The notes beneath the pieces were generated by a model. The model did not search any database. It saw nothing but the letters and a program-made list of their open reading frames with translations, and was not told where the DNA came from. This document shows, one piece after another, positions 1 to 64,000 of a stretch of DNA of 64,000 bases. Position numbers and translations under genes: made by a program. Numbering within the stretch: position 1 is the stretch's first letter; each line of letters begins with the position of its first letter. Where the stretch lies: contig CBDCGL010000011.1 of the NCBI GenBank assembly GCA_965216755.1, positions 2,528,001 through 2,592,000 on the forward strand, given 5' to 3'. Source of the DNA: Alphaproteobacteria bacterium. GTDB lineage: Bacteria; Pseudomonadota; Alphaproteobacteria; UBA7887.

Positions 1-372
1 ATGGTGCGCGCGGTGTTCGACGGACGCGTCGTTTTTTACGATCGCGACACCACTTTGACCCCGGGACTCAGCGTGCATCACATCGGCGGCCATACAATGG
101 GATTGCAAGCGGTGCGCGTGTGGACGCGGCGCGGTTGGGTGGTGTTGGCGTCGGACGCGACACATTTCTACGCCAATATGGACGAAACACGACCATTCCC
201 GATCGTCTATCACGTTGGCGAAATGATCGATGGCTATCGCAAATTGCACGCCTTGGCCGACTCGCCGGGACATATCATTCCTGGCCATGACCCATTGGTC
301 TTGAAACGCTATCCGCCGGCCCGTTCCGAGCTGGAAGGTTTTGCCGCGCGACTCGATTTGGATCCGGCGTAA
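1..372 (+). CDS. MBL-fold metallo-hydrolase, N-acyl homoserine lactonase family (5'-truncated by the window)
   Basis: C-terminal MBL motifs GGHTMGLQAV, LASDATHFY and IIPGHDP; the HxHxDH motif would lie upstream of the window. Confidence 0.75.
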   Translation: MVRAVFDGRVVFYDRDTTLTPGLSVHHIGGHTMGLQAVRVWTRRGWVVLASDATHFYANMDETRPFPIVYHVGEMIDGYRKLHALADSPGHIIPGHDPLVLKRYPPARSELEGFAARLDLDPA

Positions 373-478
373 CAAACGCGATCTGCGGCGCAGCCGTTGT
401 CACAATGGCCCGTCGCCCATAATCTAGGCGGTCCGCTCTGCCGCCCTGGCACCGGAGGATTTCGAAAGGTCATCCACA

Positions 479-2098
479 ATGCCAACTCCGCTCATATACC
501 CGTTCCGATCGGTCGGACACAGCCTGCGTGCAGTGGGCTTGGCGCTCCTGTGCACCATGGCCTTGATCGCCGCCCATGCGCCGGCGCACGCGGAGACGGT
601 GCTGCGGATCGTGCCACACGCGGATCTCAAGAACATCGATCCGATCTGGACCACCGCCTATATCACCCGCAATCACGGCTACATGGTCTATGACACGCTG
701 TTTGCCATGGACGCCAACCTTGAAGTGCAACCACAAATGGTTGGCGACTACAGCATCAGCGACGATGGCCTGACCTACGAATTTGTCTTGCGCGACGGAT
801 TGACGTGGCATGACGGCGCGCCGGTTACCGCCGCGGACTGTGTCGCCTCGATCCGGCGATGGGGCGCGCGTGACGGCATGGGCCAAAAATTGATGGATTT
901 CATCGCCAGCCTAGAGGCGGCGGATGATAAGACCATTCGCATGGTCCTGTCCGAACCCTATGGCCTGGTGCTGGCGTCACTCGGCAAGATCAGTTCCAAC
1001 GTGCCGTTCATGATGCCGAAACGACTGGCGGAAACAGACCCGTTTGAACAAGTTCCAGAGATCATCGGCTCAGGACCATTCAAATTTGTTGTCGACGAAT
1101 GGGTACCCGGCAGCAAGGTCATTTATGTCAAGAACACCGACTATCTGCCGCGCGACGAACCACCCAGCGCGCTTGCGGGCGGCAAAGTGGTCCATGTCGA
1201 CCGGGTCGAATGGCTCTATATCCCCGACGCGGCAACAGCGATGAATGCGCTGTTGAACGGTGAAATCGATTTCTACGAACTGCCGCCGATCGATCTGATT
1301 CCGATCATGGAGCAGGCACCGGGTGTCGAGGTCAAAGTGCTGAACCAGTTGGGCGAACAAGGCTGGGTGCGCTTGAACCATCTGCATCCGCCGTTCGACA
1401 ATCCCAAGGCGCGTGAGGCGATGCTGTGGTTGGTTGATCAATCGAGCTATTTGCAGGCGCTCGTCGGCAATCCGGACTATTACCAAACCTGCCCGGCCTA
1501 TTTCGGTTGTGGCGCGACCTATGAAAGCGATGCCGGTGCCGAGGCTTTGATGGGGCAGGATCTTGAGAAAGCCAAGCAATTGTTCGCCGAGGCCGGATAT
1601 GACGGTGAACCGATTGTCATTCTTCAGGCAACCGACATCCAGATCAACAATGGGGCCTCGCTGGTCACCGCGCAGCTGTTGCGCGAGGCCGGTCTAAATG
1701 TCGAATTGCAGGCGATGGATTGGAGCACGCTCACCTCTCGTCGCGCCGTATCGGACCCACCCGATCAAGGTGGTTGGAACGTGTTCATCACGTGGTGGAT
1801 CGGCGCGGATATCCTGAACCCGATTGTCAATATTGGCGTGTCCGGCGGCTGCCGCGATCGCGCGTGGTTCGGTTGGCCGTGCGACGAAGAACTGGAAGGC
1901 CTGCGTGATTCGTTTGCCCGCGCAACCGACCCCGCCGAACAGGCACGAATGGCAGAAGCGGTGCAACAACGCGCCTACAGTGTTGTCCCCTATGTCCCCT
2001 TCGGACAATGGTTCGCGCCGGTCGCATATCGCGACAATTTGCACGGCGTGATCGACGCGCCGGTGTTTCCGCTCAGTTGGAATATTGAAAAACGATAA
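479..2098 (+). CDS. ABC transporter substrate-binding protein (family 5, peptide/nickel type)
   Basis: Signal peptide ending AHA-E; DLKNIDPIWTTAYITRNHGYMVYDTLF, LRDGLTWHDG and IGSGPFKF motifs. Confidence 0.92.
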   Translation: MPTPLIYPFRSVGHSLRAVGLALLCTMALIAAHAPAHAETVLRIVPHADLKNIDPIWTTAYITRNHGYMVYDTLFAMDANLEVQPQMVGDYSISDDGLTYEFVLRDGLTWHDGAPVTAADCVASIRRWGARDGMGQKLMDFIASLEAADDKTIRMVLSEPYGLVLASLGKISSNVPFMMPKRLAETDPFEQVPEIIGSGPFKFVVDEWVPGSKVIYVKNTDYLPRDEPPSALAGGKVVHVDRVEWLYIPDAATAMNALLNGEIDFYELPPIDLIPIMEQAPGVEVKVLNQLGEQGWVRLNHLHPPFDNPKAREAMLWLVDQSSYLQALVGNPDYYQTCPAYFGCGATYESDAGAEALMGQDLEKAKQLFAEAGYDGEPIVILQATDIQINNGASLVTAQLLREAGLNVELQAMDWSTLTSRRAVSDPPDQGGWNVFITWWIGADILNPIVNIGVSGGCRDRAWFGWPCDEELEGLRDSFARATDPAEQARMAEAVQQRAYSVVPYVPFGQWFAPVAYRDNLHGVIDAPVFPLSWNIEKR

Positions 2099-2134
2099 CG
2101 ACGCGCCTTAGCCGATAGCCTGAGCAGCATACCC

Positions 2135-3076
2135 ATGGTGGCGTTCATCGCGCGACGGGTACTGGCGACGATCCCGGTCATGGCGGTCGTCGCTATCTTT
2201 GTGTTTTTGCTGTTGCATTTAAGCCCTGGCGATCCTGCCACGGTGATCGCCGGCGACTATGCGAGCCCGGAAGACGTCGCCCGCATCCGCAGCCAGCTGG
2301 GGCTCGACCGGCCGCTTTACATTCAATTTGGAACATGGGTGTGGCGCTTGATGCAGGGCGACCTGGGCATTTCGATTTTCTCAAATTTGCCCGTCGCCAC
2401 CTTGATCGGCCAGCGCCTGGAGCCGACCGTGGCGCTTGCGTTGTGCACGTTGATTATTGCCGTGGTTATCGCGGTGCCGTTGGGGGCGATCGCCGCGTGG
2501 CGCGCGGGCACCTGGCTCGACCGTTTTGTGATGATGTTCGCCGTTGTCGGTTTCTCGGTACCGGTGTTTGTGCTCGGCTATATTCTGATTTACGTCTTCT
2601 CGCTCAAACTGCAAATGTTCCCGGTCCAAGGGTACGCCAATTTCACGGACGGCATCGGACCGTTTTTTCATCGGCTCGTGCTGCCCAGCCTGACCTTGAG
2701 CGTTATTTTCATCGCATTGATCGCCCGTGTGACCCGTGCCAGCGTGCTTGAGATCCTCGGCGAGGATTACATCCGCACCGCGCGCGCCAAGGGACTGTCG
2801 GAGCGCCTGGTGTTATTGCGGCACGCGCTCGGCAACGCGGCCGTTCCGATTGTCACGGTGATCGGGATCGGATTTGCGCTGTTGATCGGTGGCGTTGTCG
2901 TTACCGAGAGCGTGTTCAACATTCCGGGCCTCGGCCGACTCACCGTGGATGCGATACTGCGCCGCGATTATCCGGTGATCCAAGGGATTATCTTGGTGTT
3001 TTCCGCGACCTACGTGGTCGTCAATCTGATCATCGATATCTTGTACACCTTGTTTGATCCGAGGATCCGCTATTGA
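2135..3076 (+). CDS. ABC transporter permease (DppB/OppB-like)
   Basis: PGDPA and GDLGISI motifs, EAA loop DYIRTARAKGL, C-terminal DPRIRY. Confidence 0.93.
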   Translation: MVAFIARRVLATIPVMAVVAIFVFLLLHLSPGDPATVIAGDYASPEDVARIRSQLGLDRPLYIQFGTWVWRLMQGDLGISIFSNLPVATLIGQRLEPTVALALCTLIIAVVIAVPLGAIAAWRAGTWLDRFVMMFAVVGFSVPVFVLGYILIYVFSLKLQMFPVQGYANFTDGIGPFFHRLVLPSLTLSVIFIALIARVTRASVLEILGEDYIRTARAKGLSERLVLLRHALGNAAVPIVTVIGIGFALLIGGVVVTESVFNIPGLGRLTVDAILRRDYPVIQGIILVFSATYVVVNLIIDILYTLFDPRIRY

Positions 3077-3936
3077 CCGCCGCCGACATCAGCGCACCCA
3101 AGACGACCAGTTTGTGGCGCCTCGCCCGACAGCATCTATCCGTGCGTGTCGGCGGAGTCATGTTGCTTGTTATGGCATTGGTCGCTTTGGCGGCGCCATG
3201 GCTGTTTACCGTCGACCCGGTGGCCTTGAACCCGATCGCGCGCCTCACGCCCCCCGACGCCGTTGCCTGGTTCGGCACCGATATGTTTGGTCGGGACATT
3301 TACAGTCGCACTGTCTTTGGTGCGCGCATTTCATTGGTGGTTGGCCTGTGCGCAGCCGTGATCAGCATCGCGGTCGGCCTAACCATTGGCCTATTGGCCG
3401 GCTATGTCCGCCTGCTTGACGCCATCATCATGCGCATCATGGACGGAATCATGGCAATCCCCGGCATCTTGCTGGCCATTGCCATGATTGCGCTAGCCGG
3501 CGCCAGTCTGACGACCGTCGTCGTCGCCATCACCACACCCGAGATTCCGCGCGTGGTCCGTTTGGTGCGGGCCGTGGTGCTGACCATCCGCGAAGAGCCC
3601 TATGTCGAAGCCGCGATCTCGGTCGGAACTCCGCTCGCAACCTTGCTGGTCCGCCATGTTCTGCCCAACACCTTTGCGCCCTTGATCGTACAAGGCACTT
3701 ATGTCTGCGCGTCGGCGATCATTACCGAAGCTATTCTGAGCTTTCTTGGCGCCGGCATCCCGCCTGAAATACCAAGTTGGGGCAATATCATGGCGGAAGG
3801 GCGAACCTATTTTCAGATCGCGCCGTGGATCATTTTTTTCCCCGGCATCGCGTTGGCGCTGACCGTTCTGGCCGTCAACATTTTGGGTGACGGGCTGCGC
3901 GACACGCTCGACCCACGCATCGCCAAGCGGCTGTGA
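3073..3936 (+). CDS. ABC transporter permease (DppC/OppC-like)
   Basis: FGTDMFGRDIYSR, YVEAAISVG and GDGLRDTLDPR; overlaps the upstream stop. Confidence 0.93.
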   Translation: MTAADISAPKTTSLWRLARQHLSVRVGGVMLLVMALVALAAPWLFTVDPVALNPIARLTPPDAVAWFGTDMFGRDIYSRTVFGARISLVVGLCAAVISIAVGLTIGLLAGYVRLLDAIIMRIMDGIMAIPGILLAIAMIALAGASLTTVVVAITTPEIPRVVRLVRAVVLTIREEPYVEAAISVGTPLATLLVRHVLPNTFAPLIVQGTYVCASAIITEAILSFLGAGIPPEIPSWGNIMAEGRTYFQIAPWIIFFPGIALALTVLAVNILGDGLRDTLDPRIAKRL

Positions 3937-5579
3937 TGACGGCGACACGGGACTCCGCTTTGGTCGTCGATGTCCGCGGATTGACCGTTCGTCTGCCGGC
4001 CGACGCCGATCGCGCGCACGCGGTCGAGGACATTACATTTGCGGTCGCCGCCGGTGAAATACTATGCATCGTCGGTGAGTCGGGTTCCGGCAAATCGGTC
4101 ACGGCACAAGCGATCATGGGTCTTTTGCCGCGGCGCCAATTGGAGCCGGTTGACGGCCAAATTCTGTTTGACGGCCGTGACCTGCTAACCGCGCCGGTGG
4201 CCCACATGCAATCGTTGCGCGGCCACCGCATGGGCATGATCTTTCAAGAACCGATGACGGCGCTGAATCCGGTTATGACGGTCGGCCGCCAAATTGAAGA
4301 AGTGCTGGCGATCCACACCGATCTCAGCCGCGCGGCGCGGGCCGAGCGCGTGCTGGAAATCATGACGGCGGTCAATTTACCCGATACCGCGCAACTGGTG
4401 CACAGCTACCCGCACCAGCTTTCCGGCGGACAACGTCAGCGTGTCATGATTGCCATGGCATTGGTCCTTGGACCGGCGCTGTTGATCGCCGACGAACCCA
4501 CGACCGCGCTGGACGTCACCACTCAGGCGCAAATCTTGCAATTGATTCGCGACATTCAGAAAACGCACGGCATGGGCGTGTTGTTCATCACCCACGATTT
4601 TGGCGTGGTCGCGGAAATCGCCGATCGCGTGGCCGTCATGCAGGCCGGTCACATTGTCGAGACCGGCGCCGCGCGGAAGGTTCTCACGGCGCCCCAGCAC
4701 GACTACACGCGGATGTTGATCGGGGCGGTTCCCAGTTTGGTGCCGCCGAACCGACCGAGCATCGGTGACTCGCCGGCGATCTTATCAACCAGCGGTCTAT
4801 CCAAGACATACGGTGCCACAGGCACGTTGCGGCGCACGCGCGAAGTTGTCGCCGCGAAGGATGTGAATATCGCGGTCAGGCGGGGTGAGACCCTGGGCAT
4901 TGTTGGCGAATCAGGGTCGGGCAAGACCACGGTCGCGCGCTGCCTCGTGCGTCTGGTCGCCCCGACGGGCGGCACCATCACGATCGACGGCGATGACATC
5001 GCGCCATTGACGGTCACCAAATTGCGCCCCTATCGGCGCCGCATTCAAATCGTGTTTCAGGATCCTTATCGGTCGCTTAATCCGCGCCGGGCCGTTGGCC
5101 GCTCGATCATCGAGGGGCCGGTCAATTACGGCGTGTCGGTGCCCGACGCTGTTGCCCGCGCCCACGATCTGCTGGCGCTGGTGGGTCTGGAGCGCAGCGC
5201 CTTCGACCGCTATCCACACCAGTTCTCCGGCGGCCAAAGGCAGCGAATTTGCATTGCCCGCGCGCTGGCCATGGAGCCGGAAGTGCTGATTGCGGACGAG
5301 GCCGTCTCTGCCCTCGACGTCTCGGTCCAAGCGCAGGTTCTTGACTTGCTGGATGACGTCCGCCAGCGTTTTAATTTGGCCATGGTCTTCATCACCCATG
5401 ACCTCCGTGTCGCCGCGCAGATTTGTGATCGGATCGCCGTTATGTATGGCGGCGTGGTGGTCGAAAGTGGGCAGACCGGCACCGTTTTCAGCGCACCAAC
5501 ACATCCGTACACCAAACGCCTGTTTGATGCCGCACCGGGGCGATCCTGGGACTTTGCCGTACACCACGCCGCATCGTAA
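3933..5579 (+). CDS. ABC transporter ATP-binding protein with two fused ATPase domains (DppD/F-like)
   Basis: Two Walker A motifs GESGSGKS/T, two signatures LSGGQRQR and FSGGQRQR, Walker B LIADE. Confidence 0.95.
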   Translation: MMTATRDSALVVDVRGLTVRLPADADRAHAVEDITFAVAAGEILCIVGESGSGKSVTAQAIMGLLPRRQLEPVDGQILFDGRDLLTAPVAHMQSLRGHRMGMIFQEPMTALNPVMTVGRQIEEVLAIHTDLSRAARAERVLEIMTAVNLPDTAQLVHSYPHQLSGGQRQRVMIAMALVLGPALLIADEPTTALDVTTQAQILQLIRDIQKTHGMGVLFITHDFGVVAEIADRVAVMQAGHIVETGAARKVLTAPQHDYTRMLIGAVPSLVPPNRPSIGDSPAILSTSGLSKTYGATGTLRRTREVVAAKDVNIAVRRGETLGIVGESGSGKTTVARCLVRLVAPTGGTITIDGDDIAPLTVTKLRPYRRRIQIVFQDPYRSLNPRRAVGRSIIEGPVNYGVSVPDAVARAHDLLALVGLERSAFDRYPHQFSGGQRQRICIARALAMEPEVLIADEAVSALDVSVQAQVLDLLDDVRQRFNLAMVFITHDLRVAAQICDRIAVMYGGVVVESGQTGTVFSAPTHPYTKRLFDAAPGRSWDFAVHHAAS

Positions 5580-5677
5580 CAACCGGCGGGCGTAAAGAAT
5601 TGCGACCGGCATGACTTGATCCCGCCGTCGGTTGGCCACTACCATGCGTGGCACGTGTTCGTGGATCGGTGGAGATG

Positions 5678-6412
5678 ATGACAAAGTCGCCCGGACGATC
5701 GCTGCGCAACCCGCTGACAAGCAATGACGACGAGGTGAAGATCCGGCCGATGAACCTTGACCTTCCATCGATTCGACGCGTCTACGCCCGATATGCGCCG
5801 ATTTACGACGTGACTTTCGGGCCGGTATTCAGGCGCGGGCGTGCTGCCGCGGTTGGCGCGGCCAATCAAGTTGGCGGTCGCGTTTTGGAAGTCGGCGTCG
5901 GCACGGGGCTCTCGTTGGCCGATTACGACCGTGATACCGAATTGCACGGAATAGATATTTCTGAGGGCATGCTCGACAGGGCCCGGGCACGGGTGGCGCG
6001 ACACGGACTCTCCCACGTTGTGTCGCTTCAAGGTATGGATGCAGCCGCGTTGGCATTTCCGGATGAGTGGTTCGACGCAGTGGTGGCGATGTTTGTGATG
6101 ACCGTGGTTCCGGATCCGCGTCGAGTCCTGGAGGAAATGACCCGTGTTTGCCGCCCCGGCGGCAAGCTGGTCATGGTCAACCATTTCGCGGCCCAACGCC
6201 GGCGCTACCAAGGTATCGAAAAGGTGCTGGCGCCATTCGCGCGACAGATTGGCTGGCATGCCGACATGCGCATGGAAGCACTTCTGGCGCATCTGCCTGG
6301 CCTGCCTCTAAAACTGGTCAACACGCAACCAACGTCGTCGCTTGGTCTGTTCACGTTGGTGGAGCTACAAAAATACGACCAGACCGCGGCCGCCGCGCAA
6401 GCGGCTGAATAG
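5678..6412 (+). CDS. pmtA: Phosphatidylethanolamine N-methyltransferase (class I SAM methyltransferase)
   Basis: YARYAPIYDVTFG, VLEVGVGTGLSL and VMVNHF motifs; start uncertain (5675, 5678 or 5750). Confidence 0.75.
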   Translation: MTKSPGRSLRNPLTSNDDEVKIRPMNLDLPSIRRVYARYAPIYDVTFGPVFRRGRAAAVGAANQVGGRVLEVGVGTGLSLADYDRDTELHGIDISEGMLDRARARVARHGLSHVVSLQGMDAAALAFPDEWFDAVVAMFVMTVVPDPRRVLEEMTRVCRPGGKLVMVNHFAAQRRRYQGIEKVLAPFARQIGWHADMRMEALLAHLPGLPLKLVNTQPTSSLGLFTLVELQKYDQTAAAAQAAE

Positions 6413-6494
6413 GGCTCACCAAACATAGCTGCCAAGATGAAGGCGCTTTTCAAACTTTTCCGAAGAGCACCGTGATCGCCCACGGAGAGTCGCA

Positions 6495-9164
6495 GTGACA
6501 GACGATCCGACGAGACGGGAAACGCCTCCTCAAGTCGTTCGGCGCGCTGACTACGCGCCACCACGTCACTATGTGGAGACCGTCGACCTCGATTTCACGC
6601 TCGACGAATTGCGGACCCGCGTGCGCGCGCAGATGCGCATACGGCGTGGCCCCACCGCCGACGTCAATGCGCAACCCATGCATTTGGACGGGCAGGCGCT
6701 CGAGCTGGTGTCGGTCGCCATTGACGGCCGCCCGCTAGGCGCAGAACGCTTTGTGCAAGACGAGGCCGGTCTGACCATTTTTAATGTGCCGCCGGCCTTC
6801 ACGCTTGATATCGAAACGATCATCAACCCCTGCGACAACACCAAGCTAGAGGGCCTTTACCTTTCGAACGGCACATTCTGTACACAATGTGAAGCCGAGG
6901 GTTTCCGCCATATTACCTATTTTCCGGACCGGCCCGACGTTATGGCCGTCTACACCACGACAATTCGCGCCGACCGGGCGCGCGTTCCCGTGCTTCTGTC
7001 CAACGGAAATCTTGTCGCCAACGGTGACGATGCGGACGGCGCCCATTTCGCCATGTGGCACGATCCGTTTCCGAAGCCGTCCTATCTGTTCGCCCTGGTG
7101 GCCGGCGATCTAGCGGTTGCCGAGGACGCCTTTGTGACCCAGTCGGGGCGGCGCGTGGACCTGCGCCTGTTCGTCGAGCATGGCAATCAAGGCCGTTGCG
7201 CCTTTGCGCTCGACGCGCTCAAGAAGGCGATGCGTTGGGATGAGCAGCGTTATGGCCGGGAATACGACCTCGACGTCTTCAATATCGTCGCGGTGAGCGC
7301 CTTCAACATGGGCGCGATGGAAAACAAGAGCCTCAACATTTTCAACGACAAATACATACTGGCCGATCCGGAGACCGCGACAGACACGGACTACGCTCAC
7401 ATCGAAAGCGTTGTCGCCCACGAGTATTTCCACAACTGGACCGGTAATCGGGTCACTTGTCGCGACTGGTTTCAGCTGAGCCTGAAAGAGGGCTTGACGG
7501 TTTTCCGGGACCAACAGTTTTCATCCGATATACGCTCGGCCGCGGCTCAGCGCATATCGGATGTGCGCGTCCTACGCGCGCGCCAATTTCCCGAGGATGC
7601 CGGTCCGCTGGCCCATCCGGTGCGGCCGGATAGCTATATCGAGATCAACAATTTCTACACAGCAACCGTTTATGACAAGGGCGCCGAAGTCATCCGCATG
7701 ATGCACACGATGCTGGGCGAATCAGGATTTCGGCGCGGCATGGACCTTTATTTCGAGCGCCATGACGGCGACGCGGTCACCTGCGACGATTTTGTCGCCG
7801 CCATGGAGGCCGCCAATGACGTTGACTTGACGCAATTCCGCCTTTGGTATGCACAGGCTGGCACGCCAACGGTTCATGTCGATTGCGCCTACGACAGCGA
7901 TTCGAAATGCGCGACACTCACACTCGATCAATCATGTTCGCCGACGCCTGGCCAACCTGACAAAGCACCAATGGTGATTCCGTTGGCGCTCGGCCTTCTC
8001 GACCAAGACGGCGCACCGATCCCATTGTGTCTGGAGGGCCAGTCGGGGCCGTCTGGAACAACGGGCATCCTACCGCTGACCGAGCGGAGCCATGTCTATC
8101 GCTTTGTCGCCGTCGAGTCGGAACCCGTATTGTCAATAAATCGCGGCTTCGCCGCGCCGATCCGCACCGTGACCAGCCGCAGTCGCGCCGACGCAGCACT
8201 GTTGATGGCCCACGACACGGATCCCTTCAACCGCTGGGAAGCCGGCCAGACCTTGGCGACCGAACTGCTGATCGAGGGCGCCGAGTCCATCCAAGCAGGC
8301 CGCGCGCCGACCAGCGACCGTCGCTTTGTCGCGGCCTTAGGTTTGACCCTGCAAGACGAGCGCATCGAAAAAGCCTTACTCGCGCAAACAATGGTTCTGC
8401 CGACCGAATCCTATATTGCCGAGCAGATGGATGTCGCCGATCCGGACGCCATCCATCGCGCACGTCAGCATCTACGCCGCGCGATCGCGGATGCGTTGCG
8501 TGACCGGCTGGTGTCTGTATATCGCGAGAACCACGGTAACGCGCCCTATCAACCTGACGCCGCCAGCGCTGGACGGCGCGCCTTGAAGAACGCGGCCTTG
8601 TCTTATTTGGCGTTGCTCGACGAAGATCAAGACATGCAGGCAATTGTGACGGCGCAATATCGAAACGCCAACAACATGACCGATCGCATGGCCGCCTTGC
8701 ACGCGCTTGCCGACATGACCAGCGATGCCCGCGACCAGGCGCTAGCCGATTTTTACGCGCGCTATCGTGACAATCCGTTGGTGATCGACAAGTGGTTCAC
8801 AGTCCAGGCGCTGTCATCGCGTAGCGATACGCTTGATGCCGTCAAGGGCCTGGTCGGTCATGAAGCGTTCGCGATCACCAACCCAAACCGGGTGCGCGCC
8901 CTGATCGGCGCCTTCGTGACCGGCAATCCGGGGCGGTTTCATGCCGCCGACGGCGCCGGCTATGACTTTTTTGCCGAACAGTTGCTGGTGCTTGATCCCA
9001 TCAACGCGCAAGTCGCCGCACGGCTGCTGACCGCTTTAAGCCGCTGGCAAAAACTCGACCCCGCCCGGCAAGAAAAGGCCAAAGGCGCCTTGGCGCGGAT
9101 CTTGGCCCGACCCGGTTTGTCGCGGGACGTGTTCGAGATCGCCTCGAAGTCTCTCGCCAATTAG
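6495..9164 (+). CDS. pepN: Aminopeptidase N
   Basis: GAMEN motif, zinc motif HEYFH...LKEG, TQCEAEGFR, NPNRVRALIG; GGAG RBS before the GTG. Confidence 0.97.
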   Translation: MTDDPTRRETPPQVVRRADYAPPRHYVETVDLDFTLDELRTRVRAQMRIRRGPTADVNAQPMHLDGQALELVSVAIDGRPLGAERFVQDEAGLTIFNVPPAFTLDIETIINPCDNTKLEGLYLSNGTFCTQCEAEGFRHITYFPDRPDVMAVYTTTIRADRARVPVLLSNGNLVANGDDADGAHFAMWHDPFPKPSYLFALVAGDLAVAEDAFVTQSGRRVDLRLFVEHGNQGRCAFALDALKKAMRWDEQRYGREYDLDVFNIVAVSAFNMGAMENKSLNIFNDKYILADPETATDTDYAHIESVVAHEYFHNWTGNRVTCRDWFQLSLKEGLTVFRDQQFSSDIRSAAAQRISDVRVLRARQFPEDAGPLAHPVRPDSYIEINNFYTATVYDKGAEVIRMMHTMLGESGFRRGMDLYFERHDGDAVTCDDFVAAMEAANDVDLTQFRLWYAQAGTPTVHVDCAYDSDSKCATLTLDQSCSPTPGQPDKAPMVIPLALGLLDQDGAPIPLCLEGQSGPSGTTGILPLTERSHVYRFVAVESEPVLSINRGFAAPIRTVTSRSRADAALLMAHDTDPFNRWEAGQTLATELLIEGAESIQAGRAPTSDRRFVAALGLTLQDERIEKALLAQTMVLPTESYIAEQMDVADPDAIHRARQHLRRAIADALRDRLVSVYRENHGNAPYQPDAASAGRRALKNAALSYLALLDEDQDMQAIVTAQYRNANNMTDRMAALHALADMTSDARDQALADFYARYRDNPLVIDKWFTVQALSSRSDTLDAVKGLVGHEAFAITNPNRVRALIGAFVTGNPGRFHAADGAGYDFFAEQLLVLDPINAQVAARLLTALSRWQKLDPARQEKAKGALARILARPGLSRDVFEIASKSLAN

Positions 9165-9286
9165 CGCAGTTCCGACCCTATCGCGCTGGCGCCTTCGCAC
9201 CATGGCGGCGTTTGCCATGGGTGTTGGTCATGCGGAATAGCATTCATCCGCCGCGCTTTAAACGCCCCGGCGCCGCTCCGCGTAGA

Positions 9287-10891
9287 TTACTGATCCTCCG
9301 GTGCGCCTTGCCAAAACGGTCGATGGCGAACAAAGGCCTGCCAGGCGGACGACAAGTTGGCGTCAAAACTTGTGGCGTCGCGCGTCAACCATCCGATGAC
9401 CATGCCCGCCGCGATCCGCAATCGCGTCGCATCAGACCGCGGGCCCGCTTCGGCGACCACGGCCATAACCAATTTCTCTGCCACCGCCACATCATTCATG
9501 TGACCAAGATCGTCCTGCAGTCCCCGCACGCGCTGGATGAATGCCGACGCCGCCTTTTTGCGGTAAAGCGAGCGGAAGAATTCAGCCGCGTAACGGAGCT
9601 TCTTCAAAGCAATCCGAACTCTATGTCGATCATCCGCAGCCAGCTCATCGAAATCGCGACCCAAGGCCAATGCCGCGGCATGGCGTTTGGTTAATAGTTT
9701 GTGTGCCAAGCTTTCGACGGGCCGGTCCAACCATTTGCGCGTCTTGTCGTCGGCGCCCGTGCGCCAGCCGGCGGTTTCCAACCACGCACCGAATTGAAGC
9801 GCGAAGGTTGTATAGCGGGTCGCGAAAACCGTCGCTTCCACCCGTGCATAGGCATCTTCGCGCGCGTCGGTCGCCGCGCGCCGCAAAGCCGCCAGATTCT
9901 TGTCGCCCGGGCGGGCTGCTTCGACCAGCGGCAGCAGATCCCCCAGGAAAACGTCCAGGTCGCGCGCCAAACCCAATTCGCCAAGCAACCACCGTGATTC
10001 GCTGCCCAGCCAGGCAACTTGTTCCGCCGGAATGACTTTCTTGAACAACGCCAAGGCTGAACGACAGCGGCGCACGCCAACCCGCATTTGATGAACGCCT
10101 TCGGGATCGGTTCCGTCCAACGCCGCCGCTTGGTTGCCCAGCCACTGGGCGCCGCAATTTGCAAATACTTGGTCGATGGCGCGATCGACCGTTGTGCGGC
10201 GCAGATGCAGGGTTCGCGCCTTATACCAGGCGGGCGCGCCACCATCCGCCAAGCGATAGCCGCGCGCCGCCTTGCTTTCCAACGCGACCGTCAGTGGCGC
10301 GGCCTCAACCAAAGCCAGCGCCAAACGATAGACGTCTTCGGGCCGGCCGTTCTTGAGTTCCAATTCAACTTCGGCCAAGGGCACGCGCACGTCGCCGCTG
10401 ACGATTTCGCCGCGATCCACCGCGATTTCGACGGCGCCCGGTTCCGTTGGCGCCGCGTCTGATGTTGGGGCGGCGGTTGTCGTCGCGCGGCTGATTTGAC
10501 GCGACACACGTGTTTCGAAGACCGCGACCAACTCGTCCGGTGCCACCGCCCCCAACAACGCGCGGGCGCGGGTATCGTCTATCACACCCAGATCGACCGC
10601 CATGGTCGGCACCGTCGCCTCCCACTCGAAGCGCCGCTGCAGGCTGCCGCCACCGCTGTTCGCCCCCTTCACCGATTGGACGAATCGGTTGCCAATTTGG
10701 CGCACACGCAGTGCCACACCCCTTTTTCTGAGCCGCAAATCGGGCGTGTCGTAGTAGATACTGCGCAAGGTCTCTGTCGCTTCAGGCGTCACCACGGCGC
10801 CGTCGATGCGTTGGACCGTGGCAAGATCTTGCAAAAGATCCGGGTCCGGGGCCGTGAGCTTGAGCTCAATTTCTTGAGGCGGCGCGGTCAT
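9287..10891 (-). CDS. CYTH + CHAD domain protein (YgiF-like inorganic triphosphatase)
   Basis: EIELKL, YYDTPDLRL and EVELELK (CYTH); VHQMRVGVRR, HRVRIALKKLRY and LQDDLGHMND (CHAD). Confidence 0.9.
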   Translation of the reverse strand: MTAPPQEIELKLTAPDPDLLQDLATVQRIDGAVVTPEATETLRSIYYDTPDLRLRKRGVALRVRQIGNRFVQSVKGANSGGGSLQRRFEWEATVPTMAVDLGVIDDTRARALLGAVAPDELVAVFETRVSRQISRATTTAAPTSDAAPTEPGAVEIAVDRGEIVSGDVRVPLAEVELELKNGRPEDVYRLALALVEAAPLTVALESKAARGYRLADGGAPAWYKARTLHLRRTTVDRAIDQVFANCGAQWLGNQAAALDGTDPEGVHQMRVGVRRCRSALALFKKVIPAEQVAWLGSESRWLLGELGLARDLDVFLGDLLPLVEAARPGDKNLAALRRAATDAREDAYARVEATVFATRYTTFALQFGAWLETAGWRTGADDKTRKWLDRPVESLAHKLLTKRHAAALALGRDFDELAADDRHRVRIALKKLRYAAEFFRSLYRKKAASAFIQRVRGLQDDLGHMNDVAVAEKLVMAVVAEAGPRSDATRLRIAAGMVIGWLTRDATSFDANLSSAWQAFVRHRPFWQGAPEDQ

Positions 10892-11084
10892 CGCTAAAGA
10901 ATTCAGCCGTTCTTCGTTAATTCGTCGCACAGCTCACCGAACGCAAACGCCGGATAGCAATCTGTGCCACGCCGCCGCCGGCACTGGCCGTTCACAGCAC
11001 CACGTCACCACCATCGTACTGGCACATTGTGCGAAAAATGCAAGAAAAAGCTTCCCATTACCGCCATACGATTGCGCCGCGATA

Positions 11085-12137
11085 CTAGGGCAGAATGCGC
11101 GCCGCGCGATAACGCGCGAACTGGGCGAAGATCATTTCCGTCGAATCGATAGATTTATCAAAGCCATGGCGGCGCGCCTTGTTCATATCCGAGATGACAT
11201 CGTAGTCCTGTCTAAACATAAAGTCGGCATAGGCCCAGACCGCAACCTGGCTCAATGGCATCGGCCGCAATCCGCGCTGGCGGACAATACCGTCCCATTC
11301 CGAGTCGGCGTCGCGCATAACCTCGGCCACCGACATTGGCCGCACATCGCCGGGAACGGTGCCGAAATACGTGGCGATCCTTGGCCACAAATGGCGCCAT
11401 CGGAACAAATCGCCATTGGTGACGTTGAAGGCGTTGTTGGCACAGTCGGGCGCGCTCGCTATCCATGCCATCGCTTCAGCCATCAAATGTTCATCCGTTG
11501 CCTCGGTCAACGTCGTGAACGCGGCCTCTGGCCCCGGGAAATCCATCGCCACGCCGCGGGCCGCGCAGATCGCGGCATAGGCGCCGATCGTACTGGCTGG
11601 GCTGCGCGGGCGTCCGGGTGAAACCGCCCAGATCAAATTGGGCCGCGACGCCGACCAGGTCCAACTCCGGCCGCGTTGCCGTTCGATCAATAGATCCTCT
11701 TGGCCATAGTAGAAATTCGGCGGCTCAACACGCGGGTCGTCTTCGCGCGCGGGCGTCTTGTAGGGGCCCAAATGGACGCCGTAATATTTGCCGCCCTCGA
11801 CCAAGTGCACGTGGATCAGCCCGCGCAACGTGGCGAGCGCGGCATCGAGCACCGTGTCGAATAGCGCAACATTGGCGCCAATATCCTCCTGACCGGATTC
11901 ATCGTGCGGCGCGCGCGCGGCATAGAACACATGGGTCGCGTCAGCGTGGCGGCCAAAGGCGACACGACATGATCGGGCGTCGGAGAAATCGGCTTGTTCA
12001 TGGACACAAACTTGTTCATCGGGCGGCGACCGTGACAAGCCGACAACGTCCCAATCTTTGTGCTGAGACAAATAAACCGCGAGTGGTCGCCCGACAGTTC
12101 CGGTCACGCCCGCGATGATCGCCTTCGATCTTGCCAT
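11085..12137 (-). CDS. SDR-family NAD(P)-dependent oxidoreductase (PRISE / progesterone 5-beta-reductase-like)
   Basis: IAGVTGTVG Rossmann motif, GGKYYGVHLG, NFYYGQED and AFNVTNGD. Confidence 0.8.
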   Translation of the reverse strand: MARSKAIIAGVTGTVGRPLAVYLSQHKDWDVVGLSRSPPDEQVCVHEQADFSDARSCRVAFGRHADATHVFYAARAPHDESGQEDIGANVALFDTVLDAALATLRGLIHVHLVEGGKYYGVHLGPYKTPAREDDPRVEPPNFYYGQEDLLIERQRGRSWTWSASRPNLIWAVSPGRPRSPASTIGAYAAICAARGVAMDFPGPEAAFTTLTEATDEHLMAEAMAWIASAPDCANNAFNVTNGDLFRWRHLWPRIATYFGTVPGDVRPMSVAEVMRDADSEWDGIVRQRGLRPMPLSQVAVWAYADFMFRQDYDVISDMNKARRHGFDKSIDSTEMIFAQFARYRAARILP

Positions 12138-12261
12138 GTCGCCACCACACCCGTTGCAGGGAGCCAAGCTAAAATGCGCGTTCTGACGGAGTCAATTGGC
12201 GTTGCTGCCGGGCGGCCGACTTCTCTAATGTCACCGTCTTTGGTATGGGATATGACCGAGT

Positions 12262-13110
12262 ATGTCTGCGAACGCACAAAACTACATCGCCAATACCTAC
12301 GGCTTCACGCTAACCCACTCCGCGCATGCGTGCCTGGATGCGGTCGCCGCCCTTGGTTTTCGCGAGGTCGAATTGATGATGCATCCGGGCCATGCTTGGC
12401 CCGACGAGATGAGTCCGAAGGCGCGCCGCGATTTCGCCACCAAAATTGAAACGCTGGGTTTGAGGATTCGGTCTTTGAATATGCCCAATGTCGACCTGAA
12501 TATCGCCGCCGCCGCGGAACGGATGCGCGCCTATTCCATCGACTTTCTTTCCGACGTCCTGGCCTTGGCCGGAGATTTGGGTGTTCCCGATATGGTTTTG
12601 GGGCCGGGCAAGCCGAACCCGCTGTTGCCGGCGCCCAAACAGGATCTCATGGATCGCTTTTTCGCCGCCTTGGACATTCTGGTACCGCGCGCCAACGAAG
12701 CCGGCGTCCGCTTGATCGTCGAAAATATGCCGTTCGGCTTCCTGCCGACGGCAGATGATCTGATCGCGGCGCTCGACGCCTATGGCGATGATCGGATCGC
12801 CGTCGTCTACGATATTGCCAACGCCGTCTTCGCGCGCGAGGACCCGAACGAAGGCTTGGCCCGGGTCGGCGATCGGCTGGCGTTGGTTCATCTGTCCGAT
12901 ACGGGTTTGGACGCCTATGCCCACGCGCCCGTCGGTGCCGGCGTCGTGCCCTTTGCCGACGTCGCACAATACTTGGCGGCGTTAGACTATCGGCGTGGCC
13001 TGGTGCTTGAGATCATCTCCGATGAGCCGGAAGTTGACTTGGCAAACAGTGCCACGGCATTGGACGAAATGGGTTGGCGCACGCTGGCCCGGCGTCAAGA
13101 TCTGCAATAA
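12262..13110 (+). CDS. Sugar phosphate isomerase/epimerase family TIM-barrel protein
   Basis: Metal-binding pattern IVENMP, YDIAN, VHLSD and VLEII. Confidence 0.8.
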   Translation: MSANAQNYIANTYGFTLTHSAHACLDAVAALGFREVELMMHPGHAWPDEMSPKARRDFATKIETLGLRIRSLNMPNVDLNIAAAAERMRAYSIDFLSDVLALAGDLGVPDMVLGPGKPNPLLPAPKQDLMDRFFAALDILVPRANEAGVRLIVENMPFGFLPTADDLIAALDAYGDDRIAVVYDIANAVFAREDPNEGLARVGDRLALVHLSDTGLDAYAHAPVGAGVVPFADVAQYLAALDYRRGLVLEIISDEPEVDLANSATALDEMGWRTLARRQDLQ

Positions 13111-13115
13111 GTCGA

Positions 13116-14606
13116 ATGACTGAGTTCACGTCGGATGTGATCGTCGTCGGCGCCGGCAATGCAGCATTTTGTGCGGCCTTGGCGGCGCGTGAACATGGCG
13201 CGTCGGTGACCATGTTGGAATGCGCACCGGAGGATGAATCCGGTGGCAATACGCGCTTTACCGCCGGTGCTATTCGATGCGTCTATGACGGCGTCGACGA
13301 CTTGCGCATCCTGATGCCCGACCTGACCGATGACGAGGTCGCCAATACGGATTTTGGCAGCTACACCGAGGATCAGTTCTTCGATGATATGGGACGGGTC
13401 ACGGAATATCGCACCGACCCCGACATGGTCGAATTGTTGGTCCGGCGCAGCCGGCCAACCATGCGATGGATGCGCGAAAGAGGCGTTCGTTTTGCGCCGA
13501 TCTATGGCCGCCAGGCATTCAAGGTCGACGGCCGCTTCAAGTTCTGGGGCGGTCTGACAGTAGAAGCCTGGGGCGGCGGTCCCGGACTACTGGATGCGTT
13601 AACGGCGGCCGCAGCCAAAAGCGATATTGACGTCCGTTATCAAACACGGGCCATCTCTTTGTTGCACAATGACGATGGCGTGTACGGCGTACGCACACGC
13701 CATGACGGGCGCAGTAGCGATTTGCACGCACGTGCGGTGATCTTGGCGGCCGGCGGGTTCGAGGCCAATTCGGAATGGCGCACCCGCTATTTGGGCCCTG
13801 GCTGGGATCTTGCCAAGGTCCGTGGCAGCCGCTTCAACACCGGCGAAGGCATCCGCATGGCGCTGGATATCGGCGCCATGCCCTTCGGCAACTGGTCGGG
13901 TTGTCACGCGGTCGGTTGGGATCGCAATGCGCCGGAGTTTGGCGATCTGGCGGTTGGCGATGCGTTCCAAAAACACAGTTACCCATTCAGTGTCATGATC
14001 AATGCCGACGGCAACCGTTTTGTTGACGAAGGCGCCGATTTCCGGAATTACACTTATGCCAAGTATGGTCGGGTGATCTTGCAGCAACCGGGGCAATTCG
14101 CCTGGCAAATATTTGACAGCAAGGTGCTGCATTTGTTGCGTGACGAATACCGGATCCGCCAAGTCACCAAATTGCGCGCCGACACATTGGAAGACCTGGT
14201 CGACAAATTGGACGATGTCGACCCCGCGCACGCTTTGGCGACACTCACCGCATACAACGACTCGGTGAACACCGATGTGCCGTTCGACCCAAACGTCAAA
14301 GATGGCCGCGGCACCGAAGGCCTTGCCATTCCAAAATCCAACTGGGCCAACCGCATCGACACGCCGCCCTTCGAAGCTTACGCCGTCACTTGTGGTGTCA
14401 CGTTCACGTTCGGTGGCTTGCGCGTCGATACCAGCGCGCGGGTGCTCGACCGCGACCTGGCGCCCATCCACGGTCTTTACGCCGCCGGCGAATTGCTTGG
14501 CGGCCTGTTCTATTTCAACTATCCCGGCGGTACCGGGCTGATGGCCGGCGCCGTGTTTGGCAAGATCGCCGGCGATGCTGCGGGCGGCGCCGTCGCGGCA
14601 AGATGA
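13116..14606 (+). CDS. FAD-dependent oxidoreductase, tricarballylate dehydrogenase TcuA-like
   Basis: VIVVGAGNAAFCAALAARE, GGNTRFTAG, RFVDEGADFRNYTYAKYG and YPGGTGLMAGAVFG. Confidence 0.82.
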   Translation: MTEFTSDVIVVGAGNAAFCAALAAREHGASVTMLECAPEDESGGNTRFTAGAIRCVYDGVDDLRILMPDLTDDEVANTDFGSYTEDQFFDDMGRVTEYRTDPDMVELLVRRSRPTMRWMRERGVRFAPIYGRQAFKVDGRFKFWGGLTVEAWGGGPGLLDALTAAAAKSDIDVRYQTRAISLLHNDDGVYGVRTRHDGRSSDLHARAVILAAGGFEANSEWRTRYLGPGWDLAKVRGSRFNTGEGIRMALDIGAMPFGNWSGCHAVGWDRNAPEFGDLAVGDAFQKHSYPFSVMINADGNRFVDEGADFRNYTYAKYGRVILQQPGQFAWQIFDSKVLHLLRDEYRIRQVTKLRADTLEDLVDKLDDVDPAHALATLTAYNDSVNTDVPFDPNVKDGRGTEGLAIPKSNWANRIDTPPFEAYAVTCGVTFTFGGLRVDTSARVLDRDLAPIHGLYAAGELLGGLFYFNYPGGTGLMAGAVFGKIAGDAAGGAVAAR

Positions 14607-16126
14607 CCAGCACCGAAACGTTCGATGTGATTGTCGTCGGCGGCGGTGGTTCGGGGCTCGCGGCGGCCATTGAAGCGGCAAGCATTGGCCGCTCGGTGTG
14701 TCTGTTGGAAAAGAACCCGGCGCTGGGCGGCACCACGGCCTGGTCGGTGGGATCGGTGACCGCGACCAACACACCCCATCAGATCCGGGCCGGCGTTCGG
14801 GATCGGCCACAAGATCATTTCGCCGACATGCCCGGCTTCACCGCCCAATATCCCGACCGTGATAACGAAACACTGCGGCGCGTACTCACCAACAACATGC
14901 CGGAGACGTTTCGGTGGCTGCGATCCCTGGGCCTGGTGTTCTTTGGCCCCATGCCGGAACCACCCCACCGCAAGCCGCGCATGCACAACGTGCTGCCAAA
15001 TTCGCGCGCTTATATCCATCACCTATCGCGCCGCGCCCACCGTCTGGGCGTGCGCGTGCAACTGAACGCCCCGGTGCGGGATTTGGTGACCGACGACGGC
15101 CGCGTGACTGGTGTTGATGTCACGAACGGCGGCGCGCCACGACGGTTTATCAGCCGCGGTGGCATCGTGATTGCCAGCGGTGATTTCAGCGGCAGTGCCG
15201 ACTTGAAACGCAGGTTTGTGTCGGACGCCTACGCCAATATCGAGCCGATTGTTGAGACCAGCACGGGCGATGGCCAGCGCATGGCGGAAAAGGTCGGCGC
15301 GCGCATCGTCAATGGCGATATCGTCACGGGCCCCGAAATCCGGTTTGGACCGCCAACGCACATGACGCTGGTGCGCGCCCTGCCGCCTTGGACTTGGCTG
15401 GCCCATTTCGTCGCCTGGTCGATCAAATATATGCCACAGCCCCTGCTGCGCCCCTTCGTCATGGGGTTTCTGACCACGGCATTGGCGCCATCTCCCAATC
15501 TGTTTCACGAAGGTGCCATATTGGTCAATCGCTTCGGTGCGCGTTTCACCGACGAACGCGACCAACCGGCGAAGGCGCTGCCCGACCAGCCCGATCGGGT
15601 CGGCTATATCATTCTTGACAAAAAATTAGCGGACAAATTTTCGGCATGGCCACACTTTATTTCAACGGCGCCTGGCATCGCCTATGCCTATCTGGCGGAC
15701 TATCGGCGCAGCCGTAAAGACGTCTTCCACAGTGCGCCGACCATCGAAGGTTTGGCGGCGTCGATCGGCGTGCCCGCCGACACATTGGCCAAAACGCTCG
15801 CCGATCACAATGGCAATGTCGATCGCGATGGCGCAACGGCCGGCAACATGCCGCCGCGTCCGGCGCTTGATCAACCGCCCTATGTCGCCTTGGGCCCCAT
15901 GAAAAGCTTCATCGTGTTTACCGAAGGCGGCCTGGCCGTGAATGAAAACCTGCAAGTGCTGGGCGCGGATGACGCACCCATTCCCGGCCTGTATGCCGCC
16001 GGCTCGGCGGGCCAAGGTGGTCTGTTGCTGGAAGGCCACGGCCATCATCTCGGCTGGGGCTTCACATCGGGCCGCATCGCCGGCCGCAACGCCGCCTATG
16101 AAGTGACCAGCGAAGATCTAGAATAG
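14603..16126 (+). CDS. FAD-binding oxidoreductase (fumarate reductase / 3-ketosteroid dehydrogenase flavoprotein family)
   Basis: VVGGGGSGL, GGTTAWSVG, STGDG, TEGGLAVN and IPGLYAAG; ATGA overlap with the upstream gene. Confidence 0.82.
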   Translation: MTSTETFDVIVVGGGGSGLAAAIEAASIGRSVCLLEKNPALGGTTAWSVGSVTATNTPHQIRAGVRDRPQDHFADMPGFTAQYPDRDNETLRRVLTNNMPETFRWLRSLGLVFFGPMPEPPHRKPRMHNVLPNSRAYIHHLSRRAHRLGVRVQLNAPVRDLVTDDGRVTGVDVTNGGAPRRFISRGGIVIASGDFSGSADLKRRFVSDAYANIEPIVETSTGDGQRMAEKVGARIVNGDIVTGPEIRFGPPTHMTLVRALPPWTWLAHFVAWSIKYMPQPLLRPFVMGFLTTALAPSPNLFHEGAILVNRFGARFTDERDQPAKALPDQPDRVGYIILDKKLADKFSAWPHFISTAPGIAYAYLADYRRSRKDVFHSAPTIEGLAASIGVPADTLAKTLADHNGNVDRDGATAGNMPPRPALDQPPYVALGPMKSFIVFTEGGLAVNENLQVLGADDAPIPGLYAAGSAGQGGLLLEGHGHHLGWGFTSGRIAGRNAAYEVTSEDLE

Positions 16127-16397
16127 ACTTTCCCACTTGTCACCCGAGCGGGTGACAGACATCTTTGTATCTTACAACTTACAAGAATTTAGCACTTTAG
16201 CCGGCTCCCCCACTATTTATCAAACAACCGGGAAGCCGTAACCAAAAAAACACGCATTGAGGATAGTTCGTCAAATTCAATTGACGCAATGAGAATAGTT
16301 GTCATTAAATATTCTACTTTTGCGAGATTTTTCTCATAAGCACTCGCCACACGCGTTAAACACCTGATGCCTCCAATTCATGCTGAGGAGCTATGCA

Positions 16398-18254
16398 ATG
16401 AGATATCGTAAGTTTGGCTCGCGCATCATGCCTATCGTGGGCCTTGTCAGTTTGGGGTTTCAATCAGCCGAAGCGCAATCACCAGAAGATTTTCCGGTGT
16501 TCGATGTTCCGGAGCAAGCGGCCCCAGCGCAACCCGAGTACATCCCGGGGCGCATTGTGGTCAAATATCGTGACACCAATGGCATCGAGGCTTTGAGCGC
16601 TCAGGATGCTAGCGCGCTGGGACTGGATGCGACACCCATCCGGCAAACGTCGGGTGGCGAGACGATCTATCAACTTGATCAGCGTACGCATGCGGAATTG
16701 CAAGCTTTGTCGAGCGAGGCTTTGCGATCGCGAGTTGTCGAAATCATTGCCACGCTCAACGAGCGCGACGATGTCGAATATGCCGTTCGTGATGTTGTCG
16801 GGCGACACTACGCGCCACCTGCCGATCCATTCTTCGATTTGCAGTGGCATTTTGGACCAGCAGATCCGGCCACGGGCGGCATCGATATGGAGGCGGCCTG
16901 GGATCGAACAACGGGAAACAAAAAAATTACAATCGCCGTTCTAGACACAGGCCTCGTCGCGGAACACCCCGATATCTCCGTTCCCACCGGCGGCATAGTT
17001 GGCAGGGATTTCATTAGCGACCCGACGCGAGCCAACGACGGTGACGGTCGCGACGACGACCCTACTGACCCAGGCGATGCCTGCAATACGACAGACAAAA
17101 ATTCTTGGCATGGCACTCATGTGGCCGGAACGGTTGGTGTCGGTATCAGCGACAACGATCTTGGGCTAGCAGGCATTAATTGGCTGTCAAACGTCATCTC
17201 TGTCCGTGTCCTCGGCCGATGCGGGGGCGCTTTTTCGGATATCAACGATGCCATCCGGTGGGCCGCGGGAATCGAGGTCGACGATCACGTCAATCCGAAT
17301 CCAGCACAGGTCATAAACATGAGCCTCGGCGCGGCGGTCCGCTGTTCAGATCGGCCAGACATGCAGGAAGCCATAAACAACGCCGTCGACGCCGGTGCTC
17401 TGGTTGTCGTTGCCGCGGGAAATGAAAGCAGCAATGTGGCGCATTTCAGCCCGGCTGGTTGTGAAAATGTCCTGACCGTCGCGGCGAGTGACTTTCGTGG
17501 CCATCTGGTGGAACGTTATTCAAACTTCGGTGACGGGGTTGATATTTTGGCACCGGGCGGTGACGTGACGCGTGACGACAACAGCGACAATTTTGCCGAC
17601 GGCGTCCTGAGTTACGGCAATCCAGCCGACAGTGAAAGCGGCGCATACGTGTTCAAGAATGGGACATCAATGGCCGCGCCGCACGTCGCCGGCGTCGCAG
17701 CATTATTGCTTTCCCAGAACCCGGGTCTTACTGCCCAACAGGTCGAAGCTCTGCTGATTGCAAATGCACGACCACGCACACCAGTGCAATGTCCACAACC
17801 GTGCGGCGCAGGCCTGCTGAACGCAGACATTGACGTGAACGCGGCACCCAGTTCGCCAGGTTCGGATGCCCTGCCAGCCATCGCACAAGCTGAGGACACG
17901 GTGGACTTTGGAGATGTCCGCGAATTCACGAATGACCCCCAGATCGCGACCACGACGAACCAAGGGGCCGTCACACCTAGCGCCTTGTCGGGCCGGGGAT
18001 TCACATACCGACATGATTGGGGGGATAAAAATGGGCAGTGGAAGCTGACCCTGAATTGGCCCCAAATACAGGCAAGCTCACGTGTATTCGCCGCTGCAGG
18101 GGAATGTCGGGCCGGCGGTGGGAATCTCATGGGGGCCGCCCGTTACACGGTCCACAATGTAGTGCCAAAGCGCAATGGCATCGGTGTTTGGCTAAATATC
18201 GAATGGCGCGAACCCATTCGTGTTTGCGTCGACTATTTCGTTGTCAACCCATAG
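16398..18254 (+). CDS. Exported S8 (subtilisin-family) serine protease with an unrecognised C-terminal domain
   Basis: Catalytic triad motifs AVLDTG, WHGTHVAG and GTSMAAPHVAG; oxyanion VAAGN; signal peptide; GAGGAG RBS. Confidence 0.92.
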   Translation: MRYRKFGSRIMPIVGLVSLGFQSAEAQSPEDFPVFDVPEQAAPAQPEYIPGRIVVKYRDTNGIEALSAQDASALGLDATPIRQTSGGETIYQLDQRTHAELQALSSEALRSRVVEIIATLNERDDVEYAVRDVVGRHYAPPADPFFDLQWHFGPADPATGGIDMEAAWDRTTGNKKITIAVLDTGLVAEHPDISVPTGGIVGRDFISDPTRANDGDGRDDDPTDPGDACNTTDKNSWHGTHVAGTVGVGISDNDLGLAGINWLSNVISVRVLGRCGGAFSDINDAIRWAAGIEVDDHVNPNPAQVINMSLGAAVRCSDRPDMQEAINNAVDAGALVVVAAGNESSNVAHFSPAGCENVLTVAASDFRGHLVERYSNFGDGVDILAPGGDVTRDDNSDNFADGVLSYGNPADSESGAYVFKNGTSMAAPHVAGVAALLLSQNPGLTAQQVEALLIANARPRTPVQCPQPCGAGLLNADIDVNAAPSSPGSDALPAIAQAEDTVDFGDVREFTNDPQIATTTNQGAVTPSALSGRGFTYRHDWGDKNGQWKLTLNWPQIQASSRVFAAAGECRAGGGNLMGAARYTVHNVVPKRNGIGVWLNIEWREPIRVCVDYFVVNP

Positions 18255-18384
18255 CCCACAAACTAAGAAAAAGGTGCCGTGCCCGACACGTCGTGTATGC
18301 ACCCTGAACGACAGGGCACGGTATCTTCGGTTTCGCGAGTACTACAACAGCGAGCGATTGCAACTCCAAAGGGAAGAGACAAAC

Positions 18385-18897
18385 ATGAACGCGAGATCTG
18401 GTCTACAAGGAGCTCTCTTGGCGGTTCTGTGCGGCGGATGTACCGCAGACCTGATGGTCTATGACAACGCCGGCGCATTAGCCAAGGGTGTTCCCTTTCG
18501 CACGGCCGAAGTCTATGTTGCGGAGGGCTACTTAACAGCGCATTCGACAGGCGGCACATGCAATGAGAAAACTCGGTACCAAAAATTCGTCTCACTTCCG
18601 TTAGGTGACCAATATTTCGCGCATATCGAAACTGGTGAATGGACCGGATCCGAATTCTCAATCAGTTACAACGACAACGGTGGGCTGAAAGAGGTATCCT
18701 TAAACTCTGAGCCAAAGTTTGCCGATAACCTCGGAGCAATCACGGATTTCGTAAGCAAGGCGGTACCAGCCCTGGTGCCAACTCCAGCCGCAGGCACAGC
18801 CGAAACAGCCTTGCGTGACGATCGAGCGTGCGACCGTGGCGAAAGCTTGCAAATACTAACCAAGTTAAGTGAATGGACAACATGGCCCCCAGACTAG
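18385..18897 (+). CDS. Hypothetical lipoprotein
   Basis: Lipobox-like LLAVLCGGC after a short signal sequence; purine-rich RBS. Confidence 0.6.
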   Translation: MNARSGLQGALLAVLCGGCTADLMVYDNAGALAKGVPFRTAEVYVAEGYLTAHSTGGTCNEKTRYQKFVSLPLGDQYFAHIETGEWTGSEFSISYNDNGGLKEVSLNSEPKFADNLGAITDFVSKAVPALVPTPAAGTAETALRDDRACDRGESLQILTKLSEWTTWPPD

Positions 18898-19036
18898 TGT
18901 TTTTCACCAGCGAGATTGATTGGTTGCGAGGGGGCGAGCTTTTTGATTCTCTGCGTCCGGATCGGATGCGGGGGTATCATTATGGCGAACATCAAATACG
19001 TGGTTGACGGCAACATCGTTGGAAAATGTGACAGAC

Positions 19037-19852
19037 CTAGCCTGACTTTGTCGCCAAAAAGGTGATCTCTTGGAGCGGTAGCTGCACGGGCGCGGGACCG
19101 AACGTGTCCTCCAGCGCCATCGCCACACCGGCGATCAATGCCACCGGATCGGCGCGTTCGCGGATTTCCAGGATGCTCGGATTGCCTTCGACAAAACCAC
19201 GCGCGACATGGTGGGGATCCGGCCGGACCACCGTTTCCGAAACAATGTGAATATCGATGTGGCGAAATCCCGCGCCCTGCAAATCGTCGCGGATCGGATC
19301 GATTTGGTAATAGCCAAATGGGGTTTCGAGAAAACGCGGCGGGTCGGTTTCGAAAAAACCGCCGATCGTGTTGTGCACCAGCGCCACCACCGGATTGTTG
19401 GCGAACGAGTCCCAAACGTTGAACGCCGCCAACCCACCGGGTTTCAACACCCGCGCCATTTCGCTGTAGCCCCTCGCCTTGTCGGGATAGAACATCACGC
19501 CGAATTGGCAAACAACCGCGTCGAAGCTGTTGTCTTCAAACGGCAAGTCGGTACCGTCGGCGGTGCCGAAGCTAACCCCCGCCAAGCCGCCATGTTTGGC
19601 CTTGGCGAAATCGATCATGGCGTCTTGCAAATCGGTGGCCATAATCGTGGTCGCCGCAGGTAATGCCCGGCGCAAATGTGCGGTGGACAAGCCGGTGCCG
19701 CAGGCGATCTCCAGAACACGCGCGCCCGGGCTCAGCCCGGCCGCGACCCGCTCCGCCAAATCGGCACCGGAGAAATCGAACAAGACCGGCCCCAAATGGG
19801 CGTCATAGATTTCGGGAATCGAGCCGACAAACTGCGCGTGCGTGCTGGACAT
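19037..19852 (-). CDS. Class I SAM-dependent methyltransferase (UbiE-like)
   Basis: VLEIACGTG, LPFEDNSFDAVVCQFGVMF and RVLKPGG. Confidence 0.88.
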   Translation of the reverse strand: MSSTHAQFVGSIPEIYDAHLGPVLFDFSGADLAERVAAGLSPGARVLEIACGTGLSTAHLRRALPAATTIMATDLQDAMIDFAKAKHGGLAGVSFGTADGTDLPFEDNSFDAVVCQFGVMFYPDKARGYSEMARVLKPGGLAAFNVWDSFANNPVVALVHNTIGGFFETDPPRFLETPFGYYQIDPIRDDLQGAGFRHIDIHIVSETVVRPDPHHVARGFVEGNPSILEIRERADPVALIAGVAMALEDTFGPAPVQLPLQEITFLATKSG

Positions 19853-19925
19853 GATCTGTGCTCCCAAAGGTCGGATCCCAGTCTACACTGAGATCGGATT
19901 CCGATGCATCGAAGGAGAACACCAC

Positions 19926-20222
19926 ATGGCCGCATTGATCGTCGTCCTGCTACGCGTTACCGACCGCGACCGGTTCGCGCAATATGGCGCCCAGGTTGGC
20001 GCGACCTTGAAACCGTTTAACGGTCAGCTGGTCGCGGCGGAAGACCCGGCGGAGGTGTTGGAAGGCGAACCGCCCTATCCGCGTGTGGTCGTGCTGCGCT
20101 TTCGGTCGAAAGACGACGCCCGTGCTTGGATGGCGAGCCCCGCGTACAAAAAGGCGGAAATCGACCGGCAGGCGGGGTCGGAAAGCGTGTTTTATTTGCT
20201 CGACGAGAGGCCGCCAGGCTGA
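19926..20222 (+). CDS. DUF1330 domain protein
   Basis: EVLEGEPPYPRVVVLRFRSKDDARAWMASPAY pattern; GAAGGAG RBS. Confidence 0.8.
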   Translation: MAALIVVLLRVTDRDRFAQYGAQVGATLKPFNGQLVAAEDPAEVLEGEPPYPRVVVLRFRSKDDARAWMASPAYKKAEIDRQAGSESVFYLLDERPPG

Positions 20223-20243
20223 GCGGCGCCAATAGCGCCGCTC
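20221..20243. terminator. Hairpin between convergent genes
   Basis: 9-bp stem GAGCGGCGC / GCGCCGCTC with a 5-nt loop; no clear U tract. Confidence 0.35.
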
Positions 20244-20268
20244 CCGCGTCCGCAATCTGTGACCAAAC

Positions 20269-20478
20269 TTACGACTTCGATGCGACCTCAAAAGTAATCT
20301 TGCAGGTCACCCGATATCGGTCGATCTGGCCGTTTTTCACGGTCGCGCTCTGATCCTGAACCCATACCGACTTGATATTCTTGACGGTCGCGGCGGCTTC
20401 CTCCACCGCTGCTTCGGTCGCGGCCTCCCAGCTTTTTTTCGATTGCCCCATGATTTCGATGATTTTCAAGACCGACAT
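20269..20478 (-). CDS. Dodecin family flavin-binding protein
   Basis: KIIEIMGQSKKSWEAA...YRVTCKITFEV; 69 aa; AGGAGG RBS. Confidence 0.9.
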   Translation of the reverse strand: MSVLKIIEIMGQSKKSWEAATEAAVEEAAATVKNIKSVWVQDQSATVKNGQIDRYRVTCKITFEVASKS

Positions 20479-20629
20479 AGCATCCTCCTGAGTGTTTTGC
20501 GGCCAAACGCGACCCGCCGCCGCGCGCGGCTTATTGGACCGTGATTATCGCCCCCCGCGCCGACCGTTTGAATGTCCTTTTTTGCGCCGCACCACATGTG
20601 ACAGCCGTTTGCCCGCCTCCTGAGCTTTT

Positions 20630-21118
20630 TCAGCGTCCCGACAGCGCCTTTTTGAACACCACCACCGCGCCGCGCAGAGATTGGCTGGTGCCGATCGGGG
20701 TCCAGCCGCGGCGGCGAAGCAAGCCTTCGGCCGTGTCGGTCGAGACATAGAGTGCGGGGAAGCCGAGCTGGCGCGCCTCGGCCTCGATCGCGGCGATCAG
20801 CGCCGTGCCGACCCCTTGGCCGCGAAACTGTGCGCCAACCAGCAAGGCCGCAAGCCACGGGCCGGGAGCCAGATCACTGCCGACTGAGTCTGCTTTGAGG
20901 GCCGCCGTGCCCATGACCCCGCGCCCGCCATTCAGCGCCACCAAACATAACGGCAGACGATCGCGGTGCGCGCACGCGTCGAGATCGGCCCGCGCGTCGC
21001 CGGGGCCTGTCGTACCGTAATGCGGTTCCCATTGGTCAACAAACCATTGCGCCAGTACCGGTTTGGCATCTGGAACATCGATCAAATGAACGATTCGTGT
21101 GTTGGGCGGCAGACTCAA
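20630..21118 (-). CDS. GNAT family N-acetyltransferase
   Basis: PWLAALLV...FRGQGVGTALI acetyl-CoA binding motif. Confidence 0.85.
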   Translation of the reverse strand: MSLPPNTRIVHLIDVPDAKPVLAQWFVDQWEPHYGTTGPGDARADLDACAHRDRLPLCLVALNGGRGVMGTAALKADSVGSDLAPGPWLAALLVGAQFRGQGVGTALIAAIEAEARQLGFPALYVSTDTAEGLLRRRGWTPIGTSQSLRGAVVVFKKALSGR

Positions 21119-21945
21119 CGGCGAGTCGCGATCATCACAGTCGGCACAATCGCGCCATTCTCCAAATTTGCCAGCATATTCTTGGCTTTTCGCCCGGCAT
21201 TGGCGCCCATCATCAAATGGGTGCCAAGCGGCGGCGGGCCGCCGGACGCCGCGGCGATGCGCTCGCGAAACACGGCGATGGCGAATTCCGTCCGGTCTTC
21301 CACCACGGTGACGGCAAAACCGGCCTCGGCCAACAGACCGCGCATTTGATCAGGCGTGGTCAAATGACTGGTCGCCGCCGTCTCCGCCCACGGCACCGGA
21401 TAGCGGACGTCGCCGGCGGGCCCACGCATGGCGTCATAGATGCAAAAACACGCCCCCGGCTTCAGCACCCGCGCGGCCTCGGCATAGAGCCCAGCGCGAT
21501 CGCGAATATTCATCGCCACATGCAGGGTGATGGCGGCGTCAAACATCGAGTCGGAAAACGGCATGTCAAGCGCGCTGGCGACATGATAGGCCGTGCGAGC
21601 GGCCAAGCCGGTCCGCATCGCCAATTCGCGCGCGACACCGACATATTCGGGCGTTAGGTCGACCCCGCTGACCTGGCAGCCGATCGTGGACGCGATATAC
21701 CGCGCCGCGCCACCCAGGCCGCAACCGATATCGAGCACATGGTCGCCGTCGCGCAACCGCATTTTCGAGACAGCAAACTTGGTCGCCGCGCGGCCGCCGA
21801 TGTGGAACTCGTCGACCGGCGCCAGATCCTCCGGCTGCAAGCGATCGGGGTCGCCGCCGGCCGCCACCACGCCGTCAAGTATGCGTGCCAGCAACCCGGC
21901 CACGCCATAGTGGTCAGCGACGGCACGTTCAAGTTCAGCGGTCAT
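21115..21945 (-). CDS. Class I SAM-dependent methyltransferase
   Basis: DEFHIGGR, VLDIGCGLGG, LHVAMNI and YPVPWA. Confidence 0.88.
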   Translation of the reverse strand: MTAELERAVADHYGVAGLLARILDGVVAAGGDPDRLQPEDLAPVDEFHIGGRAATKFAVSKMRLRDGDHVLDIGCGLGGAARYIASTIGCQVSGVDLTPEYVGVARELAMRTGLAARTAYHVASALDMPFSDSMFDAAITLHVAMNIRDRAGLYAEAARVLKPGACFCIYDAMRGPAGDVRYPVPWAETAATSHLTTPDQMRGLLAEAGFAVTVVEDRTEFAIAVFRERIAAASGGPPPLGTHLMMGANAGRKAKNMLANLENGAIVPTVMIATRR

Positions 21946-21951
21946 CGCGGG

Positions 21952-22320
21952 TCATTCATCGGTTGGCGGCGAGGTGATGACCAAAAACGTCAAATCCCTG
22001 AGCCCCGTATTGTAGAGCGCATGATCCAATCCCGGTGGAATGAAGATGGTATCATTGCGCCGAACGACGCGTCGTTCGCTGCCGAGTTCCATCAGCCCTT
22101 CGCCGGCGAGTACGAAATAGATCTGCTCTTGGCGGGTGTGATGGTGGGTGGCGACATAACCCTTCGGCTGATACACCGAAATGCGGAAGTCAAAATGTTT
22201 GGTTTGGTCGGTGTCGGGTGTCACCAGCAACTTCGAATGGGCGCCTTCATAGTGGCCGGGCGCCGTATCCCATAAGACCTCGGCGATGTTGCGGATGGTG
22301 GCGTCGTCGAATTTTTCCAT
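21952..22320 (-). CDS. Cupin domain protein
   Basis: HHHTRQEQIYFVLAGEG and IFIPPGLDHALYN cupin motifs. Confidence 0.85.
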   Translation of the reverse strand: MEKFDDATIRNIAEVLWDTAPGHYEGAHSKLLVTPDTDQTKHFDFRISVYQPKGYVATHHHTRQEQIYFVLAGEGLMELGSERRVVRRNDTIFIPPGLDHALYNTGLRDLTFLVITSPPTDE

Positions 22321-22345
22321 GGCGCGGCCTCGGCTTTCCTCTGGC

Positions 22346-24136
22346 TTAAGTAATCAAGCCGGCATCGGCGGCCCCCACCGGCGCGCCAAACGCCGGCTCC
22401 CTGTGCAGCGTCGGCGGCAAGGCCCAAGTGCCCGTCGCGGGCGGACGAATGTCGGCATCGACATGCGCTTCGATCAGGCAGGGTTTGCCCAGCGTCAAAG
22501 CGTGATCCAATGCGCCTTTGAAATCGGCCGAGGTCTTGGCGGTCAATCCTTCGACACCGTGGGCACGGGCCAAGGCGGCGAAATCAGGGTTGTAGGGCTC
22601 ACGATTTTCACCCTTGTAAAAAGCCGTGCCGATTTCGCGGCCATCATACAAGCCATATTGAATATCGCGAATCGCCGCCCAGGCGAAATTGTTCCAGACC
22701 ACCCAAATCGCCGGGATGTCATATTCGACCGCCGTGCACAGCACATGCGGCGTCATGACAAAGCCGCCATCGCCGCAAATTGAAACGCAGGGGCGGTGCG
22801 GCGCGGCCAGCTTGGCGCCCAGAATGCCACTGACGCCAAAGCCCATCGCCGAGAACCCCCATGCGTTGAGCATGGCCTGTGGCTGACGCGCTTCCCAAAA
22901 TTGCATGAACCAATTGTGATGGATGCCCGAATCAAGCGAAATGATCGCGTCATCGGGCAGCACGGCGCGCATGTCGGCGACAACCCGTTCAGGCTGCATG
23001 GGGGTGCGGTCGATCTCAAATTTGGGCGCGACAAATGCGTGCCACTCCCGTCGCCAGTTGGCGATCTTGGCCAGCCATTCGGCGCGGTCCGGAGTGGCGA
23101 TATCTGCCGCCGCCGCCAACATTTGCCCCAAGAAAGTCCTGGCATCGGCGACAATACCCAAATCGGCTGGATAATTGCGGCCAATCTCACTCACATCGAC
23201 GTCGACATGAATCAGCTTGGTGTGAGGAAAGTTCCACGAATAGCCCGGCAACCACGAGCTGGCTGAACGATCGTCAAAGCGCGCGCCAATGGTCAAAACC
23301 AGATCAGCATGGCGGCCGACTTGGTTGGCGGGGTAGGCGCCGTTGCGGCCAATAAAACCTAAGGACAAGTCATGGCCCATGGGGATACAGCCCATGCCGT
23401 TCGGCGAGCTGATCACCGGTATTTGCAGCTGTTCGGCCAAGGCAACCAATGGCGCGCCGGCTTCGGACAGCGTGACACCGTGGCCGATAAACAACGCCGG
23501 GCGCTTGGCCGCCATCAGCATTCGCAGTGCCTCGATCACGTCCGCCGGCGCGGCGCCTGAGCGCTTGGGACGATGCATGGCATGGGCCGGCTCCAATTCG
23601 ACATCGGCCTGTTCCTGAAACAGATTGAACGGGACATCGACCTGCACCGGCCCCGGGCGGCCGTTCACCATCAAATCGTAAGCTTGTCGCAGGGCCAACG
23701 GCAGCATCTCCACCCGGGTCGGCTGAAAGCTGCGCTTCACCACGGGGCGGACGACGGCGGGAAAATCCGCCTGACCATGCCGATGGATTTCCTGAAATGG
23801 TCCGCGATTGAACTGCTGGGTGGGCACGTCGGCGGTCAGCGCCAAAAAGGTCGACGAATCCGACAGCGCATTGGCCAAGGCCATGACCAAATTGGCCGAA
23901 CCCGGCCCGCAGCTGGTCAACGTGGCGGCCGGCTGGTGCCTGATGCGAAAATAGGCGTCCGCCATGTGGCCGGCGGTCTGTTCGTGACGCGGCGAAATCA
24001 CCTTCACTTGGTCGCGAACGTCATAGAGCGCGTCAAGCAGTCCGACATTGCCATGCCCGCACAAGGCAAACACATAGGGAATTTTTGCTTGAACCAAAAA
24101 ATCGGCGATCAGTTCGCCGCCCTTCCGCATGGCCAT
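22346..24136 (-). CDS. Thiamine pyrophosphate-dependent enzyme (acetolactate synthase-like family, substrate unknown)
   Basis: CGHGNVG, RHEQTAGHMADAY, GPGSAN and TPP motif GDGGF...WNN; GGGAGG RBS. Confidence 0.88.
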   Translation of the reverse strand: MAMRKGGELIADFLVQAKIPYVFALCGHGNVGLLDALYDVRDQVKVISPRHEQTAGHMADAYFRIRHQPAATLTSCGPGSANLVMALANALSDSSTFLALTADVPTQQFNRGPFQEIHRHGQADFPAVVRPVVKRSFQPTRVEMLPLALRQAYDLMVNGRPGPVQVDVPFNLFQEQADVELEPAHAMHRPKRSGAAPADVIEALRMLMAAKRPALFIGHGVTLSEAGAPLVALAEQLQIPVISSPNGMGCIPMGHDLSLGFIGRNGAYPANQVGRHADLVLTIGARFDDRSASSWLPGYSWNFPHTKLIHVDVDVSEIGRNYPADLGIVADARTFLGQMLAAAADIATPDRAEWLAKIANWRREWHAFVAPKFEIDRTPMQPERVVADMRAVLPDDAIISLDSGIHHNWFMQFWEARQPQAMLNAWGFSAMGFGVSGILGAKLAAPHRPCVSICGDGGFVMTPHVLCTAVEYDIPAIWVVWNNFAWAAIRDIQYGLYDGREIGTAFYKGENREPYNPDFAALARAHGVEGLTAKTSADFKGALDHALTLGKPCLIEAHVDADIRPPATGTWALPPTLHREPAFGAPVGAADAGLIT

Positions 24137-24153
24137 GCCGGGCCTCCCTTTGA

Positions 24154-24861
24154 TCAATGCGGCGAAACGCTAGCGGGAAAGTCGAACAACGGCAACAAAG
24201 GCGCGCCGGCACGCGCGACCGCCGCGTGATCTTCGGGATCGAGCCGCGGCACGCACAGCACCCGCGTGCCGCGCGCAAAACGCGAAATCGTGTCGACCGT
24301 GTCGCGCAATGGCACCGGGCTTTCCGGCGATTCGCTGACAACAACGCCGGCGATCGGAATTCGCCGCCGCTGCAAGACCTCCAGCGCCGTCAACGTATGG
24401 CTGATCGTACCCAAGTAAGAACCCGCCACCAGCACCGCCGGCACGCTCAAATCGGCAATCCAGTCGACCACCAAAACATCGTCGCCCAAAGGCACCATGG
24501 CGCCGCCGACGCCTTCGATGATGACCCCGTCATGGTAGGTCTCGATCGCTTCGCCGCAATGCGCTAACAACGCCGCATAATCGATGCGACGCCCTTCGCG
24601 GGCGGCAGCCATGTCGGGCGACAATGGGGCGCCAAACCGCCATGGCGAGATTCGATCGATCGTCGCGCTGTTCGCCGGCAAATCTTGGGCGGCCAGTAAC
24701 AACGCGGTGTCGGTGGCGTCGGCCGGAGTCGCGTCGAAACCACTGATGACCGGCTTCACGGCGGCGACTTGTCGGCCCGCCGCGCGCAAGGCCCGCACCA
24801 GCGCGCAGCTCACCAGGGTCTTGCCGACCTCAGTGCCGCTGGCGGTGACAAAAAGCGACAT
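24154..24861 (-). CDS. bioD: Dethiobiotin synthase
   Basis: FVTASGTEVGKT, KPVISG, IEGVGG and YLGTISHT. Confidence 0.93.
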   Translation of the reverse strand: MSLFVTASGTEVGKTLVSCALVRALRAAGRQVAAVKPVISGFDATPADATDTALLLAAQDLPANSATIDRISPWRFGAPLSPDMAAAREGRRIDYAALLAHCGEAIETYHDGVIIEGVGGAMVPLGDDVLVVDWIADLSVPAVLVAGSYLGTISHTLTALEVLQRRRIPIAGVVVSESPESPVPLRDTVDTISRFARGTRVLCVPRLDPEDHAAVARAGAPLLPLFDFPASVSPH

Positions 24862-24865
24862 CCGG

Positions 24866-25990
24866 CTACAACACGTGATCGCGAATCAGCGTCGCCAACC
24901 GCACCACGTCGTCGTCGCGATGATCGGCGCTGAACGTCACGCGCAGGCGCGCGGTGCCGTCGGGTACGGTTGGCGGCCGAATGGCGGTGACCAAAAAGCC
25001 GTGCGCCGCCAACAAGGACGACGCGGTCAACGCGGGTTCGGCGTCGCCAACAATCACCGGCACGATCGGGCTTTGCGGCGCGGGCAGTCCGACGATCTCG
25101 CAAAAAATGGCCGCCTTGGCGACCGGTCGCGCGCAAAATTTCGGGTCGCTCTCGATGATATCCAACGCCGCGTACGCCGCCGCCGCGACCGCCGGTGGCA
25201 GGCCGGTCGAATAGACCAGGGTGCGCGCCCGCGCCACCAGCAGATCGATCACCGGTTGGGCGGCGCACAAATAGCCGCCATAGCCGCCGATCGCCTTCGA
25301 CAAGGTGCCCATTTGCAACGGCGCCGCGTTGTTTTTCGTCGCCGGCACGACGCCCAATCCGTGCGCATCGTCGGTCATCAACCATGCGTCATAAGCCGCA
25401 GCGACATCGGCCAGATCGTCGAGCGGCGCCAAGTCGCCGTCCATGCTGAACACCGTGTCGGTCAATACCAGGCAATGGCGATGATCGGCACGCGACGCGT
25501 TCAGCTGGGCGCGTAGATCATCGATATCGTTGTGTCGAAAGACGCGCACGGCCGCACCCGACAAGCGGCTGCCACCATGAAGACAGGCATGTGCCAACTC
25601 GTCGATGAAAACAACATCCGGGACGCCAACCAAAGCCGGCACGATACCAAGATTGGCCAAATAGCCGGATCCAAAAACCAGCGCGGCATCGGTGCCCTTA
25701 TAGCGCGCCAAACGCTTTTCAAGCGCTACCAGCGGTGGATGATTGCCGGTGACCAGGCGCGAGGCCCCGGCCCCCAACCCGTACCGATCGATCGCGTCCG
25801 CCGCCGCACGCTTGACCGTTGGATGCTGGCTGAGGTTCAAATAGTCGTTGCAACTGAACGACACCATGGTTCGCCCGGCGTGCTCAGCGCCGGCATGTGG
25901 GCGACGCCAGGTTTCGGTCAGCGACCGGCGCAATGCGCGTCGCTCCAACCCCGCAAGCTTGTCGCGCGCAAATTCGTTCAAACTGTTCAT
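24866..25990 (-). CDS. bioF: 8-amino-7-oxononanoate synthase
   Basis: SCNDYLNL, GASRLVTG, VFSMDGD, DDAHG, GTLSKA (PLP lysine) and IRPPTVP. Confidence 0.95.
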   Translation of the reverse strand: MNSLNEFARDKLAGLERRALRRSLTETWRRPHAGAEHAGRTMVSFSCNDYLNLSQHPTVKRAAADAIDRYGLGAGASRLVTGNHPPLVALEKRLARYKGTDAALVFGSGYLANLGIVPALVGVPDVVFIDELAHACLHGGSRLSGAAVRVFRHNDIDDLRAQLNASRADHRHCLVLTDTVFSMDGDLAPLDDLADVAAAYDAWLMTDDAHGLGVVPATKNNAAPLQMGTLSKAIGGYGGYLCAAQPVIDLLVARARTLVYSTGLPPAVAAAAYAALDIIESDPKFCARPVAKAAIFCEIVGLPAPQSPIVPVIVGDAEPALTASSLLAAHGFLVTAIRPPTVPDGTARLRVTFSADHRDDDVVRLATLIRDHVL

Positions 25991-26094
25991 CGCGCCGAAA
26001 CTTCGTGATTCCCGGGAACCGCTTGAGTTGGCGCATGTTCCGGCGCTAAGTCAAGGCCATACGCGACGCCATGCCCGACAAGGAGGCCGCGCCC

Positions 26095-27411
26095 ATGACA
26101 ACATCGCCGCCGGATTGGCTGACCGCCGGCTTGGATCACGTCTGGATGCCCTACACCCAGATGAAAACGGCCCCGATGCCAATCGCGGTCGCGCGGACCG
26201 AAGGCGCCCATATCACCCTCGCCGACGGCCGGGTCTTGGTCGATGGCTGCGCCAGCTGGTGGACGGCGTGCCACGGCTATAATCACCCACATATTCGGAC
26301 GGCGGTCGCCGCGCAGCTTGAGACCATGCCGCACATCATGATGGGCGGCCTCGCCAACGAACAGGCGTTTCGGCTCGCGGCCCGTTTGGCCACGCTGTTG
26401 CCGGGGGACTTGGACCGCGTATTCCTGGCGGAGTCCGGTTCCGTCGCGGTCGAAGTGGCGATGAAAATGGCGATCCAATACTGGATCAATAGGGGCGCTG
26501 TGGGCCCGGCGACGCCCCACAAACAATTCATCCATTTCGACCATGGCTATCACGGTGACACATTCGCAACCATGTCGGTGTGCGATGTCGATCGCGGCAT
26601 GCATCATGTATTCAAAGGCGCCTTGCCCGAACAATTGCGGCGCCCCCTGCCGACGGACAAAGCGGAACAAGAACGGTTCGAATCTTTCCTCGCCGCGCAT
26701 CGCGGCCGCGTCGCGGGCGTCATCGTCGAACCCTTGGTGCAAGGTGCCGGCGGCTTGAAGTTTCACGATCCGGGAACACTGCAATTCTTGCGTGCAGCGA
26801 CCCTGCGAAATGATGCCTTGCTCATTTTTGATGAGATCATGACCGGCTTCGGTCGCACCGGCAGCTTGTTTGCGTGCCAAGCGGCCGATGTCGTGCCGGA
26901 TATCATCACGCTGGGCAAAGCATTGACCGGCGGGACGAGTCCATTGTCTGTCGCGGTATGCAGCCGCGGCGTCGCCGCGCCATTCATGTCCGACACTCCT
27001 GACGCAGCATTGATGCATGGACCGACCTATATGGGGCACGCCATGGGCTGCGCGGCGGCCAACGCCTCGTTGGATCTGTTCGAGCGCGAGCCGCGTCTCG
27101 ACCAGGTCGCCGCCATCGAACGCCACTTGCTTCAGGATTTGGCGCCGGCCCGCCAAATTAAAGGTGTGGTCGACGTGCGCGTACGCGGCGCCATCGGCGC
27201 CATCCAAGTGGCCGAAATGCGTGAGATTGAATGGTTGCGCCGGCGCTTTGTCGAGGCCGGCGTATTTATTCGGCCGATGGCCGACGTTATTTATGTCGCC
27301 CCACCATTTGTCGTCGACAATGGCGATTTGCGGACCCTGACCGCCGCGATGCTGACCGTGACCGAAGAATGGAGCCGACGGTTCGGCGTAGCGTTCCGGT
27401 CCGGTACTTGA
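26095..27411 (+). CDS. bioA: Adenosylmethionine-8-amino-7-oxononanoate aminotransferase
   Basis: WMPYTQM, ASWW, SGSVAVEVAMKMA, DEIMTGFGRTG, GKALTGG and HGPTYM; AAGGAGG RBS. Confidence 0.95.
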   Translation: MTTSPPDWLTAGLDHVWMPYTQMKTAPMPIAVARTEGAHITLADGRVLVDGCASWWTACHGYNHPHIRTAVAAQLETMPHIMMGGLANEQAFRLAARLATLLPGDLDRVFLAESGSVAVEVAMKMAIQYWINRGAVGPATPHKQFIHFDHGYHGDTFATMSVCDVDRGMHHVFKGALPEQLRRPLPTDKAEQERFESFLAAHRGRVAGVIVEPLVQGAGGLKFHDPGTLQFLRAATLRNDALLIFDEIMTGFGRTGSLFACQAADVVPDIITLGKALTGGTSPLSVAVCSRGVAAPFMSDTPDAALMHGPTYMGHAMGCAAANASLDLFEREPRLDQVAAIERHLLQDLAPARQIKGVVDVRVRGAIGAIQVAEMREIEWLRRRFVEAGVFIRPMADVIYVAPPFVVDNGDLRTLTAAMLTVTEEWSRRFGVAFRSGT

Positions 27412-27756
27412 CAACCGCTGAGCCAAGGCGCATTACCTTAGGCGTTGGTATATTGCGATCATCGGTCCCGTTGTGGCGTATGCGGCGGACCGGACTGTGA
27501 CTATGCATAGCACGTCGTCGACGTATGTTTCGCGCCCAATGACTCCGCAGCTAACGGTGCGACCAGCCAACTGGCGTCGCCACAAGCCATCGGGCGTCGA
27601 CGAACGTTCTCGATTGCACAAATATCGCCATGCCAACAAAATCTTTTTTCGGCAAGACCATTCGCTCGGCAAAGGTTACGTGCGGTGCGCCCAGCGGCGG
27701 ATTTGCCCGAGACCGCGCCACACGGATTGCGCGGGGCACTTGATGGGAGAGGATCA

Positions 27757-27963
27757 ATGGCAACCGGTATTGTGAAATGGTTCAACACCCAAAAGGGCTT
27801 CGGCTTTATCGAACCGGATGAAGGCGGCAAGGACGTGTTTGTCCATATCAGCGCCATCGAAAAATCCGGCATGGAAGTTCCGGCCGAGGGCGCCAAGCTC
27901 AGCTACGATTTGGAACAAGACCGCAAAGGTCGTGTCTCTGCGGCCAACTTGCGCACCATTTAG
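27757..27963 (+). CDS. Cold-shock protein (CspA family)
   Basis: GIVKWFN, RNP1 KGFGFI and RNP2 DVFVHIS; long upstream untranslated region. Confidence 0.95.
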
Positions 27964-28055
27964 GGACTTACGTCAATCGTTGGCGCCCCGCGACCGGATG
28001 CGAGGTTGTGCGGGCGCGTTTTCTTGCCATGCGGCGCCGTGATCAAACGACGGCC

Positions 28056-29090
28056 TCAGGCAAAATCTAGTTGCACTTTCATCGCGCGCCGGCGATCCGC
28101 GGCCAGGGCGAATGCGTGGTTTGCCTGGGCCATTGGCACGACTTCGGTAATCAACGGCGCCACATCAATGCGGCCGCTGCCGATCAATTTTGCCGACCAG
28201 GCAAATTCTTCGTGGAAGCGAAATGTGCCGCGCACATCGATCTCTTTCGCGACAATGGTGTTCATCGGCATGGTGACATCGCCGCCAAGCCCAATTTGCA
28301 CGACAATGCCGCGTGGCCGCACGACGTTAAGCGCCGCCGACAACGCCTGCGCATTGCCCGATGCCTCAAAGACAATGTCGCATTGGCCTTTTCCGTCTGC
28401 CAATGGCGCAAGTGCCCGCGGATCCTCGGCTACGTTGATGACCCGGTCCGCGCCCATCATCTGACCAATCGCCAAGGCTTCGGCGACGATGTCGGTGGCG
28501 ATGATCTCGGCCGCGCCGGCGTGGCGTGCAGCCGCGACAGCCAACACCCCTATCGGACCCTGCCCGGAGACCAGAACACATTTGCCGACCAAGCTACCGG
28601 CCCGTTGCACGGCGTGCAGACCGACGGCCAGCGGTTCGGCGCACGCCGCGTGGGTCAGGGGTAACGTAGCCGGCACCGGCACACACTGGGCTTCGTCGGC
28701 GACAACGGCCTGACAAAAGGCGCCCTGCACATGGGGCATGCGCATGGCACTGCCATAGAAACGCACGTCCGCGCAGTGATTATGAAGGCCCTGTTGACAA
28801 TATGCGCAGGTTCTGCACGGCCGGCTCGGGTTGACCGCAACGTGGTCGCCCACGGCAACACTGCGTACTTCAGCGCCGATTGCATCAATCACGCCTGCGA
28901 CTTCGTGGCCCAGGACCATCGGCTGTTTCAGACGCACGGTACCGAAACCACCATGGTAGAAATAGTGCAAGTCCGATCCACAGATGCCGCCCGCCGCGAT
29001 TCGCACCCGCGCCGCGCGCGGCCCCGGTGCTGCAACGTCGCGGGTCTCGATCCGCAAATCCTCGGGGGCATGCAACACGGCCGCTTTCAT
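28056..29090 (-). CDS. idnD: L-idonate 5-dehydrogenase (zinc-dependent MDR)
   Basis: GGICGSDLHY, GHEVAG, RFYGSAMRMPHVQG and GTFRFHEEF; start after a GAGGAGG RBS, so the 558-aa ORF is over-extended. Confidence 0.88.
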   Translation of the reverse strand: MKAAVLHAPEDLRIETRDVAAPGPRAARVRIAAGGICGSDLHYFYHGGFGTVRLKQPMVLGHEVAGVIDAIGAEVRSVAVGDHVAVNPSRPCRTCAYCQQGLHNHCADVRFYGSAMRMPHVQGAFCQAVVADEAQCVPVPATLPLTHAACAEPLAVGLHAVQRAGSLVGKCVLVSGQGPIGVLAVAAARHAGAAEIIATDIVAEALAIGQMMGADRVINVAEDPRALAPLADGKGQCDIVFEASGNAQALSAALNVVRPRGIVVQIGLGGDVTMPMNTIVAKEIDVRGTFRFHEEFAWSAKLIGSGRIDVAPLITEVVPMAQANHAFALAADRRRAMKVQLDFA

Positions 29091-29190
29091 GTCATCCTCC
29101 TCAACTCGGCGCGCGAAAACGCCCCAGCGCTCGCGGCTATCTTGACCGAATTTCCGGGCGGCGCCCAGCTCGTCGAAAAGGATCTCGTCC

Positions 29191-29958
29191 ATGTCCACCG
29201 CTCTTTTTGATCTAACCGGCAGACGTGCGCTCGTCACCGGCGCCAGTCGCGGTATCGGACTGGCCTTGGCCACGGGCCTGTCGGCCGCCGGCGCCGAAGT
29301 CATTTTGAATGCGCGCCACGCCGACGCGCTCGAGGCGGCCGTCGCCACGCTTCGCGCTGCGGACGGGATCGCGCATGCGCGGCCGTTTGATGTGACCGAT
29401 CGTGCCGCGGTCGGCACCGTGGTCGACGCCATCGAGTCCGAAATCGGCGCCATCGATATTCTGGTCAACAATGCCGGCTTGCAACGACGTAAGGCGCTGG
29501 AAGATTTCGCGGAAGAGGATTGGCACCAAATCGTCCAGACCAATCTGAGCAGCGTGTTTTTCGTGAGCCAGGCCGTGGCTCGCCATATGATTGGCCGGCG
29601 CCGCGGCAAAATCATCAACATCTGCTCGGTCCAAAGCGAACTCGGCCGGCCGACCATCGCGCCGTACGCCGCCACCAAAGGTGGCGTGAAGATGCTGACC
29701 AAGGGCATGTGCGCGGATTGGGCGCCGCACAATATTCAGGTCAACGGCCTGGGGCCGGGTTATTTCGCAACAGCGTTGAATCAGGCCTTGGTCGATGATA
29801 CGGCGTTTTCGGCCTGGCTCGCCAAGCGCACCCCGGCCGGGCGCTGGGGCCGGGTTGAGGAGTTGATCGGCGCGGCGATTTTTCTGGCCTCGCCCGCGTC
29901 CGATTTTGTCAACGGCCACATCCTTTATGTCGACGGCGGCATCACCAGCGCCCTGTGA
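29191..29958 (+). CDS. idnO: Gluconate 5-dehydrogenase (SDR)
   Basis: TGASRGIG, NNAG, SVQSELGRPTIAPYAATKGG and VDGGITSAL; divergent from idnD. Confidence 0.88.
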   Translation: MSTALFDLTGRRALVTGASRGIGLALATGLSAAGAEVILNARHADALEAAVATLRAADGIAHARPFDVTDRAAVGTVVDAIESEIGAIDILVNNAGLQRRKALEDFAEEDWHQIVQTNLSSVFFVSQAVARHMIGRRRGKIINICSVQSELGRPTIAPYAATKGGVKMLTKGMCADWAPHNIQVNGLGPGYFATALNQALVDDTAFSAWLAKRTPAGRWGRVEELIGAAIFLASPASDFVNGHILYVDGGITSAL

Positions 29959-30077
29959 CGAGCGCCTTTGCGAAATCGTGACTTGTCGGATCCTGGCCTT
30001 AGACGAATGCTGGGCCCAGTGTAGCACGACTTACAATGCGACATGACCGTGACGACAGCCCCGTGGGAGTGAATGCG

Positions 30078-31088
30078 ATGCAAAACGCCGTCAACCACCA
30101 AATTAGACTGGCCGCCCGCCCGACGGGTTTGCCGAAAGACAGCGATTGGCAGTTGACGGAGGAACCCGTCGCCGATCCGGGCCCCGGCCAGGTGCTGACC
30201 AAGATCCACTATATTTCGGTCGATCCGGCCATGCGTGGCTGGGTCAACGAAGGGCCGTCCTATGTGCCGGCGGTCGAGATCGGCGCGGTCATGCGTGCGC
30301 TAACGGTCGGTGAAGTGGTCGCCTCCAACAATTCCAACTTCGCGGTCGGCGACTATGTCGCGGGTCTCGATGGCGTCCAGGAATTCGCGTTATCCGACGG
30401 CAGCAGCTTGACCAAGGTCGACGTGCAGTTGGCACCGCTGCAAACCTATTTGAGCACTTTGGGTATCGCAGGGCTGACCGCCTATTGCGGTTTGATTGAA
30501 GTCGGTTTGCCGCAGGCCGGCAACACCGTATTGGTCTCAGGCGGCGCCGGATCGGTGGGCGCACATGTCGGCCAGATCGCCAAAATCAAGGGATGCCGCG
30601 CGGTCGGTATCGCCGGCGGCACAGATAAATGTCGCTATATAACCGACGAGTTGGGTTTCGACGCGGCGATTGACTATAAGGCCGAACAGCTATCGGACGG
30701 CCTCAAACGGACCTGTCCCGACGGCATCGACGTGTTTTTTGACAATGTCGGCGGGCCGACCTTGGACGCCGCGCTGGCCCGCATCAATTTCGGCGCCCGC
30801 ATCGTGATTTGCGGTGCCATATCGACCTATAACGCCACCGAACCGCCGGCCGGGGTCAAGAATTACCGCGCCTTGTTGGTTCGCAGCGCCCGCATGGAAG
30901 GTTTCATCTATTTCAATTACCGCAAGAAATGGCCGGAAATGATCAAGCAATTGGCCGCCTGGCGTGCCGAGGGCAAGATCAAGTGCCGGGAAGATATCGA
31001 TGAGGGCGGTGTCGCGGCGTTTCCGCGCGTTCTGTTGCGTTTGTTCGACGGCAGCAATTTCGGCAAGCAGATGATCAAGGTCGCTTGA
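30078..31088 (+). CDS. NADP-dependent oxidoreductase (prostaglandin reductase / CurA-like MDR)
   Basis: SVDPAMRGW, GLTAY, GIAGG, FFDNVGG, CGAIS and NFGK. Confidence 0.9.
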   Translation: MQNAVNHQIRLAARPTGLPKDSDWQLTEEPVADPGPGQVLTKIHYISVDPAMRGWVNEGPSYVPAVEIGAVMRALTVGEVVASNNSNFAVGDYVAGLDGVQEFALSDGSSLTKVDVQLAPLQTYLSTLGIAGLTAYCGLIEVGLPQAGNTVLVSGGAGSVGAHVGQIAKIKGCRAVGIAGGTDKCRYITDELGFDAAIDYKAEQLSDGLKRTCPDGIDVFFDNVGGPTLDAALARINFGARIVICGAISTYNATEPPAGVKNYRALLVRSARMEGFIYFNYRKKWPEMIKQLAAWRAEGKIKCREDIDEGGVAAFPRVLLRLFDGSNFGKQMIKVA

Positions 31089-31090
31089 CC

Positions 31091-31218
31091 ATTCCGGTGT
31101 TCCGGTGGATTCTGGTGACAGTTTACTAAATACACTATATATCGTATATCTACCTTCTACAGTCATATATATAGTGTATTTAGTAAACTGTCACCAGAAT
31201 CCACCGGAACACCGGAAT
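31091..31218. repeat. Long AT-cored palindrome, REPIN/MITE-like element copy A
   Basis: Perfect 52-bp inverted repeat 31091-31142 / 31167-31218 with a 24-nt loop; core GGTGACAGTTTACTAAATACAC is shared with the copies at 62735 and 62947. Confidence 0.9.
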
Positions 31219-31228
31219 CACCGGAATG

Positions 31229-31966
31229 CTAAGTCGCGGGACCGATCCTCAGTAGATCGAGGGTAGGATAGCGGTCGACCAACCGCCGTGCCACGTAAGT
31301 GTTCAAACCACGATGCGCCCATTGGGCATTGGCTGCGAGCAGAATGAACCGGTCTTCGACCATGCGATCGATCGCCCTGCGGTCGTCTTCGGCGTGGTAT
31401 TCAACATAGATCAGGTCCAGGCCATCGGGGAGCGGCGCGAGGTCGTTCAATATGGCCATTTCAGCCCCTTCGGTATCGATCTTCACGACCGCAGACTCTG
31501 CCTGACGCAGAAACGATAGCACCTGACCAGCGCGCTCTAGATTCACTGATTCGATGGTGTCACCGGTCTCGGCGCTCTTAAATAAAGAGTTCTGCATCGT
31601 ATGGCTGGAGCCGCCGTGCAGGCATCCGTGGCCATTGCGATCCGCCAATCCGATGGGATGGCATTCGACATTTTCCAAGCCGGCCACATTGCGCAGCAAG
31701 AGATCGAAATTCGCTGCCGAAGGCTCGTATGCGACGACTCGAGACTTCGGATAGGCCATGGCGAAGAACACGCTGGCGGCGCCAATATTGGCGCCGATGT
31801 CGACGATCACCTCCGGCGAGTAGCCGACCAGACGCAGTGGCGGGTATTCGCGGCCCTGAAATATTGCCGCCAAATGATCGGTGATGTTGCCGCCGGGCGG
31901 ATAGACGAATGGCCGCCCGACACCATTTTGTTTCAGCCGCAGGCTGGCAAGGCGCCGCGCGCCCAT
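31229..31966 (-). CDS. FkbM family methyltransferase
   Basis: IVDIGANIG, VAYEP, VKIDTEGAE and IYVEYH. Confidence 0.88.
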   Translation of the reverse strand: MGARRLASLRLKQNGVGRPFVYPPGGNITDHLAAIFQGREYPPLRLVGYSPEVIVDIGANIGAASVFFAMAYPKSRVVAYEPSAANFDLLLRNVAGLENVECHPIGLADRNGHGCLHGGSSHTMQNSLFKSAETGDTIESVNLERAGQVLSFLRQAESAVVKIDTEGAEMAILNDLAPLPDGLDLIYVEYHAEDDRRAIDRMVEDRFILLAANAQWAHRGLNTYVARRLVDRYPTLDLLRIGPAT

Positions 31967-32119
31967 GACACCTAATTCCTTGTCGTTTGAATGGCGTGGA
32001 TCGATCCGATCCGCCCCCAATACCGCATTACAGATGTATGGCGATCTGGTGATCCGGCCACCCGAAACATCTCAACATATTGCTAATACATAATAATTTG
32101 TGTTTTCCGCTGAATTTGC

Positions 32120-33259
32120 TCAGGCCGATGCGGCGCCTCTCTCTCGTTGGTTCGACCAGGCGATCCGACCGGCGAGCTCGCGGCTCAGATTGAGCAAGAC
32201 CTTGGCCGCAATCTCTGGTTCGGCTCGTATGAAGCGCTCCAAGAAATCGCCCGACAGCACCAGCGCCTCGCCTTCGGTTTGCGCGATGACGTTGGCGGTT
32301 CTTGGCACCGCGGTTAAAAACGCGATTTCGCCGAAAGTATCGCCAGCGCCGTAGACCGCCAATGGTGGCCCGTCATCATCGCCCAGTCTCACCTCAGCAA
32401 GGCCCTTCAGCAAAACATACACCGTATTGTCACGTTCGCCTTGCCGGATTAGCCGATCGCCGGGTCGCACATTCATGATCGTCGCCTTATCCAGGAAACG
32501 CGCCGCTTCGTCCTGGGTCAGACCACGCAGTAGGGCAACGGCATGCAGCGGATCATGAGCAACCCGTTCGGCGAGCAAATCAAAAAACACGTCCTCGCCA
32601 ATCAGACCAGCGCTCTGCAACTTGACATAGTCTGGATAGGTGCGCTCGAACCAAGCCCGCGCGGGTGGGTCGATCCGGTGTTCGGGCAAGACCGTGGCCA
32701 AGGGCGAACGGACAGTCTTGAAATAGCCAAGGTCGCCAATCAGCATCAAAATCGGCACTTTGTAGCCAAATGCCGTGTCGTTATAGCCGCGCGTGTAACG
32801 GCGGTAGCCGAGCTGCTCATAGAAGGGCAGCAAGTGTGGGCTGCAGTCGCCGAAATTAGTTCGAATGCCGCGCGCGAGAGCGGTCAGAAACGCTTCGCGC
32901 ACCAGCTGAAAGATCGCCATTGAATTGCGCTTATGCGGCGCAATGATAAATCGACTAGAGGTCACGACGGCGCTGGCTCCGAATTCGGCCATGGCCGGAC
33001 CCATTTCAAACGCATTGATCAGCGGCGCCGGATCGCGGACGTGATCCATCAGGATCAGACGCAGCGAGCCAACCACGTCGTCGCCCTCGAAAACCGCAAA
33101 CGACAACGACTGGTCGTCATATTGGTCGCGAAGCCAACGGTTTTCGTGGTCGGCCTGCGCCGTCAAGCCCAGCTCTTCCACATAGACCTGATAGCGAAAC
33201 CGATAAATAGCCTCGCGTTCGGCCTCGGACTCGACAACACGAACGACGGTCTTCGCCAT
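32120..33259 (-). CDS. N-acyltransferase (LuxI/FeeM-like GNAT fold) fused to a C-terminal cyclic nucleotide-binding domain
   Basis: AIYRFRYQVYVEELG, DQYD, VGSLRL, SSRF and FYEQLGY; cNMP phosphate-binding cassette GDTFGEIAFLTAVPRTANV. Confidence 0.8.
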   Translation of the reverse strand: MAKTVVRVVESEAEREAIYRFRYQVYVEELGLTAQADHENRWLRDQYDDQSLSFAVFEGDDVVGSLRLILMDHVRDPAPLINAFEMGPAMAEFGASAVVTSSRFIIAPHKRNSMAIFQLVREAFLTALARGIRTNFGDCSPHLLPFYEQLGYRRYTRGYNDTAFGYKVPILMLIGDLGYFKTVRSPLATVLPEHRIDPPARAWFERTYPDYVKLQSAGLIGEDVFFDLLAERVAHDPLHAVALLRGLTQDEAARFLDKATIMNVRPGDRLIRQGERDNTVYVLLKGLAEVRLGDDDGPPLAVYGAGDTFGEIAFLTAVPRTANVIAQTEGEALVLSGDFLERFIRAEPEIAAKVLLNLSRELAGRIAWSNQRERGAASA

Positions 33260-33900
33260 TACGGCCTCTGGGTCGCTTCACGCAGCATGCGCGGGTAGAT
33301 ATCCGCCATCACATCCGCAACATGATGCACGTCGGCCAAGTCCTGGCCCACAATGTGCGCCTCGATCTGCTCAATAATGTCCTTGGTGTGGTCTTGATCG
33401 GCTTCACCATGACCAGCCAAAAAACGAACCCCATCGGGCAACGCCAGTCCTTTGCCGACTTGTTCGGCGATCAAATGACCCAAGTCCTCACCCATCGCTT
33501 CCAGTACGAACAACCAACCAAACAGTCCGACCGGATTGGCATAGGTCGCGGTGTAATACTCGTATCCGATCATGGCCGCGCAGGCCGGCACGGGCCGGGT
33601 CGCGGCGACATCGTCACGTGAGACACCCAGCGCCGCCAAGTCACCGAGAGCCCACTCATCGTGCCCAAGTTCCTCGCGGGCATGGTGAAGCAGGTAATCC
33701 GCGACCGGTGGATTGCGCCCGACCGCGCGCGCGCCGGCGATGCCGATCACGATGGCGCTGTGCTGGGCGTAGTGCCAGACATTGGTCAGATAGCGCACAT
33801 AGACATCGCGGTCCGCCTTGCCTGCAATCAGGTCTTGGACAGCGCCGATTTGTACAATGTCGTCGCGCACCGCTCGGCGAAGTTGCGCCAAATACTCCAT
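33259..33900 (-). CDS. Heme-oxygenase-like diiron oxidase (HDO; CADD/PqqC/TenA superfamily)
   Basis: Ligand pattern HAREELGH ... VLEAMG ... HGEADQDH (H-x3-D-x2-H); stop overlaps the start of the next gene. Confidence 0.78.
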   Translation of the reverse strand: MEYLAQLRRAVRDDIVQIGAVQDLIAGKADRDVYVRYLTNVWHYAQHSAIVIGIAGARAVGRNPPVADYLLHHAREELGHDEWALGDLAALGVSRDDVAATRPVPACAAMIGYEYYTATYANPVGLFGWLFVLEAMGEDLGHLIAEQVGKGLALPDGVRFLAGHGEADQDHTKDIIEQIEAHIVGQDLADVHHVADVMADIYPRMLREATQRP

Positions 33901-34031
33901 AAGACAAGCTCTTATCTCTGTGGCGCTGTTTGCCCAAGACATGCGCCCAAACACCAATTTTGGCGGAAATCTTAGCCGCCCGCACCGACATTGAGCAAAT
34001 GCCAGCTTGACCGCGCACGCAAGCGCGGCCG

Positions 34032-36074
34032 CTAGGCGCCAGTCGCGAGATTGTAGCTCCCATCCCAGTCCGAGGGCGGCGGATTTGCTGCGCGTTCCGC
34101 GGCACGCCGTGTCATGACCTGAGAGGGCCCGTCAATTTCTGCCAAAGCGCGCCACGCGCTTGCGGCACGCGCGAAATCGCCGGTCCGATAGATGTTGAGC
34201 GCGTTTTCATAGGCCGCCACGGTATGCCGCTGGGCGGCGGTCGCAGTCTCGTTATCGGCGATAATCTCAAATATCGTCAAGGGCGCGTCGATTCCCTTTA
34301 CCCGTACATGATCCAATTCACGCAACAAGAAATGATCGCGTATGGCGTCGGCCGTCGGCGCCCCGGCAACGACATTGCATCGATACAAGCCGGGCAGCGC
34401 TTCCAGCCGCGCCGCGACATTGACCATGGCGCCGATGGCCGTGTAGTTGAATCGCTTCTCATAACCGACATTGCCAACAATGGCATCGCCAGAGTGGATC
34501 GCGACTTTGATGCTGAAAGCATGTTCGCCGGCACGCTTGTCGCGTTCCTGCGTCACGGCCACTTGTTCGGTGATGCGCAGGGCCGCCGCCGCCGCGTCCA
34601 TGGCATGGTCGGCGTTCGGCAGCGGCGCGCCCCAAATCGCCATGACTGCGTCGCCGATGAACTTGTCGACATAGCCGTTCGCGCGATCGACTTCGCGGGC
34701 GACGATGCCGATATAGCGGTTGGTCAGTGCGACCAATTGGCTCGCCGGTATCCGCCGCGACAGTGCGGTGAATCCCGACAGATCGGCAAACATCACGGTC
34801 AAATCATGGTTCGCGCCCCCGAGCGTCAATGGCGTACCGCTATCGGCCAAGCGCGCGACCAAGACCGGCGAAAGATAGCGCCCGAAAGCCTGTTGCACGC
34901 GCCGGCGACGCCGATCTTCGAGCAAATAGCGGATCAAATAGGCGAGCGCCAGAGCGGCGGCAACCGCTATCATCGGGACCCCGGCCGGGAACCATATCTG
35001 CCAATCCAAAAGGACGATTTCACCCAGCCACAATCCGGCCAACGCCACCAGTCCGGCGGCGACCGCAAGCCACGGTACAAGCGTAAGACCAATGGTCGCA
35101 CCAATTGCCCCGGCCGCCGCGCCAATAGCGGCCCGCCATAGCGGCGCGATCAGTTCTGTGACGCGGCCGCGCAACACGGTATCGACGGCAACGGCATGCA
35201 AAAAAACGCCGGGCACGGCCGTACTGGCAAATCCCGGTCGCCAAGCACGCTGAGTGTCCCCATTGGATCGCGGCAAGAAACGGGCTGACGTGATCTTCTG
35301 GTCTTCCTCGGGCAGAGCACCACCGACAAAGACCACCTTGCCGGCAAATGCGTTGCGCAAGGTCTCGGGCGCCGACCGGCCCAACTGAAGAACATCGATC
35401 AGCGGAAAAGTCGGCAGTGATTCCGGGTGAAGATCGGGCGCGAGCAAGACCGGTGTCCGCCAGCGGTCATGTCCCAGGCGCGCCAACACCGCCCCCATGA
35501 GCGAGGCATACCAGTGCTCTTGCACTTCGAATCCTGCCGGTACCCAACGATAGACGCCGTCGTCGTCGGGCCGGACTTCGAGCAAGCCAAGCGCCGCCGG
35601 ATCGTTGCGCAAGGCCGCAATAAAGGGCGCTGCCGGGTTGGTCCGCACCGAACGGCCGAGGACCAAACGGTCCTTGTTCCGCGCCAACGCGGCGACAAAA
35701 TCGCGGTCAGCGTCGCGCTGGAAGGCGTTGCGCGAATAGGCGAGCAACATATCGAAGGCGACAACACGTGCGCCCGCATCGATCAATGTCGTAATCAGTT
35801 GCGCCCAATAGATTCCATAGAACGCACGCGGCCAGCGCGCCATTTCCGGATGTTCCAACGTGGTCGAATCGACAACCACGATCGCGACATCACTCTGCGA
35901 CCGATCTGCGCGTGCGGCACCGGTGGCGCTGTGCACAGCCAACGCGGTATCGAATAGCCAGCCGTCGACGACGGTCAAACCTTCAGATGTCAATGCGGCA
36001 AGGCCGGCAAGGCCCGCACAAAGAACCACGCTCGCGCGTATCACATATTTTCGGATGTTAGCGACCGGCCGCAC
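34032..36074 (-). CDS. CHASE2-domain membrane adenylate cyclase (class III)
   Basis: CHASE2 motifs RWPRAFY, VVAFDML, GKVVFVG and PGVFLHA; three TM helices; cyclase motifs VMFADLSGFT, DKFIGDAVM and YTAIGAMVNVAARLE. Confidence 0.92.
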   Translation of the reverse strand: MRPVANIRKYVIRASVVLCAGLAGLAALTSEGLTVVDGWLFDTALAVHSATGAARADRSQSDVAIVVVDSTTLEHPEMARWPRAFYGIYWAQLITTLIDAGARVVAFDMLLAYSRNAFQRDADRDFVAALARNKDRLVLGRSVRTNPAAPFIAALRNDPAALGLLEVRPDDDGVYRWVPAGFEVQEHWYASLMGAVLARLGHDRWRTPVLLAPDLHPESLPTFPLIDVLQLGRSAPETLRNAFAGKVVFVGGALPEEDQKITSARFLPRSNGDTQRAWRPGFASTAVPGVFLHAVAVDTVLRGRVTELIAPLWRAAIGAAAGAIGATIGLTLVPWLAVAAGLVALAGLWLGEIVLLDWQIWFPAGVPMIAVAAALALAYLIRYLLEDRRRRRVQQAFGRYLSPVLVARLADSGTPLTLGGANHDLTVMFADLSGFTALSRRIPASQLVALTNRYIGIVAREVDRANGYVDKFIGDAVMAIWGAPLPNADHAMDAAAAALRITEQVAVTQERDKRAGEHAFSIKVAIHSGDAIVGNVGYEKRFNYTAIGAMVNVAARLEALPGLYRCNVVAGAPTADAIRDHFLLRELDHVRVKGIDAPLTIFEIIADNETATAAQRHTVAAYENALNIYRTGDFARAASAWRALAEIDGPSQVMTRRAAERAANPPPSDWDGSYNLATGA

Positions 36075-36117
36075 GTCCCATCGCCGCTGCTAAGCTCTCT
36101 TCACCACGCTTTGTGGA

Positions 36118-36774
36118 TCAATCAATCCGGATCAATGTCATGGCCTTGCCCCGCGCCCGGGTCAAGACATCCAAATCGACCCGTCCCACACTTTCGCCGG
36201 ACATGGCCAAGAGTTCCAAAGTCAACGTGGCGTCGTCGCCGAGCTCTTCAATATCTTGCGGCCATGTGAACCGGCGGTCTTCGACCGCGCCTTCATAGAT
36301 AACGCGATCATCACGCAGCACGCGTGCCTGCGCCACGGCGCCGCCCTTGGATCCGGCCATGACCAACGTCGAAGCGCTGCCAAGGCGGACCTTCACAGCA
36401 TTGCCCAAATCGCGGACCAACACCCCGCCGATCCCCGTGCCTTCGGACAACGCGATGGTTTGCGGACAATCTGCGCGTCGAACATCGACAATTTGACCCT
36501 GCTGCACGGTGTAACTCTGCGCGCTGAAATGGAGGCGCCCGCCCGTGACCACGACTTCCTTGCAAGTTGGATAATGGAGAAACTCGACCGTACCCGCATC
36601 CGCCAGCTCAACGGCATCGCCTGGCCACAGTTCCGAGAACGGTTCGACCTCGGCGCCACTGGTCGCGTCCAATGCCAAGGCGACGGCCGAGTCGGCGTGG
36701 GCGCGCAATGTCGGCGCCACGACAACACAGAGGCTGGCCAATAACAACAAGCGCGTCATGCGGTAGCACGTCAT
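36118..36774 (-). CDS. Hypothetical exported protein, co-oriented directly upstream of the cyclase
   Basis: Signal peptide ending AHA-D; two Cys in the mature region; beta-rich; start may be 36759. Confidence 0.7.
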   Translation of the reverse strand: MTCYRMTRLLLLASLCVVVAPTLRAHADSAVALALDATSGAEVEPFSELWPGDAVELADAGTVEFLHYPTCKEVVVTGGRLHFSAQSYTVQQGQIVDVRRADCPQTIALSEGTGIGGVLVRDLGNAVKVRLGSASTLVMAGSKGGAVAQARVLRDDRVIYEGAVEDRRFTWPQDIEELGDDATLTLELLAMSGESVGRVDLDVLTRARGKAMTLIRID

Positions 36775-36905
36775 TTCAAATCTCTCGTTGCGCGATGATG
36801 GCGCAATTCACGTGGTTTCTATGGTTTCTATGGGGCGATTGTAGCTCGCCTCATCAGTTATGTCTTGGCGTGGCAGGTGCATCCACAACCGCCCGCGCCA
36901 CGCGT

Positions 36906-37091
36906 TCAGGCGTACAACTCGTCAATCTCCACGGCCGCGCCGCAATGGCGCCGGCGGTGTACCTCTTTAAGGACATCGCTGAGCATGTCCGACACGGCGT
37001 GAAGTTGGTCTTCATCACCTGTATCCAACGCCCAATCCATCAGCGTGGCCTGCGCGTCGTCAAGCATATCAAGCGCATAAGTTTGCATCAT
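36906..37091 (-). CDS. Small acidic hypothetical protein
   Basis: AGGGG RBS before ATGATG; helical, Asp-rich composition. Confidence 0.45.
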   Translation of the reverse strand: MMQTYALDMLDDAQATLMDWALDTGDEDQLHAVSDMLSDVLKEVHRRRHCGAAVEIDELYA

Positions 37092-37300
37092 TCGTCCCCT
37101 GGTGTTGGATGTTTCAATCTCGTGCATCAATGTTGATGCTCACCCATAGACACGATGGACGCGCCGACCAGGGGTTACGAATTGCGACAAACCGCGCGCC
37201 GTAGGCGCGAAAACGCCATCGGCGGCGTCGATAGACGCCGCCGTGACGTTGATGGGCCGGGGGAGGTTTTGGTAGCGGTCGTGTGCCGCTCGATCGGCGC

Positions 37301-37630
37301 CTACTTGGTCAGGACGTAAGACCCACCGCACGTCTTGCCGACCGTGCGATACATACGCCGGCGCAGATCCATCTCATCCGGCGGGCTCGCAGCGCCAGCA
37401 GCGGCCACAACGGGAACAGCGACGGCACCAGTCGCCACGCAACCGGCGCCTTTGAAAACTGCGTGAACAGGCGTGCCAACCACGTCGATCACGTTTCGGG
37501 CGGTCGCCGTCGCGGAAGAACCGGAATGCGGTCGGGCCGTCGGCACGCCGGCACGGGGGGAAACACTATCGTCATGGGCGCAAGCGGCGGTGGCCAGAAC
37601 AAGCGCCAGAAGCATGAGTTGTTTGCGCAT
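37301..37630 (-). CDS. Hypothetical small lipoprotein
   Basis: MRK-hydrophobic stretch-LATAAC lipobox; two further Cys. Confidence 0.65.
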   Translation of the reverse strand: MRKQLMLLALVLATAACAHDDSVSPRAGVPTARPHSGSSATATARNVIDVVGTPVHAVFKGAGCVATGAVAVPVVAAAGAASPPDEMDLRRRMYRTVGKTCGGSYVLTK

Positions 37631-37905
37631 GGGATGGGAACTCCGGTTTTCTTGATGGTTAACTCAGTCAGTCAAACGTTCGATGATGTACACGGGGCGG
37701 ATCGCGGTGTGGGGTTACGTTGACAGCAAATTCTCGCGATTCTTTTCGGATCCGGACTTAAACGAAATGGCTCCCGATGTTGCGCCCGATCACCCCGGCG
37801 CTGCCTTCGGCCGACACGAGCAATGTCGGACATTGCCACGACGGTCGGCCGAAGGTCGCTTCCCCGGGGACACGGGTCGGGCGATGCGACGAAGAAACGC
37901 GGAGA

Positions 37906-38283
37906 TTAGATCTCGCTTGCGGCCAAGGATTTGGCGACCCGCCGCTTCATGGTCTCGTAATGCTTGACCGGAAACTCAAAAATGCGCTGAAAGGCACAAC
38001 CGTTGGCATCAAACGGCACCATGATGGCTTGGCGGCGCCGTGGATCCGCGAACGTCACGATGCGCTCGACACCGTCCATTTTCGGATCTAGATACTGCAA
38101 AATGCCTTGCGTGATATCACCATTGAGAGGATCCGCCGGACGGACATGACGCCCAAACCAAAGTTTGAGGTTTTCCTGGACGACGAACGCATCGGCACAT
38201 CCGGTTTCACTTGCCGCCTCATCCGATAGCACAGCAACAGCACAGACAACGGCGGTCAATAATGTCAACAAACGTTTGGGCAT
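37906..38283 (-). CDS. Hypothetical exported protein
   Basis: CAGGAGG RBS; MPKR followed by a hydrophobic signal sequence. Confidence 0.6.
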   Translation of the reverse strand: MPKRLLTLLTAVVCAVAVLSDEAASETGCADAFVVQENLKLWFGRHVRPADPLNGDITQGILQYLDPKMDGVERIVTFADPRRRQAIMVPFDANGCAFQRIFEFPVKHYETMKRRVAKSLAASEI

Positions 38284-38417
38284 TGTAACCTCCTGCATGT
38301 CCCGGGGATTTGCGGCTTTGCGTGGGGTCGTCGTTGGCACCGCTTCTGCCTATAGACACGTAGAAAGCACAGGATAAGGGTTGCCAAAAATGTGCTGCGG
38401 GATGCGGATAAAAAGAT

Positions 38418-38442
38418 CCGGTGTGTGGAAACCACACACCGG
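38418..38442 (-). terminator. Probable rho-independent terminator of 38495-38683
   Basis: Perfect 11-bp stem CCGGTGTGTGG / CCACACACCGG followed by ATCTTTTT on the minus strand. Confidence 0.55.
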
Positions 38443-38494
38443 CTGAGTTCGACCATCAGGGAGGTATCGAGGAGGAAAAGCGTTGGAACGGGCG

Positions 38495-38683
38495 CTAGGC
38501 GGAAGCCGTTCGAAAAATGAAAGAATTTGTCATTTTGGCCATATCGGCGTGCTTGTTTTCGCCGGTCAGGTCCGAGATCGCCCGCCGCAAACCCGCGGCA
38601 TCATCGGCATAACCCGGTGCGTTGGTGAAAATCGCGAGGCCGATAAGGGCAACAATCGTGCGGATTTTCGAATTACGTGTCAT
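38495..38683 (-). CDS. Small secreted peptide (62 aa)
   Basis: Basic N-terminus, hydrophobic core, GYA-D cleavage-like site, downstream terminator. Confidence 0.5.
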   Translation of the reverse strand: MTRNSKIRTIVALIGLAIFTNAPGYADDAAGLRRAISDLTGENKHADMAKMTNSFIFRTASA

Positions 38684-38758
38684 GGTCGTGGCTCGCTGGC
38701 CTTATTGTTTTGCATCTTGGTTTTTTCTTGACCGTCGCCGCGGCACCTGGAGTTTTGG

Positions 38759-40126
38759 TTGCGTGCATGCGACGTTCGCCTGTTAACACGCCGGACGGTG
38801 CGCAATGGGGTGACCAGGACACGAAAAAATCTTGAACGGCGCCGCCATGGCGGCGCGGGCAATGGCGCGCGCGGCGCACCACGCCCGCTGGCCGGTGTGA
38901 TCTTGTTATGTTGCGTCTGTGTTATGGCGCTTGGACCTGCGGCGCTGGCGCAGCGTTCTCAGCAAGATCCAAACGCGTTCGCCGATGCCGAGGCGTTGGA
39001 AGGCGCCGCCCGTGACGGCGATCCACAGGCGCTGTTTACATTGGCCGATCAGTATGAGCAGGGCTTGGGCCGTGACTTTGATCTGACGGCGGCGGCACAC
39101 TACATGGAACTCGCGGCCGAACGTGGCCACCGTGCGGCACAGTATCGCATGGCGCTGATGCTGGCGCGGGGCGTTGGCGTGACCGCCGATACGCTCGAGG
39201 CGTATCGCTGGTGCCATTTGGTCGTCGGCGATGAGACCGATGGCGACGCGGCCCGAGACGATCGTGAGCCAGATACGATCGCCCTATTGGCGCGATCACT
39301 TTGCGCAACGTTGGCGGACACACTCTCCGTGGAGGATGTTCGCGCTGCCGAAGACCAAGCATCATCATTTGTCGCGGTCACTGGCCCCGTGCCGTCTGCG
39401 CAAGCGACGGCACAGGCGGCCGCCGACGACGATGTGGACGGCGATCCGGTGGCGCAGATTCTGGCACGGTTGCCGGCCGGGCAGTGCGGCGCCTACCAGA
39501 TCACCCAGGACGGCGACAACCGGTTTCAGCTTGCTGCGTATGCACCCAGCGCCGCGGCCAGAGACGCACTGGCGTCGGCATTTCGCGCCGAGACCGAAGC
39601 CAATGACGAGGCGATCAAAATCACGGTGCTGGCGCCCGTACTATGTGCCGTGATCGCGCTGATCGACCGACATCGGGCCACGGCACCCGTTTCCATTGGC
39701 ACCCTGTACAATGGGCGCGGGGAGGAAACCGACCTTTTCCAAGACGGCGACAGCGTCATTTTGGACATCTCACCGCGCGAGACGCCACACTATGTCGCCA
39801 TCGACTATTTGGTCGCCGATGGTGTCGCCGCGCGCCTGTATCCGCTTACATCCGAGAGTGAACACCTCCTGTCTGCCGGCGAACGACTGCGGCTGGGAGC
39901 CGAGGGGTCGCCATCAGGGGTGTGGGAGGTGGGGCCGCCATTTGGCTCTGACCTGTTGGTCATATTGGCGTCGCCCGACGCGCTGCAGCTTCGGATTCCG
40001 GCGCAAGACAGTGTCGCCGACTACACATCCACCCTTGAAAACGCGCTACGCGACAGCGGACCGAATGGGTCGTTGCTGATAGGCTATCGCGTGGTCACGA
40101 TCGAACCCGCTGGATCGACGCGATGA
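38759..40126 (+). CDS. Exported Sel1-repeat protein with a C-terminal DUF4384-like domain
   Basis: Sel1 motifs GDPQALFTLADQYEQGLG and GHRAAQYRMALMLARGVG; YVAIDYLVADG...LYP...WEVGPPFGSDLLVILAS; true start probably further downstream. Confidence 0.72.
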   Translation: MRACDVRLLTRRTVRNGVTRTRKNLERRRHGGAGNGARGAPRPLAGVILLCCVCVMALGPAALAQRSQQDPNAFADAEALEGAARDGDPQALFTLADQYEQGLGRDFDLTAAAHYMELAAERGHRAAQYRMALMLARGVGVTADTLEAYRWCHLVVGDETDGDAARDDREPDTIALLARSLCATLADTLSVEDVRAAEDQASSFVAVTGPVPSAQATAQAAADDDVDGDPVAQILARLPAGQCGAYQITQDGDNRFQLAAYAPSAAARDALASAFRAETEANDEAIKITVLAPVLCAVIALIDRHRATAPVSIGTLYNGRGEETDLFQDGDSVILDISPRETPHYVAIDYLVADGVAARLYPLTSESEHLLSAGERLRLGAEGSPSGVWEVGPPFGSDLLVILASPDALQLRIPAQDSVADYTSTLENALRDSGPNGSLLIGYRVVTIEPAGSTR

Positions 40127-41313
40127 GCCTGCTGAAGAACCCCTTTTTGTGGCAAGCCGTGGTCGCGCTGTTGTTTGTGCCCCTGCTGCTGACCATGGCG
40201 GCGCCGTTAGCCCCGGTCGCGCCCTTGATCGCGTTGGTGGCGGCCTGCTATGTGATCTGGCGTCTCACCCGCATCGGCGGCGTGGTACGACGGGCCGCTG
40301 CCGCCCTGGCGCCCGACCGCACGCCGCCGCGCGCACCCGCCATATCCGGCACGATCGCACCGCTCGAGCAAAGCGCCAAAATCGACCCCGATGACATGCG
40401 CCGCTATCTCAATGCCTGCGTCATCGGCCAGGACGTCGTCGCCGGACAACTGGCGCGCGGTATCTATCGTCGAATGGCCCAACAACAACGCAACAAACCG
40501 ATCTTTACGGCTTTGCTGAGCGGGCCCACCGGAACAGGCAAGACCGAAATCGCGAAAGCGGTCGCCCGTTATTTGTTTGGCAGCGTCAGCAGCATGTTTC
40601 GAGTCGACTGCGCCAATGTGCTCGGCGAAGCCGGCCTGCAAACTCTGATCGGATCGCCCAAGGGATTTGCCGGGTCCAGTTCGTGGGGATCGCTGACCGC
40701 CCATTTGCGGGCGATGCCACGCACTGTCCTGTTGTTCGACGAAATCGAAAAGGCGGTGCCTTCACCCACCGCACCGATGGCCAAATTGCTGTTGTCACTG
40801 CTCGATGAGGGCGTGTGTACCGAGCAAAGCGACGGCACCGCGGTCAGCGCAACCGAGGCGGTGATCCTGCTCACCTCGAACGCGGCGCAAAAGCGCCTTG
40901 GCCCCATATTCCAGCAATATCGGGACAAGCCCGAGGAGCTGGTCCGGGCCACCAAGGACACGCTTCAGGACCATTTTGCCCCCGAATTCCTGGCCCGTAT
41001 CGATCTGGTCACCACCCTGGCGCCGCTTGACGACCAGGCGCGCGGCAAGATCATCGCCATGCACGCCGGCCGCATCGGTGATTCCTATGGGGTCAGCATT
41101 GCCAGCGTCGACGCCTCCTTTGTCAACGAAGCCCTGCGTATCGCGAACAGTCTGGAAGACTACGGGACGCGTGAAATCATCCGTTGGGTCGAACAAGCCG
41201 TTGCCGACCAGTTGATCAAGGCGGCGGAAAGCGGCACCAAACGCGCCTCGCTCGCTTGGTTAGACGGCGCCGTGCGGGTCACACCGGTCAGCGACGCCGC
41301 CGAAACGCCGTGA
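40123..41313 (+). CDS. Membrane-anchored single-domain Clp/Hsp100-type AAA+ ATPase (ClpB D2-like)
   Basis: N-terminal ~40-aa hydrophobic segment; VIGQD, Walker A GPTGTGKTE, pore loop LIGSPKGFAG, Walker B LLFDEIEKA, sensor 1 LTSN, PEFLARID, sensor 2 YGTR. Confidence 0.88.
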   Translation: MSLLKNPFLWQAVVALLFVPLLLTMAAPLAPVAPLIALVAACYVIWRLTRIGGVVRRAAAALAPDRTPPRAPAISGTIAPLEQSAKIDPDDMRRYLNACVIGQDVVAGQLARGIYRRMAQQQRNKPIFTALLSGPTGTGKTEIAKAVARYLFGSVSSMFRVDCANVLGEAGLQTLIGSPKGFAGSSSWGSLTAHLRAMPRTVLLFDEIEKAVPSPTAPMAKLLLSLLDEGVCTEQSDGTAVSATEAVILLTSNAAQKRLGPIFQQYRDKPEELVRATKDTLQDHFAPEFLARIDLVTTLAPLDDQARGKIIAMHAGRIGDSYGVSIASVDASFVNEALRIANSLEDYGTREIIRWVEQAVADQLIKAAESGTKRASLAWLDGAVRVTPVSDAAETP

Positions 41314-41329
41314 TGACCCGCCCCCGGCC

Positions 41330-44300
41330 ATGACGGCACCGGCACCCAAGACCGGGCTTGGTGCCCGCCTTTCGTGGATTCTCCGCCACGACTGGCTGTT
41401 TGTTCCCGCCATGATTGTGACCCTGTATGGCGGTTATCTGTCGGTCACGGCGCCGCCCAATTGGCTGCAGCGTGTACCTGTCGCGGTCGATGATGTGGTC
41501 ACTGGCGCCCGACAGGACTTGACCGCGACCGTCGATGAACTTCAAGTGGCCAGCAACGAAGCGCGCCGCCTGTTTGACGATGCCAGCGCTGAATTCGCGC
41601 AGGAACGGGAGTCGCTGCAAGACGCGGTCGCATCGCGCGACACCGAAATCGACGCGCTCAACGAGTCCTTGGACGAGACGCGCGAGGCACTCGATCAACG
41701 CACCCAAACCTTGAATGAACGCGACGCGCGTTTGGCCGAATCGCGCGACTCGGTCGCCGCCTTGGAACAAGAAGCCACCGCAATCGCAAGCGAACGCGAC
41801 GACCTGCGTACGGCGCTGGATTTTGCCGAATCCGACCTGGCGCGCGCGCAGGACCGGGTTGCCGCTTTGCAGGCCGCGTTGGCCGAACGCGCCGCGTCCG
41901 TCGAATCGCTGACCAGCGAGGCCGCCAATGCCAGCACACAAACCGATGCCCTGCGCGACTCTCTGACCGGCGCGCAACGAGACCTTGACGCTGCCGAGCA
42001 ACGCGTCGTGGCCTTAGAGGAAGCTCTGGCCGATCGTGAGGCCAGCGTCACGCGACTCGAAGAACAGTTGACCGCGACAGCGGCCGAACGTCGCGAACTG
42101 GAAAGTGCACTGAGCGCCGCACAACAGGACGTCGCGGCGGCACGCGACCAAGCGGCTGTCTCAGACGCCCGAGTCGCGGAACAAGCCGCAGAAATCACCG
42201 CGGACCAGCAAGAGATCACCAGGCTCAACACGGCTTTGACGACCGCACGCGCGCAAACTGCCGCGACGGAACAGCAAATGGTCGAGGTGAACAGCGGTTT
42301 GGACGCTTTGCGCAACGAACGCGCGGCCTTGGCCGCGTCTGTCGACAGCCAAAGACAGCGCATCGCGACATTGACGTCAACGCTGGCCGACGCCGAAACC
42401 CAGCTCGGTCAAAGTGCCGCCCAGTTGGCGGCGCGCGACGCCACGATCGAGCAACTCAACCAGCAAATCAGATCCGCCCAATCGGCCTCCGACAGCCTGC
42501 GTGAAACGCTGTCCGACGTGACCACGGCCAGCGGCGAGACCCAAGGCCAAATCGCCACGCTCGGCGCCACGCTGGCGCAAACCCGGGCCGAACGGACCGC
42601 ATTGGCCACGGAGGTCGCGGCACAGCAAGCGCAAATCGAAACGCTCAATGCGGCGCTGGGAGACGCCCGAACTGCGTTGGAAAGCGGCACCGCGACGTTG
42701 GCCGAACGCGAAGCGGCGGTGGCGTCGTTGGAAGAGCAAATCGCGGCCGCGACGGCGGAACGGGCCCGTTTGGTCGCGTCGGTGCAAGAAGCCGAAGCGG
42801 CCGCTGCCGACGCGCGGGCACAGACGTCAGATCTTGAAGCCCGTTTGCAAGAACAGGCTGCCGCGATTGCCACGCAGGAACAACAGGTCACGATATTGCG
42901 CACCGACCTTGATGCCGCGCGCGAGGCGGCGACGGCCGCAACGGCCGATGCCGCTGCGCTGGCCACCGATCGCGACGCGTTGGTCGCGGAACGTGACCAA
43001 TTGGCCGAGGCGCGGACAGCCGAAGCCGACCGCATCACGACGCTGACAGCGTCACTGGCGGCGGCCCAAGCGGCACACGACGACACCCTCGCCACGCTTG
43101 CCGAACGGGAGGCGGCCGCCGAAATCGTCACAAGCCAGGTCGCCGAGGCCGCGCAACAACGCGCGCAATTGCAAGCCGCCCTGGCCGATGCGGAACAAGC
43201 GGCGGCCGCGGCGAGCAGGCGCGCGGCCGCGCTGGAGCAGCAAGTGCGCGATCAGGCCGGCGCCGACGCAGACGCGTCGCAGATCGCCGATTTGACAATC
43301 CGTCTGCGCGACGTGGAAAACGAACGCGATGCGGCGTTGGCATCCTTGGCCGAGGCGGAAGAAGGCGCCGCGGCCGCAACCAATCGCGTGGCCGAACTGC
43401 AGCGCCAAGCCCAAAATCAGGCCGCTGCCGATGCGTCAGAGATCGCTGACCTGGACGCCCGCCTGCAAGAGGTCGAAGACGCGCGCGAAGCCCTTTCCAC
43501 CGAATTGACCGAGCAACAGGCGATGGCGACATCGCTGACCGCGGCGCGTGAGACCGCCGAGGCAGCGCTCGTTGAGGCCAATCGTGAGACCGCGGAATTG
43601 ACCGAACGGCTGCAAGGCATTGACTCCGAACGTGCGACCTTGGCGGCGAACGTAACGTCCCAGCAACAGGAAATGGCGGCTTTGTCCGCGTCACTCGCCA
43701 ACGCCAAAGCGGACTTTGACGGGCAAACCATCGATTTGGCGGAACGCGACGAAACCATCGCGAAATTGACGGCCCGAGTGACCGACGCCGAAGCCGAGAC
43801 CGAACGCCTGTCGGCCGCGGTGGCCGATGGCCGCACCGCCCTGGCGGACAGGGAAACCGACTTGGCGGACGCCCGACGACAAGCCGACGCCGAGCGCGCC
43901 GAATTGGAGCAACTCGGCGACCGCTTGCGCCAATCGGAACGCGAATTGGCACGGCGCACCCGGCTGGCCGGAGCTTTGCAATCGGAAGTCATGCGCCTGA
44001 TGGGAGCCCTTGGCGCATCCCAGAAAGCCGCCGGCACCGGCGATGCGGAGTCGGGCACGGGGCCTGGACAGGCAGCGGCATCCGGTGGCGCCGGATCCGA
44101 CATCGGCAAATATCGGTCGGCGTTCTTCGCGTTGCTCAGCGCGGTGGTTGGTACACGCAGCGATGTGCGCACGGTCGGCGATCGTTTTGTGTTTCCGTCA
44201 GAGGTCTTCTTTCCATCGGGTTCGGCGATCCTTGGCCCCGAAGGCCGCGCGGAATTGGACAAGGTCGCCGATGCGCTATTGGAAATTGCACGCAACATTC

Positions 44301-44557
44301 CGCCGGAAACATCGTGGGTGTTGCGGGTCGACGGTCATACCGACCGGCGCCCCATTCAGACCTCGGAATTTCCGTCGAATTGGGAGCTGTCGACAGCCCG
44401 GGCGCTGTCTGTGGTGCGCTATTTGATCGAACGCGGGATCCCGCCCGACCGCTTGGCCGCGTCGGGATTCGGCGAGTTTCACCCAATCGATCCTGGCCAG
44501 TCCGGAGACGCCTTTCGCCGCAATCGGCGTATAGAACTAAAACTCACCACACGCTGA
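41330..44557 (+). CDS. Single-TM giant coiled-coil protein with a C-terminal OmpA/MotB-like peptidoglycan-binding domain
   Basis: TM near aa 22-40; ~830 aa of Ala/Glu/Gln-rich heptads; GDRFVFPSEVFF, VDGHTD, NWELSTARA and NRRIELK. Confidence 0.88.
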   Translation: MTAPAPKTGLGARLSWILRHDWLFVPAMIVTLYGGYLSVTAPPNWLQRVPVAVDDVVTGARQDLTATVDELQVASNEARRLFDDASAEFAQERESLQDAVASRDTEIDALNESLDETREALDQRTQTLNERDARLAESRDSVAALEQEATAIASERDDLRTALDFAESDLARAQDRVAALQAALAERAASVESLTSEAANASTQTDALRDSLTGAQRDLDAAEQRVVALEEALADREASVTRLEEQLTATAAERRELESALSAAQQDVAAARDQAAVSDARVAEQAAEITADQQEITRLNTALTTARAQTAATEQQMVEVNSGLDALRNERAALAASVDSQRQRIATLTSTLADAETQLGQSAAQLAARDATIEQLNQQIRSAQSASDSLRETLSDVTTASGETQGQIATLGATLAQTRAERTALATEVAAQQAQIETLNAALGDARTALESGTATLAEREAAVASLEEQIAAATAERARLVASVQEAEAAAADARAQTSDLEARLQEQAAAIATQEQQVTILRTDLDAAREAATAATADAAALATDRDALVAERDQLAEARTAEADRITTLTASLAAAQAAHDDTLATLAEREAAAEIVTSQVAEAAQQRAQLQAALADAEQAAAAASRRAAALEQQVRDQAGADADASQIADLTIRLRDVENERDAALASLAEAEEGAAAATNRVAELQRQAQNQAAADASEIADLDARLQEVEDAREALSTELTEQQAMATSLTAARETAEAALVEANRETAELTERLQGIDSERATLAANVTSQQQEMAALSASLANAKADFDGQTIDLAERDETIAKLTARVTDAEAETERLSAAVADGRTALADRETDLADARRQADAERAELEQLGDRLRQSERELARRTRLAGALQSEVMRLMGALGASQKAAGTGDAESGTGPGQAAASGGAGSDIGKYRSAFFALLSAVVGTRSDVRTVGDRFVFPSEVFFPSGSAILGPEGRAELDKVADALLEIARNIPPETSWVLRVDGHTDRRPIQTSEFPSNWELSTARALSVVRYLIERGIPPDRLAASGFGEFHPIDPGQSGDAFRRNRRIELKLTTR

Positions 44558-44571
44558 TCAATAACGGCACC

Positions 44572-44611
44572 GGACCGTGGCGGCCATGTCTGATACCGGC
44601 CGCCACGGTCC
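44572..44611. terminator. Hairpin between convergent genes
   Basis: 14-bp stem GGACCGTGGCGGCC / GGCCGCCACGGTCC with a 12-nt loop. Confidence 0.55.
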
Positions 44612-44669
44612 CGTCTCGTGAAATAGCCCGGACCCTTTTGCCATGAACCCGGTCTATCTCGGCGTGAAT

Positions 44670-45275
44670 TCAGCCGCCGAGATTGATGATCTTGACCCGT
44701 CGATTGGCCCCTGAGGCCGGATCGGCACTGTCATACAGCTCCGATTCGCCTTTGCCGACCGTCACCAGGCGGACATGGTCGACAGCGTGCCGTGAGATCA
44801 GATAATTCTGAACCGACAGCGCGCGTTTTTCGGACAAGCTCTGGTTGTAGCTGTCAGAGCCCACGGCGTCCGTGTGGCCTTCGATCACAAACTTAAACGC
44901 ACCGAGATCGTCAGAATTGAGCGCCGCGGCCAAGTTATCCAGCGTGGCCATGCCATCCGGCGTCAACTCCGCAGAGTCGAACCCGAACTCGATCCGCACC
45001 GAGGCGGCGGGACTCAATTGCTCGGGTTGAGCCTGTGTCGCCGCTGTTTGCGGCATCGTTTCCGGATCGGCGTTCGGATCCGGTCGACGTTGAATGCCAC
45101 GCGTGCGGAACATTGGCTGCGGCTTGAGCGCTTGGATGAAATCATCAACGCTGGCGCCATCTTCCAAATAAGCGCTGGCGTCATCAGCTAAGACACCCTG
45201 ATTTGGGCCAAAAACAGCGACGAGCGCCGCGGTCACGGCCACCACGGTTAAACTGCGCATTACGTTCATCGTCAC
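44670..45275 (-). CDS. Exported OmpA-family (C-terminal domain) protein
   Basis: Signal peptide; IEFGFDSAEL, IEGHTDAVG, YNQSLSEKRA and NRRVKI. Confidence 0.9.
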   Translation of the reverse strand: MTMNVMRSLTVVAVTAALVAVFGPNQGVLADDASAYLEDGASVDDFIQALKPQPMFRTRGIQRRPDPNADPETMPQTAATQAQPEQLSPAASVRIEFGFDSAELTPDGMATLDNLAAALNSDDLGAFKFVIEGHTDAVGSDSYNQSLSEKRALSVQNYLISRHAVDHVRLVTVGKGESELYDSADPASGANRRVKIINLGG

Positions 45276-45520
45276 CCCTCTGTCAGGCTTCTTTCGTTAT
45301 TATAACGGGTGTCGGCACTATTGCAGACACCTTAGTCTAACACGCAACAGGACTGGGTGAGGGGTTTGTGGACCAGGGCCGGTGTGCGATGAAATTAAAG
45401 GGTGTTGCATTTTTGCGCCTCGATAAAACGTAGCAACAAGTGAACACGTGAAAAAATCGCGCTTTGTAACTGGAAAGCAAAGGGTTAGCCTTACGAACCA
45501 GAATAGACATTGATCGAATT

Positions 45521-46507
45521 ATGAAGCGCATCGCATTCATTACTGGCTTGCTGCTCTATGCGGCGCCGGCGCTAGCCGACGTGTCGGAAGCGCTGACGGC
45601 GTATCGGCGCGGCGACTACGCGACGGCGATCACCGAATTCACCGTGGCCGCGCAAGCCGGCGATCCTGTTGCACAGTTCAATTTGGCTGTGATTCACCAT
45701 AAGGGCGTCGGCACGTCGCCGGACCCGGCATTGGCCAGCGAATGGTACCGGGCCGCCGGTCTGCAGGGCTTGCAGCAAGCCCAGATTGAATTAGGTCGCA
45801 TGTATGCCACCGGCGCAGGCGCCTTTTGGAACGCCGAAGCCGCCGAGATCTGGTACCGTGCGGCGGCAAAACATGGTGACTCAACCGCGCAGTACCAACT
45901 TGGCGAGATGTACTACAGAGGCGACGGGGTTCAGAAGGACGGCGCCGAAGCCGCCAACTGGTTGCGCTTGGCCGTTGAGCAAAACCATGTGCGCGCGCAA
46001 TTCCTTTTGGGATACCTGCACGCTGCCGGAGTCGGCGTCGCGCAAAGCGATGAATTGGCGGCGAAGTATTATCGCATGGCCGCCGAGGCGGGATATCCGC
46101 CGGCGCAGTTGAATTTGGCCTTCATGTATTCCCATGGCAAGGGCGTGCCGCGCGATTTCAACGAAGCCACGAAATGGAATCGGCGCGCCGCGCGGCAAGG
46201 TTATGCCGGCGCGCAAGGCATTGATATTATTGAACGCAGCAATGTGGACGGGGTGCCACAGAGCTTCGTGGATGCCTATGCGTGGTGGCACATGGCCGCG
46301 GTCCACGGCAACCCCTTAGGGACCAGCTATCGCGACACCCTAAATACGCTGCTAACGCCCGAGGAAGTAACCGAAGCGATCGCTCTGTTTGACCAACTGA
46401 TGAGCGAAGCCAAGGTCGCCGGCAGCAGTCGGGCGACACCGCCCCGCGAGCGTTCGAACATGGTCAACAACCGGCCTGATTTGGCCATTCAAACGTCGGC
46501 AAAATAA
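45521..46507 (+). CDS. Exported Sel1-repeat protein
   Basis: Signal peptide ending ALA-D; about five AQxxLGxxYxxGxGV repeats. Confidence 0.9.
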   Translation: MKRIAFITGLLLYAAPALADVSEALTAYRRGDYATAITEFTVAAQAGDPVAQFNLAVIHHKGVGTSPDPALASEWYRAAGLQGLQQAQIELGRMYATGAGAFWNAEAAEIWYRAAAKHGDSTAQYQLGEMYYRGDGVQKDGAEAANWLRLAVEQNHVRAQFLLGYLHAAGVGVAQSDELAAKYYRMAAEAGYPPAQLNLAFMYSHGKGVPRDFNEATKWNRRAARQGYAGAQGIDIIERSNVDGVPQSFVDAYAWWHMAAVHGNPLGTSYRDTLNTLLTPEEVTEAIALFDQLMSEAKVAGSSRATPPRERSNMVNNRPDLAIQTSAK

Positions 46508-46821
46508 TCGTCGGCGATCACAAATTCGTCACCCCTCCTCCGTCACCGCCACGTGTCTACCGTTAGCAGGTTCTGCGTCTCCCGTGTCGCGCCCCGCGGT
46601 TTGGGTTCGATCTGCCGGCAACAATGCCGCGCAATCAATCCGTTGCCGCGCCACGTGCGCGTGCGCGCAGACCAGATCGACATGCCGCGCCGGACCCGTG
46701 CCGGAACATGGCAGTCGACATAATGAAGCAGGAAAGGAACGACGGGACGTGGCATGATGATTTCGCGAGCGTTAGGATTATTGCCCGCTGGTCGATGCCG
46801 CACATTGATTTGGAGGAAGCC

Positions 46822-49800
46822 ATGACTGTCGAAGCCTATGAGACGCATCCGCGTCGGTTTGGACCGCGTCGGTTTGCGACTTTGTCGGCACGCTGGGGTC
46901 TGTTCGCGGCCCTTTGCCTTGCGATGCCGGGTCTGGTTGTATCGGCGACCAGCAGCCCACATGGAGACTGGTTTATCCGGCCGGCAGCCGCCGCGACCAA
47001 CGTCGCCGATAAGTTCACCGTGGTCGATTGCGTACTGCCCGGGCAAGTGCGCAAGTTGGGTCGCCGGACAACCTATTTGACCGCCCGTCGGGCCACCAAA
47101 ACGTCGATCTTGGACTGCGAAATCCGTGGCGGCGAGTATGTCGCCTATGACCGTGCTTCGTATCAGACGGCCCTGAATGTATGGATGGACGAGGCCGGCG
47201 CGGGCGATCCGCAAGCCCAGCTTTACGTTGGCGAGATCTACGAGAAAGGCCTCGGCGTGGCGCCCGATTACGACCTCGCCGCGGTCTGGTACAAAAAGGC
47301 GGCCGAACAAGGCCTGGCGCCGGCTCAAGTCAATCTCGGCAATCTCTATGAAAAAGGTCTCGGCGTGCCCAAGGATCCGGACACTGCCCTGGCGTGGTAT
47401 CGCCGCGCGTCCGGATTACCGGATGTCGGCCTCGACTATATGCCGTTTGGTGACTTTGCTCAGCAGGTCGAAGGGTTGCGCCAAGAACTGGCGTCACGCA
47501 CCGAACAGCTAGAGCTGCGCACAGAGGAATTGGCGCAACGGACCCAGGAGGTCGAGCAGTTGCGAGGGTCCCTGGGTCAAGCGCAGCGCAGCCTGCATGA
47601 AACGACCCGTCAGTTATCGGCAAGCCAAAAAGCCGCCAGTGCCAAGCAAGCCGAATTGGCCGCGGAGCAGCAAGCCCTAGCCGCGGAACGCGCCGCCCTG
47701 ACCGCCTCGACCGAAGCCGTGAAGACCGAACGCGCCCGCCTGGAAGCGGCGCTGCAGAACGCCGGCGGTACCGACCCGGCGGAACTGCAAGCCTTGCAAG
47801 CGCGGCTTCAAGAGAGCGAACAAAACGTCGCGAAGCACCGCCAAGCCCTTGAAATCCGCAACCAACAAGTGACCCAGCTGAACAGCGAAGTCACCCAACG
47901 GAACCAAGAAATTGCCGCGTTGCAGACGGTCGCGGACAGCAAGGACGCGGAGTTCGCCGCGCTCAAACAAGAGCTCAGTGAGGGCAGCTCAGGCGCCGTT
48001 GCGTTGCGCCAACAGCTGGACCGTCGTGAGGCTGAACTGAAACAACTGACCGCCAAGCTCAGCGGCACCCAAACCGAACTGGAGACCACCAAGAACGCGT
48101 TGGCCGCGCGTACGTCCGAGGCCACCGCCCAGCGGCAACAGTTGGACAGTGTGCGCAGCGAACTTGAGGCGCAACAAAAAGCGCTCGACGCACTCAAAGC
48201 CCAGCAAGACGGTTTGGTCGACAAAGAAGAAGCCGACTCGGCCCGCAACACTTTACAAATGCAACTGCAAGACCGCGCCGATGCCTATATCCAAGCGGAG
48301 GCCGAGGTCGCCCGGCTCAACAGCGCCCTTGCCGACAGCCAGGGCGAGGTGGCGCAACTGCAAAACCAAGTCAACCAACTCGCGGTGCAAGCGACCAACC
48401 AGCGCGAGCAATTGGCCTCCGCGGAACTGGCGGTAGAATCCTCGTCGGCCACCGAAGACGCACTCAAGCAAGAGGTTGAGCGACGCGCCGCCGAGGTCGG
48501 AAGCCTGAACCAGCAATTGGCGGAACTTGCCGACACGTTGCAGCAGAAGTCCGCGCAACTGGCACGACGGGAAGCCGATTCGGAACTTGCCAGCAATCAG
48601 TTGGCCGCCGCGCAACAGGAGCTATCGGATACACGCACGGCGCTCGAAGCGCTGCAATCGGATACCACCGCCAATACGGCCGACTTGAACCAGCGGATCC
48701 AAGCATTGACCGCGCAATACCAAGCGGGACAGGAGAAAGCCGCGCAGCTCGACGCCGAGTTGGCGGATAGTCGCTCGGAGATCGGCCGCCTTGAGTCGCA
48801 ATTGGCCAACCTCGAGGTCACCGCCAATAGCCAGGAACAGGAACTGGTCACGGCAGAGCAGCAGTTTGTTGACGCCGGCCCGATCATCGAACTGATCGAC
48901 CCGGCATTGCTGGTCACGCCCGAAGGGCGCACCATCGCGCGTACGCGCGGCGGCATCGAAAGTCGCGTGCTCATCGGGCGGGTCACCGCACCATCTGGCC
49001 TGTTGACCCTGACCATCAACGACGTCGAACAGCAGTTCGACGAGCAAGGCCTGTTTCGGGCCAGCTTGCCGGTCATCGGCGCCACCACCGGCGTCACGAT
49101 TAGCGCGGTCGATAGCAACGGCTATCGCAGCGCGTTGGACTTCTCTCTTGAGCTCGACGGCTCTGGCGAGATTGCCGCGCCGCCAACACCAGAGGTCAAG
49201 ACCCCCAGTCAACCGCCGCTGGTGCCGATTGCCGATGTCAAGTTCGGCAATTACTACGCGCTGGTCATCGGTAGCAACGACTACGCGCACCTGCCTGATC
49301 TGGAGACCGCGATTACCGACGCCCGCGCCGTTTCGCAGGTGTTGCGGGACAAGTACGGCTTTATCGTGACCACGCTGGAAAACGCAACCCGTTACGACAT
49401 TCTGTCGGCGATGAACGAATTCCGCGAGACGCTAACGGAAGAAGACAACTTCCTGCTCTATTACGCGGGTCATGGTGAGCTCGACCGCGTCAATCAACGC
49501 GGCCACTGGCTGCCCATCGATGCCGAGCCGGACAGCACCGCCAATTGGATCTCCAACGTGGCGATCGCCGACATCCTCAACGCGATGAACGCCAAGCATG
49601 TCTTGGTGGTGGCGGATTCGTGCTATTCCGGCGCCCTGACACGCACCGCTTTGGCGCGCCTCAACACCGGCATGACGCAAGAGCAACTGACCCAGTGGCT
49701 CAAGGTGATGGTGCAAAAACGCGCCCGTCTGGCGTTGACGTCGGGTGGCTTGCAGCCTGTCTATGACAGCTTCGGCGGCGATCATTCGGTATTCGCTAAC

Positions 49801-49980
49801 GCGATCTTGGGCGTATTGAATGACAATGGCGAAGTGTTGGGCGGTCAGCGTTTGTTTGAAGAGGTCGCGGCGCGAGTCAATTTCGTCGCCCAGTCATACG
49901 GCCTTGAACAATTGCCGCAATATTCGCCGATCCGGTTTGCCGGCCATGAATCCGGCGACTTCTTTTTCGTGCCGCTCTAA
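46822..49980 (+). CDS. Exported Sel1 + coiled-coil + caspase-family (peptidase C14) protein
   Basis: GGAGG RBS; N-terminal hydrophobic segment; two Sel1 repeats; ~470-aa coiled coil; ALVIGSNDY and catalytic dyad YAGHG / ADSCYSG. Confidence 0.9.
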   Translation: MTVEAYETHPRRFGPRRFATLSARWGLFAALCLAMPGLVVSATSSPHGDWFIRPAAAATNVADKFTVVDCVLPGQVRKLGRRTTYLTARRATKTSILDCEIRGGEYVAYDRASYQTALNVWMDEAGAGDPQAQLYVGEIYEKGLGVAPDYDLAAVWYKKAAEQGLAPAQVNLGNLYEKGLGVPKDPDTALAWYRRASGLPDVGLDYMPFGDFAQQVEGLRQELASRTEQLELRTEELAQRTQEVEQLRGSLGQAQRSLHETTRQLSASQKAASAKQAELAAEQQALAAERAALTASTEAVKTERARLEAALQNAGGTDPAELQALQARLQESEQNVAKHRQALEIRNQQVTQLNSEVTQRNQEIAALQTVADSKDAEFAALKQELSEGSSGAVALRQQLDRREAELKQLTAKLSGTQTELETTKNALAARTSEATAQRQQLDSVRSELEAQQKALDALKAQQDGLVDKEEADSARNTLQMQLQDRADAYIQAEAEVARLNSALADSQGEVAQLQNQVNQLAVQATNQREQLASAELAVESSSATEDALKQEVERRAAEVGSLNQQLAELADTLQQKSAQLARREADSELASNQLAAAQQELSDTRTALEALQSDTTANTADLNQRIQALTAQYQAGQEKAAQLDAELADSRSEIGRLESQLANLEVTANSQEQELVTAEQQFVDAGPIIELIDPALLVTPEGRTIARTRGGIESRVLIGRVTAPSGLLTLTINDVEQQFDEQGLFRASLPVIGATTGVTISAVDSNGYRSALDFSLELDGSGEIAAPPTPEVKTPSQPPLVPIADVKFGNYYALVIGSNDYAHLPDLETAITDARAVSQVLRDKYGFIVTTLENATRYDILSAMNEFRETLTEEDNFLLYYAGHGELDRVNQRGHWLPIDAEPDSTANWISNVAIADILNAMNAKHVLVVADSCYSGALTRTALARLNTGMTQEQLTQWLKVMVQKRARLALTSGGLQPVYDSFGGDHSVFANAILGVLNDNGEVLGGQRLFEEVAARVNFVAQSYGLEQLPQYSPIRFAGHESGDFFFVPL

Positions 49981-50005
49981 ACCTGACCAAACCGAACGAC
50001 CATCG

Positions 50006-50038
50006 AAGGCCGCCGCCGCAAAGCGGCGGCCTTTTTTT
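50006..50038 (+). terminator. Rho-independent terminator after the caspase gene
   Basis: AAGGCCGCCGC-cgcaaa-GCGGCGGCCTT followed by a T tract. Confidence 0.85.
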
Positions 50039-50245
50039 CAGCCGGCAACCGGTCATGCCCACGGCAGCGTTGACCGACCGGTTCGTGGCGCCGGCCCTGC
50101 CGCACACCCAAAGACGCCATGGCCGAGCCTAATCCGGCACGACTTCACGGTACATCCCGTCGGCTACGCATCCATGGCAAGCAAATCGTTCAAATGCTTA
50201 TCCAACTGGCCGAGCGTCCGTGTCGGCGCCGAACAGAGCAAGATG

Positions 50246-50377
50246 GCCGCCGACGGTTTCGCCGGATTCAATCACGTGCCTTGAGCGCCAATTTGTTGCG
50301 CAGAGACTTAAGCATGTACATGCCTGAAAACCGGCACCGCTCACGACAGCATCAAAATCCGGCGTCGGGTTGGCCAT
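50246..50377 (-). pseudogene. Frameshifted 5' remnant of a Baeyer-Villiger (cyclohexanone-type) monooxygenase
   Basis: Switching frame twice gives MANPTPDFDAVVSGAGF-SGMYMLKSLRNKLALKAR-VIESGETVGG; GGGGGA RBS; the expected TWYWNRYPG is absent. Confidence 0.65.
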
Positions 50378-50714
50378 AATTCCCCCACACTTGGAGTAAG
50401 TCGTGGGTGAAATGCGTCCCCTTAGGGACTCAACGAGCCTGAGCACGTGAACCGAGAGCGCGCGTCCCCTGCCCCTGGGACCACGCGTCGTTGCAATCAT
50501 TCACAAAAACTATGGCCGTATCGCGGGCCGACCGCAAGCACCCGACCGTGGACAAATCTGGGCTGTGCCGACCCCGGCGCGGTAGCCCTTGACCGTCGTC
50601 ACCGGATCGCCCGGGCGGGCGATGCCGAGCCATAGTTTCGCAGCGATACTGAACGACTGACGCCACAATGCAGAACGTGGCGTTTTGGTTGGCCAAACCG
50701 TCGAGGAGGCATCC

Positions 50715-51203
50715 GTGATCAACAAGCTCGTTGCGCTCGCCATGGCCGCAATGGTTGGGACCTCGGTGCACGAAATTCCAACCAGGGGATTCAAGCCAAC
50801 GGGAATGCTTGGCTGGAATGGCGTGGCAAGCAGCCGCATGGTCGCGGAAGATGACACTGTTTGGGTCGATGAGATTTCCGGAATGTTTTTCGCCGACGAC
50901 GGCGATACCAACCCGATGCATCTTGCGGTGGTCAAATGCCCGGGAGAACTCGATCCAGGTCTAGACGACAGCGCGATCAACATCTCCGGGTATTGCACCG
51001 TCGCCGACCGCGACAGCGATGTGGCGTTTGTAGACGTGGATAGCCCGTGGAGCGCGCACCCAGACGCGGCACCCGGCAGCTTCCGCTGGGCCGGCGGCAC
51101 GGGAAAATATGCGGGCCTCACCGGAATCAACACGTTCACCGCTGTCACAACCAATAAACGCGAAAACGGCAGCGCGTCGGGCTACGCCATTTGGAATCGT
51201 TGA
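50715..51203 (+). CDS. Hypothetical exported beta-rich protein
   Basis: GAGGAGG RBS before GTG; signal-like N-terminus; VKCP, GYCT and GGTGKYAGLTG motifs. Confidence 0.65.
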   Translation: MINKLVALAMAAMVGTSVHEIPTRGFKPTGMLGWNGVASSRMVAEDDTVWVDEISGMFFADDGDTNPMHLAVVKCPGELDPGLDDSAINISGYCTVADRDSDVAFVDVDSPWSAHPDAAPGSFRWAGGTGKYAGLTGINTFTAVTTNKRENGSASGYAIWNR

Positions 51204-51361
51204 ACGGGCGCTACGCGACATATTTTTCGTCAGGGCCGGGCTTGACCCGGCTACAAATAAACACAGGCGCGCGCGGCGGGTGCTACGGCCGAAGGTCTGC
51301 GTTTAGAGCGCCACGGGTAAAAGCGGAGAAGTGGCGCGCACAGCGCGCAACACTCAAACGC

Positions 51362-51712
51362 CTAGTCGTCGGTCTCGCCGCCTTGGGGGCCGTAGAAGAT
51401 CACCCACGTGCCGAAATCGTCGGTGAAATCTTCGAAGCGGTGTTCGACACCAGCGGCCACAAACAAGGCGTCGCCGGGACCAAACCGATGACGCTGGTCG
51501 CCATTGACGAAAAAGCCGGATCCTGCCGCAACGATGTAGATTTCGTCTTGCTCGTGGGGCGTCTGCGCGTCGACCCCGCGCGGCGCATAGTAGCGCAACT
51601 GCATGCTGCCATGGGTCATGAGCACAGCCGACCGTGCGCCTTCTATAATCGGCGCCGCAGTCGCCTGGGCCAGCGTCGCATGCCACTGTACTTCGTTGTC
51701 GTTTGTTGCCAT
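51362..51712 (-). CDS. Cupin domain protein
   Basis: QTPHEQDEIYIV and FVAAGVEHRFEDF. Confidence 0.88.
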   Translation of the reverse strand: MATNDNEVQWHATLAQATAAPIIEGARSAVLMTHGSMQLRYYAPRGVDAQTPHEQDEIYIVAAGSGFFVNGDQRHRFGPGDALFVAAGVEHRFEDFTDDFGTWVIFYGPQGGETDD

Positions 51713-51724
51713 GGCAATCAAGTC

Positions 51725-53248
51725 CTACTCGGCCGCGTCTTGTGCGTGGGCACTGTTGTCGGGGCGCCAGCGCAGCTTCGGGTGGCGGGCCGCCGCCGTT
51801 TCATCCAATCGACCACGCGGCGCGTGGCGCGGCTTGCCGTGAAAATAATCGACGTCCCCCGACCGCGCCCGCGCCAGAAGCCCCAGCATGACGTCACAAA
51901 ACATATCCAAGGTTGCGCGCGATTCGGTTTCGGTCGGCTCGATGAGCATGGCGCCATGCACGACCAGGGGAAAATAGATGGTCATGGGGTACATGCCTTC
52001 GTCGATCAGCGCTTTGGCGATATCAAGTGTGGTCAAGCCAGTGCCCTTGAGCGGCCCGTCGTCCAGCAGCACCTCGTGCATGCATGGTCCCGGAAATGAA
52101 CTGGGCCACCGTTCCGCCAAGCGCGCGCGGACATAGTTGGCATTGAGCACGGCGTCTTCGGCAACTTGCCGCAGGCCGTCGGCACCATGGCTCATCATGT
52201 AGGCCAACGCGCGCACAAACATGCCCATCTGGCCATGGAAGGCGCGCAGACGGCCAAATGAGTCTTCGCCGGCCGGGGCATCCGCGCCGGCGTGCTCAAT
52301 CAGGTCAAGACCATCGTCCGTCGCAACAATCCATGGGCGCGGCGCATAGGGCGCCAGTTCGGCCGTCATCACCACCGGCCCGGCGCCCGGACCACCGCCG
52401 CCATGGGGCGTGGAAAAGGTCTTGTGCAGGTTCAGATGCATGACGTCGACGCCCAGATCGGCCGGCCGCACGCGCCCGACGATGGCGTTGAAATTGGCCC
52501 CATCGCAATAAAACATGCCGCCGGCGTCGTGAACCGCGTCCGCGACCGTAATGATGTCTGATTCAAACAACCCGCAGGTATTGGGATTGGTCAGCATGAT
52601 CGCCGCGACATCTGACCCAAGCCGCGCCCGCAGCGCCGCCAGGTCGATCCGGCCGGTGTCATCGGACGGAATCGATTCAACCCGATAGCCACAAGTCGCC
52701 GCCGTCGCCGGATTGGTGCCGTGGGCGGAGTCGGGCACGAGCACGACTTGGCGTGCGTCGCCGCGTGCTTCCAGACAGCTGCGGATCGCCATGATGCCGC
52801 AAAGTTCGCCCTGGGCGCCAGCGGCCGGCGACATGGCCACCGCATCCATGCCAGTCAAGGCCTTGAGCCAGTCGGCCAGTGTTTGGATCAGCGCCAACGC
52901 CCCTTGCACGGTCTGCACAGGCTGCAGAGGATGGATATCGGCGAAGCCGGGCAGTCGCGCAAGCCGTTCGCCGAGCCGCGGATTGTGTTTCATGGTGCAC
53001 GACCCGAGCGGGAAAAAACCCAGGTCGATGCCGAAGTTATTGCGGCTTAGCCGCGTAAAATGACGCACGACCTCGGGCTCGGAAAGTCCCGGCAAACCGA
53101 TCGACGCGGTCCGTTCCATGCCGCCTAAGCGCGGCGTATCGAACGCGACCGTGGGCATATCAACGCCGGCGCGACTGGGATCGCCCTGTTCGAAAATCAA
53201 CGGTTCCTCGATCTGAAGGCCCCGATTGTCGGTGATCGTGTCGGTCAT
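51725..53248 (-). CDS. gcvPB: Glycine dehydrogenase (decarboxylating) subunit 2
   Basis: LGSCTMKHNP, SAHGTNPA, HLNLHKTFSTPHGGGGPG and IEPTETES. Confidence 0.96.
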   Translation of the reverse strand: MTDTITDNRGLQIEEPLIFEQGDPSRAGVDMPTVAFDTPRLGGMERTASIGLPGLSEPEVVRHFTRLSRNNFGIDLGFFPLGSCTMKHNPRLGERLARLPGFADIHPLQPVQTVQGALALIQTLADWLKALTGMDAVAMSPAAGAQGELCGIMAIRSCLEARGDARQVVLVPDSAHGTNPATAATCGYRVESIPSDDTGRIDLAALRARLGSDVAAIMLTNPNTCGLFESDIITVADAVHDAGGMFYCDGANFNAIVGRVRPADLGVDVMHLNLHKTFSTPHGGGGPGAGPVVMTAELAPYAPRPWIVATDDGLDLIEHAGADAPAGEDSFGRLRAFHGQMGMFVRALAYMMSHGADGLRQVAEDAVLNANYVRARLAERWPSSFPGPCMHEVLLDDGPLKGTGLTTLDIAKALIDEGMYPMTIYFPLVVHGAMLIEPTETESRATLDMFCDVMLGLLARARSGDVDYFHGKPRHAPRGRLDETAAARHPKLRWRPDNSAHAQDAAE

Positions 53249-53280
53249 GCCCGCCTCAATGCAGTCGTCATCGCTGGCGC

Positions 53281-54642
53281 CTATGACAACGCGGCGGCGA
53301 GCGCCGTGACGTAGGCATCAATGTCTTCATCACTGTTGGTCTCCGTTGCCGCAACCAGAAGCAGATCCGCAAACGCGCCATGGTCGGGATAGAGCCGCGA
53401 CAGCGGGACACCGGCCAGCACCCTACGATCCGCCAACGCATCGACGACGTCGGCTGCGTTTGCTGGCAAACGAATAGAAAACTCATTAAAAAAGCTACGG
53501 TTGAGCACTTCGACGCCGTTGATCGTAGCCAGACGATCGGCCAAGCGGCAGGCGGTAGCATGGTTGAGCCGCGCCAGGTCAACCAGCCCCCGTTCGCCCA
53601 GCAGCGCCAGGTGGATCGTAACCGCCAGCGAACACAGACCAGAATTGGTACAGATGTTGCTGGTGGCCTTCTCGCGACGAATATGCTGCTCACGGGCGCT
53701 CAAGGTCAGCACCCAGCCACGTCGGCCTTGGGCGTCGACCGTTTCGCCAACCAACCGCCCCGGCATTTGGCGCACAAAACGGGTGCGGCTGGCGAACAGC
53801 CCAACGTAGGGCCCACCGAAATTCAGCCCGACGCCGAAGCTCTGGCCCTCGGCGACCACGATGTCGGCGCCCATGTCGCCCGGCGCGCGCAAGGCACCGA
53901 ATGCGACCGCTTCGGTAACCGCCACCACCAGCAACGCGCCAGCCTTGTGACATGCTTCTGCCAACGCCGTGACGTCGCGCACGACGCCGAAAAGATCCGG
54001 ATATTGCACCACCACGCAGGCGGTATCCCCGTCCACCACGGCGGCCAATGGTTCTTCACCCTTGACCACGACGTCGGGCGCGAAGGGCTCGCGCGTGATA
54101 ACCTCTAACTCAGTGAAGCGCGCCAGGGTCTGCACAACGTCGGCATAGTGTGGATGGAGCCCGCCGGACAAGACCGCCTTTTGCCGACGCGTGACGCGCG
54201 CCGCCATCAGCACCGCTTCGGCGCACGCGGTCGAGCCGTCATACATCGACGCGTTGGCTACATCCATACCGGTCAGCAGGGCCACTTGAGTCTGAAACTC
54301 AAACAGCGCTTGCAACGTACCCTGACTGATCTCCGGCTGATACGGGGTGTAGGCGGTGAGAAATTCGCCGCGTTGGATCAATGCATCAACGGCGGCCGGC
54401 ACATGGTGGCGATAAGCGCCGGCTCCCAAAAAGCTGGGCACCGCGCCAGCCGTCACGTTCTGTGCCGCCAGCGCCGTCAACTCGCGCTCAACCGCAAGCT
54501 CGCCGGCGTGGTTGGGCAATCCATTGATGCGATCGCGGCGCGCCGACTTGGGCACATCGGCATACAGGTCATCGATCGAGCCCACACCGACCGCGCCCAG
54601 CATGGCGTGACGATCAGCGTCGGTCAGCGGCAAGAAACGCAT
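53281..54642 (-). CDS. gcvPA: Glycine dehydrogenase (decarboxylating) subunit 1
   Basis: [20 protein letters not shown] and [17 protein letters not shown]. Confidence 0.96.
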
Positions 54643-54695
54643 GCGCGGTTCCTCAATGGTTGGCGACCGGTGGCATGAATGACCGGCGCGATTGG

Positions 54696-55073
54696 TTACT
54701 CGAGACCGCCGACATAGGCCTTGTAAGCCGTCTCATCCATCAATCCATCGACTTGCCCCGGATCGCGCATTTCGATCTTCAAGAACCAACCATCGCCAGT
54801 CGGATCGGCGTTCACCTTGCCGGGGTCCTCGGTCAAGCTCTGGTTCGTTTCCAGCACCGTGCCGGCGATTGGGGCATAGACCTCGCTCGCCGCCTTCACC
54901 GATTCGATCACAGCGGCCTCGTCGCCCTGGTCCAAGCTCTTGCCTGTCTCTGGCAAATCGACAAAGACGATATCGCCAAGTTGTTCTTGGGCATATGCGC
55001 TGATGCCGATCACGGCGGTGTCTCCATCAACGCGGACCCATTCGTGCTCTTCGGTATATTTCAGCTCACTCAT
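54696..55073 (-). CDS. gcvH: Glycine cleavage system H protein
   Basis: HEWVR, LGDIVFV and lipoyl-lysine motif ESVKAASE. Confidence 0.96.
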
Positions 55074-55117
55074 AGCGGCTTTCCCCAAGATTATGTGCGC
55101 CCATCATTGTTTGCGTC

Positions 55118-56239
55118 CTAATCACGATGATAGCGATGGGGCACAAACGGCATTTTTGTCACCTCTGCCGCGATTTGGCGGCCGCGCACGTCCAGCTGCA
55201 CCGTCACACCGGGTTTGGCGTGGGTCGCGGCGACATAGGCCATGGCAATCGGGCCCTCAACCGTTGGCCCGTAACCGCCACTGGTGACGCGGCCAATCTC
55301 GCGGGTCCCGTCCGCATCCAAAACGCGGGCGCCCACGCGCGCGATCGCACGGCCCTCAGGGCACAGACCGACCCGCCGCCTGGTCGGGCCATCGGTCAGT
55401 TGCGCGCTGATCGTATCGGCGCCGGGAAAGCCCCCTTCGGTGCGCCGGCGGCGACCGATGGTCCAGGCCAGCCCGGCCTCGATCGGCGTCGTTTCCGTAT
55501 CGATGTCATGGCCGTAGAGACACAAGCCCGCCTCCAGCCGGAGCGAATCGCGCGCGCCCAACCCTGCCAGCATGACAGCATCATCAGCAAACAAACTCTC
55601 CGCGACCGTTTCCGCATCGGCCGCGGCAACCGAAATCTCGAATCCATCTTCACCGGTGTAGCCGGAGCGCGAAACAATCGCATCGCACCCGGCGATACCG
55701 AAAGATGCCGAAGTCATGAAAGCAAGGCCATCGCTGCCAGGGGCCCGAGACGCCAAAACCCGCGCGGCCGACGGCCCCTGCAATGCCAACAACGCCCGAT
55801 CATATTGCGCGCTGACTTCGAGATCTTCACTGCGCAATGTGGCGACATGATCAAAATCGCTTTCCTTGCAAGCGGCGTTCACAACCAGACGCAAGCCGTC
55901 CTCGGTGGCCGTTACAATCAGATCATCGACGATCCCACCGCGATCATTGGTGAACATGGCATAACGCATGGCGCCCGGCGCCAATTCGATCAGATCGGCC
56001 GGGATCAAGGTTTCCAGGGCGGCGGCGACACCGACGCCAGTTACCGTGATCTGGCCCATATGCGAGACGTCAAACAATGCCGCATGCGCCCGGCAGTGGC
56101 GGTGCTCGGCCAGAATGCCCGCCGCAAAATGCAAGGGCATCGCATAGCCGGCAAACGGCACCATCTTGGCGCCACGGCCAAGATGAAACGCGTGCAATGG
56201 AGATTGTTTCAGATTGTCGCTTTGCGACGAAGCACTCAC
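55118..56239 (-). CDS. gcvT: Glycine cleavage system aminomethyltransferase T
   Basis: LFDVSHMGQ, RSGYTGEDGFEI and GLGARDSLRLEAGLCLYG. Confidence 0.96.
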   Translation of the reverse strand: MSASSQSDNLKQSPLHAFHLGRGAKMVPFAGYAMPLHFAAGILAEHRHCRAHAALFDVSHMGQITVTGVGVAAALETLIPADLIELAPGAMRYAMFTNDRGGIVDDLIVTATEDGLRLVVNAACKESDFDHVATLRSEDLEVSAQYDRALLALQGPSAARVLASRAPGSDGLAFMTSASFGIAGCDAIVSRSGYTGEDGFEISVAAADAETVAESLFADDAVMLAGLGARDSLRLEAGLCLYGHDIDTETTPIEAGLAWTIGRRRRTEGGFPGADTISAQLTDGPTRRRVGLCPEGRAIARVGARVLDADGTREIGRVTSGGYGPTVEGPIAMAYVAATHAKPGVTVQLDVRGRQIAAEVTKMPFVPHRYHRD

Positions 56240-56292
56240 AGCGTCAGGTCCTCGAGCCGCGTGCGGTCCGCCCTGTGCGTACCGTCACGTGC

Positions 56293-56525
56293 CCCCTCTG
56301 TCTGAGAACCTGAGAGATTCACCGGGCTGCTACCCCGCAGCCGCGGCTTACGCCTTCGGTGAGGCCATCGCTTGTCTTCGCAATGACCTGCTTTCCAGAG
56401 TATGTCGCGCCCGCCACGGTCCTTTTGCCTGAGAGTTTCCGGGGCGGTTGCTCCTTCGGCGCCGGCGCCCAACGGCTGACATCAATCTACGTGCCGGCGT
56501 TAGGGTCCGAACTCTCCCACGGCGG
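56293..56525 (-). promoter_or_regulatory. Tandem glycine riboswitch
   Basis: Minus strand reads GGGAGAG...GCCGAAGGAGCAA...AAACTCTCAGGCAAAAGGAC then CTCTGGAAAG...CACCGAAGG...AATCTCTCAGG...GACAGAG, directly upstream of gcvT. Confidence 0.93.
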
Positions 56526-56574
56526 GGAAGCCGCGTATTATATGGTGATCAAGGCGGTTCGCCAAGCATCGCGG

Positions 56575-57180
56575 TCACTGGTCGCGCAAGGCACGCTCAT
56601 ACGCCAATTGCTCGGGTGTTAGTTGAAAGCCCACGACAACCTCGTATTGCCAACCCGGAATATCGTCCGAGACCGGAATGTCGAGCGTGATTTCCTCTGG
56701 TTCCGATTGCACCGCTTGCGCAACCCCGCCCGGAAACGTGACTTCCGCCATGAAGGCTTGCTTTGTGACGACCTCTCGGTCGGGACCGACAACCGCAACG
56801 AAATAGGGCACGGTCTCGACCGTCTCGCGATCGGTCGCTTCCGCCGCGGGACCACGGCGCGCCGCAACCAACAAGACGACATCAAAGCTGAGTCCAATCA
56901 GCTCCTCATCGTCGATGTCATACTCACACTGTGAATAATCGACGCCGACGAACTGGGCTTCCAGCTCAATATTGGCGATACCAGGTTGTCCCTGCGGGCG
57001 GAAGCGCGTAAAGCGCTCGCCTTCGGCCAACACGCGCACATGGGGGCACGGCAAAGATTCGACCGCGAACGGACCATCTCCGCTACAGCCGACAAGCGTC
57101 GGCGCAACAAGGCTCAACGCGGCGATCGCGAGCATACGGCCGCGCATCTTGTTTCGTGATGACCTGCTTGCCGCTGTCAT
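56575..57180 (-). CDS. Conserved alphaproteobacterial lipoprotein of unknown function
   Basis: Lipobox LVGC; CPHVRVL, VPYFVAV and VVGFQLTPEQLAY; start may be 57147. Confidence 0.75.
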   Translation of the reverse strand: MTAASRSSRNKMRGRMLAIAALSLVAPTLVGCSGDGPFAVESLPCPHVRVLAEGERFTRFRPQGQPGIANIELEAQFVGVDYSQCEYDIDDEELIGLSFDVVLLVAARRGPAAEATDRETVETVPYFVAVVGPDREVVTKQAFMAEVTFPGGVAQAVQSEPEEITLDIPVSDDIPGWQYEVVVGFQLTPEQLAYERALRDQ

Positions 57181-57234
57181 GCCACCCTCTGCTTGGCCGT
57201 TGTCATCGCGCGCCGTCGCTCGGTCGGTCGTGGA

Positions 57235-57474
57235 TCAAAGTTTATTGTGCGTTCCATCGCAATGGGGTGCGTTGCTGGTTTGCTTGCACCCGCACAACCA
57301 CGCTGTGCCGCTTTCGTCGGCCTTGAACACGTGCGGCATCATGCCGGTGCCCGTGTGCGAACCATCGCAGAATGGCTGCTTTGCGCTGCGGCCACATCGA
57401 CACCACGCATAGTTTTTGCCGGCCTCAAGTGTCACCTCGAACGGCTCTTTCTGCGCAATCTGCGGTTCGCTCAT
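57235..57474 (-). CDS. CDGSH iron-sulfur domain protein (two CDGSH motifs)
   Basis: WCRCGRSAKQPFCDGSH and LCGCKQTSNAPHCDGTH; GAGGAG RBS. Confidence 0.93.
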   Translation of the reverse strand: MSEPQIAQKEPFEVTLEAGKNYAWCRCGRSAKQPFCDGSHTGTGMMPHVFKADESGTAWLCGCKQTSNAPHCDGTHNKL

Positions 57475-57663
57475 ACCGCACTCCTCGCATCAATGGATTG
57501 TCGTGACAGGGTGAATTTGCAGACGGCCCACGCAATATCAAAGATACAGGCCGACCGCGCGGTCGGATTATGTCATAGAGCCCAGAGCTTTGCTATACAG
57601 CGCCCATGGCCGTTGCAGGTTAAGATCTGCGCTGGCTTGTGCGGACAATCTGGCGGCGAACGC

Positions 57664-58626
57664 GTGGCAGTTTATACACAACTCACAGAGCATGATCTTG
57701 AGCCGTTGCTCGCCAGCTACGAACTCGGCCGGTTGGTGTCCCTAATCGGCATCGCCGAAGGTGTCGAGAATTCCAACTACTTGCTACTGACCGATCGCGG
57801 CCGCTTTATCCTGACCATCTATGAAAAACGCGTGCGGCGCGAAGACTTGCCCTATTTTCTCTCGCTTCTGGCGCACCTGTCCGCACGTGGTTTTCCGAGT
57901 CCGCAACCCTTGCGCACGGCGGCGGGCGACATGCTCACCGATGTCGCCGGTAAGCCGGCCGCCGTCGTGACATTTCTTGCTGGCGTTTGGCCGCGCCGGC
58001 AATGGCCCGAACATTGCCGGGCGCTTGGTGGCGTGTTGGCAACTATGCACCGATTGGCAAGCGATTTTGACGGCTTCCGTGCCAATGATCTTTCCGTCGG
58101 CACATGGCGCCAACTGTTCAACCGCACGGCCGACGCGGCCGATGACGTGCAGACGGGGCTGCGGTCAAAGATCGAACGCGAGCTGGATATTTTGGAATCC
58201 CAATGGCCCGCTGACTTGCCGGCCGGTGTCATTCATGCAGATCTGTTTCCGGACAACGTGTTTTTTCAGCGTGGCGTGATATCCGGCGTAATCGACTTCT
58301 ATTTTGCGTGCAATGATTTCTTTGCTTACGATATCGCCGTGTGTCTGAATGCGTGGTGTTTCGAAATCGACGGCGCTTTCAACATCACCAAGGCGCGGCA
58401 TTTTCTGTCGGCCTACCGCGATGGCCGATCCTTTTCCGACCAAGAGCTACATATGCTGCCGTTGCTGTGCCGGGGCGCCACCATGCGCTTTCTGCTGACG
58501 CGCCTCTATGATTGGGTGAACACGCCGGTTGATGCCCTGGTGCGGCCGAAAAACCCACTGGAATATTGGCAGAAGCTGCGCTTCCACCAGGCCGTGTCAT
58601 CGCCTGCCGCGTATGGCCTCGACTAA
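57664..58626 (+). CDS. thrB: Homoserine kinase type II
   Basis: AVYT start, [30 protein letters not shown] and [10 protein letters not shown]. Confidence 0.95.
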
Positions 58627-58643
58627 CGCGAGTCCGATTTGCC

Positions 58644-59087
58644 ATGAGCACATCAAAAGCCGTTGAAATTCATACCGACGGTGCCTGTTCGGGCAATCCG
58701 GGTCCCGGCGGCTGGGGTGCCGTGCTACGCTATGGCGACAATGTGCGCGAATTGAGCGGCGGCGAAGCAGCGACCACCAACAACCGTATGGAATTGATGG
58801 CCGCTATCGTCGCGTTGGAAACGCTGAAATGGCCGGTGACCGCCAACCTACACACTGACTCAGTCTATGTGCGCGACGGCATCACCAAATGGCTGCACGG
58901 TTGGAAGAAAAACGGCTGGCGAACCGCAGCCAAAAAACCGGTCAAGAATGTCGATCTATGGCAACGTCTCGAACAAGCCGTCGCCCGTCACGACGTGCAC
59001 TGGCACTGGGTCAAGGGCCATGCCGGCGATCCCGGCAACGAACGGGCCGATGCCCTTGCCCGCGCGGCCTTAGAGAACTACCGATAA
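58644..59087 (+). CDS. rnhA: Ribonuclease HI
   Basis: [23 protein letters not shown] and WVKGHAG...NERAD. Confidence 0.97.
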
Positions 59088-59160
59088 CGTCAGCCGGGCG
59101 CGAACCGGGCGCCGGTGCGACACGCCGTACTTTTGATAAAACAAGCGCGACCAATACCGA

Positions 59161-59643
59161 TCAAAGGCGGGCCAGAATATTCTCCGCGCTCGACACGTCC
59201 AGACCGGGGCCGTCTTCCACCGCCAGCGCCGATACCGTGCCATTGTCCACCACCATGGCATAGCGCTGCGAACGCGTGCCCATGCCGAAACCGCTGGCAT
59301 CCAGTTGTAGGCCCACGGCACGGGTGAAGTCGGCATTGCCATCGGCCAGCATCAATACCGAATCGCCAACGCCCTGATTCTCGCCCCATGCGTTCATGAC
59401 AAAGGCGTCATTGACCGACAGACATGCGATGGTGTCCACACCCTTGGCCTTGATCGCCGCCGCGTTGCCGACAAATCCCGGCAGATGCTTCGCTGAACAG
59501 GTCGGTGTGAATGCGCCGGGTAGTGCAAACAAAACAACCTTCTTGCCCGCGAATAACTCGTCGGTCGTGATTTCCTGCATGCCGTCCCGATTCATATGTT
59601 TCAGCGTCACCGACGGCACCTTCTCACCCACTCCGATCGCCAT
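59161..59643 (-). CDS. Peroxiredoxin (Prx5 type)
   Basis: PGAFTPTCSAKHLP, SVNDAFVM and RSQRYAM; GGAGG RBS. Confidence 0.95.
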   Translation of the reverse strand: MAIGVGEKVPSVTLKHMNRDGMQEITTDELFAGKKVVLFALPGAFTPTCSAKHLPGFVGNAAAIKAKGVDTIACLSVNDAFVMNAWGENQGVGDSVLMLADGNADFTRAVGLQLDASGFGMGTRSQRYAMVVDNGTVSALAVEDGPGLDVSSAENILARL

Positions 59644-59806
59644 CACATCACCTCCCAAACTGCTATCACGAATTGAACCATACCCGACAGCGGTCGCGCC
59701 GAGTAACTCTCGATGGCCGCAATATGGGGGCAAGTTTATCCCGGTCAAAGACAGAAAACGCAACGCTCACCAGATCGCCAAGCACAACCTTGGATCCGAA
59801 CGCCGC

Positions 59807-62014
59807 TCAATCGGCGGCCGCGTGGACTCGGCCAGAAGCATCGTCGAGGGCCGCCCGCACATCGGTTTTGGACAAGAGCTCGGACAGCACAATCCCGTCT
59901 GGTGCCCCAGGTCCGTAGACAACATTGAACGGAATCCCATAGCGCCCGAAGGATGCCAGGAATGCCGCGATGGCCGGATCGGGCAGGGTCCAATCTGCCT
60001 TCATTGCGACAATGTCGGTCGACGCGAACAGTCCGCGCACCTCCTCACTTTCAAGCACAAATTGCTTGTTGACCTTGCACGTGATGCACCAGTCCGCCGT
60101 GACATCGACAAACACGATCTTTTCGGCGGCGACCAATTCCGGGATGGCTTCGCGCTCGAAGGCGGTCCACGCGATCGCGGACTCGTCTGTGGCCGCACCG
60201 GAAACGGGTAATGCCACCGTGGTCGTCCCAAGAAACGTGGGTGCCGCCAGCGCCAGCGCCGCGCAGGCCGCGACCGCCGGAACGGCAACGCGCTGCAGCG
60301 ACGCGACCGGCGTCCACCGCGCCGCCAGCGCCAATCCGACGACAGCCATCAACACAGCGATCAACGCGGCCGCGGCCAGCCCCGACTGAATCGCCAACAC
60401 CGACAGCAACCACACCGCGGTCGCCACCAACGTCAAAGCCAAGGCCCATCTGAGCCAAATCATCCAGCGGCCCGGCCTTGGCAACCGCGCGGCCAGCCCG
60501 GGCGCGGCCGCGATGATCAGATAGGGTGCCGCCATACCGATCCCGAGAGCCAGAAAGATTGCCAAGATTTCGACCCAGCCACGACTCAGCGCAAAGCCCA
60601 CCGCCGTGCCCAAAAACGGTGCCGAGCAGGGCGTCGCCAGAAGGGTCGCCAGCGCGCCGGTCAAAAAACTGGCGCCCAAGGCCGGTTCCGCCCCCCGGTC
60701 CGCGGCGTCTACGCGCACCGCCGCCGCGCCCACCCATTGCGGCATCGCGATGTCGAACAATCCAAATAGATTGTAGGCAAATAACATAATCACGACGATC
60801 ATGAAGGCGAGGAAAACGGGTTGTTGGAACTGCGCGCCCCAACCGATCGCCGCCCCGGCATATTTCAATCCGATCGCTGCCGCGGCCAAGAGCAGGAACG
60901 ACACGACGATGCCCGCGGCCGAGGCCAAGAAACTCAGCGTGATGGTCCGGCGCGCGGCACCGGCATGTTTGATGACGCCAAACAGCTTCACCGACAGCAC
61001 CGGCAAGACACAGGGCATCAAATTCAAGATCAGACCGCCCAAAAGCGCCGCACCGATCATTGCCAAGAAAGACGCCGCATGTCCCGCCGGCGGCGTCTCC
61101 GCGGCATCGTCGGCGGGGGGCTTCATCGGTGCTGTCCGATCCGGCACGGACGCCAGCGTGAACGAAGCACCGCGCCGGCCATCGACCAATGTCACCATCA
61201 CGGCGTGGTCCGACAATTCCCCGCCTTTGGCCCCCTGCACATGAGCCGTCAACACCGCGCGACGGCCCCCGTCCTCGAGCCGCCGGTCGCCAGACCCAAA
61301 GCGCACGCCGCCCGGGCCTTCGACAAACAATGCCGGGTCCTCGAATGGGATCACTGAGCTGGCGACAACTTCCAGAATCCGCGGTGCGGTCGGGTCATCC
61401 AGGGCCGCGCGCACGATCTCCATGCCGGCCTCGCCGGGGGCGGCTGGCACACGCGCCGCATACTTGTCGATCAGCTGCGCGAAATCGGATGGCGTCGCCG
61501 GCCCGGCCGGCAGGTCAAGCGCGACATTTGCGGTCAGCGGCACGCAGATCTTTTCGCATGCTTGGTAGTCGACCACCGCGCGTAGGGCGAGCGGTTGGCC
61601 GACTTGATCAAGACGTACGTCAATCGGCAAGACGACCTGATCGGTGTAGCCGGCGGTTTCCAAATCGCCGAGCTCCGTGAACCGTTGCGGTGCCGGCCAG
61701 GAAATGTCCGCAGCCGCAAAATTCTCAGAATCATCAAATTGAGGTCGTGGCGGCAAACCGGCATCGCCGGGCGTGCGCCAATAGATCTTCCAGCCTTCGG
61801 CCAAACGAAATTGCAGGCCGACCCGAACGCTGTCCGCCTGGCCGACGGCTTGCACCGCCGAAATCAGCCGGACTTCGCTCATCTCTGTCTGATCCCAGGT
61901 CGACGACATGCCATGGCTGGCCCCGGCGCCAAAACAGGCGCCCGCGACCATCGAAATGGCCCCCGCCAATCGCCGCCCCCAGATGCATCGATGCTGACCG
62001 AATCGCTTCGTCAT
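59807..62014 (-). CDS. DsbD/ScsB-family thiol:disulfide interchange protein
   Basis: GWKIYWRTPGDAG, CEKIC, NLMPCVLPVL, ATPCSAP and thioredoxin motif WCITC. Confidence 0.92.
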   Translation of the reverse strand: MTKRFGQHRCIWGRRLAGAISMVAGACFGAGASHGMSSTWDQTEMSEVRLISAVQAVGQADSVRVGLQFRLAEGWKIYWRTPGDAGLPPRPQFDDSENFAAADISWPAPQRFTELGDLETAGYTDQVVLPIDVRLDQVGQPLALRAVVDYQACEKICVPLTANVALDLPAGPATPSDFAQLIDKYAARVPAAPGEAGMEIVRAALDDPTAPRILEVVASSVIPFEDPALFVEGPGGVRFGSGDRRLEDGGRRAVLTAHVQGAKGGELSDHAVMVTLVDGRRGASFTLASVPDRTAPMKPPADDAAETPPAGHAASFLAMIGAALLGGLILNLMPCVLPVLSVKLFGVIKHAGAARRTITLSFLASAAGIVVSFLLLAAAAIGLKYAGAAIGWGAQFQQPVFLAFMIVVIMLFAYNLFGLFDIAMPQWVGAAAVRVDAADRGAEPALGASFLTGALATLLATPCSAPFLGTAVGFALSRGWVEILAIFLALGIGMAAPYLIIAAAPGLAARLPRPGRWMIWLRWALALTLVATAVWLLSVLAIQSGLAAAALIAVLMAVVGLALAARWTPVASLQRVAVPAVAACAALALAAPTFLGTTTVALPVSGAATDESAIAWTAFEREAIPELVAAEKIVFVDVTADWCITCKVNKQFVLESEEVRGLFASTDIVAMKADWTLPDPAIAAFLASFGRYGIPFNVVYGPGAPDGIVLSELLSKTDVRAALDDASGRVHAAAD

Positions 62015-62114
62015 GATGGCTGTAATATAGAGATCTTAGGCGATATTTGTCGGTCGTTTGCGGTCACTTCCGCGCGACCTTGCCGAACCGGCATCGAAGC
62101 CTTACTTTGGCTTT

Positions 62115-62690
62115 ATGACAGAATCCGATGACCATGGCGGCTATCTTTCCGGGCATTTGCTGATTGCCATGCCGCAAATGGGCGATCCGCGATTTGCGCG
62201 CACGGTCGTCTATATGTGCGCCCATAACGCCGACGGCGCAATGGGTTTGGTCGTCAATAAGCTTTTGGGATCATTGACGTTTGGCGAGTTGATGAAGCAG
62301 ATGGGCATCGAGACTGGCGACGCCGACGATCATATTCAGATTCATTTCGGCGGGCCTGTGGAATCGAGCCGCGGCTTTGTCTTGCACACACCCGACTATC
62401 ACAGCGAAGCGACGCTGCAAGTCGATGACTTGTTCGCGTTGACCTCGACCGTCGATGTGTTGCGCTCAATCGCCGGCGGCCAAGGGCCAAAGCAAGCCAT
62501 TCTCGCGCTCGGCTATGCGGGTTGGGCGCCCGGTCAGTTGGACCAAGAAATCCAAAATAATGGCTGGCTGCACGCACCAGCCGATCACAGCCTTGTCTTT
62601 GGCCACGACCAAGAAAACAAATGGGAGCAGGCGGTCGGCAAAGTCGGTATCGACTTGCGCCTACTGTCGACCGAGGCCGGCCACGCTTAG
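62115..62690 (+). CDS. YqgE/AlgH family protein
   Basis: LLIAMP, GAMGLVVN, GGPVE, RGFVLH, LGYAGW and terminal AGHA. Confidence 0.95.
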   Translation: MTESDDHGGYLSGHLLIAMPQMGDPRFARTVVYMCAHNADGAMGLVVNKLLGSLTFGELMKQMGIETGDADDHIQIHFGGPVESSRGFVLHTPDYHSEATLQVDDLFALTSTVDVLRSIAGGQGPKQAILALGYAGWAPGQLDQEIQNNGWLHAPADHSLVFGHDQENKWEQAVGKVGIDLRLLSTEAGHA

Positions 62691-62734
62691 CTTTCTTATC
62701 CCGGTGTCCCGGTGGTCCCGTTGTCCCGGTGTCC

Positions 62735-62819
62735 CGGTGACAGTTTACTAAATACACTATATATGGCGGCCCCATTATAGATGCCCACATCATGTTGTGT
62801 ATTTAGTAAACTGTCACCG
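62735..62819. repeat. REPIN/MITE-like element copy B
   Basis: 23-bp perfect inverted repeat CGGTGACAGTTTACTAAATACAC at 62735-62757 / 62797-62819 with a 39-nt spacer; preceded by GTCCCGGT-type short tandem repeats. Confidence 0.88.
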
Positions 62820-62946
62820 AGACCACCGAGACGTGGCTAGTCGGTTTTCAAGCGCGCCGTTGCCGGCTCGGTAAATACTTTTGGTTTGCGTCGGCGCCGG
62901 CGGACCATGACACCGACCGGCGCCAAAACGGGAACCGGCCGCGTCC

Positions 62947-63031
62947 CGGTGACAGTTTACTAAATACACTATATATGGCGGCCCCATTATAGATGCCCAC
63001 ATCATGTTGTGTATTTAGTAAACTGTCACCG
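62947..63031. repeat. REPIN/MITE-like element copy C (identical to copy B)
   Basis: Copy B shifted by 212 bp. Confidence 0.85.
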
Positions 63032-63048
63032 AGACCACCGAGACGTGG

Positions 63049-63735
63049 CTAGTCGGTTTTCAAGCGCGCCGTTGCCGGCTCGGTAAATACTTTTGGTTTG
63101 CGTCGGCGCCGGCGGACCATGACACCGACCGGCGCCAAAACGGGAACCGGCCGCGCGTCGCTATGTAGCATGCCAAACAGAATATGATCCTGCCACTTGC
63201 CGGCGATGCGCAAATATTGTCGTGCGTAGCCTTCTTCGCTGAAGCCAACCTTGCGCAATAGCATTTGGCTGGCCCGATTGGACGGCAGGCAGGCCGCCTC
63301 CAGCCGATGCAGCTTCAAGGAATCAAAAGCAAAGGCCAGTGTCGCCGCCAACGCCTCGGTCATGTAACCCTGACGCGCAAAGGCCTCGCCAACCCAATAG
63401 CCGATGCTGCACGTTTGCGCGACACCGCGGCGAACATTGTTCAGCGATATGCTACCGATCAGGACGTCATCCTCGGCGCGAAAGACGAAAAAGGTGTAAC
63501 CCGAATCGACGTTCGAATGCAGCGCGTAGGCACGCAAGCGACGCAGAAATGCCTTTCGGGTCAGGGCATCACGCGGCCAGGTCGGCTCCCACGGTGCCAA
63601 AAAGGCACGGCTGGCGCCACGCAATGCCACCCACGGCCGCCAATCGCCACGCTGTGGCGGCCGCAGATAGACCCGACCGGCGCGGATCGGCCTGCCGCGC
63701 ATGGATTCGGAAAAAGCTTTGAACAGACCGATCAC
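63049..63735 (-). CDS. RimJ-like GNAT N-acetyltransferase
   Basis: FLAPWEPTW, NVRRGVAQTCSIGYW, LHRLEAACLP and YLRIAGKWQDH. Confidence 0.9.
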   Translation of the reverse strand: MIGLFKAFSESMRGRPIRAGRVYLRPPQRGDWRPWVALRGASRAFLAPWEPTWPRDALTRKAFLRRLRAYALHSNVDSGYTFFVFRAEDDVLIGSISLNNVRRGVAQTCSIGYWVGEAFARQGYMTEALAATLAFAFDSLKLHRLEAACLPSNRASQMLLRKVGFSEEGYARQYLRIAGKWQDHILFGMLHSDARPVPVLAPVGVMVRRRRRKPKVFTEPATARLKTD

Positions 63736-63998
63736 CGGGTCCTCCGCATGACGAACCGAAAAGCGTCGCCCTGTCGGTCGCTGGCGAGGAGTTCATGGCC
63801 GGTGACCGCGCAAAAATTGGCAAAATCCTCGACCGCCGTCGGATCGGTCGCCAGCACTGTCAGTCGGCTGCCGATCGGCACACCCCGTATTGCCTTCTTC
63901 GCCTTCAATACAGGCAAGGGGCACGCCAGCCCGCGCGCATCCAATTGCGCATCAGCCTTGTCATCCGTCTCGTGACGTTCTTCGGTGATTGTTCGCAC
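63732..63998 (-). CDS. TusA-family sulfurtransferase (start uncertain at the window edge)
   Basis: LDARGLACPLPVLKAKKA, ATDP and FC..TGHEL. Confidence 0.9.
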   Translation of the reverse strand: MRTITEERHETDDKADAQLDARGLACPLPVLKAKKAIRGVPIGSRLTVLATDPTAVEDFANFCAVTGHELLASDRQGDAFRFVMRRTR

Positions 63999-64000
63999 CT

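What the first reader, a model, noticed from the sequence alone, without database searches (positions are those of the whole stretch)
31229..49980. Candidate undescribed system: ~19 kb island coupling exported caspase/Sel1/OmpA proteins and a membrane AAA+ ATPase to a cAMP-gated biosynthetic output
Seen: between housekeeping regions lies a block where nearly every gene is an envelope, signalling or unknown protein. It holds a CHASE2 cyclase, 5 small hypothetical proteins (4 exported), 3 Sel1 proteins, 2 OmpA-domain proteins, a TM-anchored Clp ATPase, an intact caspase, and an HDO / acyltransferase-cNMP / FkbM trio. It is bounded by a REPIN-like palindrome on the left and by a terminator plus a pseudogene on the right. 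Established: CHASE2 is an extracytoplasmic sensor, C14 proteases use a His-Cys dyad, and cNMP domains give allosteric control. Inference: periplasmic proteolysis generates a signal sensed by CHASE2, and cAMP then switches on synthesis of an acylated small molecule (envelope stress, cell contact or anti-predator/phage response). I know no named system with this full composition.
Basis: partly seen in the sequence, partly recalled or inferred. Interest (0 to 1): 0.8.

Follow-up and report, generated by a model that had tools for sequence, protein, structure and literature searches.

The report
Neighbouring envelope and cAMP-gated biosynthesis gene units
The 19 kb block really holds the genes described, but it looks like at least two separate units, a sensor-cyclase operon that probably switches on synthesis of a lipid-like molecule through cAMP and a set of cell-envelope proteins with an exported caspase, and not one coupled system.

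Summary
The left palindrome and right terminator are real. The 'REPIN' and 'pseudogene' labels could not be verified.

The one-system claim found no support. The non-self relatives of the AAA+ ATPase, the CHASE2 cyclase and the FeeM-cNMP acyltransferase (117, 119 and 119 contig lengths; 27, 52 and 40 of at least 10 kb) share no contig of 10 kb or more. This test is indirect. The one genome-context scan was swamped by ClpB.

Best reading, two units:
- **Unit A (31229-36774, minus strand):** exported protein, CHASE2 adenylate cyclase, HDO, FeeM synthase with a cNMP domain, FkbM methyltransferase. FeeM-cNMP is a conserved fusion (51-63% identity, several phyla) with an invariant nucleotide-binding cassette. 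FeeM+HDO fusions occur elsewhere.
- **Unit B (38759-49980):** Sel1-DUF4384, membrane ClpB-NBD2-like ATPase, coiled-coil OmpA protein, OmpA protein, Sel1 protein and an exported Sel1-coiled-coil caspase. Its function is unknown.

No PADLOC system matched beyond single domains. Verdict: new variant of known kinds, moderate interest.

The parts
31091..31218 (.). Perfect 52-nt inverted repeat with a 24-nt spacer, lying between the convergent oxidoreductase and FkbM genes. It marks the left edge of the block.
   Evidence: Its two arms are the only copies in the window. No plasmid match.
31229..32020 (-). FkbM-family SAM methyltransferase. The likely start is Met19 (about 31966), which has a Shine-Dalgarno-like motif upstream.
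32120..33259 (-). FeeM-type N-acyl synthase (residues about 1-190) fused to a C-terminal cyclic-nucleotide-binding domain (about 245-365).
33259..33957 (-). Heme-oxygenase-like (HDO, 'iron-containing redox enzyme') protein. Its stop overlaps the FeeM start by 1 nt.
34032..36074 (-). CHASE2 receptor adenylate cyclase: a TM segment, the periplasmic CHASE2 domain, a hydrophobic block read as three TM segments, then a class III cyclase domain.
36118..36774 (-). Exported 218-aa protein of no known family, 44 nt upstream of the cyclase. Candidate periplasmic co-sensor.
36906..37130 (-). 74-aa acidic ORF without a signal peptide. Gene status uncertain (GC3 0.65).
37301..37630 (-). 109-aa ORF with a lipoprotein-like N-terminus. 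Gene status uncertain.
37906..38340 (-). Exported small protein. The likely start is Met20 (about 38283), which has GGAGG upstream. Orphan-like.
38418..38442 (-). Strong terminator-like hairpin (11 pairs, 8 of them G-C) with a T-run, just downstream of the 62-aa ORF.
38495..38683 (-). 62-aa ORF with a signal-peptide-like N-terminus, divergent from the Sel1-DUF4384 operon.
38759..40126 (+). Exported Sel1-repeat plus DUF4384 protein. Its stop overlaps the ATPase start by 4 nt.
40123..41313 (+). Membrane-anchored single-ring AAA+ ATPase resembling ClpB NBD2. Motifs found: Walker A at residue 134, Walker B at 203, pore-loop GFAG at 181, sensor motifs at 250 and 347.
41330..44557 (+). N-terminal membrane anchor, about 840 aa of proline-free coiled coil, and a C-terminal OmpA/MotB-type peptidoglycan-binding domain resembling PRK09039.
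44670..45275 (-). Exported 201-aa OmpA-domain protein.
45521..46507 (+). Exported protein with five Sel1 repeats.
46624..49980 (+). Exported or membrane-anchored Sel1, coiled-coil and C14 caspase protein with an intact His-Cys dyad. The likely start is Met67 (46822), which has GGAGG upstream.
50006..50033 (+). Terminator hairpin with a T-run after the caspase gene. It marks the right edge of the block.

Best explanation
The block is a stretch of ordinary chromosome that holds at least two functional units side by side. It is not one coupled system.

**Unit A (31229-36774, minus strand, probably one operon).**
1. An extracytoplasmic cue reaches the periplasmic CHASE2 domain of the receptor cyclase, possibly through the exported 218-aa protein encoded just upstream.
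2. The class III cyclase domain makes cAMP.
3. cAMP binds the C-terminal cyclic-nucleotide-binding domain of the FeeM-type N-acyl synthase and changes its activity.
4. FeeM, its translationally coupled HDO partner and the FkbM methyltransferase make an oxidised, methylated N-acyl amino-acid-like lipid.

Shown: the domain identities, intact catalytic and ligand-binding motifs, tight gene spacing, wide conservation of the FeeM-cNMP fusion, and FeeM+HDO fusions in other organisms.

Inferred: cAMP as the ligand, the direction of control, co-transcription, the product, and that this particular cyclase feeds this particular cNMP domain.

**Unit B (38759-49980).** This is a set of extracytoplasmic, peptidoglycan-associated proteins:
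- a translationally coupled operon of Sel1-DUF4384, a membrane-anchored ClpB-NBD2-like unfoldase and an inner-membrane-anchored coiled-coil OmpA protein;
- a small OmpA protein and a Sel1 protein;
- an exported caspase carried on a Sel1 and coiled-coil stalk.

The most likely role is envelope-located, scaffolded proteolysis or remodelling of envelope proteins. That the ATPase operon and the caspase work together is an inference. It rests on shared Sel1 modules, on DUF4384 being a known accessory domain of orthocaspases, and on both large proteins having an anchor followed by a long coiled coil.
For: **Domains and motifs:**

**Operon structure.** The gaps in Unit A are 44, 75, -1 and about 100 nt, and the scan lists no terminator-like site in them. 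The ATPase start overlaps the Sel1-DUF4384 stop by 4 nt, and the coiled-coil OmpA gene starts 17 nt after the ATPase gene.

**FeeM-cNMP family.** 301 hits; the 119 best non-self hits are 51-63% identical. Source names span Alpha-, Gamma- and Deltaproteobacteria, Burkholderiales, Acidobacteria and Binatia. The phosphate-binding cassette is invariant in 30 of 30 aligned sequences. The AlphaFold model has pLDDT 84, and its top Foldseek hits are cyclic-nucleotide-binding domains.

**FeeM-HDO link.** Of 22 HDO relatives scanned, 4 are FeeM+HDO fusions, 7 are AMP-ligase+HDO fusions and 1 is an enoyl-CoA hydratase+HDO fusion. The FeeM half of fusion P0484 aligns to residues 6-191 of the window protein at E = 9e-15. 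In 3 of 3 plasmid contexts of distant HDOs, the neighbours are an acyl-AMP ligase, an SDR and a gene annotated 'thermostable hemolysin'.

**Separation of the units.** No contig of 10 kb or more is shared among relatives of the ATPase (27 such contigs), the cyclase (52) and FeeM-cNMP (40).

**Precedent.** The CHASE2 cyclases of Sinorhizobium meliloti sense a protein signal and act through a cNMP-binding regulator (PMC13001267, passages read). Sel1 occurs in 6% of prokaryotic metacaspases and OmpA in 14 metacaspase operons (PMC3501461, passages read). DUF4384 accompanies orthocaspases (PMC7475262, passages read).
Against: The co-occurrence test is indirect. It compares contig lengths among only the 120 best hits of each list, and it has no positive control other than the window's own contig. 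It also failed to link the cyclase with FeeM-cNMP elsewhere: the only shared lengths are 3647 and 3822 bp, against 0.5 expected by chance, and both contigs are too short to hold the cyclase, HDO and FeeM together. This weakens the claimed cyclase-to-FeeM wiring.

No orthologous neighbourhood could be read at all. The single genome scan returned only ClpB-like loci, and the plasmid collection holds no orthologues.

The Arg-Thr-Ala residues in the binding cassette do not tell cAMP from cGMP, and the best solved matches of the cNMP domain are cGMP-dependent kinases.

Three Sel1 and two OmpA genes within 11 kb argue that Unit B is a related set. That clustering could not be tested against a whole-genome background.

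The small ORFs between the units have low GC3 (0.60-0.66), and some may not be genes.
Confidence: 0.55

Rival explanations
1. One reading: the whole 19 kb is one circuit. The exported caspase, helped by the ATPase and the Sel1/OmpA proteins, cleaves an envelope protein. The fragment is sensed by CHASE2, and cAMP then turns on the biosynthetic trio.
For: All parts are adjacent and nearly all are extracytoplasmic or signalling proteins. CHASE2 cyclases of S. meliloti respond to a signal of protein nature (PMC13001267, passages read). A metacaspase-CHASE2 fusion has been reported in Trichodesmium (PMC3501461, passages read).
Against: No contig of 10 kb or more is shared between relatives of the ATPase and of the cyclase or FeeM-cNMP. 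The units are divergently transcribed and are separated by about 2 kb of small, poorly supported ORFs and a strong terminator. In the reported Trichodesmium fusion the caspase is placed in the cytoplasm, not the periplasm. The caspase's own relatives were never searched for context.
Confidence: 0.07
2. All adjacency is incidental. FeeM-cNMP, with HDO and FkbM, reads the cell's general cyclic-nucleotide pool. The CHASE2 cyclase serves other targets. The envelope genes are unrelated neighbours.
For: FeeM-cNMP relatives (40 contigs of 10 kb or more) share no contig with close relatives of this cyclase (52 such contigs). The FeeM-cNMP family is far better conserved (51-63% identity) than the cyclase, whose best non-self hit is 50% identical. 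This suggests different evolutionary histories.
Against: The gap is only 75 nt, on the same strand, and the scan lists no terminator-like site between the cyclase and HDO genes. A cyclase next to a cNMP-domain protein is a functionally matched pair. Three Sel1 and two OmpA genes within 11 kb are unlikely to be unrelated; this is an inference that was not tested against the genome.
Confidence: 0.25
3. An anti-phage defence locus: either a Pycsar-like pair (cyclase plus cNMP-domain effector) or a caspase-based abortive-infection module.
For: PADLOC HMMs match at the level of single domains: PycC on the cyclase domain (E = 7e-30), PycTIR on the cNMP domain (E = 8.5e-18), PDC-M37B and DolB on the ATPase core, 'caspase' on the C14 domain, and ZorB on the OmpA domains.
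Against: Each match covers one generic domain only. No second component of any PADLOC system matched. The cyclase has an extracytoplasmic CHASE2 sensor and residues typical of adenylate cyclases. The effector would be a biosynthetic enzyme. The caspase is exported. The block has native composition and carries no mobile-element genes.
Confidence: 0.05

Closest known systems
Sinorhizobium meliloti CHASE2 adenylate cyclases CyaD1/CyaD2/CyaK with the cNMP-binding regulator Clr
   Same: An alphaproteobacterial CHASE2 receptor cyclase whose cAMP is read by a cyclic-nucleotide-binding-domain protein. The signal there is a protein (PMC13001267, passages read). One S. meliloti CHASE2-cyclase match has an extracytoplasmic-type neighbour, a FecR-domain protein.
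   Different: Here the cNMP domain is fused to a biosynthetic enzyme, not to a DNA-binding domain. The neighbouring exported protein shows no sequence similarity to the FecR-domain protein. Identity to the S. meliloti cyclase match is only about 33%.
FeeM and other long-chain N-acyl amino acid synthases
   Same: The N-terminal 190 residues match PF21926 FeeM above its gathering score, and also match Acetyltransf_5.
   Different: The C-terminal cNMP domain is extra. The scores against exosortase-associated acyltransferase, OlsB and AHL-synthase models fall far below their cut-offs. No paper in the library holds both 'N-acyl amino acid synthase' and 'cyclic nucleotide-binding'.
Mycobacterial Pat, a cAMP-regulated GNAT protein acetyltransferase (recalled from my own knowledge; NCBIfam NF058543)
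   Same: A cyclic-nucleotide-binding domain fused to an acyl-transfer enzyme, so cAMP acts as a direct allosteric switch.
   Different: The domain order is reversed, and the catalytic domain is FeeM/LuxI-like, not a protein acetyltransferase. The NCBIfam match covers only the cNMP part (35.5 bits against a cut-off of 460).
Operon 'thermostable hemolysin' - AMP-binding - HDO - SDR on Variovorax, Pantoea and Vibrio plasmids
   Same: A distant HDO relative (29-32% identity) sits in an acyl-handling operon in 3 of 3 contexts read.
   Different: Those operons have no cNMP domain, no cyclase and no FkbM. The window has no acyl-AMP ligase or SDR.
Sel1- or DUF4384-bearing prokaryotic metacaspases/orthocaspases
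   Same: C14 domain with a His-Cys dyad. Sel1 is among the commonest fused repeats and OmpA is a recurrent operon neighbour (PMC3501461). DUF4384 is an orthocaspase accessory domain (PMC7475262).
   Different: Here DUF4384 lies on a separate protein next to an AAA+ ATPase. The caspase sits behind a signal or anchor segment and about 470 aa of coiled coil.
ClpB/Hsp104 second nucleotide-binding domain; human CLPB (Skd3)
   Same: Best solved match is Thermus ClpB NBD2 (4lj4, E = 5e-33). Walker, sensor and aromatic pore-loop motifs are present. Chains named 'Caseinolytic peptidase B protein homolog' also match, at E = 7e-23 to 2e-18. That this protein is a single-ring NBD2 ATPase is recalled from my own knowledge.
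   Different: It has two to four N-terminal membrane helices and no NBD1. No match to the ClpB/ClpA/TssH models extends beyond the NBD2 region, and all score far below their cut-offs (140 against 1232 bits for ClpB).
MotA/TolQ/ExbB plus PRK09039 peptidoglycan-binding protein pair of S. meliloti
   Same: The C-terminal 150 aa of the coiled-coil OmpA protein are 57% identical to the S. meliloti PRK09039-type protein. That protein directly follows its energiser gene, with a Sel1 gene two genes upstream.
   Different: In the window the preceding gene is a membrane AAA+ ATPase, not a proton channel. The coiled coil is about 700 aa longer. The score is 259 bits against a cut-off of 305.

Membership tests
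CHASE2 class III adenylate cyclase | CHASE2 domain flanked by TM segments, plus a class III cyclase domain with metal-binding Asp residues and a substrate-specifying Lys | tested here: met
   Both Pfam domains score above their gathering scores. TM segments are at residues 11-29 and 315-381. The motifs FADLSGFT, DKFIGDAVM and YTAIGAMVNVAARLE align with the solved adenylate cyclases CyaB and CyaC. Reading Lys/Thr as ATP-specific is from my own knowledge.
FeeM-type N-acyl amino acid synthase | Match to PF21926 above its cut-off | tested here: met
   44.7 bits against a cut-off of 27.
FeeM-type N-acyl amino acid synthase | N-acylation of an amino acid from acyl-ACP | not testable with these tools
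   Needs a biochemical assay.
Cyclic-nucleotide-binding domain proteins | Phosphate-binding cassette FGE...R(S/T)A | tested here: met
   FGEIAFL at residue 309 and PRTANV at residue 319. The cassette is invariant in 30 of 30 family members. The Foldseek top hits are cyclic-nucleotide-binding domains.
Heme-oxygenase-like diiron enzymes (PF14518) | Family match and His/carboxylate ligand motifs | tested here: met
   63.2 bits against a cut-off of 28.9. The solved structure 3dde matches at E = 1e-23. ExxH- and DxxH-type motifs occur at residues 96, 158 and 187. Metal content was not tested.
Pycsar anti-phage system | A pyrimidine cyclase next to a cNMP-domain effector that kills or arrests the cell (TIR or TM) | tested here: not met
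   Only domain-level HMM matches were found. The cyclase is a membrane CHASE2 receptor resembling adenylate cyclases. The cNMP protein carries a biosynthetic domain. The nucleotide made was not testable.
ClpB/ClpA/ClpV (TssH) Hsp100 ATPases | Two AAA+ modules in one chain and a score above the family cut-off | tested here: not met
   The protein has 396 aa. Only the NBD2 region of each model matches (model positions 559-829 of 853 for ClpB). Scores are 140, 121 and 134 bits against cut-offs of 1232, 993 and 885.
Caspase family C14 (orthocaspase/metacaspase) | p20-like domain with a catalytic His-Cys dyad | tested here: met
   PF00656 scores 91.8 bits. YYAGHG is at residue 946 and DSCYSG at residue 998. 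The His motif aligns with YYAGHG of MALT1.
PRK09039 peptidoglycan-binding protein with a MotA/TolQ/ExbB partner | Score above the NCBIfam cut-off and an adjacent proton-channel gene | tested here: not met
   259 bits against a cut-off of 305. No MotA/TolQ/ExbB match was found among the proteins scanned in the window. S. meliloti has the pair.
Type VI secretion (TssH, TssL) | Core T6SS genes | tested here: not met
   The TssH and TssL models match only generic domains and score below their cut-offs. No other T6SS family was found in the window.
REPIN | Many genomic copies of a paired REP sequence and a RAYT transposase | not testable with these tools
   One copy in 64 kb. The rest of the genome is not available.

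The most novel reading that the evidence does not exclude
The block is one envelope-surveillance circuit. A membrane AAA+ unfoldase and peptidoglycan-anchored coiled-coil and Sel1 scaffolds control an exported caspase. The caspase's cleavage product is read by the CHASE2 cyclase, and the resulting cAMP directly switches on an enzyme (FeeM-cNMP with HDO and FkbM) that makes a lipid signal or toxin.

A weaker and more likely version (about 0.35) is that only Unit A is such a device: a one-operon 'sense outside, make a small molecule' module built on a widespread, undescribed class of cAMP-gated biosynthetic enzyme.
Probability: 0.07. Interest if true: 0.8.

Novelty: new variant of a known kind. 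Interest (0 to 1): 0.4.

Why it matters
If cAMP directly gates a FeeM-type synthase, this would be a case of second-messenger control of small-molecule biosynthesis at the enzyme level, not through transcription. The fusion family is conserved across several phyla, and none of my six literature searches turned up a description of it.

The ATPase operon defines a clade of membrane-anchored, single-ring ClpB-like unfoldases of unknown role. The gene sits where S. meliloti has a proton-channel energiser in front of a related peptidoglycan-binding protein.

For the scan itself, the result is a caution. A dense run of envelope and signalling genes is not by itself a system.

Tried and rejected
**Genome-context scan.** It was seeded with an alignment of 25 ATPase relatives. 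The patterns it chose included the Walker A motif, so all 80 loci kept are ClpB-type (29-39% identity).

**Plasmid tblastn searches.**
- ATPase: 2297 records, all below 60% identity and none covering 80% of the query. The best hit, in Microvirga, has an unrelated context.
- Sel1-DUF4384: 2 Azospirillum records. The one read lies in a flagellar region.
- FeeM-cNMP: every listed match covers the cNMP part only.
- Cyclase and caspase domain: no orthologous context. The contexts read for Azospirillum, Phaeobacter and Ensifer were uninformative.
- 218-aa protein: no match.

**Other attempts.**
HDO representatives therefore could not be tied to contigs.
- AlphaFold on the 218-aa protein alone gave pLDDT 48.6, which is unusable.
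- The Atlas placed the 218-aa protein among unnamed Pseudomonadota clusters and gave nothing for the 144-aa ORF.
- BLASTP of the 218-aa protein against the S. meliloti FecR-domain neighbour found no similarity.
- The coiled coils of the two large proteins are only compositionally alike, at 26-28% identity.
- No Rfam family matched in 30-52 kb, and no tandem repeats were found.
- Crp-like sites are not enriched: 13 found against 18.6 expected.

**Complex prediction (caspase domain with the DUF4384 region).** The queue was full each time and the job never ran, so this question stays open.

**Not available or not seen.** Supplementary tables of the metacaspase papers were not seen; they may list Sel1/OmpA/AAA operon neighbours.

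Full report
**1. What is there**

Pfam and NCBIfam give the following on the minus strand:
- an FkbM methyltransferase (31229-32020);
- a FeeM-type N-acyl synthase fused to a cyclic-nucleotide-binding domain (32120-33259);
- a heme-oxygenase-like 'iron-containing redox enzyme', here called HDO (33259-33957);
- a CHASE2 class III cyclase (34032-36074);
- an exported 218-aa protein without a family (36118-36774).

Four small ORFs follow on the same strand. Three look exported. Their GC3 is only 0.60-0.66, against 0.67-0.76 for the recognised genes, so some may not be genes.

On the plus strand lie Sel1-DUF4384 (38759-40126), a membrane-anchored AAA_2 ATPase (40123-41313) and a 1075-aa protein made of a membrane anchor, a coiled coil and an OmpA domain (41330-44557). 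Then come an OmpA protein on the minus strand (44670-45275), a Sel1 protein (45521-46507) and a Sel1, coiled-coil and caspase protein (46624-49980). The caspase gene's likely true start is Met67, which has GGAGG upstream.

Key residues are intact:
- the caspase YYAGHG and DSCYSG motifs;
- the ATPase Walker A and B motifs, sensor motifs and an aromatic pore loop (GFAG; the family consensus is GYAG);
- the cyclase metal-binding and substrate motifs, which align with solved adenylate cyclases;
- the phosphate-binding cassette of the cNMP domain.

**2. Boundaries and origin**

A perfect 52-nt inverted repeat with a 24-nt spacer lies at 31091-31218. It folds at -91 kcal/mol, z = -18.7. Apart from its own two arms it has no further copy in the window and no plasmid match. 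'REPIN-like' therefore stays a guess.

A hairpin followed by a T-run lies at 50006-50033, after the caspase gene.

I could not confirm a pseudogene to the right. ORFs at 50.1-51.3 kb match no family, and ORF 50685-51203 has no plasmid match.

The flanks are ordinary metabolism: a peptide ABC transporter, an M1 peptidase, biotin-synthesis-type enzymes and dehydrogenases on the left, and glycine-cleavage genes on the right. No integrase, transposase or tRNA gene was seen. GC3 and the dinucleotide signature are native, except over the Ala/Glu/Gln-rich coiled-coil gene. This is not a recognisable mobile island.

**3. Does it recur as a unit?**

My single genome-contig scan was wasted. The patterns drawn from the ATPase alignment included the Walker A motif, and all 80 loci returned are ClpB-type. 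Plasmid searches found no orthologues of any component.

I therefore used an indirect test. The search for homologous proteins reports the length of the longest contig that carries each hit, and that length serves as a fingerprint of the contig.
- I compared the non-self hits for the ATPase (117 with a contig length), the cyclase (119) and FeeM-cNMP (119).
- 27, 52 and 40 of these contigs are 10 kb or longer.
- None of those lengths is shared between any two lists. The window's own contig length, 4,853,305 bp, heads all three hit lists.
- Lengths shared below 4 kb were 1, 6 and 2, against about 0.5, 1.6 and 0.5 expected by chance. Most of these contigs are too short to hold both genes.

The closest ATPase relative (68% identity, on a 50,398-bp contig) therefore has no close cyclase or FeeM-cNMP relative on that contig.

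Limits of the test:
- only the top 120 hits of each list are visible;
- the position of a gene within its contig is unknown;
- there is no positive control;
- The listing of cluster members, which would have extended the test, was switched off;
- the caspase's relatives were never searched.

**4. Unit A**

The FeeM-cNMP fusion is a conserved family. It has 301 hits, and the best 119 non-self hits are 51-63% identical. Source names include Alpha-, Gamma- and Deltaproteobacteria, Burkholderiales, Acidobacteria and Binatia.

In an alignment of 30 members, cassette residues F309, G310, E311, R320 and A322 are invariant, as are many FeeM-domain residues. The model built on that alignment is confident (pLDDT 84.1, pTM 0.75). 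Its best structural matches are cyclic-nucleotide-binding domains.

The HDO has 1335 representative hits, 21 of them at E <= 1e-30, and the best full-length hits are 40-48% identical. I scanned 22 of them with Pfam. These were 20 of the 25 listed hits longer than 340 aa, plus two hits of 282-291 aa. Five long hits (P0475, P0476, P0480, P0483, P0493) were left out. The result:
- 4 are FeeM+HDO fusions;
- 7 are AMP-binding+HDO fusions;
- 2 have only the C-terminal piece of an AMP-binding enzyme plus HDO;
- 1 is an enoyl-CoA hydratase+HDO fusion;
- 8 show HDO alone.

The FeeM half of fusion P0484 aligns with residues 6-191 of the window protein at E = 9e-15.

Distant HDOs on Variovorax, Pantoea and Vibrio plasmids all sit in an operon of 'thermostable hemolysin', AMP-binding protein, HDO and SDR (3 of 3 contexts read).

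FeeM and HDO are therefore a functional pair that works on acyl substrates. FkbM's membership rests only on its position, about 100 nt downstream.

The cyclase lies 75 nt upstream on the same strand, and the scan lists no terminator-like site in that gap. The functional match between a cyclase and a cNMP domain is the argument for coupling. The contig test gives no support for that coupling elsewhere. I put the coupling in this genome at roughly 0.4-0.5.

The nearest studied analogue is the S. meliloti pathway from CHASE2 cyclases to cAMP to Clr, which senses a protein signal (PMC13001267, passages read). One S. meliloti CHASE2-cyclase match has a FecR-domain neighbour. The window's 218-aa protein occupies a similar position but shows no sequence similarity to it.

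**5. Unit B**

The ATPase is not ClpB, ClpA or ClpV. It has 396 aa. Only the NBD2 region of those models matches, and it scores far below their cut-offs. The best solved match is Thermus ClpB NBD2. It has two N-terminal hydrophobic segments, and longer relatives have more of them.

Its family is distinct: 38-68% identity among the 25 aligned members, with source names Geminicoccaceae, Alphaproteobacteria and Azospirillum.

The start of the ATPase gene overlaps the stop of the Sel1-DUF4384 gene by 4 nt, and the coiled-coil OmpA gene follows 17 nt after it. All the other Unit B proteins have signal or anchor segments.

The C-terminus of the coiled-coil OmpA protein resembles PRK09039 proteins (259 bits against a cut-off of 305). 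In S. meliloti such a protein, 57% identical over 150 aa, directly follows a MotA/TolQ/ExbB gene, with a Sel1 gene two genes upstream. In the window that position is held by the AAA+ ATPase. This is suggestive but untested.

The link between the ATPase operon and the caspase is inferred from three points:
- three Sel1 proteins lie within 11 kb, while none was found in the rest of the window;
- DUF4384 is an orthocaspase accessory domain (PMC7475262, passages read);
- both large proteins have the same layout of an anchor followed by a long coiled coil, although their similarity is only compositional.

Sel1-caspase fusions and OmpA neighbours are already known features of prokaryotic metacaspases (PMC3501461, passages read).

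**6. Known systems**

PADLOC HMMs match only generic domains: PycC, PycTIR, PDC-M37B, DolB, ZorB and 'caspase'. No second component of any of these systems matched. No T6SS set is present.

Literature searches found no description of a cNMP-gated N-acyl synthase or of this gene combination. These searches cover only the held open-access library.

**7. Verdict**

The single-system interpretation is not supported, although its cAMP-to-acyltransferase step is reasonable.

Novelty lies in two under-described pieces: the FeeM-cNMP/HDO cassette and the membrane NBD2-type ATPase operon. Both are new variants of known kinds.

Noticed in passing
window 31091-31218: A 128-nt element made of a perfect 52-nt inverted repeat around a 24-nt AT-rich spacer, lying between two convergent genes. 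No T-run follows it. Apart from its own two arms it has no further copy in the window, and it is absent from the plasmid collection. It could be a MITE-like insertion or a bidirectional transcription block.
   Followed up: partly
L087 (S. meliloti record CP090106.1) 4814-9453: A PRK09039-type peptidoglycan-binding protein directly follows a MotA/TolQ/ExbB gene, and a Sel1 gene lies two genes upstream. In the window, a membrane AAA+ ATPase occupies the energiser position in front of the related coiled-coil OmpA protein.
   Followed up: partly
L084, L085, L086 (Variovorax, Pantoea and Vibrio plasmids): A conserved four-gene operon of 'thermostable hemolysin', AMP-binding protein, iron-containing redox enzyme (HDO) and SDR. 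It looks like an uncharacterised acyl-metabolite cassette related to the window's HDO.
   Followed up: no
L083 (Azospirillum ramasamyi plasmid) 5399-10705: A 1768-aa protein annotated as a 'filamentous hemagglutinin N-terminal domain' protein ends in a caspase domain 38% identical to the window's. Four Azospirillum plasmids carry this. It suggests that this caspase clade is used as a secreted domain.
   Followed up: no
window 41330-44557: About 840 residues of coiled coil contain no proline (26% Ala) and lie between an inner-membrane anchor and an OmpA domain. As one continuous coiled coil this would be far longer than the periplasm is wide (my own estimate). It must therefore fold back or lie along the wall.
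   Followed up: no
window 50050-51350: About 1.3 kb to the right of the terminator has no recognisable gene. ORF 50685-51203 has native-like GC3 (0.70), but no Pfam match above noise and no plasmid match.
   Followed up: partly
P0288 and P0324 (relatives of the FeeM-cNMP protein): Two relatives of about 550 aa carry an extra DinB_2/DinB domain, according to the precomputed Pfam column.
   Followed up: no
window 9287-10930 (-): A CYTH-CHAD protein (triphosphate-tunnel enzyme family) lies 20 kb to the left of the block. No link to the cAMP unit is evident.
   Followed up: no
window 38418-38442 (-): This is the top-listed terminator-like hairpin of the scanned stretch. It sits just after the 62-aa ORF and so isolates that ORF from the rest of the minus-strand genes.
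   Followed up: no

Follow-up and report, generated by a model that had tools for sequence, protein, structure and literature searches.

The locus examined here raises two linked questions: whether a short ATPase gene enclosed between two envelope-protein genes encodes a genuine membrane-tethered, single-ring relative of the Clp/Hsp100 unfoldases, which are textbook soluble machines, and whether this ATPase acts on the giant peptidoglycan-binding protein encoded immediately downstream. Within the window, the whole 64,000-nucleotide stretch of alphaproteobacterial DNA that was analysed, three ORFs lie on the plus strand at 38759-40126, 40123-41313 and 41330-44557, followed by an inverted repeat.

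38759..40126, plus strand: ORF1 (P0001), predicted envelope protein with Sel1 and DUF4384 domains (ORF list, Pfam, cluster search)
40123..41313, plus strand: ORF2 (P0002), predicted membrane-anchored single-ring AAA+ ATPase of the ClpB NBD2 type, 396 aa (Pfam, NCBIfam, homologues, AF2, Foldseek)
41330..44557, plus strand: ORF3 (P0003), predicted anchor, proline-free helical rod of about 860 residues and OmpA-like peptidoglycan-binding domain, 1075 aa (Pfam, NCBIfam, homologues)
44572..44611, no strand: perfect inverted repeat of 14 bp with a 12-nt loop (read from sequence)

The initial annotation had placed the ATPase gene between a Sel1/DUF4384 ORF and a peptidoglycan-binding coiled-coil giant, and this arrangement was recovered with Pfam, NCBIfam and the ORF coordinates. 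The reported 4-bp overlap was read from the sequence as ATGA at 40123-40126, in which the stop codon of ORF1 overlaps the start codon of ORF2, and the gap between ORF2 and ORF3 is 16 bp (41314-41329), also as described. GC3 values of ORF1, ORF2 and ORF3 (0.68, 0.76 and 0.71, respectively) were similar to those of the remaining genes in the window. Upstream of the operon are a terminator on the minus strand and a small, divergently transcribed gene; at the other end, the inverted repeat separates ORF3 from a convergent OmpA gene (44670-45275, minus strand), and its predicted hairpin likely marks the end of the operon. The neighbours in the window are housekeeping genes (ABC transport, biotin genes, glycine cleavage and DsbD), and no mobile-element genes were seen there. 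Downstream, a gene encodes a 1118-aa Sel1/coiled-coil/caspase protein, and a CHASE2 nucleotide cyclase is also encoded nearby. A span of 9 kb encodes two giant proteins, both helical, poor in proline and equipped with an N-terminal anchor.

The ATPase itself was divided into the following features.

40138..40269, plus strand: ORF2 residues 6-49, hairpin of two hydrophobic helices joined by a short loop at about residues 26-33 (hydropathy, alignment, AF2)
40336..40350, plus strand: ORF2 linker motif P72-x-I74-x-G76 (family alignment, AF2)
40495..41007, plus strand: ORF2 AAA_2 core, residues 125-295, with Walker A, Walker B, sensor-1 and R292 (Pfam, alignments)
40651..40674, plus strand: ORF2 pore loop GSPKGFAG, residues 177-184 (sequence, alignments)

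ORF2 matched the Pfam AAA_2 family (PF07724) with 106.9 bits (cut-off 27), and its motifs were assessed by alignment to the T. thermophilus ClpB NBD2 and within a family of 32 sequences. Both alignments supported the earlier assertion that the protein carries the ClpB second-ring motifs, including an aromatic pore loop: GPTGTGKT, LLFDEIEKA, TSN, GSPKGFAG (GAPPGYVG in ClpB) and R292 within PEFLARID, the functions of which we take to be those that the corresponding motifs have in ClpB. Residues G134, P135, G137, G139, K140 and T141 of Walker A, T251, S252 and N253 of sensor-1, and R292 were invariant in all 32 family sequences, while D206/E207 of Walker B were conserved in at least 90% of them, as was R350, which lies beyond the region aligned to the ClpB NBD2. 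The best match of solved structure by sequence was the ClpB NBD2 4lj4 (E 5e-33). The AF2 model had a pLDDT of 89.8, with a low-confidence linker, and its top Foldseek matches included the ClpB NBD2 entries 4lj7_B and 4fd2_A (TM 0.83, normalised to the target); the Skd3 structure 7ttr was also among the fold matches. Sequence and predicted fold together indicate that ORF2 is an AAA_2, Clp/Hsp100 NBD2-type AAA+ module with intact catalytic residues.

ORF2 resembles the NBD2 of ClpB/Hsp104 in its Walker motifs, sensor-1, PEFLxRxD arginine, G-x-P-x-G-aromatic-x-G pore loop and small C-terminal subdomain, and in having no ClpP-docking tripeptide, but differs from ClpB/Hsp104 in its one ring, membrane hairpin and conserved linker motif. 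The N-domain, D1 and M-domain are missing, as had been noted at the outset, since the NCBIfam ClpB profile is covered at positions 559-829 of 853 only; the protein therefore has no obvious Hsp70 coupling site. Assignment to ClpB itself (TIGR03346) was rejected because the score of 140 bits falls short of the 1232 required, with the match confined to profile positions 559-829, and assignment to ClpV (TIGR03345) because 133.8 bits falls short of 885. ClpP docking depends on an IGF/IGL/VGF-type tripeptide on a surface loop. No [ILVM]G[FL] tripeptide occurs in the 396-aa sequence and no loop is inserted in the tripeptide region of the alignment to the ClpB NBD2, so that ORF2 was also rejected as a ClpP partner of the ClpX/ClpA/ClpC type.

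The hydrophobic hairpin followed by basic residues in the first description of the protein was confirmed by hydropathy and AF2: the Kyte-Doolittle segment spans residues 6-49, the AF2 helices span residues 7-25 and 33-61, and the basic residues are R47, R50, R56 and R57. Within the linker, each of P72, I74 and G76 is retained by 95% or more of 62 close relatives, and the remainder is variable and of low pLDDT. Topology was assigned from hydropathy alone, by which ORF2 is predicted to be tethered to the inner membrane with its ring in the cytoplasm. The predicted periplasmic loop of the hairpin has about 8 residues, which would restrict contact with a partner to the membrane or to the 21-residue cytoplasmic tail of the rod described below.

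Homologues of ORF2 numbered 690 at E<=0.001 among 8000 scored candidates. Among the 77 best (P0004-P0080), 61 are of 380-405 aa, bear the hairpin and share 51-71% identity with ORF2. The hairpin was seen in 31 of the 32 aligned family members (the exception is P0117), four of which have approximately 100 additional hydrophobic residues. N-terminal hydrophobic segments were present in half (36) of 72 stand-alone D2-like representatives, defined by a single Walker A and a length under 560 aa, and look-alike clusters were found in several phyla. In a FastTree phylogeny of 114 D2 domains, the 73 rows on one side of a branch with support 94 comprise 71 single-domain forms, whereas 38 of the 41 rows opposite are multi-domain forms, and IQ-TREE on a 65-row subset was compatible with all single-domain forms grouping together (p-AU 0.18). 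These trees suggest that the single-domain D2-like forms are an old stand-alone lineage. A literature search found no description of membrane-tethered one-ring Clp/Hsp100 relatives in bacteria, and database annotation of these proteins reads only "AAA family ATPase". The conserved hairpin and length, the intact catalytic residues and the aromatic pore loop uphold the original proposal of a genuine D2-only membrane-anchored Clp ATPase, and the homologue survey indicates that ORF2 belongs to a widespread, conserved and uncharacterised family of such bacterial ATPases.

Located immediately downstream, ORF3 combines an N-terminal anchor with a peptidoglycan-binding C-terminus.

41330..41512, plus strand: ORF3 residues 1-61, predicted 21-residue cytoplasmic tail with invariant D21, weakly hydrophobic anchor and PPxWLxRxP...G motif (homologue alignment, hydropathy)
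44207..44527, plus strand: ORF3 OmpA domain, residues 960-1066, within the PRK09039-type C-terminal module, residues 771-1075 (Pfam, NCBIfam)

The OmpA domain scored 62.9 bits with Pfam over residues 960-1066, and residues 50 to 912 contain no proline. The match to NCBIfam PRK09039.1-2 (NF006543) reached 259.1 bits over residues 771-1075, below the curated cut-off of 305; the alignment of the module was nevertheless convincing, with YRSEFF...VGDRFVF...DGHTD...NRRIELKLT common to both. PRK09039 proteins resemble ORF3 in their C-terminal coiled coil and OmpA module, but ORF3 differs in having no WPGFVD plug, in following a gene for an AAA+ ATPase rather than a MotA-like channel, and in length (1075 aa versus 342 aa for the S. 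meliloti PRK09039 protein). In S. meliloti, the PRK09039 gene begins 3 bp after a MotA/TolQ/ExbB gene, and 3 of the 120 listed rod matches are MotA-like fusions (blastp E 2e-83, 1e-60 and 2e-32 to the S. meliloti MotA-like protein). PRK09039 is an alphaproteobacterial family annotated as "peptidoglycan-binding", normally with a MotB-type plug and a gene that follows a MotA/ExbB-like channel gene. No MotA/ExbB-type channel gene was found among the window ORFs scanned with Pfam.

Among the same 120 listed homologues, 99 carry a WPG[FWY]VD plug, 14 share the N-terminus of ORF3 and 7 are of other types; ORF3 itself has no such plug. Comparison of MotB-type and ORF3-type anchors with hhalign gave no similarity (probability 2%). 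In 15 sequences of the ORF3 type, D21, P42, P43, W45, R48, P50 and G59 are invariant, and the hydropathy of the anchor is 1.56-2.23 versus 2.45-3.41 in 7 sampled MotB-type proteins. Orthologous rods of this type are of 603-783 aa, much shorter than the 1075 aa of ORF3. The alignments indicate that in ORF3 the MotB plug is exchanged for a different conserved, weakly hydrophobic anchor, and that at least three different membrane anchors occur in combination with the same peptidoglycan-binding coiled-coil module.

The first gene of the operon, ORF1, has the following features.

38873..38956, plus strand: ORF1 residues 39-66, signal-peptide-like or anchor segment ending in ALA-Q (hydropathy 2.45, sequence)
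39134..39217, plus strand: ORF1 residues 126-153, best stretch of Sel1 repeat (Pfam, comparison with P0388)
39605..39670, plus strand: ORF1 residues 283-304, second hydrophobic segment, followed by DRHR (hydropathy 2.21)
39737..39976, plus strand: ORF1 residues 327-406, DUF4384 domain (Pfam)

At 455 aa, ORF1 is given here in its longest possible frame, which opens with a TTG. A GTG in the same frame occurs at 38810, and the protein collection lists a 400-aa version starting at M56 (38924), a start that truncates the signal-peptide-like segment. Both domains pass their Pfam cut-offs (Sel1, 34.8 bits against 30.7; DUF4384, 32.3 bits against 27), and the Sel1 stretch shares 37% identity over 71 aa with its counterpart in the caspase giant P0388. 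Residues 283-304 may form a transmembrane helix, in which case DUF4384 would be cytoplasmic. A search of 5.8 billion clusters returned no orthologue, the matches being ORF1 itself and three Sel1-only proteins, and no usable match came from the ESM Atlas. ORF1 is predicted to be a lineage-specific envelope protein, and because it has no orthologue among these clusters, the three genes are judged not to be a conserved unit.

Having established what the three proteins resemble, we considered how ORF2 might work. FtsH and Msp1/ATAD1, which pull on membrane proteins, have the layout predicted for ORF2, being anchored in the membrane at the N-terminus and carrying, after a flexible linker, a cytoplasmic ring whose pore loops are aromatic; the likeness is one of possible working mode. 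They belong to the classical AAA clade (PF00004), whereas ORF2 is an AAA_2 protein and not a member of that family. Identity with FtsH was rejected, as no Peptidase_M41 match was found and the sequence does not extend past the small subdomain of the NBD2. Skd3 (human CLPB) and the torsins likewise place a single NBD2-like ring after a hydrophobic N-terminal segment. ORF2 has no ankyrin repeats, in which it differs from Skd3, and assignment to Torsin (PF06309) was rejected at 19.6 bits, below the Pfam cut-off of 27. Torsins have no aromatic pore loops and reside in the ER lumen; the ring of ORF2 is by contrast predicted to be cytoplasmic.

We tentatively favour, at somewhat less than even confidence, the reading that ORF2 is a functional membrane-tethered single-ring unfoldase for which the N-terminal tail of the rod is the best candidate client. 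The two-helix hairpin would tether ORF2 to the inner membrane, and a flexible linker of about 40 residues bearing the PxIxG motif would join it to a ClpB-like hexameric ring in the cytoplasm, the Tyr/Phe pore loops of which would grip the cytoplasmic tails of membrane proteins. ATP would then drive pulling, unfolding or extraction of the gripped tails, in a mode comparable to a protease-less FtsH or to Msp1. Hexamer formation, topology, threading and contact among the three proteins are presumed in this scheme; that ORF2 engages cytoplasmic tails of membrane proteins is probable. FtsH requires of its clients that some 20 residues protrude freely into the cytoplasm; the predicted tail of the rod, the best candidate client in the operon, has 21. 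A pull on this tail would restructure an envelope tether anchored in the wall, or dislodge it. From adjacency and co-transcription in one genome, we infer that the ATPase may act on the giant.

The strongest competing explanation, which we regard as less likely though a serious contender, is that ORF2 is a general quality-control unfoldase or disaggregase for membrane proteins, with many clients in the manner of Msp1 or a protease-less FtsH, and that its adjacency to the rod is incidental or reflects envelope co-regulation. The ATPase family is conserved and numerous, with 61 near-full-length close matches, and looks larger than the set of ORF3-type rods (14 of 120 listed); most ATPases may therefore function without a rod of this kind. 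ORF1 has no relatives of its own type, and the breadth already described (36 of 72 stand-alone representatives membrane-anchored, look-alike clusters in several phyla) fits many clients. The one distant homologue that is annotated and bears the same hairpin, on a Microvirga plasmid (34% identity), has no OmpA neighbour and lies among unrelated hypothetical and transposase genes. When the 'longest_contig' values of the best 120 ATPase and 120 rod matches were compared, a weak by-eye comparison using the longest contig per cluster, the only shared value was 2592 bp (P0085 and P0342), too short a contig for both proteins. Against this explanation stand the tight coupling of the operon, through the 4-bp overlap and 16-bp gap, and a rod that has no MotB plug and no MotA-like partner gene in the window.

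There is a small chance that ORF2 is instead an assembly or export helper that keeps the giants (ORF3 and perhaps the 1118-aa caspase protein) unfolded or disentangled at the membrane, ahead of or in the course of their insertion by the Sec pathway. ClpB-type rings are disaggregases, the anchor of the rod is weakly hydrophobic, and two giant proline-poor helical proteins with N-terminal anchors are encoded within 9 kb; however, no link was found from the ATPase to Sec components, and the rod orthologues, at 603-783 aa, are much shorter.

It is improbable, to a slightly greater degree, that the operon belongs to a conflict or defence island in which a ClpB-like ATPase, of the kind seen in Dodola DolB or the PADLOC candidate PDC-M37B, would act with a caspase-like protease and a CHASE2 nucleotide cyclase. 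Like ORF2, DolB and PDC-M37B are ClpB-like proteins with one AAA_2 domain, and their profiles, of 375 and 390 positions, are close to it in length. ORF2 matched PADLOC models for PDC-M37B (E 3.1e-27, profile positions 136-298 of 390) and DolB (E 7.5e-15). The CHASE2 cyclase matched PycC models at 7e-30 and the caspase domain matched caspase_w_EACC1 at 1e-19, although the latter is below its cut-off (70.8 versus 140 bits). DUF4384, Sel1 and CHASE2 are described, in portions of PMC7475262 and PMC8283722, as accessory domains of cyanobacterial orthocaspases. The PADLOC matches of ORF2 are, however, confined to its AAA core (residues 90-258), none of the 11 scanned neighbours matches a partner model of those systems, the surroundings are housekeeping genes with no mobile-element gene seen in the window, and the proteins are predicted to be located in the envelope. 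Assignment to the Dodola system (DolA plus DolB) was rejected, the DolB match covering the AAA core alone and no DolA occurring among the 11 neighbourhood proteins scanned; further PDC-M37 models had no match among the same 11.

A decaying clpB or clpV fragment, the former set beforehand by the initial annotation as the reading that would overturn it, has virtually no chance of being correct: the second ring alone is present, but homologues of 37-71% identity share both length and N-terminal hairpin, every catalytic residue is retained, GC3 is 0.76, and the trees cluster single-domain forms apart from multi-domain ones.

Returning to the membrane-tethered unfoldase that we favour, a bolder extension, which we consider unlikely, is that the operon does with ATP what the proton-driven envelope energisers MotAB, ExbBD and TolQR do. 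In a MotB-derived wall-anchored rod, a new short-tailed anchor would have replaced the plug that fits a MotA channel; a membrane-tethered ClpB-like ring would serve as the engine, pulling the tail and passing force or signal across the envelope; and the Sel1/DUF4384 protein would be a lineage-specific sensor or adaptor. The origin of the ORF3 C-terminal module in a MotB-like family, and the exchange of its plug for another conserved anchor, fit the trans-envelope device first suggested for this locus better than that suggestion could have anticipated.

These results point to a broad, conserved bacterial set of membrane-tethered one-ring Clp/Hsp100 relatives, which would be counterparts in design of Msp1, protease-less FtsH and Skd3. 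One of at least three anchors of a peptidoglycan-binding coiled-coil module adjoins the ORF2 ATPase. If the ATPase and the rod cooperate, an AAA+ motor would here, for the first time, be seen to take the place of a proton-driven stator-like unit of the envelope, and the pair would offer a testable entry to the function of the widespread PRK09039 family.

The three genes ORF1, ORF2 and ORF3 encode a Sel1/DUF4384 protein (P0001), an ATPase (P0002) and a giant rod-like protein (P0003), respectively. The listed reading frames and the junction sequence agreed with the initial annotation of a three-gene arrangement with a 4-bp overlap (40123-40126) and a 16-bp gap. The ORF1/ORF2 junction reads CGATGAGC, in which the ATG starting at 40123 shares bases with the TGA that ends at 40126, and 16 bases (41314-41329) separate ORF2 from ORF3.

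Features of the operon and its flanks
38495-38683, minus strand: small ORF upstream of the operon, followed by a strong terminator-like hairpin and T-run at 38418-38442
38759-40126, plus strand: ORF1, 455 aa, start TTG
40123-41313, plus strand: ORF2, 396 aa, start ATG
41330-44557, plus strand: ORF3, 1075 aa, start ATG
44572-44611: perfect 14-bp inverted repeat, 14 bases past the ORF3 stop

Given the overlap and short gap, the inverted repeat and a convergent gene (44670-45275) on the 3' side, and the minus-strand ORF with its hairpin on the upstream side, ORF1-ORF2-ORF3 look like a single transcription unit with a promoter within 38684-38900. Promoter-like sites were not in excess (4 found vs 2.6 expected from shuffled sequence), and a Rfam scan of 36000-46700 gave no match. 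Third-position GC of the three genes (0.68, 0.76 and 0.71) matched that of other genes in the window. The surroundings were those of an ordinary chromosome (a peptide ABC transporter, aminopeptidase N, biotin-type genes, the glycine cleavage system and DsbD), and no mobile-element genes were seen in the window. Three small minus-strand ORFs within the 2 kb upstream of the operon (37301-37630, 37906-38283 and 38495-38683) have signal-peptide-like N-termini and no Pfam match.

ORF2 matched Pfam AAA_2 at 106.9 bits, and it aligned with the NCBIfam profiles for ClpB, ClpV, ClpA and ClpG over their last third only (positions 559-829 of 853 in ClpB); by membership it is an AAA_2/NBD2-type module. 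The closest solved structures by sequence were ClpB NBD2 constructs (4lj4, E 5e-33), followed by ClpC, Hsp104, ClpE and human CLPB/Skd3. An AF2 model built with 32 homologues (mean pLDDT 89.8) comprised helices at 7-25 and 33-61, a low-confidence stretch at about 62-88, the AAA+ fold and a small C-terminal subdomain. When this model was compared with the PDB by Foldseek, ClpC and ClpB NBD2 ranked at the top with a target-normalised TM-score of 0.83 (4lj7_B, 4fd2_A), and Skd3 was also matched. In the family alignment GPTGxGKT, TSN and R292 of PEFLARID were invariant, the Walker B pair D206/E207 and R350 were kept in at least 90% of the sequences, and the pore loop read G-S-P-K-G-[YF]-A-G; the functions of these motifs in ORF2 are presumed to be those of Clp ATPases. 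Profiles, alignment and model together bore out a D2-only ATPase with complete ClpB second-ring motifs and an aromatic pore loop, as initially annotated. The ORF2 sequence contains no IGF-type tripeptide and its alignment no extra loop relative to ClpB, and therefore nothing suggests ClpP docking.

The hydrophobic N-terminal hairpin that had been read from the sequence was likewise recovered, as the first two helices of the model, and it opens 31 of 32 aligned ATPases in an alignment reaching 37% identity, the exception being P0117. Four ATPase forms of about 500 aa carry approximately 100 additional hydrophobic residues. P34, where helix 2 begins, is kept in at least 95% of the 62 close members compared, as is each residue of the linker motif P72-x-I74-x-G76 (window 40336-40350). 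This P-x-I-x-G motif is surrounded by a variable, low-confidence predicted cytoplasmic linker and resembles a surface for docking or for contact between subunits. ClpB, ClpV, ClpX/A/C, torsin, FtsH and DolB were each rejected as the identity of ORF2 by their defining features; its design resembles FtsH (minus the protease), Msp1 and Skd3. We consider it highly probable that ORF2 is a membrane-tethered ClpB-NBD2-type ATPase. Within the full-text literature covered, which lies outside subscription journals, we found neither this operon nor a bacterial ClpB-like ATPase with a single ring and a membrane anchor described, and nothing relevant on PDC-M37.

A word-indexed search of 5.8 billion clusters for ORF2 homologues gave 690 proteins at E ≤ 0.001 among 8000 scored candidates. 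The majority were of metagenomic origin, and the few close homologues with a name are annotated as "AAA family ATPase" (in Geminicoccaceae MAGs) or as ClpA/ClpC (by JGI). Among the 77 best matches (P0004-P0080), 61 were 380-405 aa long and 51-71% identical. Since the homologues keep the length, the hairpin and the catalytic residues, a truncated clpB, whose relatives would be full length and free of a TM anchor, was excluded, and the reading of ORF2 as a gene remnant has almost no probability left.

The family extends well beyond these close relatives. An exhaustive phmmer search of 1.84 billion representatives with ORF2 returned 20,060 proteins at E ≤ 0.001, 193 of them at E ≤ 1e-30. Within the 141 listed representatives (P0123-P0263), 72 had a single Walker A and fewer than 560 aa, and half of these (36/72) had an N-terminal hydrophobic segment. 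In a FastTree tree of 114 D2 domains, sampled as the best matches to P0002 and arbitrarily rooted, a branch with support 94 parted single-domain (71/73 rows) from multi-domain forms (38/41 rows), and P0002 fell within a group of 28 rows (support 99). An IQ-TREE quick tree of 65 rows, for which 8 long-branch rows were removed and the remainder sampled at random, did not reject single-domain forms as one group (p-AU 0.18). This comparison, which is no rooted history, shows the stand-alone D2-like ATPases as an old, diversified set. Look-alike clusters in the ESM Atlas (340-457 aa with AAA_2, all generically named) came from Pseudomonadota, Elusimicrobiota, Planctomycetota, Verrucomicrobiota and Bacillota, and a Pfam scan of 23 related ATPases, giants and multi-ring forms included, found no OmpA or Sel1 fusion. 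Foldseek also placed single-domain look-alikes in uncultured phages (e.g. A0A6J5MDF8).

A profile scan of genome contigs with the family alignment, based on generic Clp patterns, gave at least 80 loci, all 29-39% identical among the matches listed. Of the 80 listed reading frames, 69 were at least 750 aa long and represented full-length ClpB/ClpC; most shorter frames end at a contig edge, and one (L034) is a frameshifted gene. The listed matches thus held canonical ClpB/ClpC genes only and no orthologue of the ATPase. Likewise, no orthologue turned up in the plasmids collection when it was searched by tblastn with P0002, P0123 and P0167; the top match was 34-37% identical, and the matched locus H58 encodes a 946-aa protein. 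A plasmid of Microvirga sp. VF16 (L081 7647-8939) carries a distant homologue with 34% identity, the same two-helix hairpin and the linker motif LLDRYTNKD, like one subgroup of the family; its neighbours are hypothetical and transposase genes.

ORF3 begins with a 21-residue tail followed by a weakly hydrophobic segment (best 19-residue hydropathy 1.56). Its central ~860 residues are proline-free, with 26% Ala and abundant Glu, Leu, Arg, Gln and Thr, and its C-terminal part carries a Pfam OmpA domain. Residues 771-1075 scored 259 bits (cut-off 305) against NCBIfam PRK09039.1-2 "peptidoglycan -binding protein". The OmpA match and the proline-free rod confirmed the earlier description of a giant with a coiled coil and a peptidoglycan-binding domain. 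At an estimated 0.15 nm per residue, the extended rod would far exceed the width of the periplasm, and it would therefore have to fold back or run along the wall. No tandem repeats of note were found in the ORF3 DNA, and self-BLAST at E ≤ 1e-3 revealed no internal protein repeats. Kinship with the 1118-aa caspase-like giant encoded downstream was rejected, as the likeness is only that of coiled-coil composition (26-28% identity, many gaps).

The best 120 matches from a search with ORF3 residues 880-1075 (P0264-P0383; about 590-800 aa) were classed by reading their N-termini. The MotB-type plug (WPG[FWY]VD) was present in 99, a P0003-like N-terminus in 14 (603-783 aa) and other N-termini in 7, of which 3 had a MotA/ExbB-like channel fused in front and 3-4 a signal peptide. 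The three channel fusions matched an S. meliloti MotA-like protein by blastp (2e-83, 1e-60 and 2e-32). In the annotated S. meliloti record (L082 4316-6453), a 342-aa PRK09039 gene, whose product starts with the plug, begins 3 bp past the MotA/TolQ/ExbB gene; two genes ahead of this pair is a gene with Sel1 repeats. Several types of anchor are thus joined to a single wall-binding coiled-coil module.

By the same sequence criteria, ORF3 belongs to a subtype that has lost the MotA-compatible plug. D21, A27, P42, P43, W45, R48, P50 and G59 were invariant in 15 P0003-type sequences, and hhalign of the first 80 residues against 100 plug-type proteins found no similarity (probability 2%). Anchor hydropathy was 1.56-2.23 in P0003-type proteins vs 2.45-3.41 in seven sampled plug-type proteins, and no MotA-like gene occurred among the scanned ORFs of the window. 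ORF3 itself was absent from the 120 listed matches to its own C-terminal region, while P0002 and ORF1 are present in the protein collection; ORF3 may be missing there or called differently.

In ORF1, Sel1 and DUF4384 each scored above the Pfam cut-off, as the initial annotation had it. The ORF1 of the protein collection is 400 aa long from M56, which cuts a hydrophobic stretch at residues 39-66 (hydropathy 2.45, ending ALA-Q); we think that translation truly begins upstream of M56, e.g. with the GTG of position 38810, and yields an exported or anchored protein. Another stretch at 283-304 (hydropathy 2.21), followed by DRHR, may, judging from hydropathy, span the membrane and put DUF4384 in the cytoplasm by the ATPase ring. 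A single-sequence AF2 model was discarded (pLDDT 37.3). No ORF1 orthologue was found, as the cluster search gave only ORF1 itself and three Sel1-only matches, and the ESM Atlas held no usable match. Over 71 aa, the Sel1 part shares 37% identity with its counterpart in the caspase giant. Cyanobacterial orthocaspases commonly carry DUF4384 as an accessory domain: Table 1 of PMC8283722 gives it for 23 proteins, and a passage of PMC7475262 mentions it as well. From this set of observations, ORF1 appears to have been added locally in this lineage, with the same domain repertoire as the Sel1/coiled-coil/caspase gene nearby.

That gene (46624-49980, plus strand) is a maximal ORF with a likely start near M67. 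Its product consists of a signal/anchor segment, two Sel1 repeats, a ~450-residue coiled coil (roughly 280-740), a beta-rich region and a Peptidase_C14 caspase domain that retains both the His (YYAGHG) and the Cys (ADSCYSG); the product matched NCBIfam caspase_w_EACC1 at 1e-19, under the cut-off. Such a predicted export or envelope location is unusual for a caspase-like protease. Between the operon and this gene lie the convergent gene, which encodes a secreted OmpA-like protein (PA1041/YiaD-like), and a gene for a secreted protein with five Sel1 repeats (45521-46507, plus strand). Of the proteins encoded within 11 kb, three contain Sel1, two OmpA and two a giant coiled coil. On the minus strand, one gene joins a CHASE2 sensor with a class III nucleotide cyclase (34032-36074; PADLOC PycC models, 7e-30) and another, nearby, a FeeM-like N-acyl amino acid synthase with a cNMP-binding domain (32120-33259); these fusions could form a local cyclic-nucleotide circuit adjoining the envelope genes.

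The initial annotation had proposed an inner-membrane unfoldase or extractor that pulls on the TM-anchored rod. A link between the three proteins is favoured by the tight operon, by their agreeing predicted location in the inner membrane, and by a rod that lacks its usual partner interface and sits behind another energy-using membrane protein. The conserved 21-residue predicted cytoplasmic tail and marginal anchor of the rod also favour it; membrane-protein-extracting AAA+ machines such as FtsH and Msp1 exploit short cytoplasmic tails and marginal anchors. However, ORF1 is not conserved, the ATPase family is apparently larger than the P0003-type rod set, and the hairpin homologue on the Microvirga plasmid has unrelated neighbours. 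A by-eye comparison of the longest contig per cluster among the best 120 ATPase and the best 120 rod matches also gave no real coincidence, the sole shared length being 2592 bp, too short for both. The strongest rival, itself rather unlikely, is an unfoldase for general quality control of membrane proteins whose neighbours are incidental. It is improbable that the ATPase is a helper for the insertion or disentangling of giant coiled-coil envelope proteins. The boldest reading, in which an ATP-driven engine takes the place of a MotA-like stator and acts on a MotB-derived rod, is similarly doubtful. Membership in a defence island is very unlikely; PADLOC matches to PDC-M37B and DolB span the AAA core only, and no partner was found among the 11 neighbours scanned.

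We retain the pulling ring as our reading, tentatively and as possible rather than probable when taken whole. The membrane-tethered ClpB-NBD2-type ring would be hexameric, grip the cytoplasmic tails of membrane proteins and pull. The best candidate client in this operon would be the N-terminal tail of the rod, and the outcome would be that a wall-anchored tether is remodelled or extracted.
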